DNA of 64,000 nucleotides from Cyclobacteriaceae bacterium (GTDB lineage Bacteria > Bacteroidota > Bacteroidia > Cytophagales > Cyclobacteriaceae). The stretch spans positions 8,033-72,032 of the forward strand of contig JAJLJS010000020.1 in NCBI GenBank assembly GCA_033844545.1, in the 5' to 3' direction. The notes below the pieces were generated by a model. That model did not search any database, was not told where the DNA came from, and worked only from the letters and a program-made list of their open reading frames with translations. Within the stretch, counting starts at the first letter, position 1, and every line of letters begins with the position of its first letter. The position numbers and the translations under genes were made by a program. Positions 1 to 64,000 of the stretch are shown piece by piece.

Positions 1-1180
1 GCGAGTCGCACTGGGAGAAGTTTCTCGCATTGTCCGCTCTTTTCATCACCTGAACCTGACCTCTGTAGGAGTTTTGGGATTTACCGGCCGAGATACCTTT
101 GGAAACGATTCTGGATTTGGTGTTTTTGCCAATGTGAATCATTTTGGTTCCGGTGTCCGCTTGTTGATAGTTGTTGGTGACCGCCACAGAGTAGAATTCT
201 CCGATCGAATGGTCTCCCTTCAAAATACAGGAAGGATATTTCCAGGTAACCGCAGATCCAGTTTCTACCTGAGTCCAAGAAATCTTGGAATGATCACCTG
301 CACAAATTCCTCTTTTGGTTACGAAATTGTAAATCCCGCCTTTTCCTTCTTTATCTCCTGGGAACCAGTTTTGTACGGTGGAATATTTCACTTCCGCATG
401 GGCTGCGGCGTAGATTTCTACCACCGCCGCGTGAAGTTGGTTTTCGTCCCTTTGGGGAGCAGTACACCCTTCCAGATAAGAGACATAGGAAGATTCTTCG
501 GCTACGATCAAAGTTCTTTCAAACTGACCGGTATTCGCTGCATTGATTCTGAAATAGGTGGAAAGCTCCATTGGGCATCTTACACCTTTTGGAATGTAGC
601 AGAATGAACCGTCAGAAAAAACTGCAGAATTCAAGGCAGCATAATAGTTGTCAGTCATCGGGACAACGGAGCCCAAATATTTCTTCACCAATTCCGGATG
701 CTCTTTAACCGCCTCGCTAAACGAACAGAAAATAATTCCGAGCTTTCCGAGAGTATCTTTGAAAGTAGTGGCAACAGAGACTGAATCCAAAACGGCATCT
801 ACTGCTATTCCCTGAAGTCTTTTTTGTTCATTCAGTGAAATGCCCAATCGTTCATAAATCGCGATCAATTCAGGATCCACTTCGTCCAAACTTTTGGTTT
901 TCTTGACCTGCTTGGGAGCAGAATAATATTTTAAGGCCTGAAGGTCAACTTTAGGATAAGTTACGTTTGCCCAAGTTGGCTCGGCCATGTTTTGCCAGGT
1001 TCTGAATGCCTTAAGCCTCCATTCCAAAAGCCATTCGGGTTCTTCTTTTTTTGCAGAAATCCACCGAATGATTTCCTCATTTAATCCAGCAGGCGCCTCA
1101 TCGGCTTCATAATTGACCGACCAGCCGTGCTCGTATTCCTTGGAGGTAAGTTCTTCTAAAATCTGATTGTCTTTGCTCAT
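1..1180 (-). CDS. sufB: Fe-S cluster assembly protein SufB (3' end runs off the window)
   Basis: Not in the ORF track. Manual translation from the ATG at 1180 gives [20 protein letters not shown]...[28 protein letters not shown]...[24 protein letters not shown]...YLEGCTAP...[25 protein letters not shown], typical SufB motifs. Confidence 0.95.
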
Positions 1181-1215
1181 GAGCTGAGTTATTTAGACTA
1201 ATTACATTTTAACTG

Positions 1216-1223
1216 CGAAGGTA
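1216..1223 (-). promoter_or_regulatory. Probable -7 promoter element of sufB (TACCTTCG)
   Basis: One-mismatch variant of the Bacteroidetes TAnnTTTG consensus, 36-43 bp upstream of the start codon. Confidence 0.45.
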
Positions 1224-1397
1224 CAACATATTCTTAAAAAATAATGTTCAGCCCCATTTGAAAAATCTATGTGACATTTGCTTTTACAGGTCAGAGGGTC
1301 TTCAAAACCCCTGAATTCCAACAAATACCACCATGAAAGAATAGGTCCGGATTCTTCAGGACCACATCGTAAATTAACTAAAAGCTCTGAAATTATT

Positions 1398-1418
1398 TAT
1401 TTAGATTTAATCCAAATA
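1398..1418. promoter_or_regulatory. Fur-box-like AT-rich palindrome TATTTAGATTTAATCCAAATA
   Basis: Near-perfect 21-bp dyad upstream of sufB; a partial copy (TATTTAGACTAATTAC) starts at 1190. Confidence 0.45.
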
Positions 1419-1421
1419 GAG

Positions 1422-1895
1422 TTACTTTTCCTTTTCAAAAAATTGGATCGGCCGATTGATGCTTTCTTCCAGAACAATCAAAGTCTCGGTTCTGTCAATC
1501 CCGTCTACTTTTTGGATACTGTCCAAGACGAGACGAAGATGATTCGTATCCCTGCAGATAATTTTGGCAAAAATTGAATAGTTGCCAGTAGTGTAATAGG
1601 CACTAACTACCTCGGTGATTCCCTTGAGTTTTTCAATAACATTGTCATATAAAGAGCTTTTCTCGAGGTAAATCCCCAGAAAGGCAGATATATCATAACC
1701 TAGCTTTGAAAAATCAATATTCAAAGTTGCGCTTTTGACAATTCCCATGTCTTCCAGTTTTTTCATCCGCACATGGACAGTACCGGAGGAGACAAATACT
1801 TTTTTGGCAATTTCAGTATAAGGAGTCTTTGCGTCTTCGTTTAAAAGCGAAATGATTTTTAGGTCTATGTTATCGATATCTAAAATTTTGTCCAT
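1422..1895 (-). CDS. asnC: Lrp/AsnC family transcriptional regulator
   Basis: IDNIDLKIISLLNEDAKTPYTEIAKKVFVSSGTVHVRMKKL HTH plus C-terminal RAM domain (AYYTTGNYSIFAK). Confidence 0.9.
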   Translation of the reverse strand: MDKILDIDNIDLKIISLLNEDAKTPYTEIAKKVFVSSGTVHVRMKKLEDMGIVKSATLNIDFSKLGYDISAFLGIYLEKSSLYDNVIEKLKGITEVVSAYYTTGNYSIFAKIICRDTNHLRLVLDSIQKVDGIDRTETLIVLEESINRPIQFFEKEK

Positions 1896-2154
1896 TTTCC
1901 CGAGTAGGATTTAGATGATTGTTAATGAAAGTCGCCGTAAATTAGAGATTGTTCAAAATATTGCAAAATTATTTTTTCAATTTGTAATTAAAGGAAAAAA
2001 CCATTTATTTTGGCCCTGATGAAAAGTTTCAAATAATTATTTGGTTTTTACTGATTTTATTTCATCATTCATCTGAAATCTATAATTACTCCAAATAATT
2101 GATAATCAACGGAAAACTTTTAATCTCTAAAGTTATATTTGGGTTTATATTCTG

Positions 2155-2185
2155 AAAAGGGTCTTGCTGCTGGCAAGACTTTTTT
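2155..2185 (+). terminator. Intrinsic terminator-like hairpin with no annotated upstream gene
   Basis: Stem GGTCTTGC / GCAAGACT, 5-nt loop, T6 tail; A4 on the other side. Confidence 0.6.
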
Positions 2186-2282
2186 ATTGGCTATCCCTTA
2201 ATTTAAAATACAAAAAAATGTATTTGAAGTTTTTTTTATTTGGGTTATTGTATATCTTCGTGGAGTCAACCCTTATTCTTTT

Positions 2283-2798
2283 ATGAAACTTCTATTCGCG
2301 TTTGCCCTCTTGATCTATTCCGGATTTTCGTTGGAGAAGCACCCTGCAGCGGCACAAGAAAACCATGAAGAGATTTTTTCAATCAAATCTTCCATTTCCT
2401 ACAATCGTCTGACTATCCATAAAATTGCAGGTTCTGAATCCTTGACCGAGATCAATCGGGAAAGTGAATTGAAATTTGAGCCATTGACTGTGGTCGAAAT
2501 GAATGTGGCAAAAAATTTAAATTCTCATTGGGTATGGCCAGAATATACCCTGGAAATGATTGATAGTTATTCTCCTTTTTTGTTCAGAACTAAGAAAAGC
2601 CAAGTTTTGGAGGAGGTGAAAATCCTTTTAAATGTTAATTCCAGAGGAATAATTTCGGGCTTTGAGGTTTTGACTGAAGTCGACAAAGCGACAAGAGAAA
2701 GGTTGGACCATATGATCCGAAAAATGCCCGGATGTAAACCTGTCCCGGGATTTGATGCCTATACGGCGTCAATATTTGAATTGGTTATCAAGAAATAG
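2283..2798 (+). CDS. Hypothetical exported protein, possible TonB C-terminal-like domain
   Basis: Signal-peptide-like N-terminus. The C-terminal VKILLNVNSRGIISGFEVL...MIRKMPGCKP resembles the TonB_C pattern. Confidence 0.55.
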   Translation: MKLLFAFALLIYSGFSLEKHPAAAQENHEEIFSIKSSISYNRLTIHKIAGSESLTEINRESELKFEPLTVVEMNVAKNLNSHWVWPEYTLEMIDSYSPFLFRTKKSQVLEEVKILLNVNSRGIISGFEVLTEVDKATRERLDHMIRKMPGCKPVPGFDAYTASIFELVIKK

Positions 2799-2800
2799 AG

Positions 2801-2827
2801 ATCGGAATAATATTCCGATTTTTTTTT
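2801..2827 (+). terminator. Intrinsic terminator
   Basis: ATCGGAAT-aat-ATTCCGAT followed by a T-run just after the stop at 2798. Confidence 0.75.
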
Positions 2828-2887
2828 AAGCGGTTGGGCAGCCCAATAGGGCAATTTTTATTTTTACCATCCAACCTGATCAATCCC

Positions 2888-4807
2888 ATGAAAAAAAACA
2901 TCTTGATTTCAGCAGCCTGTCTTGTGTCAGGATTGGCTGCTGCACAGGTAAAGCCATTTCAGCCAGAAAAGGTTTTTCCCGAGAAAAATCCCAAAATGAA
3001 ATTTCATACCGTATCCGGTGAGCGACACGGCCCCTCTTTTTTTAAAAAATTTGAATTCCCGGAGGTAGAGTATACGCCGCAGGAAAAACTCACCTTCGAT
3101 AAATATCATACCGTGGATGTCATGTATCACTGGTATGAGAAATGGGCCCAACAATTCCCCGACATCGTTGATTTATACGTAGTCGGAAAATCCTACGAGG
3201 GTCGTCCCATCTACCAAATGACCCTTACCAATAAAAAGACCGGAAAAGACACCGATAAGCCCGCGGCATATTTTGAGGGAGGGAGGCATTCCGGTGAAAT
3301 CACTTCCAGTGAATCGATTTTGTGGCTGACCCAGCATTTGTTGGAGAACTATGGAAAAGATGCTGAAATCACCGCATTGATCGACTCAAAGGCGATTTAC
3401 CTGCGTCCCCAGAATAACCCCGATGGCTCAAACCTGTATTTATACACCGAGCAGCGAAACAGAAGTACTGTCAAACCAAACGATACCGATCGGGATGGCT
3501 TAATCGACGAGGACCCTGAAGAGGATTTGGATGGAGATGGCGTCATCTACCAGATGCGTAAAAAGGCAGTCACCCCGGAGGAAAAGGAAAAGGCCAACTA
3601 TATCATCGACCCAAGGGATCCAAAAGGAAGATTGATGAAAAGGACTTTTCCGGGCAAAGGGGAATACTTAATGTATACCGAGGGAATAGATAATGACGGA
3701 GATGGCAATTACAACGAAGACGGCATAGGAGGATTGGATCTTCACCGAAATTATCCGGAAAACTGGAGGCCTAACACCGGGGGAGATCTGACCGGAAGAG
3801 GATATACCCAGTTTGGAGCCGGAGAATATCCCTTAAGTGAAATCGAAACCCGCCATACGGCGCTTTGGGTTCTGAGTCACCCCAATATTTCTGTGGCAAA
3901 TTCCATGGATACTCGGGTACCCATGCACCTGAGACCACCATCCACTTCTAAATCTGAGGAAAGCATGTATCCAGAAGATTTGGCTATCTACAAAGAGATT
4001 GATGCTTTAGGTCTTTCCTTCACCAATTATCCCTGGGCTGGGGATGTGTATGAGACTTATGCCACCCGGTACAAAGTAAATTCCATGACCGGCGATCCCC
4101 TGAAGCCCGAACCCTTGTTTGGACATGGCCCTGACTTTGGGTATTTCTACTATGGAAGTATCTGGTATGGGGATGAATTATGGAACAACGGAGCCATGAA
4201 AGACTACGATGGAGATGGAATCTATGACGACTACGATGGGCTGATGTGGGATGATGAAGCCAACGAAAGCAGAGGATTTAAAGTCTGGACTCCATTTACT
4301 CATCCTACCTTGGGTGAAGTGGAAATCGGCGGATTCCATCCTAAGTTTTTTGGACAAAATGGTCCGACTTGGCAACTGGAAAGTTGGGCTAAAAAGCAGG
4401 CTCAGTTCAATTTGGCCATGGCCAAAAGACTTCCACAGCTGACAATTTCAGACCTCAAAGTCAATAAAATCACCGATGGAGAATACGAGATTACCTTGGA
4501 ATGGTCAAATACCGGAAAACTTCCAGTGGCCTTGGAACAAGCCAAATTGGTGAAAATTGTCCAAGAAGACCGGGTGTCCCTGGAGTTTGATAAGGAGCTG
4601 ACCAAAGGCTATGAGGATGCAAAGCTGAAAATCACCAGCCCGGAACTTTACGACAAAACCATCTATGCCGGCTACACCGGTGTCGGTGAGAAAAAGTCAG
4701 CAAGCTTCCGGGTCAAAGTGGACTCCTCTGAGCCTGTCAAAGGAAAAATTAAACTTTCCTCTACCCGAGGAGGATATCTTGAACGTGAATTTACCCTAAA
4801 CCCCTAA
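2888..4807 (+). CDS. Secreted M14 family zinc carboxypeptidase-like protein
   Basis: GKSYEGRP, HSGE (HxxE), NPDG and DLHRNYP motifs. Likely start is the ATG at 2888 (MKKNILISAACL signal peptide) rather than 2834. Confidence 0.85.
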   Translation: MKKNILISAACLVSGLAAAQVKPFQPEKVFPEKNPKMKFHTVSGERHGPSFFKKFEFPEVEYTPQEKLTFDKYHTVDVMYHWYEKWAQQFPDIVDLYVVGKSYEGRPIYQMTLTNKKTGKDTDKPAAYFEGGRHSGEITSSESILWLTQHLLENYGKDAEITALIDSKAIYLRPQNNPDGSNLYLYTEQRNRSTVKPNDTDRDGLIDEDPEEDLDGDGVIYQMRKKAVTPEEKEKANYIIDPRDPKGRLMKRTFPGKGEYLMYTEGIDNDGDGNYNEDGIGGLDLHRNYPENWRPNTGGDLTGRGYTQFGAGEYPLSEIETRHTALWVLSHPNISVANSMDTRVPMHLRPPSTSKSEESMYPEDLAIYKEIDALGLSFTNYPWAGDVYETYATRYKVNSMTGDPLKPEPLFGHGPDFGYFYYGSIWYGDELWNNGAMKDYDGDGIYDDYDGLMWDDEANESRGFKVWTPFTHPTLGEVEIGGFHPKFFGQNGPTWQLESWAKKQAQFNLAMAKRLPQLTISDLKVNKITDGEYEITLEWSNTGKLPVALEQAKLVKIVQEDRVSLEFDKELTKGYEDAKLKITSPELYDKTIYAGYTGVGEKKSASFRVKVDSSEPVKGKIKLSSTRGGYLEREFTLNP

Positions 4808-4819
4808 GTATAACTTCCC

Positions 4820-7627
4820 ATGAATTTCAAGCGAATTGGCTTGGGCCTGATGCTTCTTTTTGCTGCGCAATTGACCTTTGCGCAGCAAAAAAGATCCCTG
4901 ACTCATGCAGACTATGACGGCTGGGAGAGCCTTTCCTCAGCAAAAATCACCAAAGACGGAAAATTTGTCGGCTATCAGATCTCCCCTCAAGATGGGGACT
5001 CAAGATTTGTAGTCTTTCCATATTCCAATCCTGCTCAGAAAACCCTGATCCCAAGGGCGTCTTCGGCATCTTTTTCCCCAGACGATTCCTTTTTGGTAGG
5101 AAAAATTGTCCCTCAAAAGGATTCTGTCCGAATTTTGAAACTGAAAAAGAAAAAAAACGACGATCTGCCCAAGGATAGTCTGTTTATTCTAAATCTGGCC
5201 TCAGGTGCTCTTGAAAAGTTTCCAAGGGTGAAATCTTTTGGAATTCCTACCGAAAAAGGAAGCTGGGTAGCCATTCACTTCGAAAAGGAAGTTCCCAAAA
5301 AAGCGGATCCGGCCGATTCTACCGCAAAGGCTGAAAAACCAAAAAAAACCGATGGCACCAAGTTGATGCTTAGATCCCTGGATGGAGCGAAGTCATGGGA
5401 GTTTGACCGGGTGAAATCCTATGCTTTTGCGCCTAATGGGGATTATTTCCAATACACCCTTGCGGAAGAAGACACTTTGGACAACAGTGCCGTGTATGTC
5501 CTCAATCTTGCCACCGGTGAAAGTAAGCTGGTGATTGAAAAATTGACCACTTATTCAGATCTGACTTTTTCCCCCCAGTCCTCCAAGCTGGCATTTATCG
5601 CCACAGATGATTCGCTAAAAGCGAAAAAGCCACTTCATACACTTTATGTATACGAAGTCAAATCTGCCACTATCGGCAAGAAGCTTGAAAAAGCAGAGCT
5701 AAAATTTACCCAAGGTCGAATCAGCCCGGATGGAAATATAAGGTTTTCTGAAGATGAAAGCCGCTTGTTTTTTGGAGTAGCACCGGATTATGTAGACTAT
5801 GCTTATGCCAATGATACGACGATCCTGGATGAGGAAAGAGTGAGTTTGGATATCTGGGGCTGGCAGGATGCAGAGATTCAACCCATGCAGTTGAAAAACA
5901 AATCCCAAGAGGAGAAAAAGACCTATTGGTCAGTTTTGGATCTGAAATCCGGATTGGTGACCCAATTGGCCACGCCTGAGGTGGATAATATTTCACTGGA
6001 GAATAAAATCAAGCATGATGTTGCCTTGGCCTCTTCTGATCAAGCTTATCGCCGAAACTACAGCTGGGATATCCAGATCGGAAGAGATTTGTATCTGGTA
6101 GATTTCAAAACTGGAAATAAGACCTTGATTGAGAAAAATGCATCCGGATTCGCCAGACTGTCTCCTGAGGCAAAATATGCCTACTGGTATGATGGTCGGG
6201 ATAGCAGTTGGGTGGCGTATGATTTGGCCGCAAAAAAGAAAATAAACCTGACCAAAAGCCTCCCTGTAGATTTTTATGAGGGGTTGCATGATTCACCTTC
6301 TTTGCCCGGAAGCTATGGCAATGCCGGCTGGCTGGCTGGCGATGCAGCGTTTTTGGTGTATGATCATTTTGATGTATGGAAAATAGACCCCAAAAATCCT
6401 TCCGCTGCAGTGAATTTGACCTTGGGAGAAGGGAGAAAAAATCAGATTGTTTTCCGAAGAGAAAGCCTTGAATTTGACGAACGAGCCATTGATCCCAAAT
6501 CACCATTGATCCTCTCGGCATTTCATGAAGTCAGCAAGGATGCCGGCTTTTATGAAGGCGATATCCTGGGAAAAAATGCTCCAAAACAATTGATCATGGC
6601 TCCTGCGAGTTTCAACGGCTTCACGAAAGCCAAAGAATCTTCTCAGGCCATAGTCCGAAAAAGTACTTACACCGAAAACCCGGATCTGTATCTGACTGAT
6701 TTGAATTTCAACGATTTGACCAAAGTTTCAGATCTGAATCCTCAGCAAGCTGGAATCAAATGGGGTAGTGTCGAACTGATATCCTATCTGACCACTGACG
6801 GAGATCCATTGCAGGGATTGCTCTTCAAGCCGGAAAACTTCGATCCTTCCAAGAAATACCCGATGATGGTGTATTTCTATGAGCGCAACAGCGACGGGTT
6901 GCACAATTACCGCACTCCTGCACCAAGCCGCTCGACGATCAATATTCCGTATTTCGTGAGCAATGATTATTTGGTTTTTGTACCTGATATCAAATACGAA
7001 ATCGGTCTACCAGGCCCGAGTGCATTCAATTGCATTATTCCGGGCGTTCAGGCAGTGATTGCCAAAGGTGGTGTAGATACCGAAAATATGGCTATCCAAG
7101 GCCAAAGCTGGGGAGGTTACCAAGTGGCTTACCTGATTACTCAGACGAATATGTTTAAGGCTGCTGGAGCTGGCGCACCGGTGGTCAACATGACTTCGGC
7201 CTACGGCGGGATTCGATGGGGAACAGGCATGAGCCGGATGTTCCAATACGAGCAGACACAATCCCGAATTGGAGGGACTCTATGGGAAAAGCCCTTGTAT
7301 TATCTGGAAAATTCTCCACTGTTTATGATGGATCGGGTGCAAACTCCCGTTCTGATCATGCACAACGACGAAGATGGGGCTGTGCCTTGGTACCAAGGGA
7401 TCGAGATGTTTATGGCACTGAAAAGATTGAATAAGCCGGCTTGGCTGCTTCAGTACAATGGGGAGGACCATAACTTGACCCAGCGAAAGAATGCCAAAGA
7501 TCTTTCTGTTCGATTGAGCCAGTTTTTCGATCACTACCTTAAAGGCGCTCCTGCGCCACTTTGGATGAGCGAAGGGCTTCCCGCTGTGGAGAAAGGCAAG
7601 ACCCTGAAATATGAGTTAGGCAACTAA
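4820..7627 (+). CDS. Secreted S9 family (prolyl oligopeptidase-like) serine peptidase
   Basis: Signal peptide, beta-propeller-like N-terminal region, and catalytic triad motifs GQSWGG, HNDEDGAV and GEDHNL. Confidence 0.9.
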   Translation: MNFKRIGLGLMLLFAAQLTFAQQKRSLTHADYDGWESLSSAKITKDGKFVGYQISPQDGDSRFVVFPYSNPAQKTLIPRASSASFSPDDSFLVGKIVPQKDSVRILKLKKKKNDDLPKDSLFILNLASGALEKFPRVKSFGIPTEKGSWVAIHFEKEVPKKADPADSTAKAEKPKKTDGTKLMLRSLDGAKSWEFDRVKSYAFAPNGDYFQYTLAEEDTLDNSAVYVLNLATGESKLVIEKLTTYSDLTFSPQSSKLAFIATDDSLKAKKPLHTLYVYEVKSATIGKKLEKAELKFTQGRISPDGNIRFSEDESRLFFGVAPDYVDYAYANDTTILDEERVSLDIWGWQDAEIQPMQLKNKSQEEKKTYWSVLDLKSGLVTQLATPEVDNISLENKIKHDVALASSDQAYRRNYSWDIQIGRDLYLVDFKTGNKTLIEKNASGFARLSPEAKYAYWYDGRDSSWVAYDLAAKKKINLTKSLPVDFYEGLHDSPSLPGSYGNAGWLAGDAAFLVYDHFDVWKIDPKNPSAAVNLTLGEGRKNQIVFRRESLEFDERAIDPKSPLILSAFHEVSKDAGFYEGDILGKNAPKQLIMAPASFNGFTKAKESSQAIVRKSTYTENPDLYLTDLNFNDLTKVSDLNPQQAGIKWGSVELISYLTTDGDPLQGLLFKPENFDPSKKYPMMVYFYERNSDGLHNYRTPAPSRSTINIPYFVSNDYLVFVPDIKYEIGLPGPSAFNCIIPGVQAVIAKGGVDTENMAIQGQSWGGYQVAYLITQTNMFKAAGAGAPVVNMTSAYGGIRWGTGMSRMFQYEQTQSRIGGTLWEKPLYYLENSPLFMMDRVQTPVLIMHNDEDGAVPWYQGIEMFMALKRLNKPAWLLQYNGEDHNLTQRKNAKDLSVRLSQFFDHYLKGAPAPLWMSEGLPAVEKGKTLKYELGN

Positions 7628-7630
7628 AGG

Positions 7631-7664
7631 AAAGCCCCGGATTCTTCAGAACCCGGGGCTTTTT
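7631..7664. terminator. Bidirectional intrinsic terminator between the convergent S9 peptidase and thyA
   Basis: AAAGCCCCGG...CCGGGGCTTTTT inverted repeat. Confidence 0.85.
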
Positions 7665-7693
7665 CAAATTTCAAGTCTCAAATCTCATATCCA

Positions 7694-8488
7694 TCAAACT
7701 GCCACTGCAGCTTTGATATGAGGGTGTGGATCATATCCCACCAATTCAAAATCCTCGTACTTGAATCCGAAGATATCCTTCACCTCAGGATTGATTTTCA
7801 TAGTAGGCAAAGGACGAATGTCCCGGCTAAGCTGAAGTTCAGTTTGCTCCAGATGATTCAAGTATAAATGAGCGTCTCCAAAGGTATGGATAAACTCACC
7901 CGGCTCAAGATCACATACTTGGGCGATCATCATCGTGAAAAGGGCATAGGAGGCAATGTTGAAAGGAACTCCCAAAAAGACATCAGCACTTCTCTGATAT
8001 AGCTGGCAGGATAATTTCCCTTCAGCTACATAAAATTGAAACATGGTGTGGCAGGGAGGCAAGGCCATTTGATCCACATTTGCCACATTCCAGGCACTGA
8101 CCAAGTGCCTTCTGCTGTCCGGCTTGGTTTTGATTTGATGGATCAGGTTTTTGATCTGGTCGATTTCCCCGCCCTTGCCATCAGGCCAATGTCTCCATTG
8201 ATAGCCGTAAACAGGACCAAGGTCTCCGTTTTCATCCGCCCACTCATCCCAAATGGACACCCCGTTTTCCTTGAGCCAATTGATATTGCTATCTCCCCTC
8301 AAAAACCACAATAATTCGATGATGATGGAGCGTAAGTGAAGTTTTTTGGTGGTGACTACCGGGAATCCATCGGCTAAGTTAAACCTCATCTGATGACCAA
8401 AGATGCTCAAGGTACCTGTTCCGGTCCGGTCAGATTTCTTCACTCCTTCGCGAAGGATTCTTTTCATCAAATCGTGATACTGCTCCAT
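7694..8488 (-). CDS. thyA: Thymidylate synthase
   Basis: [24 protein letters not shown] and [14 protein letters not shown] motifs. Likely start is the ATG at 8488 (MEQYHDL). Confidence 0.97.
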
Positions 8489-8623
8489 TTTTTTTCTTGA
8501 CAATTATTGCCGGCAAGATACCAAGTTCACTGAAAAATTGGAATCCCATTCCAACAAAGATCAGCTCAATCGATTTATATTGTCTGACGATCTTCTTCAA
8601 AATAATTTACTTTGTCCAAAAGC

Positions 8624-10885
8624 ATGTTTACAAAGGACGCTGCGAATTTTCTTTTTGGCTTTGCCTTGTTGGTGTCCTTCCTTTTGGTCCTGTTAGGCCC
8701 AAAACTTAGGTTTGATTACGATTTTGAGCAGTTTTTTCCTGAATCGGACGAGGATTTGACGTTCTATAGGGAGTATTCCCTGGCCTTTGGAACCGACAAC
8801 GATTACCTGCTGCTGGCTTTTGAAAAGGAAGAAAAGGAAAGCCTTTCTGAATTTATGGTAAACCTCCGCCGACTTCAGGAAAATCTGGAATCCCTGCCAG
8901 CTGTGGATACCGTTTTGAGCGTTTGGGATATTCAAAAACCGATCATTGGACTTTTTGGGCTGAGGACTGTCCCTGCATTTGAAATAAATCAAGAGGAGAT
9001 CAACTGGAATGTAAATCCGGTGGATCTGAAAGGTAAGTTTTCTTCAAAAAATGGTGAAGCTTGGTTGCTTTTGTTGAAGAATAATCCGGGAATGAGCAAA
9101 GTAGCGGGTGATTCTTTATATCGTCAAATCACTCAAGAAATCAACTCTTCCCCACTTCATCTCAGCGCAGTGGCCGGAAAAATTCAGACCCAAGGGGATT
9201 TTGTCTCCTTGATGCAGCAAGAGTTTGGGATGTTTTTCGCGCTTTCTCTTTTGCTGATGTTGGGGTTGTTGATCCTTGTGTTTCGGACCTGGTGGGGAGT
9301 TTTGATCCCGGTTCTGGTCCTTGGGATTGGCGTAATTTGGGCATTTGGTTTCATACTGGGTTTAGGAAAAAGTCTCGCCTTGATGTCTGTCATGCAGCCC
9401 ACCATATTTCTGATCGTCGGGCTCAGTGCCTTGATTCATATTTTTATTCATTTCCAGAAAAAAAGAAAATTAGGGATTGCTCATGAACAGGCCGTAAATC
9501 AGAGTTTTCAAGAGCTTTTCGTTCCTGTTTTTCTGACCATCCTGACTACATCCTTGGGATTTTTCTCACTGTGGTTTACCACAATTCCAGCTTTGAAAGA
9601 TTTTGGCCTAACCACCGGATTGGGGATTTTGGTGGTTTTTGGTGCCATTTTGGGCTTTGGGCCGTTTTTATTGTACCGGTTAGGTGCAAAGTCCAATGGG
9701 GCAGGCTTGCCCAACAAAACCGGTTTAATGATGCCTGCAATTTTCCAATGGATTTTGGGAAATAGAAAATGGATTCCCTGGGCATTTTTGGGCCTTTCGA
9801 CGGTAGGAGTCTGGGCTGGCACCCAAATACCGATTAATGGGTTCCTTTTGGACAATTTACCTGAGGACCATCCTATTCAGCAGGATTTCATTTTTTTTGA
9901 CCAACAGTTTGGGGGATCCAATCCCCTCGAAATTTCTTTGGAAACCGGTTCAAATTCAGAGTCGCTTTTGACATACGATGTTCTTCGAGAGGCTGAAAAG
10001 GTAGAGCAAAAGCTTCGGGAGATTTTTCCTCAAGCGGAGTTTATTTCTCCGGTTACCCTGGTCAAGGTGCTCAATCAGGCTCAAAATCAAGGTTCCGCTA
10101 AGGCGTTTTCCTTTCCTTCACCGGGTCAATTTATCCGGATGAAAAGCTACCTGGACCAATTTATCCGTCGAAGCGGAAAGGAAGTGTTGGCTGAAAATCG
10201 AAAGTGGGGGAGAATTGGGGGCAGAGTACCTGATTTGGGAACCCTCCAAATGGAGCAAAAGCGGAATGAGTTCTTCGCCTTTGTAGAAAAGGAAATCAAC
10301 CCGGCACTTCTGAAAGTCCGATGGACCGGTACTTCTTACTTGATCGACCAAGGTCATCAGACAGTAACCCAACAAATGGCCAGGGGCTTAGGAGTGGCCT
10401 TTCTCTTGGTGGGCTTGATTGCAGGGGTTCTTTTTCGGTCTTGGAGAATATCTTTCATTTTATTGATTCCCAATGTAGTTCCCCTGCTTTGGATGCTTGG
10501 ATTGATGTATGTTCTCGGGGTGGAGTTTAAGTTGACAACGGCCATCCTTTTCACAGTAGCATTCGGCATTGCAGTGGATGACAGCATTCATTTCATGACC
10601 CGACTGAGGATGGAAATGAGTAAGGGGAAAAGTTTGTTTTATGCCTTGAAAAGAACATTTCTGGAAACTGGAAAAGCATTGATCTGGACCACAGTGATTC
10701 TTGTTGCCGGATTCTCCTTGTTTCTTTTTTCCAGCTTTGGTGTTACCTATTATTCTGGCTTGCTGATTGGAGCTACCTTGATTTTTGCCTTGGTGGCGGA
10801 TCTAATATTACTTCCGGTTTTGCTTTTTCCCATGAAAAAAGTCTGGGAGAAAAAGCAGAGTAAAGGAATTTATTCAGGCAGTTGA
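8624..10885 (+). CDS. MMPL/RND family membrane transporter
   Basis: Two repeats of a periplasmic domain plus TM bundle, with GIAVDDSIHF in the second repeat. ATG at 8624 preferred over TTG at 8612. Confidence 0.85.
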   Translation: MFTKDAANFLFGFALLVSFLLVLLGPKLRFDYDFEQFFPESDEDLTFYREYSLAFGTDNDYLLLAFEKEEKESLSEFMVNLRRLQENLESLPAVDTVLSVWDIQKPIIGLFGLRTVPAFEINQEEINWNVNPVDLKGKFSSKNGEAWLLLLKNNPGMSKVAGDSLYRQITQEINSSPLHLSAVAGKIQTQGDFVSLMQQEFGMFFALSLLLMLGLLILVFRTWWGVLIPVLVLGIGVIWAFGFILGLGKSLALMSVMQPTIFLIVGLSALIHIFIHFQKKRKLGIAHEQAVNQSFQELFVPVFLTILTTSLGFFSLWFTTIPALKDFGLTTGLGILVVFGAILGFGPFLLYRLGAKSNGAGLPNKTGLMMPAIFQWILGNRKWIPWAFLGLSTVGVWAGTQIPINGFLLDNLPEDHPIQQDFIFFDQQFGGSNPLEISLETGSNSESLLTYDVLREAEKVEQKLREIFPQAEFISPVTLVKVLNQAQNQGSAKAFSFPSPGQFIRMKSYLDQFIRRSGKEVLAENRKWGRIGGRVPDLGTLQMEQKRNEFFAFVEKEINPALLKVRWTGTSYLIDQGHQTVTQQMARGLGVAFLLVGLIAGVLFRSWRISFILLIPNVVPLLWMLGLMYVLGVEFKLTTAILFTVAFGIAVDDSIHFMTRLRMEMSKGKSLFYALKRTFLETGKALIWTTVILVAGFSLFLFSSFGVTYYSGLLIGATLIFALVADLILLPVLLFPMKKVWEKKQSKGIYSGS

Positions 10886-11904
10886 AAAGTTGCCGAAACA
10901 GGATAGTGATCGGAATAGTCCACTTCCCGATGCGTATGAAAATAGACGGGCTTTAACTCCGGGCTAGCAAAAATATGATCAATGCGAAGGAAAAACAGAA
11001 TTCGGTTAAAGGTAAATCCAAAGCCGTTTCCTGCTAACTCAAAGGCATTTTTCAGTTTTTGACTGAGTTTGAAATAGGCATAGGAATATGGGATTTCATT
11101 CAAGTCGCCCATCAAAATGACCGGGTGGGGACTATTGCTCAGGTGCTCGAACAAAATTTCCAATTGCTCGGCTCGGGCCATACTGCCCCGGTGAAGTTTT
11201 CCAAGTGTTTTACGGTAGACTTGTTTGGCTTGGTCATAATTATCCAAAGCTTCTGCCTGAATTGCCATGGATTCCAGGTGGGTGTTGTAAATTCTGAGGG
11301 TATCCGAACCTACCCGGATATCTGCAAAAATCGCCCCGTTGGAATATTTGGTGTCAAAAACGACTCCCTCATGGACTATTGGGTATTTGGAGAAGATCGC
11401 CATACCTATCGACCGTCTGGTTTTATTGCCTTCTCCGGATTGGTAACTGTACTCATATTCCCCGTCCTTGCTCAGGATTTTAAGGGAGTTTTTGGCAGGG
11501 GAGGTGTTGTCCTGATAAAATTCCTGAAACGCTTTTACATCCGCAGGGTGGTCTCTCAACCAAGTATAAATATTGGGGTCGAATTCACCGGTAATGCTTC
11601 TTTTGTAATCGAACATGTGTGCATTGTAGGTTAATACCCGGAGGCCTTCCTCATTTTCAGAAGAAGGATGAAATTGGTAAGTGATCAGAAAAAACCTGTA
11701 GCCAATTAGTAAGGCCAAAAGGGGGATAAAGGCGGTTTTCTTCCAAGAAATGGCCAAAATGATGAAAAGAATACTATTGACCACCAACACCACCGGAATC
11801 ATGAAAGGCAATAGTCCTACGTAGGGGAAATTTGTCGGAGAGACCAAAACACTCAGATAGAGGGTCATGGTTACCAAAAAGACTATCCAGCTGATATATT
11901 TCAT
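10870..11904 (-). CDS. Endonuclease/exonuclease/phosphatase (EEP) family membrane protein
   Basis: N-terminal TMs; LTYN, FQE, NTHLES, MGDLN, RIDHIF and SDHYPV motifs. Confidence 0.9.
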   Translation of the reverse strand: MKYISWIVFLVTMTLYLSVLVSPTNFPYVGLLPFMIPVVLVVNSILFIILAISWKKTAFIPLLALLIGYRFFLITYQFHPSSENEEGLRVLTYNAHMFDYKRSITGEFDPNIYTWLRDHPADVKAFQEFYQDNTSPAKNSLKILSKDGEYEYSYQSGEGNKTRRSIGMAIFSKYPIVHEGVVFDTKYSNGAIFADIRVGSDTLRIYNTHLESMAIQAEALDNYDQAKQVYRKTLGKLHRGSMARAEQLEILFEHLSNSPHPVILMGDLNEIPYSYAYFKLSQKLKNAFELAGNGFGFTFNRILFFLRIDHIFASPELKPVYFHTHREVDYSDHYPVSATFQLPE

Positions 11905-12110
11905 GAAAAATAATAGTGGTTTGGATTTCGTGTGCTTCTTTGGGCAATTTTAGGTCCAAAATACATAATATTCAATGTTGATTATTTGAGGGGCATCCTG
12001 GGGGAAAATACGGCGGAAAGATAGATTCGTTTCTTTTGGCCTCTTGTTTGATTTGAATCCAATAACTTACCTTTACGTAAATACCCTATCGTCTATCTTT
12101 AATCACCGAC

Positions 12111-12680
12111 ATGAAAAAGAAAATTTTGTTAGCCTTAGCAACCTCAGCCCTTGTGGTATTTTATGGTTGTAACTCCAAGAATTCAGAGTCTACGGAAGCG
12201 GAAGAAACCACAGAAGCGGCTTCTGCAGAGGAAGAAGAAAAAAGACCCAGTCCATTGGAGGTTAAAGAGGGAACTATCGGCTCTAAGTCGATTAAAGTCC
12301 AATATGGTTCTCCTTCCGTGAAGGGACGAACTCTTTGGGGTGATTTGGTGCCCTACAATGTGGTGTGGAGAACTGGTGCGAATGAGGCGACATTCATCGA
12401 TATTCCTCAGGACATCACCGTGGAAGGAAAGCCCTTGGCAGCAGGAAAATATTCCTTGTTCACCATTCCGAAAGAAACCGGAAAATGGACCGTAATACTC
12501 AATTCTGATTGGAATCTTGAACATGGGCATTTTCAGTATGACGAAAAAAATGATGTGCTCAGGGTAGAAGTAACCCCGATCTGGGAAGAAACTTCCACAG
12601 AACGGCTTACCATCGATGTGGAAAGCCCGGGATTAGTCATCCGTTGGGATAAATTGAAACTTCCAATTACGATTCAATAG
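12111..12680 (+). CDS. DUF2911-family lipoprotein
   Basis: Lipobox FYGC; RPSP, YGSPSVKGR, WRTGANEAT and GKYSLFTIP motifs. Confidence 0.85.
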   Translation: MKKKILLALATSALVVFYGCNSKNSESTEAEETTEAASAEEEEKRPSPLEVKEGTIGSKSIKVQYGSPSVKGRTLWGDLVPYNVVWRTGANEATFIDIPQDITVEGKPLAAGKYSLFTIPKETGKWTVILNSDWNLEHGHFQYDEKNDVLRVEVTPIWEETSTERLTIDVESPGLVIRWDKLKLPITIQ

Positions 12681-12687
12681 CTACACT

Positions 12688-12714
12688 ACTCCCCGGAACT
12701 TTCGGGGAGTTTTT
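12688..12714 (+). terminator. Intrinsic terminator
   Basis: ACTCCCCGGA-act-TTCGGGGAGT plus T-run. Confidence 0.85.
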
Positions 12715-12808
12715 ATTTCCAGATTATTTTTTTTTAGTTTTCCTATCTAGATCCTGAAATCTCAATCTGGATTTTTGGGTCTAAGGAAATATCACCCCTA
12801 GAAATCTT

Positions 12809-15223
12809 ATGAAGTTTATTTCCTTTTTCCTGGCATTCCTGATTACTGCCGCTTTGGCCATAGTCATTTCCATTCCTATCAAGCAGATACCTCCCCTTGC
12901 TCCATTATTGGATCCTCATCATGGATTTTGGCAAAACACACTCAGCGAGGATCAACTTGCAAAGGAGGAAATTTCTCTAAAAAACCTATCTGCGCCGGTT
13001 GAAGTCGTTTACGATGAAAATCTGATCCCTCATATTTTCGCCGAAAATGAAGAGGATTTGTATCGGGCTCAGGGGTATGTCACGGCACAGCATAGATTAT
13101 GGCAAATGGAATTTCAAACCATGGCCGCAGCCGGAAGAATTTCCGAAATCGTAGGGCCAATGGCCCTGGACCTGGACCGGATGACCAGGAGAAAGGGCTT
13201 GGCTTTTGGAGCTGAGTTGGGCTTGAAATTCCTCCGGGAAAATGATCCCAAAACCTTGGCATTGGTGGAAGCTTACGCAGATGGTGTCAATCAATACATC
13301 GATCAATTGACCCCGGCCAGACTTCCTGTGGAATATAAAATATTAAACTACCGTCCGGAGCCATGGTCAGCTTTCAAATCGCTGTTGCTCCTCAAGTATA
13401 TGTCTGATATGTTGGTAGGAGATCGGGATCTGGAATTTACCAACCTGAGGGCTATTCTTGGGGAGTCTAAGCTCAACAAACTTTTTCCGGAATTCCCCAA
13501 GGACAATGATCCTGTCATCGAAGCAAGCCGGGTTTGGGATTTTTCTCCCATTTCTGTTACCCTACCTGACAGTATCGCTTACCCCAATGAACCCTTGATT
13601 ACAGCTCCCCTTCCTCAGCCTGTGGAAGGTACCGGATCCAACAATTGGGCTGTAGCCGGTAAAAAGACCAAAAATGGAAATCCAATCTTAGCCAATGATC
13701 CTCACTTAAGCTTGAATCTTCCTTCCCTATGGTATTCCATGCAGCTGACTACTCCTGAGCATTCCGTCAAAGGAGCCACTTTGCCCGGAGCTTTGGGAGT
13801 TATTTCTGGATTTAATGAAAACATCGCCTGGGGAGTTACGAATGCGACCAAGGATGCCAGAGATTGGTATAAAATCAGCTTCCAGGATGAGGGCAGAAAA
13901 GCGTATAAGTTTGGGGACGAGTGGAGACCTACCCAAGAAAGAATCGAAGAGATAAAAATCAAAGGAGAGAAGCCTTTTTTAGACACAGTCATCTATACCC
14001 ACTATGGGCCAGTGGTCTATGACCGGAGTTTTAGGGGGGATCGCCAGGATGTGAATTTCGCGCTGAAGTGGACCGTTCATGAAGGTTCGAATGAGCAAAG
14101 GACATTTTTAGAGATGAACAAGGCAAAGAACTACGCAGACTATAATTCCGCCTTGGATCATTATTCAGCGCCTGCTCAGAACTTCGTTTTTGCTTCCAAA
14201 TCCGGCGATATCGCCATGAGAATTCAGGGAAAATTCCCGCTCAAATGGAAAGGGCAGGGGAAATTTTTCATGGATGGAGCCAATCCCAAAATGGAATGGC
14301 AGGGATATATTCCCAATTCCCAAAATCCGAGCACACTGAATCCCGAGCGGGGGTTTGTTTCCTCAGCCAACCAGCACCCCGTCGATCCTTCTTATCCGTA
14401 TTATGTTTTTGACAATTCCTATGAACATTATCGAAACAGAAGGATCAACAACAGACTAAGGGAAATGGAGCAGATCACGGTGGAGGATATGAAATCTCTT
14501 CAATTCGATGATTATAATCTTCAGGCTTCGGAAGCTTTGCCGTTGATGATCAACTATTTGGGAGTCCACAAAGCCGGTACTCCGGAAGCTGAGAAATATT
14601 TAAAAGAGCTCGGGGAATGGAATTATATGGCTGCGCCAAATCAAAAGGCCCAAACCTTGTATTCAATTTGGTTTGCTGAAACGGCAGAAAGCATTTGGCA
14701 AGAATTAAGAAGCTACGAAGCGCCCCTTCTTTCTCCAAACTCCTATCAAACCATTCAACTTATGTCAAATTCACCCAAGGATTCTGTGTTTGATATCCGA
14801 AATACTCCGACATTGGAAACGGCCGAATACCACGTAAGAGCAGGATTTGACTCTCTTCTGGTTGCCATGAAAAAGTGGGAAGAGACAGAAGGGGATTACT
14901 CTTGGGCCAATTATAAAAAGACATCCATCCAACACTTGGTGCCTAATTTCAAATCCTTCTCGGTGAGCAACATCTACACAGGAGGAGGATCAGGAATGGT
15001 CAATGCTACAGGAAGCCGCCATGGAGCTAGCTGGAGAATGGTGGTGGAATTGGGTGAGGAAGTTCAGGCTTTTGGCATTTATCCGGGAGGTCAATCTGGC
15101 AATCCTGGAAGTAAATTTTACGCCAATTTCATTTCAAAATGGGCGAATGGAGAATACCTGAATTTTAATCTTCGGACTCAGGACCAATCAGAAGGAGTAC
15201 TATTTCAAACCCGCTTAAAGTAA
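12809..15223 (+). CDS. Penicillin acylase family (Ntn-hydrolase) protein
   Basis: IPHIFA, GYVTAQHRLWQME, GSNNWAV (nucleophile Ser), ANDPHL and GGQSGNPGS motifs. Confidence 0.92.
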   Translation: MKFISFFLAFLITAALAIVISIPIKQIPPLAPLLDPHHGFWQNTLSEDQLAKEEISLKNLSAPVEVVYDENLIPHIFAENEEDLYRAQGYVTAQHRLWQMEFQTMAAAGRISEIVGPMALDLDRMTRRKGLAFGAELGLKFLRENDPKTLALVEAYADGVNQYIDQLTPARLPVEYKILNYRPEPWSAFKSLLLLKYMSDMLVGDRDLEFTNLRAILGESKLNKLFPEFPKDNDPVIEASRVWDFSPISVTLPDSIAYPNEPLITAPLPQPVEGTGSNNWAVAGKKTKNGNPILANDPHLSLNLPSLWYSMQLTTPEHSVKGATLPGALGVISGFNENIAWGVTNATKDARDWYKISFQDEGRKAYKFGDEWRPTQERIEEIKIKGEKPFLDTVIYTHYGPVVYDRSFRGDRQDVNFALKWTVHEGSNEQRTFLEMNKAKNYADYNSALDHYSAPAQNFVFASKSGDIAMRIQGKFPLKWKGQGKFFMDGANPKMEWQGYIPNSQNPSTLNPERGFVSSANQHPVDPSYPYYVFDNSYEHYRNRRINNRLREMEQITVEDMKSLQFDDYNLQASEALPLMINYLGVHKAGTPEAEKYLKELGEWNYMAAPNQKAQTLYSIWFAETAESIWQELRSYEAPLLSPNSYQTIQLMSNSPKDSVFDIRNTPTLETAEYHVRAGFDSLLVAMKKWEETEGDYSWANYKKTSIQHLVPNFKSFSVSNIYTGGGSGMVNATGSRHGASWRMVVELGEEVQAFGIYPGGQSGNPGSKFYANFISKWANGEYLNFNLRTQDQSEGVLFQTRLK

Positions 15224-15229
15224 TTTCAC

Positions 15230-15604
15230 ATGAGATTTATTCTATTGACCATTGTCGTGGTACTGTTAGTGGTTTTTCTAGGACCTCTCGTACCCTATTG
15301 GGTTTTGATGATCGGAGTTGGGATTCTCAGTGCCCTGATCCTACCGACGGGATTCGGAGGGTTCATGGGAGGGGGATTAGGCATGGGATTTTCCTGGATT
15401 GGAATCAGCATTTACCTTGGACTTACTACGGCGAGTCCTCTTCCGGATAAAATGGGAGAGCTTTTTGGAGGTGTTTCAGGAATGACTTTGGTGGGTATAG
15501 TCGGGGTATTGGGGTTTTTATTGGGAGGATTTAGTGGGCTTTCGGGGGTTCTATTTCGAAAAATGATCACCCCAAGGGCAAAGAATATCTATAGAGGTTC
15601 ATAA
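15230..15604 (+). CDS. Small Gly-rich membrane protein, co-transcribed with the acylase
   Basis: About 4 hydrophobic segments; starts 6 bp after the acylase stop. Confidence 0.7.
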   Translation: MRFILLTIVVVLLVVFLGPLVPYWVLMIGVGILSALILPTGFGGFMGGGLGMGFSWIGISIYLGLTTASPLPDKMGELFGGVSGMTLVGIVGVLGFLLGGFSGLSGVLFRKMITPRAKNIYRGS

Positions 15605-15662
15605 CTACATTTTTGAGCAGTTTTTTACACCAAAAAATGTTCATTTGTTTTTCCAATTTCCT

Positions 15663-15689
15663 ATAATGAGTACCTTTGTTACTCATTAT
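15663..15689. promoter_or_regulatory. Palindromic operator 1, ATAATGAGTA-N7-TACTCATTAT, overlapping the -7 element TACCTTTG (15671-15678)
   Basis: Perfect 10-bp arms; a second copy lies at 45094-45118. Confidence 0.75.
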
Positions 15690-15702
15690 TTCGGGATTTT
15701 TT

Positions 15703-16221
15703 ATGTTAGAATCTTTGATCACGTCCAAGACCAGGCTTAGGCTATTGGTAAAGTTTTTTGTCAACTCTCAGAATCATAGTCATTTAAGGGGGCTTGCTGA
15801 GGAATTTGGGGAGTCCACCAATGCCATTCGCAAAGAGCTGAATAACCTGACTCAGGCAGGAATTTTGGTCAAGCATTCAGACAAGAATAAAATAGAATAT
15901 CAAGCAAACGTCAAGCACCCTTTCTTTACCAATATCCGGGACATTATCCGAAAATATTTGGGACTGGATATGCTTTTGGAGCAAATCTTGGAAAGAATGG
16001 GAGAAGTGGAGCAGGTAGTGCTGACTGGAGATATAGCCAGGGGTAGCGATACGGGTACGATTGACGTATTGGTGACCGGGACAAATCTGAATGATGAATA
16101 CATCAGTCACTTGACCAAAAGGATAGAGCAGCTGATCGATCGCAAGGTCCTATTTACCTTGGCTACCGGAAGAATTTCTTCCGGAGGCCTAATCCTGTTT
16201 GACCGTCAGGCAGGAGTTTGA
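15703..16221 (+). CDS. Winged-helix (ArsR-like) regulator fused to a degenerate nucleotidyltransferase-like domain
   Basis: N-terminal LRGLAEEFGESTNAIRKELNNLTQAGIL wHTH. C-terminal VVLTGDIARGSDTGTIDVLVTG resembles the MNT motif GSxARG...DxD. ATG at 15703 preferred over TTG at 15676. Confidence 0.8.
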   Translation: MLESLITSKTRLRLLVKFFVNSQNHSHLRGLAEEFGESTNAIRKELNNLTQAGILVKHSDKNKIEYQANVKHPFFTNIRDIIRKYLGLDMLLEQILERMGEVEQVVLTGDIARGSDTGTIDVLVTGTNLNDEYISHLTKRIEQLIDRKVLFTLATGRISSGGLILFDRQAGV

Positions 16222-16241
16222 TTTTTTTTACAATAATAATT

Positions 16242-16280
16242 GCTTCGGTAGGTTCTAAATGGGACTGAAAGGGCGAAGCT
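16242..16280 (+). promoter_or_regulatory. Leader element 1 (ops/JUMPstart-like), core GGGACTGAAAGGGCGAAGCT at 16261-16280
   Basis: Core is 18/20 identical to 45217-45236; both copies lie upstream of polysaccharide genes. Confidence 0.6.
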
Positions 16281-16297
16281 GTATCTAGATAGACGTT

Positions 16298-18979
16298 ATG
16301 TTAGGGAAATTTTGCAACTTTGAAACCTTGAATTTGGAATTGAAAAGCAACCTTATTTATCCATTTGTTTTGAAAAAATTTTTGGTATTTATCCTGGTCT
16401 TTTTAGGATTGGGACTTCTTGGATTTGCCCAGAGTCTGAGCAATTTAAGTACTCTAAAGGTGGACAATCTTTCGGATGCCCAGATCGAGCAGTTGATCAA
16501 AAGAGCTGAAGCGAGCGGGTTGACCAGTTCCCAGTTGGAATCTCTGGCACAGGAGCAGGGATTGTCTCCGATTGAAGCTGCCAAGTTGAGGGAAAGAATA
16601 TATGGCCTCAATAGAAGAGCTTCAGGATCAAGCACCGCATCTTCATCGGGTGTGAGGACCTATTCAGGAGATCTCAACCAAGGCAAGGATCCATTTGATT
16701 CAATCCGTCGGGCGGATCCGTATTATGACCTTACTCCATTTCAGAAGAAGATTTTTGGTTACAAATTGTTTCATAACCGAAATCTGGATTTCAACCCCAG
16801 CTTGAATATCCCTACCCCCCAAGGATATGTGATCGGGGGAGGAGACCAAATGCTCATTGATGTGTACGGGGTGTCCCAGCAATCCTATGACCTCACAGTC
16901 ACTCCTGAAGGAAGAATTTTGATCCCGAATGTGGGAGTGATCCAGGTAGGTGGAAGTACCATCGAGGCGGCTACCGTAAGGATCAAATCTGCCCTGAGTA
17001 GGATATATTCCGGGCTTTCCGGAAATAATCCCAATACATTCCTGGAAGTTAGAATTGGAAATATCAGATCCATTAAAGTTTCCATGGTGGGTGAGTTGAG
17101 TATGCCTGGAACTTACACCTTACCGTCTTTTGCCACGGTATTCAACGGATTGTTTGCAGCGGGTGGACCCAATGAAAATGGGGCTTTTCGAAACATCCAA
17201 GTCTATCGGGATAGCAGACTGGTGGCTACAGTGGATATCTATGCTTTTTTGGCCAAAGGGGACCAAAGCTTCAATATCACTCTACAGGACAATGATGTGG
17301 TGATAGTGCCTCCAGTGCAGTCTAGGGTAGAAATATCCGGTCCAGTGCGTAGAGAGGGATATTTTGAGGTCAAACCAGGTGAGCATCTGACGGATTTGTA
17401 TGTCTATACCGGTGGATTTTTGCCCAATGCCTATCGGGAAAGAGTGACCGTGAGAAGGATTGAGGACAAAGACAAGAAGATTTTTGATGTCACACGAAGC
17501 GAATTTGATTCGTTTACACCTCAGGATGGGGATGAAATATTGATCAGTGAATCCCTGACCAGATTCTCCAATAGAGTCCAGATCGAAGGGGCTGTGTTTA
17601 GGCCGGGGGAATATTCTCTCGAAGAGGGAAATCTTACTGTCAAACAGTTGATTGAAAAGGCAGAAGGACTGAGGCCAGAGGCTTTTGCCAATCGTGCCAC
17701 TATTTACAGGACCAATTCCGATTTGACTTTAGGAGCTGAATCATTGGATTTGGAGGGGATTCTCAATGGAAATTCTCCTGATGTTACTCTCAAGAATGAG
17801 GATTTATTATTTATTCCAAGCAGGTATGATATCCAGGAGGAATTGTATGTGAAAATCTCAGGTGAAATAAATACTCCAGGCACCTATCCCTATGCCTCTT
17901 CGATGACTGTGGGGGATTTGATTTTAAGATCTGGTGGGTTTTTGGAATCGGCTACAAATTCCTCAATCGAGATCGCAAGAAGGATCAGAAATGCTACTTC
18001 ACCCGGTCGGATCGCTGAGATCATCACGCTGAATATCAGCCAGGATTTGACCTTGTCGGAGGCAGAGAAAAATTTGCCTTTGGAGGCCTTTGACCATGTT
18101 TTTATTCGAAGAAGGCCTGGGTTTGAAAGAGAACAACTCGTGAAAATATCTGGAGAAGTAATTTATCCCGGAGAATTTGCCCTGGCCGGAGCAAACGAAA
18201 GAATTTCTGATGTGGTGAAAAGGGCTGGGGGATTGACCCAATTTGCCTATCCAAAAGGAGCAAACTTGATCCGAAGAACCATATACTACAAGGGAGTTTC
18301 TGAGGAAAAAATGAGAGAGATAACCTTGGATGAAATCAGGGCTCGACTGGATCCCGAGAAAAACAGAAATGGCAATGAGGCCGAAAATTTGCTCTTCGAA
18401 AGATTGGATAAAAAACTTGCGGAGATTGAAGCCAAGCGGATTGAAGAAGAATTGAGGCAGGAGCGTGCCAGACTCAACCAGTTTTTCAGGTCCGATAGCG
18501 TGCTCTTGGATTCAGCAACCAATGCTCTGAGACTGAAAGAGCAGGATTTGGTGGGCATTGACCTGGAAGCGATTTTAGCAAATCCCGGAGGACCTGAGGA
18601 TTTGATTCTCCAGGAAGGAGATATTATTCAAATACCGAAACAGCTTCAAACAGTAAGAATGATTGGCGAAGTATTGTTGCCAACTACCACCCGATATGTT
18701 CGAAATCAAGGCCTTAAAGGATATATCTCCAAAGCAGGAGGATTTACCGAAAATGCCAGGCGAAGCAAGACTTATGTGATTTATGCCAATGGGGATGCCC
18801 GTAGAACCCATTCATACCTGGGACTCAAATTTTACCCTTCTCTGGAGCCAGGAGCTGAAATTGTAGTTCCTGAAAAACCCAGAAGGGAACGCATCACCGC
18901 TGGGGCATGGATTGGTATTGCGTCAAGCTTGGCCACAGTCGCTATTCTAGTCCAGACTTTGGTCAATAATTCTAACTAA
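16298..18979 (+). CDS. Large SLBB-domain polysaccharide export protein (Wza/KpsD-like)
   Basis: Poly_export motif YVIGGGDQMLIDVYG...EGRILIPNVG and multiple SLBB repeats (GEINTPG, GEVIYPG, AGG). The true start may be TTG 16370, which gives a signal peptide. Confidence 0.9.
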   Translation: MLGKFCNFETLNLELKSNLIYPFVLKKFLVFILVFLGLGLLGFAQSLSNLSTLKVDNLSDAQIEQLIKRAEASGLTSSQLESLAQEQGLSPIEAAKLRERIYGLNRRASGSSTASSSGVRTYSGDLNQGKDPFDSIRRADPYYDLTPFQKKIFGYKLFHNRNLDFNPSLNIPTPQGYVIGGGDQMLIDVYGVSQQSYDLTVTPEGRILIPNVGVIQVGGSTIEAATVRIKSALSRIYSGLSGNNPNTFLEVRIGNIRSIKVSMVGELSMPGTYTLPSFATVFNGLFAAGGPNENGAFRNIQVYRDSRLVATVDIYAFLAKGDQSFNITLQDNDVVIVPPVQSRVEISGPVRREGYFEVKPGEHLTDLYVYTGGFLPNAYRERVTVRRIEDKDKKIFDVTRSEFDSFTPQDGDEILISESLTRFSNRVQIEGAVFRPGEYSLEEGNLTVKQLIEKAEGLRPEAFANRATIYRTNSDLTLGAESLDLEGILNGNSPDVTLKNEDLLFIPSRYDIQEELYVKISGEINTPGTYPYASSMTVGDLILRSGGFLESATNSSIEIARRIRNATSPGRIAEIITLNISQDLTLSEAEKNLPLEAFDHVFIRRRPGFEREQLVKISGEVIYPGEFALAGANERISDVVKRAGGLTQFAYPKGANLIRRTIYYKGVSEEKMREITLDEIRARLDPEKNRNGNEAENLLFERLDKKLAEIEAKRIEEELRQERARLNQFFRSDSVLLDSATNALRLKEQDLVGIDLEAILANPGGPEDLILQEGDIIQIPKQLQTVRMIGEVLLPTTTRYVRNQGLKGYISKAGGFTENARRSKTYVIYANGDARRTHSYLGLKFYPSLEPGAEIVVPEKPRRERITAGAWIGIASSLATVAILVQTLVNNSN

Positions 18980-18988
18980 TTAAATTTT

Positions 18989-20308
18989 ATGAAAATTGCT
19001 GTAGTAGGAACAGGCTATGTGGGCTTGGTTTCAGGTGCATGTTTTGCGGATGTGGGGATTGAGGTTACCTGTGTGGACATTGACCAGAAAAAAATCGACA
19101 AACTCAGAAATGGGATTATGCCGATTTATGAGCCTGGCTTGGAGGAAATTGTAGTCCGGAATTATAAAAGTGGCCGCCTTCATTTCAGCACGGATCTTGG
19201 AGAAGCTATTCAAGGAGCAGAAGTCGCCTTCATTGCAGTGGGTACGCCTCCGGGTGAGGATGGTTCTGCGGATTTGAAATATGTTTTGGCTGTTGCGGAA
19301 GAAATCGGTACAAAAATGACCGATTACATCGTGGTAGCGACCAAGAGTACAGTTCCAGTGACTACCGGCGATAAAGTGAGAGCTACCATCAAAGCCGCTT
19401 TAGAAAAAAGAGGTTCAGATTTGCCTTTTGCAGTAGCATCCAATCCGGAATTTCTGAAAGAAGGTGCCGCAGTGGAGGATTTTTTGAGACCTGACCGAAT
19501 CGTGATCGGGGTGGATGACGAGCGAGCTGAGAAAATCATGCAACGTCTCTACAAACCTTTTCAGCTCTCCGGCGAACGAATTATCTATATGGATATTCCT
19601 TCAGCGGAAATGACCAAGTACGCAGCTAATGCCATGCTGGCTACCAAGATTTCCTTCATGAACGACATAGCCAATCTTTGTGAAAGAGTAGGAGCAGACG
19701 CGACAATGGTGCGAAAAGGGATAGGCTCCGATCCTAGAATCGGAACCAAGTTTATCTATCCCGGAGTGGGTTACGGGGGATCATGCTTTCCGAAAGATGT
19801 CAAAGCCATCATCAAAACAGCCAAGCAATACGGATACGATTTGAGAGTTTTGCAGGCGGTGGAAGATGTCAATGAAGACCAGAAATATATTTTGGCCAAT
19901 AAAGTAAAAGCCCATTTTGGAGAAGATCTTTCCGGAAAGACATTTGCCATGTGGGGTCTGAGTTTCAAGCCCAACACGGATGATATGCGGGAGGCTCCAG
20001 CTGCAGTGATTATTGATGAGCTTCGAGCTGCAGGCGCGCAAGTTAGAGCCTATGATCCGGTGGCAATGGAAGAAGCAAAAGAACATTATATCTTTGACAA
20101 AGTGACTTACTGCAAGGATGCCTATGATGCATGCGTAGATGCCGATGCCTTGCTCTTAGTCACAGAATGGTCTGAATTTAGAATTCCTAGTTGGGATGCA
20201 ATTGGGAAATTATTGAAAAACAAGGTGGTATTTGATGGCAGAAACATCTATGATCGAAAATACCTTGCAACGCTTGGATTTACCCATTACGGAATTGGGC
20301 TCAAATAA
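18989..20308 (+). CDS. ugd: UDP-glucose 6-dehydrogenase
   Basis: GTGYVGL, SNPEFLKEG, GYGGSCFPKD and FKPNTDDMRE motifs. Confidence 0.93.
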   Translation: MKIAVVGTGYVGLVSGACFADVGIEVTCVDIDQKKIDKLRNGIMPIYEPGLEEIVVRNYKSGRLHFSTDLGEAIQGAEVAFIAVGTPPGEDGSADLKYVLAVAEEIGTKMTDYIVVATKSTVPVTTGDKVRATIKAALEKRGSDLPFAVASNPEFLKEGAAVEDFLRPDRIVIGVDDERAEKIMQRLYKPFQLSGERIIYMDIPSAEMTKYAANAMLATKISFMNDIANLCERVGADATMVRKGIGSDPRIGTKFIYPGVGYGGSCFPKDVKAIIKTAKQYGYDLRVLQAVEDVNEDQKYILANKVKAHFGEDLSGKTFAMWGLSFKPNTDDMREAPAAVIIDELRAAGAQVRAYDPVAMEEAKEHYIFDKVTYCKDAYDACVDADALLLVTEWSEFRIPSWDAIGKLLKNKVVFDGRNIYDRKYLATLGFTHYGIGLK

Positions 20309-20320
20309 GCTGAGAATAGG

Positions 20321-20932
20321 GTGATAATCGCGGGAGCAGGGGGACATAGTTTGGAAGTCTTGGCTTTGATTCAAGGCTCCTATTCTTTTAGGGAACTTGC
20401 TTTTTATGATGAAATTCCCAGAGGATTGGATTCCCTTAATCGATTCCAGATTTTGAAGACAAAAGACGAAGTTCGAGAGAAATTTCAATCCAATCCCGAA
20501 TTTTGCCTGGGAATTGGAAATCCAAGTTTGAGAGAGAAATTTGATCGGGAGTTTACAGATCTGGGAGGAGAACTAACACCAATACTTGCTCAATCCAGCG
20601 TGATCCAAAGTGAAGCAAAATTCGCTGATGTCTTGTCCTTTGGGTTTATTGGTCCAAAAGTAAACCTAGGCAGGGGAGTTTTGGTAAATACCAGGGCGAG
20701 TATTCACCATGAATGTGAAATTGGGGAATATTCTGAAATTGGACCCGGAGCAATTCTTTTGGGAAAAGTGAAAATTGGGAAAAAATGCAGAATAGGGGCA
20801 GGAGCTGTTATTCTTCCGGGAATTACCCTTGGAGATGAGGTCGTAGTGGGAGCAGGGGCAGTGGTGACAGCAAATATGGAGTCATCAGTGGTTGTGGCCG
20901 GAGTTCCTGCAAAAAAGATAAATCAAGGCTAA
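20321..20932 (+). CDS. NeuD/PglD-like sugar acetyltransferase
   Basis: GAGGHS N-terminal domain plus hexapeptide repeats, GVPAK. Confidence 0.85.
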   Translation: MIIAGAGGHSLEVLALIQGSYSFRELAFYDEIPRGLDSLNRFQILKTKDEVREKFQSNPEFCLGIGNPSLREKFDREFTDLGGELTPILAQSSVIQSEAKFADVLSFGFIGPKVNLGRGVLVNTRASIHHECEIGEYSEIGPGAILLGKVKIGKKCRIGAGAVILPGITLGDEVVVGAGAVVTANMESSVVVAGVPAKKINQG

Positions 20933-20934
20933 GG

Positions 20935-22041
20935 ATGGATTCAGAAGACAAATCAGCTCAAGATCAGGTTACACTGAACTATTTATTGTTAATCCAGGAG
21001 GTATTTTCGAACAGGAAAGTTCTCTTTATTGGTGCAGGAATTGGGTTATTTCTTGGGATTTTGGTTGCCTTTACCACTCCAAAGGAGTATCAGGCTTCCT
21101 CGTATATTCTACTTGAGTCAGACTCGGGATCTTCTAGCCTTGGACAGTTAGGTGCATTTGCAGGATTGGCAGGGATTAATATGCCCCAGTTTCAATCTGG
21201 TCAATTGGCACTTACACCTGAGATATTTCCGGATGTGATTCAAAGCCGGGATTTTCTTTTGGAAATCTCGAAGGAGAAATTTGCTTTCGAAACCCGGGAA
21301 GGGGAGGTTATTTCTTTGGAAGAATATTACTTCGAAGAAAAGCCGGGAAACATTGTCAAAAAGACACTTAATTTCATCATTTCTATACCTGCAATTATCG
21401 CCAGTTGGTTTGATTCCCCGGATCCAATCCCAAGTACTATTCCAGATGAAGGAACTGATTCAGTGAAGCCAGCCTATTTAAACCTTTCTGGAAAAGAAAT
21501 ATTCTCAATCGGAGAGCTTAAAAAAAGGATCGAAATAGAGCAAAAAGGAAAGATGATTCGACTGAATGTCATGATGCCGGAGCCGTTGATCGCCGCTCAG
21601 GTAAATGCCATGGTGTTGGATATGTTGATTACCTACGTTACGGAATACAAAGTAGGAAAGCAGAAAAGAAACATTGAGTTCATTGAAGAAAGGGTGGCAG
21701 AGACCGAGCAGAAATTTTCCGAAGCCCAAATGCGATTGGCATCATTCAGAGATTCCAACCAGGGAATTATTTCCCAGAGGGTTCGCACTAGGGAGGAACA
21801 GTTGGAGTTTGAATTTAATATTGCCTACAATGTATATAACTCGCTAAAGCAAGAACTCGAACAGGCAAGAATCCAGTTAAAAAAGGAAACTCCCATCTTT
21901 ACTCCCTTGGAGAGAGCTACGCTACCTTTAGGAGCAGCAAAGCCAAACAAGCCTCTTATTTTGATTTTCTCCCTGTTCTTCGGACTGTTTTTAGGTGTCC
22001 TTTTCAATTTATACAACATATTAATCAAGACTATTCATTAA
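20935..22041 (+). CDS. wzz: Wzz-like chain-length determinant
   Basis: Two TMs flanking a coiled-coil periplasmic domain, PKEY motif and Pro-rich pre-TM2; no kinase domain. Confidence 0.8.
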   Translation: MDSEDKSAQDQVTLNYLLLIQEVFSNRKVLFIGAGIGLFLGILVAFTTPKEYQASSYILLESDSGSSSLGQLGAFAGLAGINMPQFQSGQLALTPEIFPDVIQSRDFLLEISKEKFAFETREGEVISLEEYYFEEKPGNIVKKTLNFIISIPAIIASWFDSPDPIPSTIPDEGTDSVKPAYLNLSGKEIFSIGELKKRIEIEQKGKMIRLNVMMPEPLIAAQVNAMVLDMLITYVTEYKVGKQKRNIEFIEERVAETEQKFSEAQMRLASFRDSNQGIISQRVRTREEQLEFEFNIAYNVYNSLKQELEQARIQLKKETPIFTPLERATLPLGAAKPNKPLILIFSLFFGLFLGVLFNLYNILIKTIH

Positions 22042-22048
22042 GATTTTG

Positions 22049-23179
22049 ATGAAAAATATTCAAATGGTCGATCTCAGAGCTCAATTTGAGCAGATTGAAG
22101 AAGAGATTAATCAAGCCATTCAGGGGGTACTGTCTAGTACCGCCTTTATCAATGGTCCGGAAGTCAAATTATTTGCCGCGGAACTAGAAGCGTATACGGG
22201 AGCAAAGCATGTCATCCCTTGCGGGAATGGAACAGATGCTCTTCAGATCGCAATGATGGCCTTGGGTTTTCAGCCGGGTCAAGAAGTTATCGTCCCTACT
22301 TTTACCTATGTAGCCACCGTTGAAGTTATTGCACTCCTGGGTTTAAAACCCAAATTTATAGATGTTTTGCCGGGAACGTTTGAACTGGATCCCAGCCAAT
22401 TGGAAAAAGTAATTGGGCCTAATGTCGTGGGGATTGTACCTGTTCATCTATATGGACAATGCTCCAACATGGAAGTGATTTTGAACTTTGCAGAAAAACA
22501 TGGGCTGAAAGTTATCGAAGATACAGCTCAAGCGATCGGGGCATCCTATACTTTCTCGGATGGGAAAAAAATGCAAGCCGGAACAATGGGGCATGTAGGA
22601 ACCACCTCTTTTTTCCCATCTAAAAATCTGGGCTGCTATGGAGATGGAGGTGCCATGTTTACCAATGATTCTGAGTTAGCTGAAAAGCTACGAATGATTG
22701 CCAACCATGGTCAAAAACGAAAGTATTACCATGATTCCATAGGAGTAAATTCCAGACTGGATACCCTTCAAGCTGCTATATTGAGAGTGAAATTACCTCA
22801 TTTGGATCGCTATTCTGCTTCGAGGAATCAGGTAGCAGAAAAGTATGACCTGGCTTTTAAAAATCATCCCAACATCCAAATACCGGAACGAGCAGCAAAT
22901 TCTACCCATGTTTTTCATCAATACACCGTGAAAATTAAAAACGCCTCCAGGGATGAATTGAAAGCCTTTTTGCAGGAAAATGGAGTTCCTTCTATGGTGT
23001 ATTATCCCGTTCCACTACATCTCCAGAAAGCGTATTTGGACTATGGGTATCAAAGGGGAGATTTTCCAGTTGCCGAGCAGCTTTGTGAACAAGTGCTTTC
23101 ATTTCCGATCCATACAGAGATGAACTTTGAAGAGCAAGATTATATCATTTCTACCATTTTAAACTTTTTCCAGCCATGA
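22049..23179 (+). CDS. DegT/DnrJ aminotransferase, WbpE/WlbC-like
   Basis: NGTDAL, EDTAQAIG, SFFPSKNLG (PLP Lys) and NSRLDTLQAA; adjacent to WbpD- and WbpB-like genes. Confidence 0.85.
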   Translation: MKNIQMVDLRAQFEQIEEEINQAIQGVLSSTAFINGPEVKLFAAELEAYTGAKHVIPCGNGTDALQIAMMALGFQPGQEVIVPTFTYVATVEVIALLGLKPKFIDVLPGTFELDPSQLEKVIGPNVVGIVPVHLYGQCSNMEVILNFAEKHGLKVIEDTAQAIGASYTFSDGKKMQAGTMGHVGTTSFFPSKNLGCYGDGGAMFTNDSELAEKLRMIANHGQKRKYYHDSIGVNSRLDTLQAAILRVKLPHLDRYSASRNQVAEKYDLAFKNHPNIQIPERAANSTHVFHQYTVKIKNASRDELKAFLQENGVPSMVYYPVPLHLQKAYLDYGYQRGDFPVAEQLCEQVLSFPIHTEMNFEEQDYIISTILNFFQP

Positions 23180-23748
23180 AAGACTATTTCGCCCATGAAA
23201 CTGCCGTCATCGATGAGGGATGTGAGATTGGGAAAGGAACCAAAATTTGGCATTTTTCTCACATTATGCCCCAGTGCAAAATCGGAGAAAATTGCAACAT
23301 CGGACAGAATGTGGTGATTTCTCCGGAGGTGGTTTTGGGAAAAAATGTGAAAGTCCAAAACAATGTTTCCATTTATACAGGTGTGACCTGCGATGATGAT
23401 GTGTTTTTGGGTCCCTCCATGGTTTTTACCAACGTTATAAATCCTAGAAGTGCAGTTAACCGCCGTGGTCAATATTCGAAAACCCATGTGGGCAAAGGGG
23501 CTTCTATAGGAGCAAATGCCACCATTGTTTGTGGCCATGATATCGGAGCCTATGCTTTCATCGGAGCGGGGGCAGTAGTGACCAAAACCATCCCGGCATA
23601 TGCATTGGTGGTAGGCAATCCTTCTAAGCAAATTGGTTGGATGAGTGAGTTTGGTCATCGGTTAACCTTTGACGAGAATGGTGAAGCCATCTGCCCGGAA
23701 TCAGGAGAAAAGTATCACTTGAAAAATGCCGCTGTAATAAAACTTTAA
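23176..23748 (+). CDS. WbpD/WlbB-like N-acetyltransferase
   Basis: HETAVIDEGCEIGKGTKIWHFSHI...GQNV...QNNVSIY...GPSMVFTNVINPRS. Confidence 0.9.
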   Translation: MKDYFAHETAVIDEGCEIGKGTKIWHFSHIMPQCKIGENCNIGQNVVISPEVVLGKNVKVQNNVSIYTGVTCDDDVFLGPSMVFTNVINPRSAVNRRGQYSKTHVGKGASIGANATIVCGHDIGAYAFIGAGAVVTKTIPAYALVVGNPSKQIGWMSEFGHRLTFDENGEAICPESGEKYHLKNAAVIKL

Positions 23749-23802
23749 CCAATATTTGATTATCCAGAGCTCCTTCTGGTTATCTTAAAATCTTATAATT
23801 AA

Positions 23803-24768
23803 ATGAAAAATTTTGCACTGATAGGCGCAGCTGGCTATATAGCTCCCCGACACATGAAGGCAATCAAGGATACTGGAAATGTCCTTTTGGCCTCCTATGA
23901 TAAATTTGATTCGGTAGGAGTAATGGATAGTTATTTTCCAGATGCTGACTTTTTTACAGAATTCGAGCGATTTGACCGACACGTGGAAAAGCTCAAAAGG
24001 AGCCAACAAAAAATCGATTACGTGAGCATTTGCTCCCCGAATTATCTTCACGATTCCCATATTCGGTTTGGTTTGAGAGTAGGTGCTGATGTCATTTGCG
24101 AAAAACCCTTGGTATTGAACCCATGGAATATCGAGGCACTCAAAGAGGTGGAAAAAGAACATGGAAAGCAGGTTTTCAATATCCTCCAGTTGAGATTGCA
24201 TCCGTCGATCATTGCTTTGAAAGAAAGAATTTCCAAAGGCCCAAAGGATAAGATCTACGACATTGATTTAGCCTACATCACATCTCGGGGACATTGGTAT
24301 TATACCTCCTGGAAAGGGGATATGAGCAAGTCTGGAGGGATTGCTACCAATATCGGAGTGCATTTTTACGACATGTTGGCTTGGGTGTTTGGTCCGGTAC
24401 AAGCCAATCAAGTCCACATCCATACCCACGATCGTGCAGCTGGCTATCTGGAATTGGAAAAGGCCAGGGTTCGCTGGTTTTTAAGTATCAATGCGGATAC
24501 ATTGCCAGAGGCTGTCAAAGCCAAAGGCGGGAGAACCTTCCGTTCACTTTCCATGGAAGGTGAAGAGATTGAATTCAGTGATGGATTTACAGAATTACAC
24601 ACCCATAGTTATCAGCATATTCTGGATGGACAAGGGTTTGGTTTGGATGAAGCAATTCATAGCATCCAGCTCGTACATGATATCCGGCATATGAAACCTG
24701 CCGGCTTGGTCGGGGAGTATCATCCCTTGGCAGCAGGGAAACTTGCCAAACATCCTTTTGAAAACTAA
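23803..24768 (+). CDS. WbpB/WlbA-like Gfo/Idh/MocA oxidoreductase (UDP-GlcNAcA 3-dehydrogenase)
   Basis: FALIGAAGYIAPRH, ICEKPL and GGIATNIGVHFYD motifs. Confidence 0.9.
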   Translation: MKNFALIGAAGYIAPRHMKAIKDTGNVLLASYDKFDSVGVMDSYFPDADFFTEFERFDRHVEKLKRSQQKIDYVSICSPNYLHDSHIRFGLRVGADVICEKPLVLNPWNIEALKEVEKEHGKQVFNILQLRLHPSIIALKERISKGPKDKIYDIDLAYITSRGHWYYTSWKGDMSKSGGIATNIGVHFYDMLAWVFGPVQANQVHIHTHDRAAGYLELEKARVRWFLSINADTLPEAVKAKGGRTFRSLSMEGEEIEFSDGFTELHTHSYQHILDGQGFGLDEAIHSIQLVHDIRHMKPAGLVGEYHPLAAGKLAKHPFEN

Positions 24769-24783
24769 TTGAAAACTAATTTT

Positions 24784-25764
24784 ATGGAATTGAAAAATTC
24801 AAAAGTCCTCGTCATCGGCGGGGCTGGATTTATCGGAAGTTTTGTTGTCTCTGAGCTCTTGAAGGAGCAAGTGGCGGAAGTTGTGATTTATGACAATTTT
24901 GCCAGAGGGAAAAAAGAATACTTAGAAGAACAATTGAAGGATCCGCGATGCAGTATTTTTCCGATAGGGGGAGACGTTCGGGAGATTGATATTCTGGATA
25001 CCGCGGTGAGAGGGAAAGACTATGTGATCTGTCTGGCTGCCATGTGGCTTTTGCATTGCAAAGATTATCCCCGGACTGCCTTCGACGTGAATATTGCGGG
25101 TACATTCAACGTGTTGGAGGCTTGTGTCAAGCATCAGGTGAAAAAACTCATTTGGTCTTCCTCTGCCTCGGTGTATGGCGATGCTGTAGAATTGCCAATG
25201 ACGGAATCTCATCCATTTAATAACAAGAATTTTTACGGAGCGACCAAAATAGCTGGTGAAGCTATGGCGATGGCCTTCCATGATCGGTATGGATTGGAGG
25301 TGATTGGACTACGATACATGAATGTTTATGGTCCTCACCAGGATCAAACAGCCGCCTACACTGGAGTAGTACCTATCATGCTCAATAAAATCGAAGCGAA
25401 TGAGCCGCCTACTATCAATGGAGACGGTAGCCAAGCGTATGACTTTATTTATGTCGAAGATGTTGCCAGGTGCAACGTACAAGCCTTAAAAAGTGAAGTG
25501 AAATTCGGAATGTATAATGTCGGTACAGAGGTACAAACTTCGATTCGAGAGCTTTGCAACCTAATCTTGGAGTTGAAAAATTCCAAGTTGGAGGTAATCT
25601 ACAGGCCTTATTCTGCAGACGATGCCAGAGCCCTGGTTCAAAACAGAATTGGATCCAGAAAGCGTGCTGAAGAAGAGTTGGGATTTCTTTACAAATACAG
25701 CCTTCGGGAAGGTCTCCAAAAATTGATCGATTGGAGAATAGCCACAGGCGTAGATAAAGCCTGA
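24784..25764 (+). CDS. NAD-dependent epimerase/dehydratase (extended SDR)
   Basis: GGAGFIG, SSSASVYG and YGATK motifs. Confidence 0.88.
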   Translation: MELKNSKVLVIGGAGFIGSFVVSELLKEQVAEVVIYDNFARGKKEYLEEQLKDPRCSIFPIGGDVREIDILDTAVRGKDYVICLAAMWLLHCKDYPRTAFDVNIAGTFNVLEACVKHQVKKLIWSSSASVYGDAVELPMTESHPFNNKNFYGATKIAGEAMAMAFHDRYGLEVIGLRYMNVYGPHQDQTAAYTGVVPIMLNKIEANEPPTINGDGSQAYDFIYVEDVARCNVQALKSEVKFGMYNVGTEVQTSIRELCNLILELKNSKLEVIYRPYSADDARALVQNRIGSRKRAEEELGFLYKYSLREGLQKLIDWRIATGVDKA

Positions 25765-25795
25765 TTTTTTCCTTACGCTCAAAAATATTCTAACA

Positions 25796-26944
25796 ATGAG
25801 TCTTCTTCAAAAAAGAAATATCCCAATTTCCCTTCCGGTAACCGGCTTGGAAGAGTGGGAAGCAACCAAAGAGCCTTTGATGAGTGGCTGGATTACTTCA
25901 GGCCCAAAAGTGCGGGAATTTGAACAATTGTTTGCCCAAAGGCATCAAGTCAAGCATGCACTTGCAGTCACCAGTGCTACTACGGCTTTACATCTCGCAT
26001 TGGTTGCTCTTGGAGTAGGACCTGGAGACGAGGTAGTTGTTCCTGCCTTTACTTGGGTATCTACAGCCAATGTGGTGCTGTATTGTGGGGCGAAAGTTGT
26101 TTTTGTGGATGTGGATCCTTTGACTTTTAACCTGGACCCTTCAGATCTGAATAAAAGAATCACTCCAAAAACCAAAGCGATCATTCCGGTTCATTTATTT
26201 GGACTTTGTGCAAACATGGATGAAATCAAAAGAATTGCCGGAAATATTCCTTTGGTGGAAGACGGAGCTTGTGCCGCAGGAGCCGGATACCATGGGAAGC
26301 CTGCCGGTGGCTTGGGAACAATCGGGTGCTTTAGTTTTCATCCCAGAAAATCTGTGACCACCGGTGAAGGAGGAATGCTCACCACCAATGATGATGAACT
26401 GGCTGAAAAATTGGGAATGCTTCGAAATCACGGGGCCTCTATTTCCGAAGAACAGCGCCACCATGGACCCCGCCCCTATATTTTGCCGGATTTTAATTTG
26501 CTGGGCTTTAACTATCGAATGACTGATCTTCAGGGTGCGGTTGGAGTGGTTCAAATCAAAAAATTGGATCAATTTATCCAAGAAAGGGAAAAATGGGCCA
26601 ATTATTACTCCAAAGAACTGAAGGATATCGAATGGTTGAGAACACCTGAATTTGGGAGTGAATACCAACATGGATGGCAATCATATGTCACCTATGTCCA
26701 TGAGTCAAAAGCTCCTGCATCCAGAAATGAGATCATGGAAAAACTTCAGGAAATGGGAATTTCCACTCGTCCAGGTACACATGCAGTCCATATGTTGAAT
26801 TTTTATAAGGAGAAATATCAAATCCAACCAGCGGACTTTCCGGGAGCTCAGGCTGCCAATGATTTCTCGATGGCCATCCCGCTACATAACCGGATGAGTC
26901 CGGAGGATTTTGCCTATGTGGTTCAGGCACTCAAGTCTTTGTAA
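25796..26944 (+). CDS. Second DegT/DnrJ PLP aminotransferase
   Basis: SATTALHL, EDGACAAG and SFHPRKSVTTGEGG motifs. Confidence 0.88.
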   Translation: MSLLQKRNIPISLPVTGLEEWEATKEPLMSGWITSGPKVREFEQLFAQRHQVKHALAVTSATTALHLALVALGVGPGDEVVVPAFTWVSTANVVLYCGAKVVFVDVDPLTFNLDPSDLNKRITPKTKAIIPVHLFGLCANMDEIKRIAGNIPLVEDGACAAGAGYHGKPAGGLGTIGCFSFHPRKSVTTGEGGMLTTNDDELAEKLGMLRNHGASISEEQRHHGPRPYILPDFNLLGFNYRMTDLQGAVGVVQIKKLDQFIQEREKWANYYSKELKDIEWLRTPEFGSEYQHGWQSYVTYVHESKAPASRNEIMEKLQEMGISTRPGTHAVHMLNFYKEKYQIQPADFPGAQAANDFSMAIPLHNRMSPEDFAYVVQALKSL

Positions 26945-26947
26945 AGA

Positions 26948-28840
26948 ATGTGTGGAATAGTAGGAGTTTTTAATCTTAATGGAGAGCCTTTTGGGCTCTC
27001 CGCACTTAAAACTATGAGCCAAAAAATTGCTCATAGAGGTCCTGATGGGGAAGGATATTTCCTTGAAAATCAAATTGCCTTTGCCCACCGGAGACTTGCC
27101 ATCCTAGATACATCGCCTAAAGGGGCCCAACCGATGACTTCAAAAGATGGAAATTGGGTGCTGGTTTTCAACGGATGTATTTATAACTATTTGGAATTGA
27201 AGCAAGAACTTCGATCCAGAGGGCATGAATTCGTCTCTACCACAGACACCGAAGTGATCGTGGAGGGATTGTCGGCTTACGGGCCGGATTTTTTCCAAAG
27301 GCTCAACGGCATGTTTGCCATTGGGGCTTGGAACAAAGAAGAACAAAGCCTTTACCTATCCCGGGACCGATTCGGGGTCAAGCCATTATATTATTGGTTT
27401 TCGGGAAAAACATTGGTCTTTTCTTCCGAAATCAAAGGAATCATCCATCATCCATCCTTCAAGGTGGAACTAAACAAGGAAGGACTGAACGAATATTTCA
27501 CCTTCCAAAACATGTTTACCTTCAATACGCTATTTAAAGGCGTGTCAATGCTTCCCCCGGCTAATACAGTCAAGATTACCTCCGAAACCACCCAAATCAG
27601 GCATCATTCCTGGTGGGATTATGACTTCTCCAGGCAGGACGATTCGCTAACTTTTGAAGATGCAATTTCTGAAACTGAGCGGCTTTTCAAAAATGCAGTT
27701 TCGCGTCAAATGATATCGGATGTACCCGTAGGGTCTTACTTATCCGGCGGAATGGATTCTGGTTCGATTGCAGCTCAGGCTAGCAAACATGTGAAGCGGT
27801 TGACCACCTTCACCTGTGGGTTTGATATGAGTGAGGTGACAGGGGTAGAGGCCAACTACGACGAGCGAAGGGATGCCGAATTGATGGCCAATCACTTCAA
27901 AACCGAACATTACGAACAGGTACTCAATGCGGGAGATATCCGGTGGTCATTGCCAAGAGTAGTATATCATTTGGAGGATTTAAGGGTGGGCATGTCTTAT
28001 CCCAACTATTACATTTCCAGATTGGCTTCCAAATTTGTCAAGGTTTGCCTTCAGGGAACGGGAGGGGATGAGTTATTCGGAGGATATCCGTGGAGATACT
28101 ATCGAATCTTCCGCTCAGTAAGCCAGCGGGAATTTTTTGATCTCTATTATGAATTTTGGCAAAGACTCGTCCCGGATCATCAGCGGGAAAAGCTTTTCAT
28201 GCCCGATACTCGAATGGAGGTTGATTTCAATCATCCCAAAACGGTTTTCGAGCGTGTCTTCACCTTTAACGACAAGCTGAATTACTCCAATCCTGAAGAT
28301 CATATCAACAACTCCCTATACTTTGAAGCAAAAACCTTTTTGCCAGGACTCCTCCTCGTGGGAGATAAGCTGAGTATGGCGAATAGTTTGGAAGAAAGAT
28401 TTCCCTTTTTAGATAATGAGTTGGTGGATTTTGCCCAAAGAATTCCTGTAAAGTATAAGTTGGGTAATTTGGAGCAAATGCTAAAAGTAAATGAAAATGA
28501 ATTCAAAAAGCGAAGCAAATCCTACCAGGAGTTTGATGATGGGAAAAATGTCTTGAGGAAGGCAATGATGAATTTCATGCCTGAAAAAATCATCAATCGC
28601 AAGAAACAAGGATTTTCAGCTCCAGACGAAAGTTGGTACCGGGGAGAAAATGCTGCCTATATCAAAGAGTTGCTTTTGGATAAAAAGACGGTTTCTTCAG
28701 AATTTATTAATCCCGAATATGTCAAATTCATCGTCAATGAACATATCAATGAACATGTAAATCACCGACTGTTGATATGGAGCTTTATGAATTTTGAATG
28801 GTGGTGTAGAATCTTCCTCAACAATGAGTCTTTCGAATGA
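26948..28840 (+). CDS. AsnB-like glutamine amidotransferase 1 (probable uronic-acid amidation)
   Basis: MCGI, HRGPD, RDRFGVKPL, LSGGMDS and GGDELFGGY motifs; polysaccharide-locus context. Confidence 0.88.
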   Translation: MCGIVGVFNLNGEPFGLSALKTMSQKIAHRGPDGEGYFLENQIAFAHRRLAILDTSPKGAQPMTSKDGNWVLVFNGCIYNYLELKQELRSRGHEFVSTTDTEVIVEGLSAYGPDFFQRLNGMFAIGAWNKEEQSLYLSRDRFGVKPLYYWFSGKTLVFSSEIKGIIHHPSFKVELNKEGLNEYFTFQNMFTFNTLFKGVSMLPPANTVKITSETTQIRHHSWWDYDFSRQDDSLTFEDAISETERLFKNAVSRQMISDVPVGSYLSGGMDSGSIAAQASKHVKRLTTFTCGFDMSEVTGVEANYDERRDAELMANHFKTEHYEQVLNAGDIRWSLPRVVYHLEDLRVGMSYPNYYISRLASKFVKVCLQGTGGDELFGGYPWRYYRIFRSVSQREFFDLYYEFWQRLVPDHQREKLFMPDTRMEVDFNHPKTVFERVFTFNDKLNYSNPEDHINNSLYFEAKTFLPGLLLVGDKLSMANSLEERFPFLDNELVDFAQRIPVKYKLGNLEQMLKVNENEFKKRSKSYQEFDDGKNVLRKAMMNFMPEKIINRKKQGFSAPDESWYRGENAAYIKELLLDKKTVSSEFINPEYVKFIVNEHINEHVNHRLLIWSFMNFEWWCRIFLNNESFE

Positions 28841-29397
28841 ATAGAAAAGAAAAGCTAGCTGATCAACCCAAGCTACTGGACCTTCTGCAGCAGCTCGAAG
28901 AATTAAAAAACGAGCTTGGAAATCATTTTCATTTGGATTTTAATCGATCTCTTCCCACGACGGATTTGCTTTTTGACCGATGGGAGAGAGCCAAATCTCT
29001 TGGATTCGGGAAAGGAAGCTCGATCTACGATTCAGCGTATGTTTTTGGAAATGTCCAAGTGGGGGAAAATACTTGGGTAGGTCCATTTTCAATCCTGGAT
29101 GGGTCGGGTGACTTGAAGATTGGGTCAAATTGCAGCATATCCGCTGGAGTCCAGATTTACTCCCATGATTCGGTTCAGTGGGCCACTTCAGGCGGTCAAG
29201 CTCCCTATGAATATTCCCCTGTTTCCATCGGGAACAATTGCTACCTAGGTCCTAATGTGGTCATCAGTTCTGGTGTGAGTTTAGGTGATGGTTGTGTAGT
29301 GGGAGCAAATAGTTTTGTCAATAAAAGTTTTCCTTCCGGAAGTAAAATTGCTGGAACCCCAGCTAAATTGATTTCCGGACCTGATTCAAATCCATGA
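28837..29397 (+). CDS. Hexapeptide-repeat acyltransferase
   Basis: LbH repeats, IYSHD and GTPAK. Confidence 0.82.
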   Translation: MNRKEKLADQPKLLDLLQQLEELKNELGNHFHLDFNRSLPTTDLLFDRWERAKSLGFGKGSSIYDSAYVFGNVQVGENTWVGPFSILDGSGDLKIGSNCSISAGVQIYSHDSVQWATSGGQAPYEYSPVSIGNNCYLGPNVVISSGVSLGDGCVVGANSFVNKSFPSGSKIAGTPAKLISGPDSNP

Positions 29398-29398
29398 G

Positions 29399-30691
29399 AT
29401 GGGGCTCCTAAAAACTATCCTGGGTTCGATTTTTCTACTTATATGGCTACCCATTTACCTGTTGATTGGAACAGTTTGGATTTTCATATTTCGAAGAAAA
29501 AACCTTCCTGAAAAGCCAAGGTTGGTTTGGGGAAGTACCCCCATCATCAATAATAAATATTGGGCTAATGCGCTCCAAGAAAAAGGATATCCATCGGAAA
29601 CCTTTACCCTTGATTTTTATGCCAGTATCAATAAGCGAGAAGACTGGGGGAGGATTCTTTCCGAAGAATTCCCTGGAGTACCTCATCCGCTAAAACCATA
29701 TTTTGCATTCCTTGATGGGATAAGAAAGTATGATATTTTCTTTATTTCCTTCGATGGTTTCTTTTTGACCAATACGCCATTAGCCTGGATTCAGGCTGCC
29801 TGGTTGAAATGGGCAGGTAAAAAGACCGTTCTATTACCGTATGGTTCTGACTCCTATGTCTACCGAAATATAAGATCTACCAGCCTGATCCATGGTCTGA
29901 TGATGTCCTATCCAGCGGCTTCCAAAAACCAGGACCAAATTGAAAAAAGAGTTAGGTATTGGACCAAACATGCCGATTTCCAATTTTCCGGAATCATGGG
30001 GCCAGATGGATTCGGAAGATGGGATGTATTGGCTCCTACCATTTTGTATCTAGATCTCAACCTTTGGAAAGCATCAGAAAGAAATAGCAAGGCTGATGGT
30101 ATTCAGGCTCCTGTGAAAATCGTCCACGCTCCAAACCACCGGGGTTTTAAAGGATCTGAATTTATTTTGGATGCTGTAAAAAAACTAAAGGATGAAGGTC
30201 TTAAGGTGGAGCTGATTCTATTGGAAAAGCTTCAAAATTCCCAAGTCAAACAAATCTTGGAACAAGAGGCTGATATTTTGGTGGAGCAGTTGATTGCTAC
30301 AGGCCATGGAATGAACGGATTGGAAGGTTTAGCCTCTGGAATACCGGTAATTTCTAATCTGGAGGATGAATCCTACACGCTGCCCTTGAAAAGGTGGTCC
30401 TATCTGAACGAATGTCCCTTGGTATCAGCCAGTCCGGAAACGATAGTGGAAGTATTGAGAAAATTAGTAACTCGCCCGGATTTGAGGCAAAAATTAGGAA
30501 AAGCAGGTCGGGCCTATGTAGAAAAGTACCACGGTTTAGATTCTTGCCAGTTTGTATTCGAAGAGATTATTGCCTTTTTGAAAGGAGAAAGAGAATCGCT
30601 AATCAATCTTTTTCACCCGCTATTGGGGGAATATCCCAACAGATTTCCAAAAATCAGTCATCCCCTCCAAAACAATAGGATCAAAGACTGA
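29399..30691 (+). CDS. GT-B glycosyltransferase (HAPxxRxxKG type)
   Basis: IVHAPNHRGFKGS, DILVEQL and EGLASGIPVI motifs. Confidence 0.75.
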   Translation: MGLLKTILGSIFLLIWLPIYLLIGTVWIFIFRRKNLPEKPRLVWGSTPIINNKYWANALQEKGYPSETFTLDFYASINKREDWGRILSEEFPGVPHPLKPYFAFLDGIRKYDIFFISFDGFFLTNTPLAWIQAAWLKWAGKKTVLLPYGSDSYVYRNIRSTSLIHGLMMSYPAASKNQDQIEKRVRYWTKHADFQFSGIMGPDGFGRWDVLAPTILYLDLNLWKASERNSKADGIQAPVKIVHAPNHRGFKGSEFILDAVKKLKDEGLKVELILLEKLQNSQVKQILEQEADILVEQLIATGHGMNGLEGLASGIPVISNLEDESYTLPLKRWSYLNECPLVSASPETIVEVLRKLVTRPDLRQKLGKAGRAYVEKYHGLDSCQFVFEEIIAFLKGERESLINLFHPLLGEYPNRFPKISHPLQNNRIKD

Positions 30692-32121
30692 TGGTTGTCA
30701 AGCAGTTAGCTAAAGATTCAGCCATCTACGGAGGAGCAGATTTAGTCTCTAAAGCCATCAGCTTTTTTACCTTTCCTTTCTTGGCAAAAGCCCTTTCACC
30801 GGAATCCTTTGGCTACTTGGAATTAATATTAACCAGCACCGCCCTTTTGGGTGTTTTGGGGAACTCTGGATTGAATAATTCGGTCCAACGCTATTACTGG
30901 GATCCAGAGGTGAAGCCAGAGGATAGAAAAGTTGTAGTCAGTTCGGGATTGATTTCTCAGCTATTCCTCCTCGGAATCGTATTGGTGATAACTTTCGGGA
31001 TTTTATTTTTTGGATTCCCTCAACTGGCTTATTCTTATCCTTTCACTTGGATAGGTGTGATTGCTTCACTTCTTCTGATGGCTGGCAACCAGTGGACCCA
31101 ATACCTGTTGGATGTTATTCGACTCCAATTTAAGCCTTGGAGGTTTTTGACCGTTTCGATGGTTTCTAGGGTGATTTCTTCCATTTTGGGCTTGGTGATC
31201 GTAGTTTACTTAAGCGGAGGAATCGACGGATTACTCAGTGTTCAAGCCTTTGTGGTATTAGCTGTTTTGCCCTTGGCGGTTTATTTTATCAAAAATGAAT
31301 TTTCCCTTTCTTGGTTTTCAAAAGACTGGGCCAAGGAATTGATCCGCTATGGATATCCCTTTATTTTTTCGGCTTTGGCGTTTTGGATTTTCACTTCACA
31401 GGACCGGTGGATGTTGGTTTCTTTTTCTTCTATTGAAGAGGTGGGGATTTATTCCGTTTCTTTTCGTTTTGCTTCTTTGACGTTGTTTGTCTCGGCTGCA
31501 TTTGGTCAAGCTTGGAGTCCTTTGGCGATGAAAATCAGAGCTGATCACCCTGATACTTATCCTAAAATTTATGGGGATATCTTACTCCTGTTGTTGTTGG
31601 CCATGATTCTTATTTCCAGTGGAATTGGTCTTTTTTCAGGAGAAATCCTAGACCTGCTCATGGGGGATGCGTATCAAGGAAGTGCTTTTCCAATGGCTAT
31701 ATTGAGTTTTGCAATAGTCTTTCAGGCCTCCCAGCAGTTGACAGGGATTGGGATTTCTTTGGAGAAAAAAACACTGCTATTTGCGCACCTTTCCTGGATA
31801 ACCACTGGGATTAATTTTGGGCTAAACTGGATTTTAATCCAACAATTTGGGGCTACCGGGGCAGCATGGGCTACCCTGATTTCTTATTTGTTCCTTACAT
31901 CAAGCTATTTCTTCTTTACCCAAAGAATGCATCCCATCCACCTAAATTATTATCGACTTTCGGCCACTTTAGCCCTGTTGGCAGGTGTGGTTTTCCTGTC
32001 TATTTTCCTCCATTCTCCGGAATTTAAATGGTCCACAGTAGGAATGAAGATTGGAATTTGGTTGGGAGTAGGAATTTTGGGTTTGAATTTTATTTCGTTT
32101 AAAACGCTTAAGAATGTCTAA
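30691..32121 (+). CDS. wzx: Wzx flippase
   Basis: 12-14 TMs; DRWML, VGIYS and FGATGAAWATLISY motifs. Confidence 0.85.
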   Translation: MVVKQLAKDSAIYGGADLVSKAISFFTFPFLAKALSPESFGYLELILTSTALLGVLGNSGLNNSVQRYYWDPEVKPEDRKVVVSSGLISQLFLLGIVLVITFGILFFGFPQLAYSYPFTWIGVIASLLLMAGNQWTQYLLDVIRLQFKPWRFLTVSMVSRVISSILGLVIVVYLSGGIDGLLSVQAFVVLAVLPLAVYFIKNEFSLSWFSKDWAKELIRYGYPFIFSALAFWIFTSQDRWMLVSFSSIEEVGIYSVSFRFASLTLFVSAAFGQAWSPLAMKIRADHPDTYPKIYGDILLLLLLAMILISSGIGLFSGEILDLLMGDAYQGSAFPMAILSFAIVFQASQQLTGIGISLEKKTLLFAHLSWITTGINFGLNWILIQQFGATGAAWATLISYLFLTSSYFFFTQRMHPIHLNYYRLSATLALLAGVVFLSIFLHSPEFKWSTVGMKIGIWLGVGILGLNFISFKTLKNV

Positions 32122-33004
32122 CATTTCTTCTGCCCTGGTCACAGGTGCGAATGGTTTATTGGGACGGCAACTGGCCAAACATCTCTCCGATTACGGAATT
32201 CAGGTTTATGGCTTGGTACATCAAGAACCCGAAGAAAAAATTGAAGGAGTCGAGTATTTGGTAGTAGACTTAGACAGTAATTGGTCGACTGATTCTCTTC
32301 CCATTAAAGTTGATACCATTGTTCATCTGGCTCAATCTGCCCATTTTCGGGAATTTCCCGAAAAAGCAATGAGTGTTTTTCAGGTGAATATTTCTTCTAC
32401 GGCAAGGCTTTTGGATTATGGCAGAAAAGTCGGAATAAAAAGCTTTGTCTTCGCTTCCTCAGGAGGTGTTTATGGATTTGGAAATCAGGCTTTTCATGAG
32501 AATTCAGCACTTACATCTCCCGGACAACTGGGCTATTATCTCGGAAGTAAGTTGGCCGGGGAGGTATTGGTCCAAAGCTATGCGGGAGTTTTTGTCGTAA
32601 ACGTGCTTAGATTTTTCTTCATTTATGGTCCACATCAGAAGAAGGGAATGCTTATGCCCCGATTAATGGATAGTATTCTGCATCATCGTCCTATCTCCCT
32701 ACAAGGGCAGGAGGGAATCCGTATCAATCCCATCCATGTGGAAGATGCTTCACTAGCCACCTATGCGGCAATTTTGCGAACTGATTCAGCAGTGTATAAT
32801 ATTTCAGGTCCTGAAATTCTCTCCCTGAAAACTGTAGCTCATCAGATGGGAGACTACTTAGGAATTGAACCTGAGTTTACCTTTGTGGATGGGGAAGCCA
32901 AAGACCTGATAGGAGATAATTCAGCGATGAAATCTTACCTCCATATCCCCACCAGAAAGTTGAATGATCACCTGGAAGAGGTAAAAAAAATAGTGACCAC
33001 CTGA
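32114..33004 (+). CDS. NAD-dependent epimerase/dehydratase (SDR)
   Basis: GANGLLG, ASSGGVYG and YLGSK motifs. Confidence 0.85.
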   Translation: MSNISSALVTGANGLLGRQLAKHLSDYGIQVYGLVHQEPEEKIEGVEYLVVDLDSNWSTDSLPIKVDTIVHLAQSAHFREFPEKAMSVFQVNISSTARLLDYGRKVGIKSFVFASSGGVYGFGNQAFHENSALTSPGQLGYYLGSKLAGEVLVQSYAGVFVVNVLRFFFIYGPHQKKGMLMPRLMDSILHHRPISLQGQEGIRINPIHVEDASLATYAAILRTDSAVYNISGPEILSLKTVAHQMGDYLGIEPEFTFVDGEAKDLIGDNSAMKSYLHIPTRKLNDHLEEVKKIVTT

Positions 33005-33017
33005 GTTTTTTGGATTA

Positions 33018-34142
33018 ATGAGAATTCTTCATTTACCAACCACCGTTGGAGGAAATCCCCAAGGAATCAGTAAACATTTGAAGCTTTTGGGTGAGGATAG
33101 CCAAACCTGGTCCCTTAGGCAGAATTATTTAGCCTATCCTGTAGATAAGGTTATTTGGAAGGATTCGGATGGATTTTTGACCAGGGAATGGAAAAGACTT
33201 CAGGCATTTTTTTATGTTTTTGAAAATTGGGATGCAGTGCATTTTAATTTTGGAACATCCTTGTTCATCCAGGAGCCTTATGTAGCAACGGATTCATGGG
33301 CCAGAAACCTGTTTCGAAAGTTCTACGCTGGATATTTGAATTTTATGCAAAAAGTAGAATTGGAAATACTAAAGCGTAGAAAAATTCCACTCTTTGTACA
33401 ATATCAGGGAGATGATGCGCGACAAGGGGATTTTTGCCTAAAGAATTTTTCCATTACCGCAGCTTCCCAGGTAGGACCTGAGTATTACAACGAAAAAACC
33501 GATTCGGAAAAAAGAAAACAAATCCAAAGAATGGCAAAATACTGCCATAAAATTTACGGACTCAACCCTGACCTTTTATATGTCTTACCGGAAAGAGCCG
33601 AGTTTTTGCCTTATTCGCACATTTCTTTTGAAGAATGGAGACCCAAATACACACAAGCCCTTGACAGACCTTTAAAAATTGGCCACGCACCAAGTAATCG
33701 AAAGGGAAAAGGTACTGATTTTGTCATACAGGCCTTGGAAGAATTGAAAATTGAAGGGTTCAGCTTTGAATGGGTTTTGATAGAAGGGGTTTCCAATGAA
33801 AAAGCGAAAGAGATCTACCAGGACATTGATGTTTTGGTAGATCAGTTGTTTTTTGGATGGTACGGAGGATTGGCCGTAGAAGCCATGTCCTTAGGAAAGC
33901 CGGTTCTGGTTTATCTTCGGGAGGAAGATTTGAAATTTATTCCTGAAGAAATGAAAAATGAACTTCCATTTATCAATGTTCATGCTGGGAGTATCAAACA
34001 AGGGCTTCGTTCCGTTTTAGAAATGCCAAGAGAGGAATTGGTCCAGCTAGGCAAAAAAAGCAGGGATTTTGTCCTAAAATGGCATGATCCTTTGGCAATT
34101 GCCCAAAGACTTTTAAATGATTACCAAAATGCAAAAAATTAA
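33018..34142 (+). CDS. GT-B glycosyltransferase (HAPxxRxxKG type)
   Basis: IGHAPSNRKGKGT, DVLVDQL and EAMSLGKPV motifs. Confidence 0.78.
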   Translation: MRILHLPTTVGGNPQGISKHLKLLGEDSQTWSLRQNYLAYPVDKVIWKDSDGFLTREWKRLQAFFYVFENWDAVHFNFGTSLFIQEPYVATDSWARNLFRKFYAGYLNFMQKVELEILKRRKIPLFVQYQGDDARQGDFCLKNFSITAASQVGPEYYNEKTDSEKRKQIQRMAKYCHKIYGLNPDLLYVLPERAEFLPYSHISFEEWRPKYTQALDRPLKIGHAPSNRKGKGTDFVIQALEELKIEGFSFEWVLIEGVSNEKAKEIYQDIDVLVDQLFFGWYGGLAVEAMSLGKPVLVYLREEDLKFIPEEMKNELPFINVHAGSIKQGLRSVLEMPREELVQLGKKSRDFVLKWHDPLAIAQRLLNDYQNAKN

Positions 34143-34153
34143 CGTGTCTGTCC

Positions 34154-36031
34154 ATGTGCGGTATAGCAGGAATTCTTTCTGAAAACCCCTCGAAAGTCTC
34201 TTTGGATCAGTTGCAAAAGATGACCGATGCGATCGTTCATCGAGGTCCAGATGGACAGGGCCATTGGATCAGTGAGGACGGAAAGATAGGTTTTGGACAT
34301 AGAAGATTGTCCATTCTGGATCTTTCGGATCTGGGAGCTCAGCCCATGCACTACCTGGGGCGTTACACACTTACGTTCAATGGGGAGATTTACAATTATT
34401 TGGAGATCAAAGAAAAACTGAAATCCAAAGGATATCATTTCCAAAGCCATTCGGATACGGAGGTATTATTGGCTCTTTTTGATGATAAAAGAGAAAAATG
34501 CCTCCAGGAATTAGACGGAATGTTTGCCTTTGCCATCCATGATTCGGAGACCGGGGAGGTTTTCTGTGCCAGAGACCGCTTTGGAGAAAAACCATTTTTC
34601 TACACCCAAGTGGATGGGGCCTTTTATTTGGGTTCGGAGATGAAAGAGTTTTGGGCGGCAGGACTTCCCAAAAATCCCGATCCTGAAATGATTTTCAATT
34701 ACCTCCATTTTGACCTGTTGGACAATCATTCAGACTTGGGCCAGACCTTTTTCATAGGTGTCAGAAAATTGGCACCGGGACATTTTTTGATATGGAAAAA
34801 TGGACAGATCCAAATTAAAAAGTATTGGGATATCAATCCAAAAGAGCAAATTTCAACCATCGAAATTGCAGAGGCCAAGGAAAAATTTAAAAGCCTTTTT
34901 GTAGAATCAGTTCAGCGAAGGCTTCGCTCTGATGTATTGGTTGGATCAAGTCTTTCCGGAGGAATCGACAGCTCTTTGGTGGTCTGTGTGATAGATCATT
35001 TGCTGAAAGATCATCCGGAATCCATCCAAAACACATTCTCTGCACGGTTCAAAAATTTTCACAAGGACGAAGGATACTTTATTCAAAAAGTAAGAGAAAA
35101 AACCCGGATCAACTCCCATGAGGTGTATAGTGAAATGGATAATCTGGAGAGTGTTTTTGATCAGATTTGTCACCACCAAGAAGAACCATTTGGCTCGGCC
35201 AGTATTCTGGTCCAATACCAAGTCTATGAGTTGGCCAAAAAACATGGAGTGACGGTACTTTTGGATGGTCAGGGAGCGGATGAAATCCTGGCAGGGTATC
35301 ATCCGTACTTCTCCACCTTTTTCAATGAGATCCGGAAATCTTCCAAAGATAGGTTTACTCAAGAGTTTGCTTCTTACTCCAAGCTTCATGAAGGAAATAA
35401 GATCAATGCCAAAATTGAAAAGCCCGGAATCAAGCAAGCATTCGCAGCCCACTTTCCCAAGCTGATGAGTACAGTGGGAAGAAAAGTGATCAATTATCGC
35501 CTTAAAAACACCACTCTGATTGCGGAGGACTTTTTCTCCACCTTCAAAACTAAGCCACACAATGACTTTGATTTTGATTTGGGAAACCTCAACAGTCACT
35601 TGTATTTTTCAACCTTTAAGGTAGGTCTGCCTACTTTGCTTCGCTATGCAGATCGTAATTCCATGGCGCATAGCCGGGAAGTTAGGTTGCCATTTTTATC
35701 CCACGAGTTAGTTGAATTTGTCTTTAGACTTCCCTCTGAACTGAAAATCCGTGAAGGCTGGACCAAATATTTGATGCGAACGGCATTTGAAGATCTTTTG
35801 CCGGAAGAAATTACCTGGAGAAAAGATAAAATAGGATTTGAACCCCCACAAAAATCTTGGATGGATGATCCCCAAACTCAGGAGAAAATCCGCCAATCCA
35901 GAGAGATTCTAAGCAAAGAGGGGATTTTGAAAAAAGGAGCAGAAAATTTGCCTATTCAATCCCAGGTTGCCAACTCCAAGGGAGACGGCAGCTGGAATCA
36001 TCTGATGGTGGCCAACTTGTTTAAAAAGTGA
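34154..36031 (+). CDS. AsnB-like glutamine amidotransferase 2
   Basis: MCGI, HRGPD, RDRFGEKP, LSGGIDSS and GQGADEILAGY motifs. Confidence 0.88.
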   Translation: MCGIAGILSENPSKVSLDQLQKMTDAIVHRGPDGQGHWISEDGKIGFGHRRLSILDLSDLGAQPMHYLGRYTLTFNGEIYNYLEIKEKLKSKGYHFQSHSDTEVLLALFDDKREKCLQELDGMFAFAIHDSETGEVFCARDRFGEKPFFYTQVDGAFYLGSEMKEFWAAGLPKNPDPEMIFNYLHFDLLDNHSDLGQTFFIGVRKLAPGHFLIWKNGQIQIKKYWDINPKEQISTIEIAEAKEKFKSLFVESVQRRLRSDVLVGSSLSGGIDSSLVVCVIDHLLKDHPESIQNTFSARFKNFHKDEGYFIQKVREKTRINSHEVYSEMDNLESVFDQICHHQEEPFGSASILVQYQVYELAKKHGVTVLLDGQGADEILAGYHPYFSTFFNEIRKSSKDRFTQEFASYSKLHEGNKINAKIEKPGIKQAFAAHFPKLMSTVGRKVINYRLKNTTLIAEDFFSTFKTKPHNDFDFDLGNLNSHLYFSTFKVGLPTLLRYADRNSMAHSREVRLPFLSHELVEFVFRLPSELKIREGWTKYLMRTAFEDLLPEEITWRKDKIGFEPPQKSWMDDPQTQEKIRQSREILSKEGILKKGAENLPIQSQVANSKGDGSWNHLMVANLFKK

Positions 36032-37170
36032 AAAAAAAGGTCCTGATACTTTCCTATTCCAAAATAGATTCTGACCCGAGAGTCTTGAGACAGATTTCAT
36101 TCTTCGAAAAGCAGAAGTTTGAAATCTATCTGAGTGGTCTGGAATATCATGGAAAATATCCCTTTTTCCCGCTTCAAAAATCCAAGAGTCCAATTTTCAA
36201 AGCCTACAAACTCGGGCTGATGCTCACCCGGCAGGCCAAACTTCGGGTAAAGGAGTTCCTATACCATAGCAGCTTAAAAGAAATGGTCTCCCTTGATTTG
36301 GATTTTATCTGGGCCAATGATCTGGAAACTTGGCCTTTGGCAATAGCGCTTCGGGAGGCACATCCTCATTCAAAGGTAGTTTTTGACGCTCATGAGCAAT
36401 ACGCTAAGGAGTTCAATGACAGACTGAGCTGGACTTGGTTTCATAAGCGATTTATTCAAAAAGTCTGCAAACTATATATTCCCCTGGCGGATGCCTTTAC
36501 CACTGTCTGTGATGGCATTGCAAAAGATTATGAAAGGGATTACGGGGTCAAAGCCAGGCTTATCCTGAATACTCCGGATTACGAGAAAGATTTGGAACCC
36601 CAACCGGTCCAAAGGAAGGTGAAATTGGTCCACCATGGGATTGCCAACCGAAGCCGAAAAATTGAGAAAATGATTCGCCTGATGGATTTTTTGGGAGAAG
36701 GCTATGAACTGAATTTGATACTGATGCCTTCTGACCGGGACTATCTCGAGGAGCTCCAGGCCATGAGCGAAGGGAAAAACATCAGGTTTTTAGCTCCCGT
36801 ACCCACCCAAGAGATTCCTCAATTTATCAGTCAGTTTGATGTAGGGCTGTTTATCTTGGAGCCTGTAAATTTCAATTACAAGTATGCCCTACCCAATAAG
36901 TTTTTTGAATTTATCCAAGCCAGATTAGCCATCGCCATAGGTCCTTCCCCAGAAATGCGAAAAATAGTAGAGGAAGAAAAAATTGGGCTTGTGGCAAACT
37001 CATTTGAAGAGAAAGAGCTTGCGCGGTTAATTTTGGAGACTACTCCGATGCAATGGATGGAAATGAAAAACAATACCCACCGGATAGCCAGGAAATATTC
37101 CAATACACAGAATGAGCTGGTTTTGCAGGATTTATTGAAATCATTGGACAGTTTGGAACTTCATTATTAA
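36028..37170 (+). CDS. GT4-like glycosyltransferase
   Basis: DPRVLRQ, FDAHE and ALPNKFFEFI motifs. Confidence 0.78.
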   Translation: MKKKVLILSYSKIDSDPRVLRQISFFEKQKFEIYLSGLEYHGKYPFFPLQKSKSPIFKAYKLGLMLTRQAKLRVKEFLYHSSLKEMVSLDLDFIWANDLETWPLAIALREAHPHSKVVFDAHEQYAKEFNDRLSWTWFHKRFIQKVCKLYIPLADAFTTVCDGIAKDYERDYGVKARLILNTPDYEKDLEPQPVQRKVKLVHHGIANRSRKIEKMIRLMDFLGEGYELNLILMPSDRDYLEELQAMSEGKNIRFLAPVPTQEIPQFISQFDVGLFILEPVNFNYKYALPNKFFEFIQARLAIAIGPSPEMRKIVEEEKIGLVANSFEEKELARLILETTPMQWMEMKNNTHRIARKYSNTQNELVLQDLLKSLDSLELHY

Positions 37171-37185
37171 GCTTTTACCGATTTA

Positions 37186-38478
37186 TTGATCTTGAGAAAG
37201 ATCCTTTTGACCTCTTTTTACTTTTCCCCTTGCACGCTGACGCCTGCTCAAAGGATCACATTCTGGGCTGAAAATTTTCACAGGATGGGGTTTTATCCCA
37301 TTGTCATTACCCGTGAATGGAGCCCAGAAATCCGAACACACCAGGATACTAAGATTCCCTTGGGTGAGGAAGTTCGGATTCTAAAATTCCCAACTCATGA
37401 GGTTCATTATTTGCCTTTCAAACCTGGAATGCTGGATTGGTCTTATTTGAATTTCGGAGAAAATTTCCTAAGACCTCTTTTCCTCTTGGTCAAAATACTG
37501 GACGTTTTTTTTGCCAGATTTACCCTACGATTCACCTCTTTTCGAAATTTTTTACCATATCTGGAGGAGCAAGTCAAAGAGCACTTACCCGAAAAATTCA
37601 TCGTATCCGGAGAACCCTTCTACCTTTTTCGATTGGGATACTCTCTCCAAAAGAAATTTGGACTGAATTGGTTGGCTGACTATCGTGATGATTGGAGTAC
37701 CAATCAGCTTCAAATGGAAAAATCCGGAGGGGGAGTCCGACGGTGGATTGCCCAGGTGGAATCCAACTACGAAATGAAGTGGGTTTCTACTGCAGAGAAA
37801 ATCATTTCCGTTTCAGAAGTGTATACCCATAGGGTTAGTGAATTTTTGGGGAAGCCGGGGATCACGGTTCAAAATGGATTTGAGGAAGAGCTTCTTGAAT
37901 ATCCTACGGATACCCTCTATCCTTTATTTACTCTAATTTACAGTGGAGTAGTCTATCCCTCTCAGAATATTCAAATGATCCTTGATGTTCTCCAAATCTG
38001 CCAAAAAGGAGGTTTTCCTTTCCGATTAATGTTTTTAGGGGCAGCTTTTGACGTCAAGGAAAAGAAGAGGATTGATGGATTGATCCCGGAGGATATTAAA
38101 GCATTTGTAGAAATTACGCAGCGCTTTCCCCGTCAGGAAGCATTGAAAATCTTAAGTAGAGGGCATGCTTTTTTAGGGGTTGCCTATGGAAATATGAAGG
38201 GCATCCCTTCCTCCAAATTGTATGAATATTTGGCTTTGGGAAAGCCGGTGTTGCTTTGTCCTACCGATGGGGATGTGATGGAAGAAATTTTAAGAAAATC
38301 GGGATTGGGATTTTTTTGCAAATCAGCCCAAGAAGGATCTGAAAAAATCCTGGAAATCATGAAACTCTATGAAGCCCCTGAAGCCTTGGCTGACATGAAA
38401 AGCAAGGCTAAGGCCTCGGTATTGCCGTATTCCCGAATGAATCAGCTTAAATTATTAGCAAATCATCTTGGAAAATAG
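37186..38478 (+). CDS. GT4-like glycosyltransferase
   Basis: ADYRDDW, NGFE and PSSKLYEYLALGKPVL motifs. Confidence 0.78.
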   Translation: MILRKILLTSFYFSPCTLTPAQRITFWAENFHRMGFYPIVITREWSPEIRTHQDTKIPLGEEVRILKFPTHEVHYLPFKPGMLDWSYLNFGENFLRPLFLLVKILDVFFARFTLRFTSFRNFLPYLEEQVKEHLPEKFIVSGEPFYLFRLGYSLQKKFGLNWLADYRDDWSTNQLQMEKSGGGVRRWIAQVESNYEMKWVSTAEKIISVSEVYTHRVSEFLGKPGITVQNGFEEELLEYPTDTLYPLFTLIYSGVVYPSQNIQMILDVLQICQKGGFPFRLMFLGAAFDVKEKKRIDGLIPEDIKAFVEITQRFPRQEALKILSRGHAFLGVAYGNMKGIPSSKLYEYLALGKPVLLCPTDGDVMEEILRKSGLGFFCKSAQEGSEKILEIMKLYEAPEALADMKSKAKASVLPYSRMNQLKLLANHLGK

Positions 38479-39631
38479 CCTAAACATTCAAGTCATTGCT
38501 TTGGATAAGTTTGCCAAGTTTGGGCTGATCGGATATTTGTTCCTTACCTCTTGTACCCAGTTGGTAAGTTTTCAATTGGATAAGGCTTTGATGGTCTTGT
38601 TTGTGGGAATCCTGGTTTTTCATTTTTTCTTCACTGGAAAACAAATTCCGCATCGTGCTTTTTTGGTCCTTTTGGGTGTGTTTGGCATTGCTTTGATTTC
38701 TTATTTACTCAATTTGCCCGATTCATCTTTGATTATTTTCTTTCCGGTAATCGGCCTTGCTTACATGAGTTTGATTGCAGAGGAGGGTAGTTTTTTGGAT
38801 CTGTTTTATTGGGCCTTGTTTATTCACATACTTTTCGGGGCCATTTTGGTGATTTCAAGCTATGTAGTCGGAATGAACCCTTTTGTGCATCCAATGTATG
38901 ACAAAGGCCTTCCATTTCTGCATGCGGCCAAAGGCTTTACGACGACAGTTCAGGCATATGGTACCCTTGTGATTTCCTGGTTTTTGATTTTCTATTTCAA
39001 AAAAGAAAATCAACAAATCCACCTCTGGGACAAAATTGCCTACGGTTTGGTTCTTTTGGGTTTGATTTTAACGTTTAATCGAAACAGCTTTCTGGTGTTT
39101 TATTTGATCCTTTTCTTCAAACACAAGCGGATTTTTTGGCTGACAGTCTTTTTGGCTATTGGATTTTACCTTTATTTCTTCGAATTCATCAATAAATTGA
39201 TTTTCAACTTGTCCACCATTAGTTCTAGGGCTGATTTACTCCAGGCTTTTCGAATAGCATTCTTTGAGCAAACGGATTGGTTGGGGTATTTGATCGGACA
39301 TGGCAACAATATGGTGGGCGAAGGGATCGCCAAAGGAACCATTTACGGTACAGGCTATATCGAAAACGGCACCTCAGTATTGCTGTATACTTATGGATTT
39401 GTAGGGTATCTGGGGTATTTGGTAACTATTTTGGGATTTTCGGTTCTTTTTTTCCTGAAAAGAAAAGTCTTCTACGCTGGAATGTTCTTTTACATTTTTA
39501 TTGTAGCCCAGCAATTTACTCATGAGTTTTTCTCAACCACCATTTACCTTCAGTTGACCGTGTTTCTCCTGATTTTCAATCAACTCCCCAAAATTGAAAG
39601 AAAAAGTAGTCTTTTTTCATCTACTCAATAA
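38468..39631 (+). CDS. wzy: Putative Wzy polymerase
   Basis: About 11 TMs, TFNRNS, a periplasmic loop ending IGHG...IENG; lies in a Wzx/Wzz locus. Confidence 0.6.
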   Translation: MENSLNIQVIALDKFAKFGLIGYLFLTSCTQLVSFQLDKALMVLFVGILVFHFFFTGKQIPHRAFLVLLGVFGIALISYLLNLPDSSLIIFFPVIGLAYMSLIAEEGSFLDLFYWALFIHILFGAILVISSYVVGMNPFVHPMYDKGLPFLHAAKGFTTTVQAYGTLVISWFLIFYFKKENQQIHLWDKIAYGLVLLGLILTFNRNSFLVFYLILFFKHKRIFWLTVFLAIGFYLYFFEFINKLIFNLSTISSRADLLQAFRIAFFEQTDWLGYLIGHGNNMVGEGIAKGTIYGTGYIENGTSVLLYTYGFVGYLGYLVTILGFSVLFFLKRKVFYAGMFFYIFIVAQQFTHEFFSTTIYLQLTVFLLIFNQLPKIERKSSLFSSTQ

Positions 39632-40664
39632 CTTCACCGGAAGCCCGGCAGTCTTGGCCAACGTAATTCAGGTAGCCAAAGATTCCGGGAAGGAAGTCCA
39701 TTTGTATACGAGCTCGGGGAAAGGGTTTTTGTCTGGGATCGAGGGAATTACGTACCATCCAAACCACTACATTCGATCCAGGTTTCGAATTTTTACTCTC
39801 TTTACGTTTTTCCTCAGCCAGGTCTATTTGGCCTTTCAGCTACTCAGATGGAGAAGTACAGACTGTGTATTTTATATAAATACCATATTGCCATTTTCGG
39901 CAATATGGGTTGGGAAGTTCCTTAAAAAAAGGACGGTGGTTCATGTCCACGAATATGAGGTTAGTCCCAAGATACTCAGTAAATTTTTGTTTTGGATGGT
40001 CAAAAATGGGGCAGATGAGGTAATTACTGTATCCCGGTTTTTAGCGCAAAACCCATCCCTTCGTTCCCTAGAATCCAAGGTAATTCCTAATGCAGTTGCC
40101 CTTGAATTTGAAAAACAAGCTAGAAAAAACAATTTCCCACCCAAAGGTTGTTTCCAGGTTTTGATGTTGGCCTCATTGAGACAATATAAGGGAATCCATG
40201 AATTTGCTCTTTTAGCCAAAGAATTGCCCAACCTTATTTTTGTATTGGTCCTTAGTGATGCGAAAAGAGAAGTAGAAGCCTGGAAAATTGGTCAGGATTT
40301 GCCGTCGAATCTTCAACTATTTCCGGTCCAAGAAAATGTGATTTCGTTTTTTCAATCCTCTTCCTTGCTTCTGAATCTGGCACATCCCGATAAATGGAAG
40401 GAAACTTTTGGAATGACAGTTTTGGAAGGAATGCATTTTGGGATTCCGGCAATCGTTCCCACCCAAGGGGGAGTTACCGAATTGGTGGAGGAAGGCCTAA
40501 ATGGATTTTTGGTGGATTATACTGATTTAGAAAAAATTAAGACCTTAATCAGCCGTATCTCCTCGGATAGGGAACTTTGGAATGCCTTGAGTGAAAATGC
40601 GAAAGAAAAAGCAAAGGAATTTTCCTTTGAAAATTTTAGCTCAAAAATTGCTGAGATCTTGTGA
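39594..40664 (+). CDS. GT4 glycosyltransferase
   Basis: HVHE, KGIHEF and ETFGMTVLEGM motifs. Confidence 0.85.
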   Translation: MKEKVVFFHLLNNFTGSPAVLANVIQVAKDSGKEVHLYTSSGKGFLSGIEGITYHPNHYIRSRFRIFTLFTFFLSQVYLAFQLLRWRSTDCVFYINTILPFSAIWVGKFLKKRTVVHVHEYEVSPKILSKFLFWMVKNGADEVITVSRFLAQNPSLRSLESKVIPNAVALEFEKQARKNNFPPKGCFQVLMLASLRQYKGIHEFALLAKELPNLIFVLVLSDAKREVEAWKIGQDLPSNLQLFPVQENVISFFQSSSLLLNLAHPDKWKETFGMTVLEGMHFGIPAIVPTQGGVTELVEEGLNGFLVDYTDLEKIKTLISRISSDRELWNALSENAKEKAKEFSFENFSSKIAEIL

Positions 40665-40665
40665 C

Positions 40666-42258
40666 ATGAGAAAATTGAATTTATTTTTTGGGTTGATGTC
40701 AGTAAACATAGCGGTGGTCTTTGCTCAAAAAGCCGAGGTTTACCGCTTGGAAAAGCTTTATCAGCCAGAGGTGTCCACTGCTAATTTTTCTGCCTGGCAA
40801 GGAGAGACCTTATTGGTCCCGATCCGGTTTGATTCCAAAAATTCCTCCCCCGTTTCTGTTTCATTTTCCGGGGAAGGTGCGGATGTAGATTATTTCCAGC
40901 TTTTTCAGGTATGGGCGGACTTCTCGGCGGGGTTTTGTGGAGAGTCCAAAACCAATGGAACTTTTGAAAAAACCCAAATTCCAGACCGTGCAGTCAAATT
41001 GGGTAAAGCCGAGTTTGATCCAAGTTCAGAGCAGGAGTGGATTTTGGCAAAGGTCAAGATCCGTCCAACGTCCAAACCCGGGGAGTATCCTTATGTTTTT
41101 ACCTTTGTGCAGAATGGCAAAAAAACCACTGTGAAAGGCTCAATTCGAGTTCTGGATAGGAAAATTGGAAAGATTAGCCCTTTGGACTTTTATACAGATT
41201 TTTGGCAATTTCCGATATCGGTGGCCGATTACCACCACATAAAGCCATGGTCCGAAGAGCATTGGGAAAAACTCGCGCTACAATTTGAGCATCTAGCAGG
41301 AATCAATCAGCATTCCATCACCGCTTCAGTTTTTTGGGATCTCTACAATACCCGAATCAGACCTTTGGATGAGATGATGATTCAAGTCAAAAAGTCTCCA
41401 GATGGCATATTCTCCTATGATTATTCTGTTTTCGATCGATACGTGGAGCTAGGGCTAAAAAATGGAATTACCAACCAAATAGCCATTCATAACCTATTTC
41501 CATGGAATAACTTTTTCTTTTATTGGGATGAAAGTTCCAAGGAAATAGCCTCCATCCAAACCCCACCCGGAACACCAGAGTATCAAGAATTTTGGAGGCC
41601 TTTGGTGGTCGACCTGGCAGCTCATCTTCGGAGAAAAGGATGGCTGGATCGTTCTCTTTTTTTTGTGGACGAGCGCGATCCCGTGCAGACAGAACAGCTA
41701 ATCCAATGGGTGAAAGGTCTGGAACCTGATTTCCAATTTGGCTTTGCCGGTGATTATTATCCCTCGCTTTCTCCCTGGATAAAGGATTACGCAACCCCCA
41801 TGAATGTGGTGATTGACCCTTCAGAGTTGTCCCGGAGAATCCTGCATGCAGGTACCACCTCGCTTTATACCTCTTGTTTTGAAAAGGCGAACCAGCCGAA
41901 TATGCTTTTGCCATCTGACCTTCGTGAAATTTACTTCTTGGTTCATTTAGCCCAAGCCAAAAAGTATAATGGAATGTTGAGGTGGGCTTTTAACCTTTGG
42001 TCTCCTCAAATTTTAGAATCTGCAATCTTTACGGATTTGCCCTCAGGGGATTCTTATTTAGTATATCCGGATGGACAATTGTCTCTCCGATATTTGGTGT
42101 TACAGGATGCATTGGAGGAACTTGCAAAGTCAAAAGCTATCGCTCAGACCAAAGGAGTCACTGAAATGAACTCGGCCCTCAATCGGTATTTTTTAATTAA
42201 TATTGAAGGGGATCGGTACCAAATGATCCAATCCTTGAAAAATTATTTAAATGAATAA
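40666..42258 (+). CDS. Secreted DUF4091/GH123-like glycoside hydrolase (beta-N-acetylgalactosaminidase-like)
   Basis: Signal peptide from ATG 40666; DFWQFP, YDYSVFDRYVE, VDER (DE pair), GMLRWAFN and GDSYLVYP motifs. Confidence 0.72.
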   Translation: MRKLNLFFGLMSVNIAVVFAQKAEVYRLEKLYQPEVSTANFSAWQGETLLVPIRFDSKNSSPVSVSFSGEGADVDYFQLFQVWADFSAGFCGESKTNGTFEKTQIPDRAVKLGKAEFDPSSEQEWILAKVKIRPTSKPGEYPYVFTFVQNGKKTTVKGSIRVLDRKIGKISPLDFYTDFWQFPISVADYHHIKPWSEEHWEKLALQFEHLAGINQHSITASVFWDLYNTRIRPLDEMMIQVKKSPDGIFSYDYSVFDRYVELGLKNGITNQIAIHNLFPWNNFFFYWDESSKEIASIQTPPGTPEYQEFWRPLVVDLAAHLRRKGWLDRSLFFVDERDPVQTEQLIQWVKGLEPDFQFGFAGDYYPSLSPWIKDYATPMNVVIDPSELSRRILHAGTTSLYTSCFEKANQPNMLLPSDLREIYFLVHLAQAKKYNGMLRWAFNLWSPQILESAIFTDLPSGDSYLVYPDGQLSLRYLVLQDALEELAKSKAIAQTKGVTEMNSALNRYFLINIEGDRYQMIQSLKNYLNE

Positions 42259-43339
42259 GAAGAAGCTTGCCATTTTAGGAATCGTTGGAGTTCCTGCAAA
42301 TTATGGTGGATTCGAAACTCTGGTTGAAAACCTGTTAGACTTATTGCCCAAATATTATGAGGTAACCGTCTTTTGTGAAAGCAAATCCTACCCGGAAAAA
42401 TTGAAGACCTACAAGGGAGCCAATTTGGCTTACCTTAATCTAAAGGCCAACGGGGCACAAAGTATCCTATACGATTCTATTTCTTTGCTAAAATCCTTCC
42501 GAAAGGAAGATTATATCCTAGTATTGGGAGTTTCGGGGGCTATTATGATCCCTTTTTTGAAACCTTTTACCAAAGCCAAAATTGTAACCCATATTGATGG
42601 CTTAGAGTGGAAAAGGGACAAATGGGGCTGGTTTGCCAAAAAGTTTTTAAGATTTTCAGAAATGCTTTCGGTTCGGTTTTCCCATGGGGTAATTGCTGAC
42701 AATAAGCATATTCAAAACTACATCACGGATGAATACCGAAAGGATTCCTTTTTGATTGCGTATGGGGCAAACCACGTCAGTCAAGTCGAAGTAGAGTCTT
42801 ATAAGAAGAAATTTTCTTTTTTGGGAAACCCTTATGTGTTTACAGTTTGCAGGATCGAACCGGAAAACAATGTGGAAATGCAGCTTAGGGCATTCAAAGA
42901 ATGTGAAATCGGTATGCCCTATGTGGTCGTTGGAAACTGGAATGCCAATGAATATGGAATGAGGCTTTACCATGATTACTCCAAGGTGAAAAATATTATT
43001 CTTTACAATCCCATCTATGAAATGGAAGAGCTCAATGTGCTTAGATCCAATAGCTTCTTTTATCTCCATGGACACAGTGCGGGTGGCACAAATCCATCTC
43101 TGGTAGAAGCGATGTATTTGGGCTTGCCGGTGATTGCCTATGGGGTTAATTACAACCGTGAAACAACCTTTGGTAAAGCATTGTACTTCAATAATTTTGA
43201 GGAATTGAAATGCCTATTACTTCAGATCAGAAGCTTGAATAGGGAACAAATGAGTCAGGACTTGTATAAACTGGCCAAAAAGAATTATTCCTGGAAGGCA
43301 ATCTCCAAAAAGTACATTAAAATGCTGGAAGCACTTTGA
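42251..43339 (+). CDS. DUF1972/GT4 glycosyltransferase (WchF/Cps2T-like)
   Basis: GVPANYGGFET, DGLEWKRDKW, RIEPENN and HGHSAGGTNPSLVEAM motifs. Confidence 0.88.
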   Translation: MNKKKLAILGIVGVPANYGGFETLVENLLDLLPKYYEVTVFCESKSYPEKLKTYKGANLAYLNLKANGAQSILYDSISLLKSFRKEDYILVLGVSGAIMIPFLKPFTKAKIVTHIDGLEWKRDKWGWFAKKFLRFSEMLSVRFSHGVIADNKHIQNYITDEYRKDSFLIAYGANHVSQVEVESYKKKFSFLGNPYVFTVCRIEPENNVEMQLRAFKECEIGMPYVVVGNWNANEYGMRLYHDYSKVKNIILYNPIYEMEELNVLRSNSFFYLHGHSAGGTNPSLVEAMYLGLPVIAYGVNYNRETTFGKALYFNNFEELKCLLLQIRSLNREQMSQDLYKLAKKNYSWKAISKKYIKMLEAL

Positions 43340-43352
43340 TTCCATAAAGGCT

Positions 43353-45041
43353 GTGGGTTTAAAAAGTTGGATTTATGTAGGGATTCTTTTACTTGGGCTG
43401 CTGGGGAGCGGGATCATTCATGGTCAGACCATTCCGGCAGGATTTCCCATTTTGGAGGAATATGCGAGGAAAGAAAGTCTTTTGGGAAATGAATGGAAAG
43501 AAAATTCATTTGCCTTGAGACCGATCAGAATTCCAAATGGATGGGGAAAGGAAAGAAATTATGAGGTAGATACCTCCCGGGCCAGTTTTCCCAGAAGAAT
43601 CAGAGCGGAAATACTTCCGTGGTTGAATACGACGATTTATAACCATAAAAGGCCTTTTGGATGGGGTAATTCCAGTTTGTTTAACGCAGCAGGATTCCAA
43701 AATCTAAATTCTCCGGGTTTTTTTTTCAAGTTTTTCCTTTTGGAAATCCAACTTAGACCTGAGTTTGTATACAGTCAAAACCCTGATTTTCAGGGCTACG
43801 GGGGACAGTTTTCTGACAACACCAATTTTTCACGATTCCGATTTTGGAATTTTGGAGACCATCCGGAGTATTTTGGAGAAGAATATCGGCAATTTGCCAC
43901 TTGGGGCCAGTCATATATTTCCTTGAATTTCGGGAAAATAGAGACTGGACTTAGTTCGCAAAATGTATGGTGGGGTCCCGGTCAGTTTTCCAGTTTGATT
44001 TTTTCCAACAATGCTAGGGGATTTAATCATCTTTTTCTGAGGACTTCCAAGCCTATTAATATTGGAATTGGACATTTAGAAGGTGAAATTTTAGCGGGTA
44101 GAGCTGAAGACTCAGGGCTTGATCCTTCCCAAAATCCAATCTTAAATCAGCAGTATTTTTGGAAGTTTTCAGGGGATTGGCGCTATGTTACTGGCATTAC
44201 TTTGACGTATCAACCAAAGTTTTTAAGGAATTTCTTTGTGGGATTCAACAGGACTTTTCAGCAATATAGCCAGGACGTAGAAAATACTTTCACCGGGAGA
44301 CTTCCCATTTTCGAGGCTTTTCAAAAAGAGAAATTTTTTGAAAGTGGAAATTCAGTCTTATATGACGCTTTGGCGCAGGACCAACAGGCTTCTGTTTTTT
44401 TTAAATACCGGTCCACGCAGGGAAAATTCGAGATGTATTCGGAGTTTGGAAAACATGACCATAATTTCAACTGGAGAGAATTTATGCTCAATCCAGAGCA
44501 TGCAAGGTCTTTTTTGATGGGTTTTTCCAAACTAATCTCACTTCCTAAGCCCGAAGAATATCTTCAGGTAAGAGCGGAACTCATCCACCAATCTGAATCT
44601 GTGAATCGGTATATCCGCTATCCTGTCTTGGGAGTTTCAAATACCAGCTGGCATACCCATTATCAAGTCCGTGGGTTTTCAAACTATGGAGAATCAATGG
44701 GGGCTGGGATAGGAGTAGGGGCCAATGCGCAGATCCTGGAAGTGTCCAAAATAAAAAATCTTGATAAAATCGGTATAACCCTCCAGCGGATTGAAAATCA
44801 CCAGGATTTTTTTTATCGGGCTTTTGAAGATGACCCAACACAGAGCCCTTGGATAGATCTGAGCTTGGGTGTCATTTGGAATAAACAATGGAAAAATCTT
44901 GTCTTTAGTGCTACAGGCCAGATGATTCAGGGAAAAAATTACCAATGGCAGTCTATTCAAAACCCCTCACCCGACTTTTATTCCGGCAATGATAAATTGT
45001 CATTTTCCGGGCAGCTACACCTGCTTTATTTGTTTCGGTAA
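43353..45041 (+). CDS. Capsule assembly Wzi-family outer-membrane protein
   Basis: Signal peptide, NVWWGPGQFSSLIFSNNARG and beta-barrel-like C-terminus. Confidence 0.8.
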   Translation: MGLKSWIYVGILLLGLLGSGIIHGQTIPAGFPILEEYARKESLLGNEWKENSFALRPIRIPNGWGKERNYEVDTSRASFPRRIRAEILPWLNTTIYNHKRPFGWGNSSLFNAAGFQNLNSPGFFFKFFLLEIQLRPEFVYSQNPDFQGYGGQFSDNTNFSRFRFWNFGDHPEYFGEEYRQFATWGQSYISLNFGKIETGLSSQNVWWGPGQFSSLIFSNNARGFNHLFLRTSKPINIGIGHLEGEILAGRAEDSGLDPSQNPILNQQYFWKFSGDWRYVTGITLTYQPKFLRNFFVGFNRTFQQYSQDVENTFTGRLPIFEAFQKEKFFESGNSVLYDALAQDQQASVFFKYRSTQGKFEMYSEFGKHDHNFNWREFMLNPEHARSFLMGFSKLISLPKPEEYLQVRAELIHQSESVNRYIRYPVLGVSNTSWHTHYQVRGFSNYGESMGAGIGVGANAQILEVSKIKNLDKIGITLQRIENHQDFFYRAFEDDPTQSPWIDLSLGVIWNKQWKNLVFSATGQMIQGKNYQWQSIQNPSPDFYSGNDKLSFSGQLHLLYLFR

Positions 45042-45093
45042 GAGAATGTTCACTATCGCGTTTCTTTTGGAGAATAACTTTGCCTAAAAATTA

Positions 45094-45118
45094 AAATGAG
45101 TAATTTTGGTACTCATTT
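45094..45118. promoter_or_regulatory. Palindromic operator 2, AAATGAGTA-N7-TACTCATTT, overlapping the -7 element TAATTTTG (45101-45108); -33 TTTG at 45079-45082
   Basis: Perfect 9-bp arms, with the same core and spacing as 15663-15689. Confidence 0.75.
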
Positions 45119-45205
45119 CTGACACGTTGAGACTGATAGGATTGTTAGATTTAAAGATTAAGCTTTTCATTGAAAGTAAACCTTCTTTCTCGATTCATAA
45201 AATTC

Positions 45206-45236
45206 AGCTAAGTCCCGGGACTGACCGGGCGAAGCT
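45206..45236 (+). promoter_or_regulatory. Leader element 2 (ops/JUMPstart-like), core GGGACTGACCGGGCGAAGCT at 45217-45236
   Basis: Core is 18/20 identical to 16261-16280; ends 34 bp before the first ATG of operon 2. Confidence 0.6.
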
Positions 45237-45270
45237 TTAAATACAAGCAATTTATAACTCAGATTTTTAT

Positions 45271-46575
45271 ATGTTGAAACCATTAAAAGAAATCAAAATC
45301 GGAATTATCGGTCTAGGCTATGTAGGCCTTCCCTTAGCAGTGGAATTTGCCAAAAAATTTCCTGTGGTCGGCTTTGATATTGACACAAAAAGAGTGGGGG
45401 ACCTTGTAAGCGGAAAGGATTTTACCCTCGAGGTTGAAGACGAACTTCTCCAATCGGTTTTGGTCAAAAATACCCCTAAAGTCGGTGAATCGGGATTGTT
45501 TCCGACATTTGAGGGAGATGCACTCAGAGATTGTACGGTTTACATCGTGACAGTTCCTACCCCTACTGACAAACATAATCGGCCAGTTTTGACCCCAATG
45601 CTCAAGGCGTCTGAGAATATTGGAAAATATCTTCAGCTCGGGGATGTGGTAATTTATGAATCCACCGTATATCCGGGGGTGACGGAAGAAGAATGTGTGC
45701 CCGTATTGGAAAAGGTGTCCGGACTGAAGTATAACTCAGACTTTTTTGCAGGGTATTCTCCCGAGCGAATTAATCCAGGAGACAAAGAGCATACCGTAGC
45801 TAAAATCCTGAAGGTGACCTCAGGAAGCACTCCGGAAGTGGCAGAGTATGTGGATCAGCTGTATAGACAAGTGATCACCGCAGGTACTCATAAAGCATCT
45901 TCCATCAAAGTTGCCGAAGCCGCCAAAGTGATTGAAAACTCCCAACGGGATATCAACATTGCTTTTGTCAATGAATTGTCCAAGATTTTTAATCTATTGG
46001 GAATAGATACCCAGGAGGTTTTGGAAGCAGCCGGGACAAAATGGAATTTCCTGAAATTCAAGCCGGGACTGGTAGGAGGGCATTGCATAGGAGTAGATCC
46101 TTTTTACCTGGCCCAAAAAGCCCAGGAGGTTGGCTATCATCCGGAAATAATTCTGGCAGGTCGTCGGTTGAATGATAGCATGGGCAAACACGTGGCTACA
46201 GAAGTAATCAAGCTGATGATGCGCAAAGACCTTAAGGTCATTGATTCCAAGGTTTTGATCCTTGGATTCACGTTTAAAGAAGATTGCCCGGATGTCCGAA
46301 ATACACGTGTGATTGATATTTACCGGGAACTTCGCTCCTTTGACATGGAGGTGGATGTCTATGACCCTTGGGCAAACCCCAATGAGGTGAAACATGAATA
46401 CGGGATAGACATTGCTTCTGGGGACGATGTTCCAGACCTCTCCACCTACTCTGCGGTGATTTTGGCAGTTGCACACCGGCAATTTTCGAGGCTTTCTATC
46501 CAAAAATCCTCCCAACAGGTAGTCTTTGATGTCAAAGGATTTCTGAAAAAGGAAAAGGTAGATGCGAGATTGTAA
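45271..46575 (+). CDS. UDP-N-acetylhexosamine 6-dehydrogenase (TviB/WbpO-like)
   Basis: GLGYVGLPLA, YSPERINPGD, GLVGGHCIGVDP and FKEDCPDVRNT motifs. Confidence 0.9.
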   Translation: MLKPLKEIKIGIIGLGYVGLPLAVEFAKKFPVVGFDIDTKRVGDLVSGKDFTLEVEDELLQSVLVKNTPKVGESGLFPTFEGDALRDCTVYIVTVPTPTDKHNRPVLTPMLKASENIGKYLQLGDVVIYESTVYPGVTEEECVPVLEKVSGLKYNSDFFAGYSPERINPGDKEHTVAKILKVTSGSTPEVAEYVDQLYRQVITAGTHKASSIKVAEAAKVIENSQRDINIAFVNELSKIFNLLGIDTQEVLEAAGTKWNFLKFKPGLVGGHCIGVDPFYLAQKAQEVGYHPEIILAGRRLNDSMGKHVATEVIKLMMRKDLKVIDSKVLILGFTFKEDCPDVRNTRVIDIYRELRSFDMEVDVYDPWANPNEVKHEYGIDIASGDDVPDLSTYSAVILAVAHRQFSRLSIQKSSQQVVFDVKGFLKKEKVDARL

Positions 46576-46631
46576 GGACTCCGCTACTAACTCATTTAAA
46601 ATTGTATATTTTTACCCAAATTTTAATTTGA

Positions 46632-47471
46632 ATGACATCACCTAAATTTCAGAGGTATAACCTTTCAGTTTACTCTTCCTTATTTCTGTTGTTTCTGATT
46701 TTCAGTAGTTCCTGTGTATCAAATAAGAAACTACTTTACCTTCAGGATTTAGAAGCTGACCAGCAGAAAGCACCTTATTCCAGCCAAAAATACCCCTATG
46801 AAGAAGAAAAGTATCGACTTCAGAACTATGATATTGTTGAAATCACGATAAAAACTCCAAGTGAAGAGCTCAACAAGACTTTTAGTATTATAACTGGGGA
46901 ACAATCCAACATGAATATGAACATGGGCCCGAATGGTGGCGACTTGTTCTACCTCAATGGATACACCTTGGATGAAGAAGGTATGGTAGAAATACCATTG
47001 CTTGGAAAACTGCAAATCGTTGGACTTACTCTTGAGGAGGCCAAAGACCTTATTGGATCAAAAGTCCAGAAATATGTTCCAGATAACAACTATTTTGTCA
47101 GGATCAGATTAGGGGGTATCAGGTTTTCCGCACTGGGTGAGTTTAATGCCCCAGGAAAAGTGACAATCCTTCAGAATAGAGTAACCATTTTTGAAGCCTT
47201 GGCATCTGCAGGAGATATGACTACCATTGCCAAACGTGATGAGGTTATCCTACTGAGACAATATCCGGACGGAAGCCAAATTCACAGAATTAACCTGAAT
47301 GACAGGAATCTGTTGAATTCTGAATTTTACTTCATCAAGCCAAATGACGTGATCTACGCGGAACCACTTAAAGTCAGAGAACTTGGTGCCGGGACGAATT
47401 TTATCCAAACTTTGGCTTTAATTACCTCTACAGTCTCCACTATTGCCTTGATCCTGACCATTGTTCAGTAA
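46632..47471 (+). CDS. wza: Wza-like polysaccharide export lipoprotein
   Basis: Lipobox SSSC, Poly_export domain (GMVEIPLLG) and SLBB repeat (GEFNAPG, EALASAGD). Confidence 0.88.
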   Translation: MTSPKFQRYNLSVYSSLFLLFLIFSSSCVSNKKLLYLQDLEADQQKAPYSSQKYPYEEEKYRLQNYDIVEITIKTPSEELNKTFSIITGEQSNMNMNMGPNGGDLFYLNGYTLDEEGMVEIPLLGKLQIVGLTLEEAKDLIGSKVQKYVPDNNYFVRIRLGGIRFSALGEFNAPGKVTILQNRVTIFEALASAGDMTTIAKRDEVILLRQYPDGSQIHRINLNDRNLLNSEFYFIKPNDVIYAEPLKVRELGAGTNFIQTLALITSTVSTIALILTIVQ

Positions 47472-47483
47472 TACCCATTTCTT

Positions 47484-49850
47484 ATGAATTTTGAAACAAA
47501 CGAGAACGACTTTATAGTGGAGGAATCCGGTTATGAGCTTAAAACTATCTTTTATAAGATAGTTCAGAAATGGCTTTATATTTTAGGATTTATAGTTTGT
47601 TGCTTGGTTTTAAGCTTCTTTTATACCAAAACCTCAATTCCACTTTACAAGGTGGAGAGTATGTTCTTTATCAAAGAAAAAGAATCGCCTTTGGCGATAT
47701 TCGGTTCCCAGTCCTTGATAGAGAATTCTTCCATGGGTCTCCAAAATGAGACCATTATCCTGAAATCCAAACCCGTAGCCCTAGAAGTTCTTAAAAAACT
47801 GGATTTTCAAGTTGAATATTTCCAGAATGGCAGATTTGTGGATACAGAAGTGTATAACAATAAGCCGGTTTTGGTAGAGGTCGATTGGAAAAATCCCCAG
47901 GTAAGCGATGGATTGATAAAATTGGATTGGCAAGACAACAATCGGTATGAGCTAACTTTCATTGACGACCATTACAACAAATTACTTCCGGACGGAAGCA
48001 AAGTTTCCTTTGGATTTAATCCTGAACCAATTTCTGGAAATTTTAACGAATGGCTCGTAAACAACGAACTGAAAATTAAAATAATGAAGATATCCACAGA
48101 ACCCTCAGGCTCTGTGATGTTCAAACTTCGGGATTTGAATTCTTTAGCGTCGTATTATTCAGGTTCTTTGGAAATTGAACCTGTTGAAAGAGGTGCTTCT
48201 ATTATGTTGCTTTCGGTAAAAACCCCTAATGCCCAAAAGGGAGAAATTTACCTCAATACCCTGATGGATACTTTTTTGGATATGGAGTTGGATCAAAAAA
48301 ATCTATCGGCCAGTAAGACCGTTAATTTCATAGACAGCCAAGTCGCAGGGGTAGCAGATTCCCTGAGATTTTTTGAAAATCAACTCCAAAATTTCAGGTC
48401 CTCCAATCGAACCTATAACCTTAGCTCAGAGAGCTCCTCGGTCTATGAAAGACTCATGGAGTATGAAAATCAAAGAACTCAGGAAAGGTTTAAGCGGAAC
48501 TATTACAAAAATCTAAAAACCTACCTTACCCAGGAAAACTATCAAGACATAATTGCCCCTTCGGGAATTGGAATTGAAGACCCCTTCCTTAATGGCTTGA
48601 TTACTAGCTTGATGGAACTCCAGGCGGAAAAATCTAGAATGCTGGCAGTCCAAACTGAGGCAGCTCCTGCAGTAATTGAGGTCAATAGAAAAATTAAGGA
48701 TTTGAATCGATCCATCTTGGAAAACCTTCAAAATATAGAAAGAAACTCTAATTCCTTATTAAACGATCTTGATAATCAAATTGCTCAAATAGACAGATCA
48801 TTTTCCAGTTTACCAGAAACTGAACAACAACTTATTCGATTGCAAAGAGAGTTTAGCCTCAGCGAAAACCTTTACAATTATTTGATGGAACGAAGGGCGG
48901 AGGCTGCAATTTCTAAAGCATCCAATGAAGCCAACAACAAGATTGTTGAACCGGCCAAAGGAGGATACCAGATTAGCCCTACCCCTTTAAAGAATTATTT
49001 GATAGCTATTATTCTGGGTCTGTTTTTTCCTATTGCCTTTATTTCAACCCGAGAATTGTTCCGAACAAAAATTGAGGATGTGCAATTTTTAGAAAACAAG
49101 CTAAGAATACCTTTATTAGGAACTATTTTGCTCAATAAAAAATCAAGTAATCCTTTGGTGGTATTGGAACAAAAAAGGTCTGGTATTTCTGAATCCTTCC
49201 GCTCCTTGAGAGCGAATATGAAGTTCATCCTGAAAAAAGATACCCAGTTAACTTTTTTGGTGACAAGTACAATTTCTGGGGAGGGAAAGACCTTCTGTGC
49301 AATGAACCTTGCCGCAGCCTATAGCCTGACAGGAAAGAAAACTGTATTGGTGGGATGTGACATGCGTAAACCAAAGATTTTTGAAAGCTTTGATCTCAAC
49401 AATGAAATTGGACTTTCTACCTTTTTAAGCGGTCAGGAAAAAGATTGGAAGAATATTGTTTCTACAACCAAGTATAAAAACCTGGAAGTTATTGTTTCCG
49501 GCCCAACCCCTCCGAATCCTGCCGAACTTCTCTTTGACAATAGCTTTGCTTCTCTTTTGGAAACTCTCAAGGAAAATTATGAAGTAATAGTCTTGGATAC
49601 CCCACCGGTTGGGCTAGTTAGTGAAACTTTGGATCTTCTGACCCTGGTGGATTGTAGCCTGTTCGTCTTCAGACAAAATTATAGTCAAAGGTCTTTTATT
49701 GATGCTGTTAATGGACTCAGAACAAATAAGGGAATAAAAAATATTTTTGCCCTTTTCAACGGTGTCGAATCCAATAAAGTAGCCTATGGATATGGATATT
49801 CCTACGGCTATGGCTATGGATACTACGAAGAGGATAAAAAGAAAAAATAA
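47484..49850 (+). CDS. wzc: Wzc BY-kinase / polysaccharide co-polymerase
   Basis: Two TMs, ESFRSLR, Walker A GEGKT, DMRKP, LDTPP and C-terminal Tyr cluster YGYGYSYGYGYGYY. Confidence 0.93.
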   Translation: MNFETNENDFIVEESGYELKTIFYKIVQKWLYILGFIVCCLVLSFFYTKTSIPLYKVESMFFIKEKESPLAIFGSQSLIENSSMGLQNETIILKSKPVALEVLKKLDFQVEYFQNGRFVDTEVYNNKPVLVEVDWKNPQVSDGLIKLDWQDNNRYELTFIDDHYNKLLPDGSKVSFGFNPEPISGNFNEWLVNNELKIKIMKISTEPSGSVMFKLRDLNSLASYYSGSLEIEPVERGASIMLLSVKTPNAQKGEIYLNTLMDTFLDMELDQKNLSASKTVNFIDSQVAGVADSLRFFENQLQNFRSSNRTYNLSSESSSVYERLMEYENQRTQERFKRNYYKNLKTYLTQENYQDIIAPSGIGIEDPFLNGLITSLMELQAEKSRMLAVQTEAAPAVIEVNRKIKDLNRSILENLQNIERNSNSLLNDLDNQIAQIDRSFSSLPETEQQLIRLQREFSLSENLYNYLMERRAEAAISKASNEANNKIVEPAKGGYQISPTPLKNYLIAIILGLFFPIAFISTRELFRTKIEDVQFLENKLRIPLLGTILLNKKSSNPLVVLEQKRSGISESFRSLRANMKFILKKDTQLTFLVTSTISGEGKTFCAMNLAAAYSLTGKKTVLVGCDMRKPKIFESFDLNNEIGLSTFLSGQEKDWKNIVSTTKYKNLEVIVSGPTPPNPAELLFDNSFASLLETLKENYEVIVLDTPPVGLVSETLDLLTLVDCSLFVFRQNYSQRSFIDAVNGLRTNKGIKNIFALFNGVESNKVAYGYGYSYGYGYGYYEEDKKKK

Positions 49851-49866
49851 TAAATGAATTTTATAC

Positions 49867-49895
49867 GGGGTTTGAGTTTCAAACCCCTTTCTTTT
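49867..49895 (+). terminator. Intrinsic terminator inside operon 2
   Basis: GGGGTTTGA-gtt-TCAAACCCC followed by TTTCTTTT. Confidence 0.7.
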
Positions 49896-49899
49896 GGAT

Positions 49900-51696
49900 A
49901 TGAGATTGAATTGGAGTGAAAGCAGCTTCAAGTATTTTAAATACTTCTATAGATATTTAGGAAATAGGATTTTCATACTCTCTATTCTCAGTTTTATTGT
50001 TGGAGTCTTGGATGGTTTTGGATTAGCCTTATTTATTCCACTCATCCAGGTGGCTGTTGATGGGGATTCAAATTCAAATCCTGAATTAGGAGATCTTGAT
50101 TTTTTGATTGACTCCATGGGAAATATTGGACTGGAATTAAATGTGACCAATATTTTGATTTTCATGACTTTTCTTTTTCTATTAAAAGGAGTTTTCAAAT
50201 TCATGGACTCCTATTACAAAGTTCAGCTTCAAATTTCCTTCGTTAAGAAACTCCGATTTCAAATGTTGGACGGTTTGGGAGGTATAGGTTATCAAAATTT
50301 TGTAGGACTGGATGCAGGACGAATCCAAAACACACTCTCAGGAGAAGTTTATAAAGTAACCGGTGCGTTCATAAGTTATTTTAATACCCTTCAATATGTG
50401 GTATTGCTTTTTGTCTATTTTGGCCTTGCTTTATTTTCTGATTGGAAATTTGCTCTTTTGGTGAGTATTGGCGGGTTTCTCTCTAATATCTTCTTTAAAA
50501 TTCTGTTTAAAAGGACTGAAACTGCTTCAATCTTAATTTCATCAAAAGGGCACCAATTTCAATCCTACTTGATTCAAGCTGTTCAGCATTTCAAATACCT
50601 AAAAGCCACCTCTTATTTTAAAAATTATCGGGAAAAACTTGTTGATCAGATAATCAATATTGAGAATCTTCAAAAACGAATTGGTTTTTACAACTCCCTT
50701 TTAAACGGTATGCGTGAGCCAATTATTCTCATTATCGTAGTGATTGTAATTGCCGTTCAAATTAATCTGTTCGGAGGTTCTATTGCTACCATACTTTTGA
50801 GTTTAATGTTTTTTTACCGGGCCCTAAATTATGTCATATCCATTCAGTCAAGTTGGCAAACCTTTATTTCCCAATATGGGGGAATTGTTGCTGCCAATGA
50901 GATGATTGAATTATTTCGTCAAGGTGCAGATAATCATCAGGTGCCAGATGAAAAGGTTTACTCCTTGAAATCAATAGATCTGAAAGATGTTTACTTTAGA
51001 TTTAAAGATGGAACAGATATTCTCAGATCTATAAGTATCTCAATCCAAAAAAATGAGGCCATTGCCTTTGTAGGACCTAGTGGAAGTGGCAAAACAACCC
51101 TGGTAAATTTAATTGTTGGCTTATTTACTCCGACCAGCGGGCAAGTAATAATTAATGGAGAAGACAGAGAAAAATTGGACTTCCAATCCTTTCGGTCCAA
51201 GATTGGCTATATTACTCAGGAGCCCGTCATTTTCAACGACACTGTTTATAACAATGTGACTTTTTGGTCCCCTAAAACTCCCGTAAATTTGCAAAAATTT
51301 TGGGAGGCCATCCGACTCGCAAATCTCTCTGAATTTGTCTCTCAAGCTGCAGAAGGTGAGGATTTGATGCTGGGGGATAATGGTGTAAAAGCCAGTGGAG
51401 GACAAAAACAAAGAATTTCAATTGCCCGTGAATTATTCAAAGAGGTTGAAATTATTGTTTTTGATGAAGCAACTTCAGCACTGGATTCAGATTCCGAAAA
51501 AGTGATTCAGGAAAACATCCAATCCCTGCAGGGAAAGTATACCTTGATTCTTATTGCCCACCGCCTCTCGACCATTAAAAATGTCGACAAAATTTACCTT
51601 GTCAGCAATGGAGAAATTAAGTCTTCTGGAAATTTTGAAGGCTTAATGGAATCTGATAAAGATTTCAAAAGGATGGTTCAACTACAGGAATTTTGA
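49900..51696 (+). CDS. Fused TMD-NBD ABC transporter (MsbA/PglK-like glycan flippase)
   Basis: 6-TM domain plus GPSGSGKT, ASGGQKQR, DEATSALD and IAHRLST. ATG at 49900 (track start is TTG 49894). Confidence 0.88.
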   Translation: MRLNWSESSFKYFKYFYRYLGNRIFILSILSFIVGVLDGFGLALFIPLIQVAVDGDSNSNPELGDLDFLIDSMGNIGLELNVTNILIFMTFLFLLKGVFKFMDSYYKVQLQISFVKKLRFQMLDGLGGIGYQNFVGLDAGRIQNTLSGEVYKVTGAFISYFNTLQYVVLLFVYFGLALFSDWKFALLVSIGGFLSNIFFKILFKRTETASILISSKGHQFQSYLIQAVQHFKYLKATSYFKNYREKLVDQIINIENLQKRIGFYNSLLNGMREPIILIIVVIVIAVQINLFGGSIATILLSLMFFYRALNYVISIQSSWQTFISQYGGIVAANEMIELFRQGADNHQVPDEKVYSLKSIDLKDVYFRFKDGTDILRSISISIQKNEAIAFVGPSGSGKTTLVNLIVGLFTPTSGQVIINGEDREKLDFQSFRSKIGYITQEPVIFNDTVYNNVTFWSPKTPVNLQKFWEAIRLANLSEFVSQAAEGEDLMLGDNGVKASGGQKQRISIARELFKEVEIIVFDEATSALDSDSEKVIQENIQSLQGKYTLILIAHRLSTIKNVDKIYLVSNGEIKSSGNFEGLMESDKDFKRMVQLQEF

Positions 51697-52799
51697 ATTA
51701 TCCCCGAATTTTGCTGGTAGGTCCTCTAAATAAAGAGGGAGTAGGTGGTAGGCTAGAGGAAATGAAGGTTTGGGCTAAACTTTTTGCCCGACAGGAATTG
51801 GAAGTTTGTGTTTTTACCCCAAATTTCTCCGGGAAATATTTTGGGGAAATTGATTGCCTGGAGGCTATTGATTTGATCCTAGGATTCAAAAAATCAATCC
51901 CAAAAACCCTCAAGACCTACATCCTAAGGATATGGTATTCAAGAATTTTTAAGTTCAAACGCGATTCATTTTATCAATCAAAAGCCTGGAAAAGTTTTGC
52001 CGAAGGGTTTTCCCATTTATTTCTGTTCATCACAGATGACTCCAAGGAAAGAATGATTTTTGAATCTGATCTTCCAAGCAGGGTTATGATTAGGTATACG
52101 GGGACACTTCACTCATTTGACAAAATTCTAAGGGACAATCAATATATTTCTCAGGAAAATAGAGCATATATCTTTCATTCCACCGATCTGATTCCTGGAT
52201 TGGTCTCAAAATGCCCACAATATTTCATAGATCAAACCTGTCTTCAAGAGGAAAAGCTCAAATTGATTCCTCCGACCAAAAGTGTAAAGAGATTTGCCAT
52301 GGTGGGACTTTTTATGCACGTCAAACAGATGGAGCCGGTTGTCAGATTGTTTTCTCAGTTGCCTGATTTGACCTTGTTGCTTTTTGGTCAAGGTGAACTT
52401 GAAACCCATATTAAGGACATCATTACAAAGGAGAAAATTCAAAATGTCCAGATAAAAGGCTTTGTAAGTCCAGATAATATTGAAACAATTTACAGTCAAT
52501 TTGATGTCCTTATTTTGAATTCTTTGCATGAGACGGGCCCAATGATCGGCATTGAGGCCATGGCGGCTGGCAAGCTTATTCTAAGCAGGCCAATAGGCTC
52601 CATGAGAACAAGGCTAAAAGGATTTGATGACTTTATCTTCAATGATCAGGTAGAATTACTGGCTCAGATAAAAAAAATTAAAGGATTGTCAGAAGATAGA
52701 ATTTTGGATTATTCAAATAAGCTAAGAGAAAGGTATTTGAATCAATATTCATCGGACGCAATTTCTGAACAGATTATTTCCTTAATCCATAGATCATGA
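51693..52799 (+). CDS. GT4-like glycosyltransferase
   Basis: ETGPMIGIEAMAAGK motif. Confidence 0.78.
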   Translation: MNYPRILLVGPLNKEGVGGRLEEMKVWAKLFARQELEVCVFTPNFSGKYFGEIDCLEAIDLILGFKKSIPKTLKTYILRIWYSRIFKFKRDSFYQSKAWKSFAEGFSHLFLFITDDSKERMIFESDLPSRVMIRYTGTLHSFDKILRDNQYISQENRAYIFHSTDLIPGLVSKCPQYFIDQTCLQEEKLKLIPPTKSVKRFAMVGLFMHVKQMEPVVRLFSQLPDLTLLLFGQGELETHIKDIITKEKIQNVQIKGFVSPDNIETIYSQFDVLILNSLHETGPMIGIEAMAAGKLILSRPIGSMRTRLKGFDDFIFNDQVELLAQIKKIKGLSEDRILDYSNKLRERYLNQYSSDAISEQIISLIHRS

Positions 52800-53806
52800 G
52801 ACAAGGAGAGAACCCTTCCAAAAAAGATTATAAAATTAAAATTGAAACTACCCATCGGATTATAATATCTGTTTATATCCCTAACCTCCAGGATGAATAT
52901 TTCAAAAATTCTTCGGAGATTTTTTGTATGTGTTTGGATTCAGTCTTAGCAACGATTCATTCCAAAACCAGGGTTTCAATCATTCTTAACGGTTGTTGCG
53001 ATGAGGTAAATCAGTTGGTCTATTCCTATCAAGCTGATTATCCTCACTTGATTGATCAGGTTTATTATACTCAAAATAACCTTGGAAAGATTAATGCGAT
53101 TTATTCAATTGTCAAAAGCAATTTAGAATCCTTGTTGACCATCACAGATGCGGATGTCATGTTTCTTCCCAATTGGCAAAGTGAGGTTGAAAAGATTTTT
53201 GTCGCTTTTCCTGAAGCGGGTATGGTTAGTCCGGTTCCAAGTAGCAAAGGTTTTCTTTATAGTACAGCAAGTACCCTTTATTACGGTTTGTTTAAGGGGA
53301 AAATAAAATTCAGACCTGTCCTGGATCCGGATGGCTTGATAAATTTCCAGGAAAGTGTCGGTTCCAATCTCTATCAAAAGATACATTTGGAAAAGTATCT
53401 GGTGATAGAAAACAACGGGAATGAGGCTGTAGTGGGCTGTGGACATTTTGTCGGGACTTTCCGCATGGAAGTTTTCGAACATTCCCCGACAAAAGTTTGT
53501 CAGTTTAGAGTCCAGGGAGGAAGTGAAGAAGCATATTTGGATGATCCAAATGACCTTTCTGGGAGACTTCGATTAGCCACTTTGGGGAATTTTGCCTACC
53601 ATCTCGGAAATACACCCAAAGATTGGATGAGAGACGCCTTGGCAAAAACAAAGGCTGAATCTTTTCCCAAACCTGAAATAATCCTTCCACCATCCAAAAG
53701 CCTCACCAAATGGCAGGTGAAAGTCGGAAGACTGTTATTTATACTTTTATTCTATAAATTCAGAAAGCAATTTTTCAAAACTCTGGGGGTAAATGAGCCT
53801 TATTAA
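52796..53806 (+). CDS. GT-A/GT2-like glycosyltransferase
   Basis: NLGKINA and TDADV (DxD) motifs. Confidence 0.72.
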   Translation: MRQGENPSKKDYKIKIETTHRIIISVYIPNLQDEYFKNSSEIFCMCLDSVLATIHSKTRVSIILNGCCDEVNQLVYSYQADYPHLIDQVYYTQNNLGKINAIYSIVKSNLESLLTITDADVMFLPNWQSEVEKIFVAFPEAGMVSPVPSSKGFLYSTASTLYYGLFKGKIKFRPVLDPDGLINFQESVGSNLYQKIHLEKYLVIENNGNEAVVGCGHFVGTFRMEVFEHSPTKVCQFRVQGGSEEAYLDDPNDLSGRLRLATLGNFAYHLGNTPKDWMRDALAKTKAESFPKPEIILPPSKSLTKWQVKVGRLLFILLFYKFRKQFFKTLGVNEPY

Positions 53807-53811
53807 ATGAT

Positions 53812-54468
53812 ATGAATTCCCTGAAATTTAAAATTTGGCGAAAACTTCATCAATGGATTCATTCCGAAATAGATATTGACAAAAAAGCCAAAGTCTCGTT
53901 CTGGACTAGAGGTGTTCATCATGTAGAGTTTCAGGGGGGGAATTTGGTGCCGGAAGGTTGTGTCTTTTCGGATTCCACCCAACTCGGCTTTAGGACTACT
54001 TTAGGGACTAATAATTTTTTTGGGGGAAAAGTAAAAGTTGGTAAGTATTGTCAAATAGGTCGGGACGTAGCTTTTCATCCGACAAATCATCCCATAGATT
54101 ACCTGACCACCTATATCAACTCCCAACTTTTCAAAGGGGACCTTAAATCATTGAAGACTGAAAAGCCAATTTCAATCGGCAACGACGTATGGATTGGACA
54201 TGGAGTGATTGTATTAGCTGGAGTCGTGGTTGGAGACGGCGCTATTTTGGCAGCTGGTTCTGTTGTGACCAAAGATGTGGAGCCTTATACCATCGTGGCA
54301 GGCAATCCTGCTAAACCTGTCAGAAAAAGATTCTCGGAAGAAATTATTCAGGAACTTTTAGCCCTACAATGGTGGGATAAATCCGAGGAAGAACTTGAAG
54401 CATTAAAACCGCTATTTTTTAAAAGACTAGTGGATTTTCCTACTCTAAAAAATATCAATATTCCTTAA
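53812..54468 (+). CDS. CatB/Vat-like (XAT) O-acetyltransferase, probably polysaccharide-modifying
   Basis: GKYCQI, NHP, IGNDVWIG, GNPAKPVRKRF and LQWWD motifs. Confidence 0.85.
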   Translation: MNSLKFKIWRKLHQWIHSEIDIDKKAKVSFWTRGVHHVEFQGGNLVPEGCVFSDSTQLGFRTTLGTNNFFGGKVKVGKYCQIGRDVAFHPTNHPIDYLTTYINSQLFKGDLKSLKTEKPISIGNDVWIGHGVIVLAGVVVGDGAILAAGSVVTKDVEPYTIVAGNPAKPVRKRFSEEIIQELLALQWWDKSEEELEALKPLFFKRLVDFPTLKNINIP

Positions 54469-55865
54469 TGCACATTTGTTTTTTGATCCCTGACGGGGTT
54501 GGTATCAGAAATTACCTTTATTCCGATATTATCGGTGAATTGGAAAAAGACGGCCATTCAGTGACTGTTTGGCATTCATTGGATGAGGAAGTGATCCAAC
54601 AAGCCAAAAGGATTCATACCACCTCTGAATTCAACCAATATTCGTTTTCGTTTTACAAAGAAGATGTTTTACCAAGATTTTTGAGGGACACTGTAGCTTT
54701 TAGCAGGTTAAAACTAAATAGTCAATTAAAAAATAACCCAACCATCTTGGATAATTGGCTTCCGAAAAAAAACCTGAAAGGACGGATTTCCAATTTCTTC
54801 GCCAAATCATTGGCGAGCCGTTCACCTTCTTTTGAAAAAATAGAAGGAGTGGAAAAAATGATCGTAGCCCAACACCGAAAATCTCAAGCCTACAAAAAGT
54901 ATCAAGATGATTTGAAAAAAATTGGGCCTGATATAGTTTTTTGTACCCATCAACGGGAGCCTAATGCTGGTTTGGCAATGCTTGCTGCCAGAGATTTGGG
55001 GATTAAAACTGTGACAGCCATTTTTTCTTGGGATAATCTACCCAAAGGTAGGCTTCCGATGAGGGCAGATTTCTATTTGGTTTGGTCCGAATATATGAAA
55101 ACTGAGCTTCTTGAGTATTTTCCCGATATTCAGGAACACCAAATTCAGATTGTCGGTACTCCGCAGTTTGACTTTTATTCTAACTCCTCACTTTTACTTT
55201 CCAGAGAAGAGTTTGCAAATCAATGGGGTTTGGATCCTGAAAAAAAGTGGATTTGCTTTTCGGGAGATGATATCCTTACCTCTCCCCATGATCCGAAGTA
55301 CCTTTGGGATATTGCTCAATCCTTACTGGATCAGCCTTCAATTCAGGTGATTTTCAGGCCTGTTCCTGTTGAGGATTTTGAAAGATATCAATACGTACTC
55401 GAAAAATTTCCTGAAATCAAGGTATTACCACCTTTGTGGAAAAAAGGGGCTCTTTGGAGTAGATATTTTCCTTATCCGGAGGATATTCAAATGTTGGTCA
55501 ATCTTGCCAAACATTGCGGAACTGTAATAAACGTGGGATCTACCATGGCATTGGATTTCGCCCAGTTTGATCATCCTGGAATTTATCTCAACTATGAGGT
55601 CAACCCTTCACATTCTTGGTCCATAAAACGAGTCTACAGATTCCAACATTTTAGATCATTTAAGGATCTGGATGCTGTGGTTTGGATCAATTCTAAGGAG
55701 GAAATCAAAGATACAGTCTTAAAGGTACTTGAGACGCCTGCTCAAGTGGCTAAAGACCGGATCATTTGGAGAGATAGAATAGTATCCCAACAATCCGATA
55801 TAAGTTCTTCCTCAAGGATTATTGGCTTTCTAAAATCCATACCTAACAGCCTGTCCTCAAATTAG
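54468..55865 (+). CDS. GT-B-like putative glycosyltransferase (SWDN motif)
   Basis: IFSWDNLPKG, VWSEYMK, VGTPQFD and NVGSTMALD motifs; operon context. Confidence 0.6.
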   Translation: MHICFLIPDGVGIRNYLYSDIIGELEKDGHSVTVWHSLDEEVIQQAKRIHTTSEFNQYSFSFYKEDVLPRFLRDTVAFSRLKLNSQLKNNPTILDNWLPKKNLKGRISNFFAKSLASRSPSFEKIEGVEKMIVAQHRKSQAYKKYQDDLKKIGPDIVFCTHQREPNAGLAMLAARDLGIKTVTAIFSWDNLPKGRLPMRADFYLVWSEYMKTELLEYFPDIQEHQIQIVGTPQFDFYSNSSLLLSREEFANQWGLDPEKKWICFSGDDILTSPHDPKYLWDIAQSLLDQPSIQVIFRPVPVEDFERYQYVLEKFPEIKVLPPLWKKGALWSRYFPYPEDIQMLVNLAKHCGTVINVGSTMALDFAQFDHPGIYLNYEVNPSHSWSIKRVYRFQHFRSFKDLDAVVWINSKEEIKDTVLKVLETPAQVAKDRIIWRDRIVSQQSDISSSSRIIGFLKSIPNSLSSN

Positions 55866-55977
55866 GGAGTGCTACGTACTCCAGGAAGCTCCTGTTTTAT
55901 AGCTCCTGGGTAAATTTCATCCTTTATCCTTAAAAATCTCCGGTAAAATTAAGGGAAAATCCCCCCAAAAATTAATA

Positions 55978-57123
55978 ATGCATATTTGTTTTTTATCTCA
56001 CGAGTATCCCAAAAAAGGCTTAAATCCTGGTGGAGTAGGGGTGTTTTTGCGGGGAATTGCACCAAAAATCGTTCAAAAAGGTCACCGGGTTACTATTTTG
56101 GGGGCTAATAACACGGATCAATTTGAAGAATACGAGGAGGAAGGAGTTAGGATCATACGAGTTGAAAACCCCCAACTTTCTGGCATTAATTGGTTTTTGA
56201 TAGCTCAAAAACTCAATTTCCATTTAAAAAGAATCCACAGAGAAGCACCACTGGATATTGTGGAAGGGTCTGAACTTTCATTTGCCTTCCTTTCCAAAAT
56301 TTCTGGGGTGAAATTTGTCATTCGCCTCCATGGCGGACATTATTTCTTTGCAGAATCAGAAAATAGAGGAATTAATTGGTGGAAAGGTTGGCAAGAAAGA
56401 AAGTCATTTTCCAAAGCGGACGGAGTGATCGCGGTTTCAGACTACGTGAGAATGCATACTGCCAAATTCCATTCCATTGAATCCTATCCCATAGAGACCA
56501 TCAGATATGCGATAGACACGGATAAATTCTATCCCAGACCGGATATTCTCCCCCCACCGTATTCCATGGTATTCTTGGGTACAATCTGTCAAAAAAAGGG
56601 GGTGGAAAATTTAATCCTTGCCTTTGCGCAGGTAATTAATTCATACCCCGAAGCCAAATTGGATCTTTATGGAAAGGATTGGTTTTTTCCAGATGGGTCT
56701 TCCTATACCCAAAAAATGAAGACCCTAATTGACAGGCTGGATTTAATCGGTTCTGTTCGTCTTTTCCCCCCTGTACACCACGACAAAGTGCCAGAAACTT
56801 TCGCACACTATGAATATTGTATTTTCCCCTCTTTCATGGAAACCCAGGGCTTGGTGGCTCCAGAGGCTATGGCAATGGAAAAGGTGGTGATTTTTACCCA
56901 AAAGGGACCGGGACCGGAAACAATCACCCATTTGGAAAACGGATATTTGTGCAATCCTCTTTCTGTTAAAAATATAGAGGAGACAATTTTAACGGCCTTT
57001 GAAAACAGAAATAAAAACTCTGAAATTGGTAAAAATGCAAAGCTTCAGGTTTTGAGTACATTTTCCTCAAAAGGGACTATTGATAAAAACCTGGATTTTT
57101 ATAGAAGGATAATTCATGGGTAA
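55978..57123 (+). CDS. GT4 glycosyltransferase
   Basis: HEYP...GGVG, KKGV and PSFMETQGLVAPEAMA motifs. Confidence 0.85.
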   Translation: MHICFLSHEYPKKGLNPGGVGVFLRGIAPKIVQKGHRVTILGANNTDQFEEYEEEGVRIIRVENPQLSGINWFLIAQKLNFHLKRIHREAPLDIVEGSELSFAFLSKISGVKFVIRLHGGHYFFAESENRGINWWKGWQERKSFSKADGVIAVSDYVRMHTAKFHSIESYPIETIRYAIDTDKFYPRPDILPPPYSMVFLGTICQKKGVENLILAFAQVINSYPEAKLDLYGKDWFFPDGSSYTQKMKTLIDRLDLIGSVRLFPPVHHDKVPETFAHYEYCIFPSFMETQGLVAPEAMAMEKVVIFTQKGPGPETITHLENGYLCNPLSVKNIEETILTAFENRNKNSEIGKNAKLQVLSTFSSKGTIDKNLDFYRRIIHG

Positions 57124-58237
57124 ATTTTTAATTATAACATGCGTTCAGCATTCTTCGGATGGGAAAGACTATTTTGGATATGGCCCTTATGTAAGAGAAA
57201 TGAATCTTTGGATCAGAAAAGAGGAGAAAGTTTGTGTATTGGCTCCGATCTCAGATTCAAATGTTGTCCAAAAGATTGATCTGGCATACCAACACGGGAA
57301 TCTTGAATTTCAAAAGGTCCCTGCATTTGATATTCAATCTGTAAAATCAATTCTGAAAGCAACCTACCAAGTGCCTTACATTATGGTAAAAATGCTCCTG
57401 GCAATGGCAGCAGCAGACCATATTCACATCAGAATTCCAGGAAATATGGGGCTTTTGGGGATGTTTTGCCAAATTCTTTTTCCCGGAAAAGCAAAGACGA
57501 TTAAATATGCAGGAAATTGGGATCCCCAATCCAAACAACCGTTGACGTATAGGATTCAAAGAAAAATTGCGAACTCTACATTCCTGACTAAAAATGCGAA
57601 AGTATTGGTTTATGGGGATTGGCCGGATAGCACGAAAAATATCCTACCGTTTTTCACAGCATCTTACTGGGAAAGGGAAAAAGAATCGGTACAGAAGCAA
57701 CCATTGATTCAAGGACTTAAATTGGTTTTTGTAGGTGCTTTGTATGATGGAAAAAATCCTGTTGTTGGACTTCAGGTTTCAAAAATACTTCAGGAAAAAG
57801 GAATTGATTTTACCTTCACGTATTGTGGCGACGGCGTTTTAAGGGCTTCCCTTGAAAAACTTTCCAAAGATTGGAAGCTCGAGAAAAAGGTTCGCTTCTT
57901 GGGGAATGTTAATGCAGAAATAGTAAAAGAAGAGCTTAAAAATTCCCACTTTTTGATTTTTGTGTCCGAAACTGAAGGTTGGCCCAAAGCTGTGGCAGAG
58001 GCCATGTTCTGGGGATGTTTGCCACTGACTTCGGCAGTCAGTTGCGTTCCGCAAATGGTAGGGAGCCAGGAGGAACGTGGAATTCTGGTATCCAAAGACC
58101 CTGAATACCTTGTAAGCAGACTGGAAGAATTGAAGAATAATCCAGCCAAATTCGAAAGAATGAGTCAACAGGCTATGGATTGGTCGAGAAACTACACCTT
58201 GGAGAAATTTCAGGCTGAAATAGAAAAGTTGAAATGA
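57116..58237 (+). CDS. GT4 glycosyltransferase
   Basis: SETEGWPKAVAEAMFWG motif. Confidence 0.85.
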   Translation: MGKFLIITCVQHSSDGKDYFGYGPYVREMNLWIRKEEKVCVLAPISDSNVVQKIDLAYQHGNLEFQKVPAFDIQSVKSILKATYQVPYIMVKMLLAMAAADHIHIRIPGNMGLLGMFCQILFPGKAKTIKYAGNWDPQSKQPLTYRIQRKIANSTFLTKNAKVLVYGDWPDSTKNILPFFTASYWEREKESVQKQPLIQGLKLVFVGALYDGKNPVVGLQVSKILQEKGIDFTFTYCGDGVLRASLEKLSKDWKLEKKVRFLGNVNAEIVKEELKNSHFLIFVSETEGWPKAVAEAMFWGCLPLTSAVSCVPQMVGSQEERGILVSKDPEYLVSRLEELKNNPAKFERMSQQAMDWSRNYTLEKFQAEIEKLK

Positions 58238-59298
58238 GAATCCTCCAGCTTATTGATTCTTTGGAGATAGGAGGAGGGGAACGAATGGCCGTGAATATTG
58301 CCAATTATTTTTCTAAGTCCGGGGTGCCCAATAGATTGGTAGTCAGTCGAAATAAAGGGCCACTCGTTGATTTGATTCAAGATCAGGAAAATGTGGACCA
58401 GTTGTACAAACGAAGCTTCTTGGATTTGAAAGCTTTTTTCAACTTGATCCAAATTATCCGGAATTTTCAACCAACTCATATCCATGCCCATGACAGTTCA
58501 ATTTTTTGGGCAGCAATTGCCGGAATTTTCTTTCCTCAAATGAAAGTGATTTGGCATGCACATTATGGTGGATTAGCCGGAAAAGATTCAAGATTCGGCA
58601 AGTTTCTTCCTTTGGTTAAAAATAAGATTGATGGCTTGATTGCGGTCAACCCCGAACTTATTTCATGGTCTAACTCTTCTTTGCCGAACCTAAAGGCGAG
58701 AAAATTTATAGAAAATTTTCCGTCTATACCCTCGTTCTCAAGGTCAAAGCCGAAGGAACCTAAGATTATATGTTTGGCTAATTTAAAGCCCCCAAAAAAC
58801 CACAAACTTTTAATCCGTTCTTTTGCAAAGTTTGGAAAAAGATTTCCTGAATATCAGCTGGAATTGATAGGTAGTCTCCAAAATCTATCCTACTTAGAGG
58901 ATCTAAAAAAGGAAATATCCCTTTTACAAATAGACCACAAAATCAATTTCCATGGAGAACAAGTCAATATTTCCCCTTTTTTAGAAAGCGCTGAATTCGC
59001 AGTGCTTGCTTCAGATGTGGAAGGATTGCCCGTTTCTATCTTAGAGCTTGGACTGGCAGAAATCCCAATCGTTTGTTCCAATGTCGGGTATTGCGGTGAA
59101 CTATTGGAATACGGAGATTTGGGCTACCTGTTCCCTCCTGGGGAAGAAGAAAAGCTGGTACAATGCATGGAAGTGTTGGTCTTAAATAAAGAGGAGGCAA
59201 AAACAAAAGCTTCTTATTTCAGAAAAAAAGTCCAAAGCCAATATGGAGATGAACAATTTGGAAAAAAATATCGGACTTTTATCCAAGAATTGAATTAA
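58234..59298 (+). CDS. GT4 glycosyltransferase
   Basis: GGGERM, KNH and SDVEGLPVSILE motifs. Confidence 0.87.
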   Translation: MRILQLIDSLEIGGGERMAVNIANYFSKSGVPNRLVVSRNKGPLVDLIQDQENVDQLYKRSFLDLKAFFNLIQIIRNFQPTHIHAHDSSIFWAAIAGIFFPQMKVIWHAHYGGLAGKDSRFGKFLPLVKNKIDGLIAVNPELISWSNSSLPNLKARKFIENFPSIPSFSRSKPKEPKIICLANLKPPKNHKLLIRSFAKFGKRFPEYQLELIGSLQNLSYLEDLKKEISLLQIDHKINFHGEQVNISPFLESAEFAVLASDVEGLPVSILELGLAEIPIVCSNVGYCGELLEYGDLGYLFPPGEEEKLVQCMEVLVLNKEEAKTKASYFRKKVQSQYGDEQFGKKYRTFIQELN

Positions 59299-59299
59299 T

Positions 59300-60751
59300 A
59301 TGGAAATCTTTCTTTCCTCCATAAAAAAGCAAAAACTGTCGTTTTTTTGGTTCTGTGTACATGCAGTTCTCGGGATTTCCGCTGCCTTTACCCCATATCC
59401 AATGATCTTGTTTTTTTATCTGGCATTGGGGTACTCCTTTATTAATTTGTTCTGGATTCATCCTAGGCAAAGACCTAGGCTGATCGCTGAAATCATCATT
59501 TATTTTGCCTCATTCGAAGCATTAGGAAGGTTGGCAGGTTCGGATCCTTTTCTTCCTTATGAACTTGGGAAATATATTCTCCTTTTTTTATGCCCTCTCG
59601 GATTGATATTAAGCAGAAATTATTCATGGAAGGGCATGATTGGTCTTATCGTCGTCCTCTTGTCTATCCCCGCTGTGATTTTTGATGAAAGTGGATTGGT
59701 GACATTCAATGACTTGAAATTTAATCTCTTAGGTTTATTGAATATCGGGGTTGCGATTTGGTTTTTTTCCTCTCTTAATATTTCACTCAAGCATCTGATT
59801 AATTGGTCGAAACTCATTGTTTTACCAATTATTTCAGTTTTGATCCTTACGATTATTCGAACTCCGGATTTGGACGAAGTTGAGTTTTCATTAGGGGCCA
59901 ACTTTGCCACTGCTGGTGGATTCGGCTCCAATCAAGTTTCGACAATTCTTGGATTGGGAGTCTTTATCATGGCGATCTGTTGGCTTTTAAATTACCGAGT
60001 CACCGGATTCAAATCTCTAGATCTGGTGATTTTGTGTTTGTTTACCGGGCAAGGATTACTGACCTTCTCCAGAGGAGGAATGATCGGGGCTTTCATCGCA
60101 ATTGTGGTAGTCATGTATTATTTGGGCAAACTCAGTCAGCAGGAAAGACATAGACTCGGCATTCCCAATTTCAAAAAATATATCCTCCCGGTGACAATAG
60201 CCCTTATTGTCGTCATGAGCGTCGCCAATATGGTTACCGGCGGGATGCTTTTGCTGAGATATATGGGTGAAACCCAAGGCACACTTAGCGGTAGTGCAGA
60301 GAAAAATTTGAATAAAATCACGACCAATCGCTCGGATATCTTTTTAGAGGATGTGGACCTTTTTCTGGAATATCCCATGCTGGGAGTAGGTGTAGGGGCC
60401 TCTACTTACTTGAGGCAGGAGTATAAAAACTATGCTCCGCATGTCGAACTTTCCAGATTGATCGCCGAACATGGATTTTTAGGAATTGTTATATTCTCCT
60501 TATTCATTTTGATTTACTTTTTGAATAGAAATCAGGCTCCTGATACCATCTCTAAAGGATTATTGATTGCATTTTACTTTTTGGGATTTTTGGCAACATT
60601 TCATTCGGCTACCAGAACTTATATTACGCCCTTGTTGATGGGGGTTTCCTGCGTAGTTATAGGCCAAAGTTCAAAAAAGAGCATTAAATCCCAACCTCAA
60701 TCTAATCCTTCTAGGCTTGCTTTAGCTCAAAAACCTGTCAAGCAATTTTAA
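59300..60751 (+). CDS. O-antigen ligase / Wzy_C family membrane protein
   Basis: About 12 TMs; TFSRGG, GVGVG and HVELSRLIAEHG motifs. Confidence 0.78.
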   Translation: MEIFLSSIKKQKLSFFWFCVHAVLGISAAFTPYPMILFFYLALGYSFINLFWIHPRQRPRLIAEIIIYFASFEALGRLAGSDPFLPYELGKYILLFLCPLGLILSRNYSWKGMIGLIVVLLSIPAVIFDESGLVTFNDLKFNLLGLLNIGVAIWFFSSLNISLKHLINWSKLIVLPIISVLILTIIRTPDLDEVEFSLGANFATAGGFGSNQVSTILGLGVFIMAICWLLNYRVTGFKSLDLVILCLFTGQGLLTFSRGGMIGAFIAIVVVMYYLGKLSQQERHRLGIPNFKKYILPVTIALIVVMSVANMVTGGMLLLRYMGETQGTLSGSAEKNLNKITTNRSDIFLEDVDLFLEYPMLGVGVGASTYLRQEYKNYAPHVELSRLIAEHGFLGIVIFSLFILIYFLNRNQAPDTISKGLLIAFYFLGFLATFHSATRTYITPLLMGVSCVVIGQSSKKSIKSQPQSNPSRLALAQKPVKQF

Positions 60752-60771
60752 ATGGTTTTTCTAATCCGCCC

Positions 60772-61938
60772 ATGAAGATTTTTGCCTACAACGATTTCAT
60801 CTTGAAGAAATATGAATCGAACATTTACGGAGATGATTCCCATGTTCTTTTCATTGATCATACGGGCACCCAATACTTCGAAAAGTATCTGCTGGGCTCA
60901 AGAGTAAAAAACTCTCCCCAAAAAGGATATTACCTGGTTAAAGATGGAAGTGAAAAAATCCTGCCCTTACCAAATTACTCTTCGGTTTCAGATTTCCTCA
61001 AAAGGCCGGGATTATTTGGTGAAGCCAGAAAGATCCTAAAGCCTAAGATTTATCATTTTGATGTATTTTGGCTTACATGGCCACACCCCATAAGTTTCCT
61101 GATCCTACTGCTGATTGGAAAAGATAAACCCAAGGTTCTTTTTATCAGGCAAAATTTGGAAGCCCTAATTCAAGTCAGGTATAGCGGAATTCAAAGGAAA
61201 ATAGGACTGTTGTTTACCAGATTGATGTATGCTTATGCCAAAAGATTTCACCCTCAAGCTTTGATCGTTACAGTCGGAGAAGAAATGTATAAAATTATGC
61301 AGGGCCAATTTCAAAAGGTCCACTTCATCAGCGATTGTATTGTCCCTTCTGAAGTAGCTCAAGCTCCCAGAAAATTCCCTGAAGAAAAGCTAAAGTTGAT
61401 TTTCGTAGGGCGCCTGGAGGCCGAAAAAGGTATCCCTGTTTTGCTACATGCCATAAAAATTCTTCGGGAAAAGTTCCCTCTTCAATTAACCCTAGTGGGT
61501 GAAGGAGCCTGTCAGAATGAAATTGACCAAATAATTGCTGCAGAATCGCTTGCCGAAGAGGTAGTTCTTGTAGGGTATGTGCCCTTCGGAGAGCAGCTTT
61601 TCGAATTGTATAAATCCCACCATTTGATGGTAATATCCTCTTATAGTGAGGGACTTCCTAAAATCATCAATGAAGCCAGAGCTTTTGCTCTACCGATCGT
61701 TTCCACGGAAGTGGGAGGTATCGCAAAAGAACTGAAAAACGAAAATACCGTGATTTTTTCTCCACCCGGAGATTCCTTACTTCTTGCCCAAGGCATAGAA
61801 AAAATCTGGACAGACAAATTACTTTACGAGAAAATCTCCAGAAATCTTTCAGAAGAATTTAAAACCAATTCCCTGGAGTATTGGAGCGGAAAATTCGCAT
61901 CTCTGGTTCGCGCTCACGTGAGAAATCAACAAAATTAA
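60772..61938 (+). CDS. GT4 glycosyltransferase
   Basis: FVGRLEAEKG and SYSEGLPKIINEA motifs. Confidence 0.85.
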   Translation: MKIFAYNDFILKKYESNIYGDDSHVLFIDHTGTQYFEKYLLGSRVKNSPQKGYYLVKDGSEKILPLPNYSSVSDFLKRPGLFGEARKILKPKIYHFDVFWLTWPHPISFLILLLIGKDKPKVLFIRQNLEALIQVRYSGIQRKIGLLFTRLMYAYAKRFHPQALIVTVGEEMYKIMQGQFQKVHFISDCIVPSEVAQAPRKFPEEKLKLIFVGRLEAEKGIPVLLHAIKILREKFPLQLTLVGEGACQNEIDQIIAAESLAEEVVLVGYVPFGEQLFELYKSHHLMVISSYSEGLPKIINEARAFALPIVSTEVGGIAKELKNENTVIFSPPGDSLLLAQGIEKIWTDKLLYEKISRNLSEEFKTNSLEYWSGKFASLVRAHVRNQQN

Positions 61939-61943
61939 CAGGA

Positions 61944-62732
61944 ATGGATGCTTTGGTTTCAATTGTGGTGCCGGTCTACAATACAGAGAAGTATGTTGCC
62001 GAAACAATAAACTCGGTTATCAGCCAAACCTATACCAATTGGGAGTTGATTTTGGTGGACGATTGTTCTACTGACCTTTCATTCGGTATTTGCAACTCCT
62101 TTTCTCAAAAGGACCCCAGAATTAAGGCTCTCAGGCTGGCCAAAAACTCGGGTGCCTTGGCAGCGAGAAATAAAGGGATTGAACTTTCAAAAGGGAAGTT
62201 TCTTTGTTTTTTGGACTCCGATGACACTTTCGAGCCCAATAAGTTGGAGATTCAGGTGAAGTTTATGCAAAAATTTGACCATGCAGTCTCGTTTACTATG
62301 TTTCAAAGAATCACCGAATCAGGGGAGTTTTTGGGAAAAAGCAATGTTCCTTTCAATACCAAAATCGGATATAAAGACTTGTTGGGAAACCCGGCATTTT
62401 CAATCATTACCCTCATGGTGGACAAGGAAAAAGTCATGGTGCCTCTTGTCCAGGAAGATTTGGTGAAAGCTGAAGATTATGTGTTTCATCTTAGAATCCT
62501 AAAGCAGGGCGTGGATGCATTCGGAATCAATCAGCCTTTGTCAAATTACCGCTATAGGCCAGGCTCTCAATCCACTTCCTTCTTTGGCAATTCTGCTGAC
62601 CTATGGAAAGTCCTGAGTACTGTTGAAAAGCTTCCAATTCATAAGGCTTCGTTTTATTTTGGACGATACTTGGTCAAAGGAATTGGCAAACGACTTACTT
62701 TATTCAAACAAGTCATTTCAAAAAAGGGATGA
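61944..62732 (+). CDS. GT2 glycosyltransferase
   Basis: VSIVVPVYN, VDDCSTD, ARN, FLDSDD and AED motifs. ATG at 61944 preferred over 61881. Confidence 0.9.
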   Translation: MDALVSIVVPVYNTEKYVAETINSVISQTYTNWELILVDDCSTDLSFGICNSFSQKDPRIKALRLAKNSGALAARNKGIELSKGKFLCFLDSDDTFEPNKLEIQVKFMQKFDHAVSFTMFQRITESGEFLGKSNVPFNTKIGYKDLLGNPAFSIITLMVDKEKVMVPLVQEDLVKAEDYVFHLRILKQGVDAFGINQPLSNYRYRPGSQSTSFFGNSADLWKVLSTVEKLPIHKASFYFGRYLVKGIGKRLTLFKQVISKKG

Positions 62733-63805
62733 ATTTTTTCCAAAAAGTACAAGGGAAAAGCAAAGCGATTTTCCGAAAAAGTAAGAATAAGGCCTATGGA
62801 ATTATTGATTATTTATTCCCGATTCAGACCAAGGAATTGGTAGGGAAAAGAATTTTCTCTTTGGGATATGCCTATCCAGATGAATTGTTTGTCGAAAATA
62901 TACCTGAAAAAAACACCATTTGGGCTGAAGTAATCCCGGGTTTGACGGAGACCTATAGATTTGATCAGGAAGATGAATATTACCGGATGTATCAAAAGGC
63001 TAGATTCGCATTCACCTGGAAAAAAGGTGGATGGGATTGTCTTAGACATTATGAAATAATCGCCAACGGATGTCTTCCTGTTTTTAGAGGTATTGAGAAT
63101 TGTCCCAAAGGGACTTTGGAGCATTTTCCGAAGAAACTCCTTCAGGAAATTAACGAAAAGTTGCTTCCATGGAAAGGAACCAAGACTCAAGAATCGGAGT
63201 ACCAAAGGCTTTCTGTTGAACTCTTAGCCTATTCCAAAAGACATTTGAGTTGTTCTGGGCTTGGAAGATCTGTTTTCAAGGTGTTTGGCTTAGAAAAAGC
63301 ACCTTCAATTTTACTGTTGACCTGTGATCCCCGCCCAAACTATTCCAGGGAATTTGCCTTCATTGGACTGAATAAAGAGGCCAAAAAATCAGGTGGTATC
63401 TGTATTTCTTATCCCAGATTAAATCCCCTTTATGAGGATTTCCCAAAAGAAAAAGCCTCACAACTCTACGGTAGGGGGTTTGGCTATACACGAAAAATTG
63501 AAGTCCAGGCAGGAGAATCAGAACAGGATTGGGACGACATCAAAATCAGGAAAAGTATCCTCAACAAACATTGGGATATTGTCCTGTATGGAAAAGTTGG
63601 TTTGGACGAAGGTGTATTGGGATCATTGCCTAATCTTCCTTTTTGGTCAGAAGTATCTTCGGTTTATTCAAAAAATCAAATAGGGTTTTTGTATGGTGGG
63701 GATCATTCCCAAAATTTGGCAGAAAGAAGCAGCCCCTATACCCGACACCTGCTATCACACAGTAAACATGGAATTTGTTTGGTTAGAGAACTGAAATTGC
63801 CTTGA
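62729..63805 (+). CDS. Hypothetical, probable glycosyltransferase-like protein (KKGGWDCLRHYEI motif)
   Basis: Translationally coupled on both sides. RHYEIIANGCLPV resembles the GT-B RxxE...GCxPV segment. Confidence 0.5.
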   Translation: MNFFQKVQGKSKAIFRKSKNKAYGIIDYLFPIQTKELVGKRIFSLGYAYPDELFVENIPEKNTIWAEVIPGLTETYRFDQEDEYYRMYQKARFAFTWKKGGWDCLRHYEIIANGCLPVFRGIENCPKGTLEHFPKKLLQEINEKLLPWKGTKTQESEYQRLSVELLAYSKRHLSCSGLGRSVFKVFGLEKAPSILLLTCDPRPNYSREFAFIGLNKEAKKSGGICISYPRLNPLYEDFPKEKASQLYGRGFGYTRKIEVQAGESEQDWDDIKIRKSILNKHWDIVLYGKVGLDEGVLGSLPNLPFWSEVSSVYSKNQIGFLYGGDHSQNLAERSSPYTRHLLSHSKHGICLVRELKLP

Positions 63806-64000
63806 AAAAATTTGAATTGCCTATCGTTTTTTGTTCTGACAGCAATTTTACAGAACATGTCGCAGTTACTATTTTATCCATAGTAAAATCCAATCCTGAA
63901 TTTTCATTTGATTTTCATCTAATTTCTTCGGAATCAAACCTTGCAAAACTTTCCAAACTAGAGCGGCTGAGTGAGGATTATAACTCAACCTTTCAATCTC
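63802..64000 (+). CDS. GT8 family glycosyltransferase (5' part only)
   Basis: Not in the ORF track. TTG start overlaps the previous stop; MKKFELPIVFCSDSNFTEHVAVTILSIVKSNPEFSFDFHLI matches the GT8 N-terminus. Confidence 0.75.
   Translation, partial: MKKFELPIVFCSDSNFTEHVAVTILSIVKSNPEFSFDFHLISSESNLAKLSKLERLSEDYNSTFQS

Follow-up and report, generated by a model that had tools for sequence, protein, structure and literature searches.

Surface-polysaccharide operons of this Algoriphagus genome appear to be controlled at two levels, with a repressor acting at initiation and UpxY/ops antitermination acting at elongation; we place the probability of this reading at roughly 0.6. At initiation, a dimer of a winged-helix/MNT-fold protein would bind GAGTA-N7-TACTC at a site that overlaps the core promoter of Bacteroidota, covering the -7 box in some cases and lying in the -33/-7 spacer in others, and binding would silence the regulator's own gene along with every glycan operon that has the site, i.e., at least three operons here and four to five in two complete relatives counted genome-wide. 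At elongation, RNA polymerase would transcribe an ops-type site of about 40 nt downstream of the start site, with a pause predicted at GCGAAGCT, and the single UpxY-family NusG paralog (G000:C285) would load at this site to give a termination-resistant polymerase, which would cross 19-29 kb, including a hairpin terminator at 49867. The features are given below for the window, meaning the whole 64,000-nt stretch of DNA that was analysed.

15665-15687, no strand assigned: operator 1, palindrome AATGAGTA-N7-TACTCATT (core GAGTA-N7-TACTC), exact match.
15703-16221, + strand: regulator paralog A, 172 aa, winged helix-turn-helix (residues 1-90) and MNT-like NTase fold (residues 83-172), from the ORF, Pfam and the AF2 model.
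16241-16284, + strand: leader element 1, a short putative hairpin-forming segment, GAAAGG, GCGAAGC (16273-16279), then T|G; 52.3 bits with covariance model R1.
16298-45041, + strand: operon 1, about 29 kb, with a long Wza-type exporter, UDP-glucose dehydrogenase, glycan synthesis genes and a Wzi-like last gene (ORF list, Pfam).
45095-45117, no strand assigned: operator 2, the identical palindrome, exact match.
45201-45240, + strand: leader element 2 (ops-like), GCGAAGC at 45229-45235; R1 38.5 bits, exact motif.
45271-64000, + strand: operon 2, extending past the window, with a TviB/WbpO-type UDP-sugar dehydrogenase, Wza, Wzc, an ABC transporter and further genes (ORF list, Pfam).
49867-49895, + strand: intrinsic-terminator-like hairpin GGGGTTTGA-GTT-TCAAACCCC followed by TTTCTTTT; 9 pairs and a 3-nt loop (49867-49887).

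Two exact copies of the palindrome were found in the window where 0.03 were expected by chance, and in both the -7 box (TAnnTTTG) begins at base +3 of the GAGTA core; operator 1 encloses the box TACCTTTG (15671-15678) and operator 2 the box TAATTTTG (45101-45108), with a -33-like TTTG near the latter at 45079-45082. The initial annotation had placed twin palindromes on the -7 box and a regulator gene directly behind the first of them, and both statements held, the regulator ORF beginning with ATG at 15703, 15 bp past operator 1. It had also given both operons the same architecture, which is true of the order (operator, then leader); the regulator gene, however, lies between the two only in operon 1, where they are 593 nt apart, and the distance in operon 2 is 119 nt. 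That the twin promoters form a repeated mobile element was considered and rejected, the promoter regions being unalike outside the palindrome.

A third palindrome and leader pair lies outside the window on contig C64, ahead of a paralogous regulator (paralog B), and the genome as a whole has three promoter-context palindromes and three leaders (two of each in the window, one of each elsewhere), always paired 1:1. The earlier picture of two operons under one regulator must accordingly be enlarged, to three or more operons and a pair of paralogous regulators. None of the three loci is headed by upxY or upxZ; their first genes encode a wHTH regulator, a UDP-sugar dehydrogenase and a four-helix-bundle protein. 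The same pairing was seen in two complete relatives: G013 (4.2 Mb) has four palindromes, every one 5' of one of four leaders, and G024 has five palindromes and five leaders, one-to-one genome-wide. The orthologue of operator 2, GAGTAATTTTGGTACTC, was found in G013, G069 and G050. Among 20 further leaders, 19 have an exact palindrome either 14-210 nt or about 570 nt upstream, and all 20 are followed by a first gene that is a glycan gene or paralog B, which bears out the expectation that the motifs would co-occur with polysaccharide loci. Judged from these sequences, palindrome-leader pairs are restricted to the heads of glycan operons.

Co-occurrence of motif and regulator in other genomes, set beforehand as a refutation test, was found at both short and long range. 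The exact palindrome was present in 23/25 regulator loci from relatives (in 23/23 of the loci that include the region upstream of the regulator), and, with no more than one mismatch, it lay 22-210 nt before the start codon in 18/20 distant regulator homologues across Bacteroidota; the chance of a palindrome in a 200-nt stretch is about 2 in 10,000. Because these 18 distant homologues carry the palindrome 5' of their own gene, it is very probably the operator of the wHTH/MNT-fold regulator, and we infer that the regulator binds it. It is highly improbable that another protein binds the palindrome, or that it is a mere promoter feature, with the regulator acting elsewhere and the pairing reflecting shared locus ancestry. 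Such a reading could draw on controls in which the 10-base core occurred by chance 1-3 times per genome, but the palindrome still accompanies the regulator gene in other classes of the phylum, with different DNA around it and different genes downstream; the flanks beyond the palindrome are unrelated, and conservation of the half-sites (centres 12 bp apart) parallels that of near-invariant residues of the recognition helix.

We take the regulator to be a repressor, not an activator, because the palindrome overlaps the core promoter. The opposite, that the winged-helix protein acts at or next to the core promoter as an activator aiding sigma-A RNA polymerase in the manner of MerR-type spacer binders, is conceivable yet doubtful. 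In one promoter class the site does lie within the -33/-7 spacer, where MerR-like activators act, the palindrome spacers often hold poor -7 boxes (e.g. TAATTTTT or TAAATTTA) that could need help, and activators are common at the heads of glycan loci. However, with half-sites fixed, the operator sits either on the -7 box or 8 nt 5' of it, and a site that shifts in this way between promoter classes suits occlusion better than an activator dependent upon geometry; moreover, most members of the structurally nearest families (ArsR/SmtB, MarR) act as repressors, and regulators with a site on their own promoter typically exert negative feedback. The palindrome spacers of distant lineages had no recognisable -7 box, and the case for promoter occlusion therefore comes mostly from the genus itself. 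L025, L036 and L105 have operators in tandem, 20 bp apart.

The annotation's wHTH-pseudoNTase assignment was confirmed as to fold by structure comparison of the AF2 model (pLDDT 93.8), with the qualification that conservation is highest in the DNA-binding domain and lower in the C-domain. The N-terminal fold matched ArsR/MarR-like chains (Z 9-10.6); residues 83-172 matched the MNT antitoxin 5yep_A (Z 10.3, rmsd 2.5 A, 78 aligned residues) and 8xeh_E (Z 8.8), and Foldseek also listed 7aer_A and 5yep_A. By sequence, a weak Pfam HTH_DeoR match was obtained, with no significant match in PDB and no UpxZ-family match in NCBIfam. The regulator thus shares with ArsR/SmtB and MarR repressors an N-terminal fold and a palindromic putative target on its own promoter, but the score with the ArsR family NF033788 (16.9 bits, and 23.4 for paralog B) is far below the cut-off of 55, fold alone being shared, and an NTase fold would serve as effector/dimerisation module in place of the alpha5 metal site or the MarR dimer helices. 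With MNT antitoxins (HEPN-MNT, e.g. Shewanella SO_3166, PDB 5YEP) it has in common the Pol-beta-type NTase fold of the C-terminal 90 residues. It differs from them in that the catalytic GSx(9-11)DxD is degenerate, with GD at the first position (G109-D110 ... I120-D121-V122-L123; the second carboxylate position was always hydrophobic in 47 homologues), and in that it is fused to a winged helix and stands at glycan locus heads without an adjacent HEPN; no HEPN partner adjoins it, the neighbours being a 124-aa ORF without Pfam or NCBIfam match and the Wza-type exporter. The regulator has 5159 homologues, named only as DeoR/ArsR family or predicted nucleotidyltransferase, and occurred in 52/401 sampled genomes and 33/179 genera. 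This is an uncharacterised winged-helix/MNT-fold regulator family, with GAGTA-N7-TACTC as its phylum-wide putative operator. The regulator gene also carries a terminator-like hairpin at its 3' end (16193-16215), left out of the feature list because conservation in relatives does not extend to the T-run past the stop codon.

Downstream of the operators, the twin leader elements that had been described were recovered as exact copies of GGGACTGAnnGGGCGAAGCT at 16261-16280 and 45217-45236 (0 expected by chance). The element is not of a new kind, its core GCGAAGC being identical to that of the B. fragilis PSE ops, CTGCGAAGCATA. The class-1 ops consensus in B. fragilis is YGCGNAGCR, preceded by a pause hairpin, and specificity there comes from upstream duplex DNA and not from an RNA hairpin (Saba et al. 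2024, PMC11685472). The leader core fits this consensus at GCGNAGC, with G and T as flanking bases in place of Y and R; the elemental pause pattern G(-10) Y(-1) G(+1) is fitted only by the leader at operon 1, the base after GCT being T, not G, at operons 2 and 3. That the leader licenses elongation is supported by sequence comparison, because its core is that of a proven Bacteroides ops and because the site lies directly 5' of UpxY genes in other lineages.

A stand-alone UpxY-family gene was located at G000:C285:418-963 (153 bits with NF033644, cut-off 100), unlinked to the three operator/leader loci; the housekeeping NusG is separate, on C106. This likely reader of the leader had been missed in the earlier reading. 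We infer that UpxY reads the leader. An UpxY gene adjoins the regulator locus in 8/20 of the distant cases, and UpxY was found in 59/61 genomes of the genus, leader-less ones included. A small-genome clade of the genus retains UpxY and the long wza and is without regulator, operator and leader; UpxY, kept without a leader, is therefore not dependent on it, and co-occurrence cannot discriminate on this point.

LoaP, in which the KOW domain has been proposed to bind an RNA leader, offers a precedent for a different role of the element. The leader might act as RNA, i.e., a small structured 5' element bound by the KOW domain of UpxY or the regulator's MNT-like domain, or acting autonomously (like EAR), for antitermination or stability, which we consider unlikely. 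In keeping with it, a putative hairpin precedes the conserved core, and leader and regulator were lost together in the small-genome clade while UpxY stayed. Over 65 distinct sequences, 80% of cells in the upstream hairpin pair, with outer pairs often unpaired, and a single pair clearly covaries (AU 23, UG 15, CG 14, GU 8), a modest covariation obtained from a hand-given structure and CM re-alignment. Against this, the helix has only 3-6 pairs, and the strongest conservation of the leader lies in unpaired sequence and in GCGAAGC, a stem that never varies in the alignment and that corresponds to the hairpin recognised as DNA in B. fragilis. RNAalifold on the MAFFT alignment gave almost no structure (-0.8 kcal/mol). 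No Rfam family matched in the whole window at gathering thresholds, and at E up to 10 both leaders gave chance matches only (CRISPR-DR5, Termite-leu) and no JUMPstart.

Antitermination at elongation by UpxY is accordingly preferred, and has its nearest counterpart in the capsule antitermination reportedly effected by UpxY/opsX in B. fragilis (Chatzidaki-Livanis 2009; Saba et al. 2024). Both systems have an UpxY-family NusG paralog (NF033644) and, in the leaders of long polysaccharide operons, a site of about 40 nt with a GCGNAGC core, which here comes after a putative hairpin-forming segment. They differ in that one stand-alone UpxY and one ops consensus here would serve all operons, in place of a locus-specific Y/ops pair for each; in that upxY (and upxZ) are the first genes downstream of ops in B. 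fragilis and not at the three loci here, although the upxY-first layout occurs in other lineages with the same element; and in that no invertible promoter is evident here, initiation apparently being gated by the putative DNA-binding regulator. The regulon logic resembles instead that of RfaH. As with E. coli RfaH and ops/JUMPstart, the gene for the one NusG paralog lies apart from its several putative targets, these targets are long envelope-glycan operons, and a short conserved leader holds a C-G-closed mini-hairpin core (GCGGTAGC, compared with GCGAAGC here). Nevertheless, the C285 protein is no RfaH equivalog (59 bits with TIGR01955, cut-off 144.5), and the 12-nt GGCGGTAGCGTG is unmatched here, the element being longer at about 23-40 nt.

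Exact GACTGAnnGGGCGAAGCT had at least 120 matches in at least 119 DNA stretches, to be read against a chance expectation of about 277 matches to its 16 specified bases in 596 Gb. In 87% of the matches listed, the unspecified flank was TGT or TGG, as compared with about 3% by chance, and this conservation led us to reject chance as the source of most matches outside the phylum. Among the matches listed, UpxY-family genes begin 20-60 nt downstream of the 23-nt element in Nitrospirota, Acidobacteriota, Flavobacteriales and Chitinophagaceae, a placement like that of the B. fragilis class-1 loci (+41/42). Very tentatively, TGKGACTGAnnGGGCGAAGCTRT may be a common loading site of the UpxY family (in at least Bacteroidota, Acidobacteriota and Nitrospirota), coupled in Bacteroidota to a master repressor whose dead-NTase domain senses a nucleotide or nucleotide-sugar. 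If so, the 23-nt element would be to the UpxY family what GGCGGTAGCGTG is to RfaH, and such sensing would tie initiation of glycan operons to precursor supply.

To our knowledge, what is understood of capsule and exopolysaccharide control in Bacteroidota comes almost entirely from gut Bacteroides, with invertible promoters and locus-specific UpxY/UpxZ. Control unlike that of Bacteroides had been proposed for the present locus; this stands for initiation, with a putative repressor in place of the invertible promoter, but not for elongation, which is a known kind of control using the same kind of device (UpxY/opsX). A literature search on UpxY outside Bacteroides, winged-helix/NTase capsule regulators and the motif string found no description. 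The arrangement outlined here for free-living Cytophagales and many other Bacteroidota (a wHTH/MNT regulator family, a single UpxY and one conserved ops sequence) provides a testable operator, regulon and ops consensus, and it suggests that the multi-paralog system of Bacteroides was elaborated from a simpler arrangement of the RfaH type. The ops element directly 5' of UpxY genes in other phyla offers a handle for finding UpxY targets genome-wide.

The terminator that the initial annotation had placed inside operon 2 is a real hairpin (49867-49895), between wzc (which ends at 49850) and the ABC-transporter gene. It was absent at the same place in four further species and is common only to the nearest, G013, and for that reason lends a designed tier little support. 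In G013 the hairpin is identical, with a folding energy of -12.7 kcal/mol.

The initial annotation had described twin palindromes and twin leader elements before two surface polysaccharide operons, along with a regulator gene and an internal terminator, and all of its sequence features were found where it had placed them:

15665-15687: operator 1, exact 23-nt AATGAGTA-N7-TACTCATT, 15 bp before the regulator start
15703-16221: regulator gene (paralog A), 172 codons
16261-16280: leader of operon 1 (16298-45041), GGGACTGAnnGGGCGAAGCT
45095-45117: operator 2, the same exact 23-nt palindrome
45217-45236: leader of operon 2 (45271 onward), GGGACTGAnnGGGCGAAGCT
49867-49895: terminator-like hairpin, GC-rich, 9 bp, then TTTCTTTT, between wzc and an ABC-transporter gene

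In a pattern scan of the window the 23-nt palindrome was expected 0.03 times by chance, and no further copy was present with up to two mismatches; the expectation for GGGACTGAnnGGGCGAAGCT was 0. The Bacteroidota -7 box, TAnnTTTG, starts in each of the two promoters at position +3 of GAGTA, and outside the palindrome the two promoters share little except a -33-like TTTG. The nearest species, G013, whose regulator is 99% identical and whose operators are the same, also has the internal terminator at this junction, where four other species gave none; it is compatible with antitermination and, since it recurs only in the nearest species, gives no evidence of a conserved design. A second terminator-like hairpin (16193-16215) covers the final codons of the regulator gene and has, behind the stop codon, a T-run that relatives do not conserve; in this species the hairpin could weaken read-through towards operon 1. 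Immediately upstream of operator 1, and downstream of a penicillin-amidase-family gene (12809-15223), is a 124-aa ORF (15230-15604) with no match in Pfam or NCBIfam.

The palindrome accompanies the regulator well beyond the genus. Of 401 Bacteroidota genomes sampled, from 179 genera, 52 genomes in 33 genera contained a member of the regulator family, some of them outside the class of the window's organism, and 18 of the 20 distant loci fetched carry GAGTA-N7-TACTC (≤1 mismatch) 22-210 nt before the regulator start codon, usually as TTGAGTA...TACTCAA. These distant loci differ from each other in flanking DNA and downstream genes; the half-sites are constant and the 7-nt spacer is variable. Two placements are seen within the genus: in one the palindrome surrounds the -7 box, and in the other, that of the ManC/GT8 promoter class, it ends 8 nt upstream of a perfect TATCTTTG. 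Three loci from three species with type-B promoters (L025, L036, L105) have tandem operators whose starts are spaced by 20 bp, roughly two turns of the helix, which suggests two dimers binding cooperatively. We read the palindrome as a putative autoregulatory operator. Its overlap with the core promoter makes repression the most probable mode of action, a direction that we infer.

The description of the regulator as a "wHTH plus pseudo-NTase" protein proved right. In the AlphaFold2 model (pLDDT 93.8), residues 1-90 superpose on the winged helices of ArsR/SmtB and MarR proteins (Z 9-10.6), and residues 83-172 on the MNT antitoxins of HEPN-MNT pairs (5yep_A, Z 10.3, rmsd 2.5 Å; 8xeh_E, Z 8.8); no HEPN gene was found among the neighbouring genes. 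The NTase signature is degenerate, with G109-D110 replacing GS, D121 kept, and the second carboxylate position hydrophobic in 47 of 47 aligned homologues. Nucleotide sensing through this fold is a guess; the C-domain is less conserved (2.0 bits per column) than the winged-helix part (2.72, the best conserved of the protein), which speaks mildly against a single conserved ligand pocket. Homologues are named in databases only as DeoR/ArsR family or predicted nucleotidyltransferase. The initiation tier would consist of a winged-helix/MNT-fold autoregulator with a phylum-wide operator, of which no description was found in the literature searched.

Operator and leader also travel together. Their co-occurrence with the regulator in other genomes, which the initial annotation had expected, was borne out among relatives by the exact palindrome in 23 of 25 regulator loci and the leader in all 23 loci covering the relevant DNA. 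Of the genus's 38 high-quality genomes, 37 gave 2-6 matches each to a covariance model of the leader (R1). When 20 additional leader matches were sampled from six complete genomes, the exact palindrome was present upstream of 19, at a distance of 14-210 nt or of about 570 nt with the regulator gene between, and the first gene 3' of every one was either paralog B or a glycan gene, the glycan products being UDP-sugar dehydrogenase, Wza, ManC, GT8, PglD-like acetyltransferase, MBOAT, cytidylyltransferase and Wzt. The 4.2 Mb genome of G013 has exactly four palindromes, one upstream of each of its four leaders; in G024 all five are paired with leaders, and of the five in G069 three are paired, the remaining two, with GC-rich spacers, being no more than chance would give. 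Palindrome and leader are predicted to mark a single, coherent regulon that comprises 3-6 glycan operons in each genome. A contig labelled as a Limnohabitans MAG (L136), probably mis-binned, has an Algoriphagus-type regulator (tblastn E 2e-81), a leader, and a palindrome 589 nt upstream of the leader.

The window's own assembly (75% complete, 382 contigs), assigned to Algoriphagus from the organism names attached to near-identical proteins, contains five GAGTA-N7-TACTC sites, three of them in promoter context, one for each of three leaders; the other two lie inside coding sequence and look like chance sites. The third leader, GGGAGTGAGAGGGCGAAGCT, is on contig C64, outside the window, with cGAGTA-N7-TACTCag upstream and a four-helix-bundle gene and paralog B downstream. 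Paralog B (168 aa) has 45% identity to paralog A, and their recognition helices are almost identical (ESTNAIRKELNNL vs ESTNSVRVELNRL). In complete relatives a single contig carries both, with B 65-78 kb downstream of A, so that C64 is probably the continuation of the window's contig. The C64 leader (locus L007, about 1440-1800, minus strand) has a ~70-nt insertion in the hairpin loop, then an AATTAGG repeat run; immediately before its promoter are an array of short CGACA/ACAACC-type repeats and the 3' end of an ORF of 333 aa.

Rfam has no family for the leader, which reads as a short stem-forming segment, GAAAGG and GCGAAGC-T, with modest covariation in the hairpin. UpxY proteins of B. fragilis load at opsX sites of roughly 40 bp, made up of a segment that encodes a pause hairpin and a hairpin in the non-template DNA with the consensus YGCGNAGCR; the PSE ops is CTGCGAAGCATA (Saba et al. 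2024, PMC11685472, and Methods therein). The leader has the same GCGAAGC core as the PSE ops. That of operon 1 matches the elemental pause pattern G(-10) Y(-1) G(+1), and RNA polymerase would be expected to pause at GCGAAGCT.

The housekeeping NusG gene of the window genome adjoins ribosomal-protein genes, and a second, stand-alone NusG-type gene on contig C285 reaches 153 bits with the family model for UpxY, whose cut-off is 100. This gene (C285, 418-963; locus L038) is flanked on one side by the 3' end of an AcrB-type efflux gene and on the other by a gene for 393 aa in convergent orientation; neither the GAGTA palindrome nor an ops element was found upstream of it, so that it appears to sit outside the regulon which UpxY may serve. 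Among the 20 distant regulator loci a UpxY-family gene adjoins the regulator in eight, directly downstream in six, and one locus from the window's family (L125) has the order operator, ops, regulator, UpxY.

We also scanned one genome per prokaryotic species (596 Gb) for exact GACTGAnnGGGCGAAGCT (16 specified bases), which was present in at least 119 DNA stretches (120 matches listed); about 277 matches are expected by chance. TGT or TGG precedes 104 of the 120 matches listed, vs 3% expected, and GT or AT directly follows 82; because these flanking bases are conserved, most of the matches listed are homologous elements, not chance. Those listed span many Bacteroidota orders, Acidobacteriota, Nitrospirota and other phyla, and at least nine are followed, after 20-60 nt, by the start of a gene whose product matches the UpxY of the window genome in tblastn; five of six such products checked with NCBIfam exceeded the UpxY cut-off, and one partial product scored 99.8 vs 100. 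Five loci from Acidobacteriota and Nitrospirota (L151, L154, L180, L193, L201) have TGKGACTGAnnGGGCGAAGCTRT 20-60 nt before UpxY-family genes; the wHTH-MNT regulator was not detected within their fetched 8 kb.

Given the shared GCGAAGC core, the genome's UpxY gene, the adjacency of UpxY and regulator genes and the cross-phylum element, the leader can be firmly assigned, on sequence grounds, to the UpxY/ops class. The known UpxY/ops system gains a new member or variant in this elongation tier, which resembles RfaH in its single unlinked UpxY and one ops consensus at every operon. Within the genus, co-occurrence statistics cannot tie UpxY to the leader, because a small-genome clade (G003, G007, G015, G016, G062; 2.2-2.8 Mb) keeps UpxY without it: regulator, operator and ops leader were all absent from these incomplete assemblies (76-91% complete). 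The clade retains UpxY (75-81% identity) and a long wza gene, the latter with a plain TAgaTTTG promoter.
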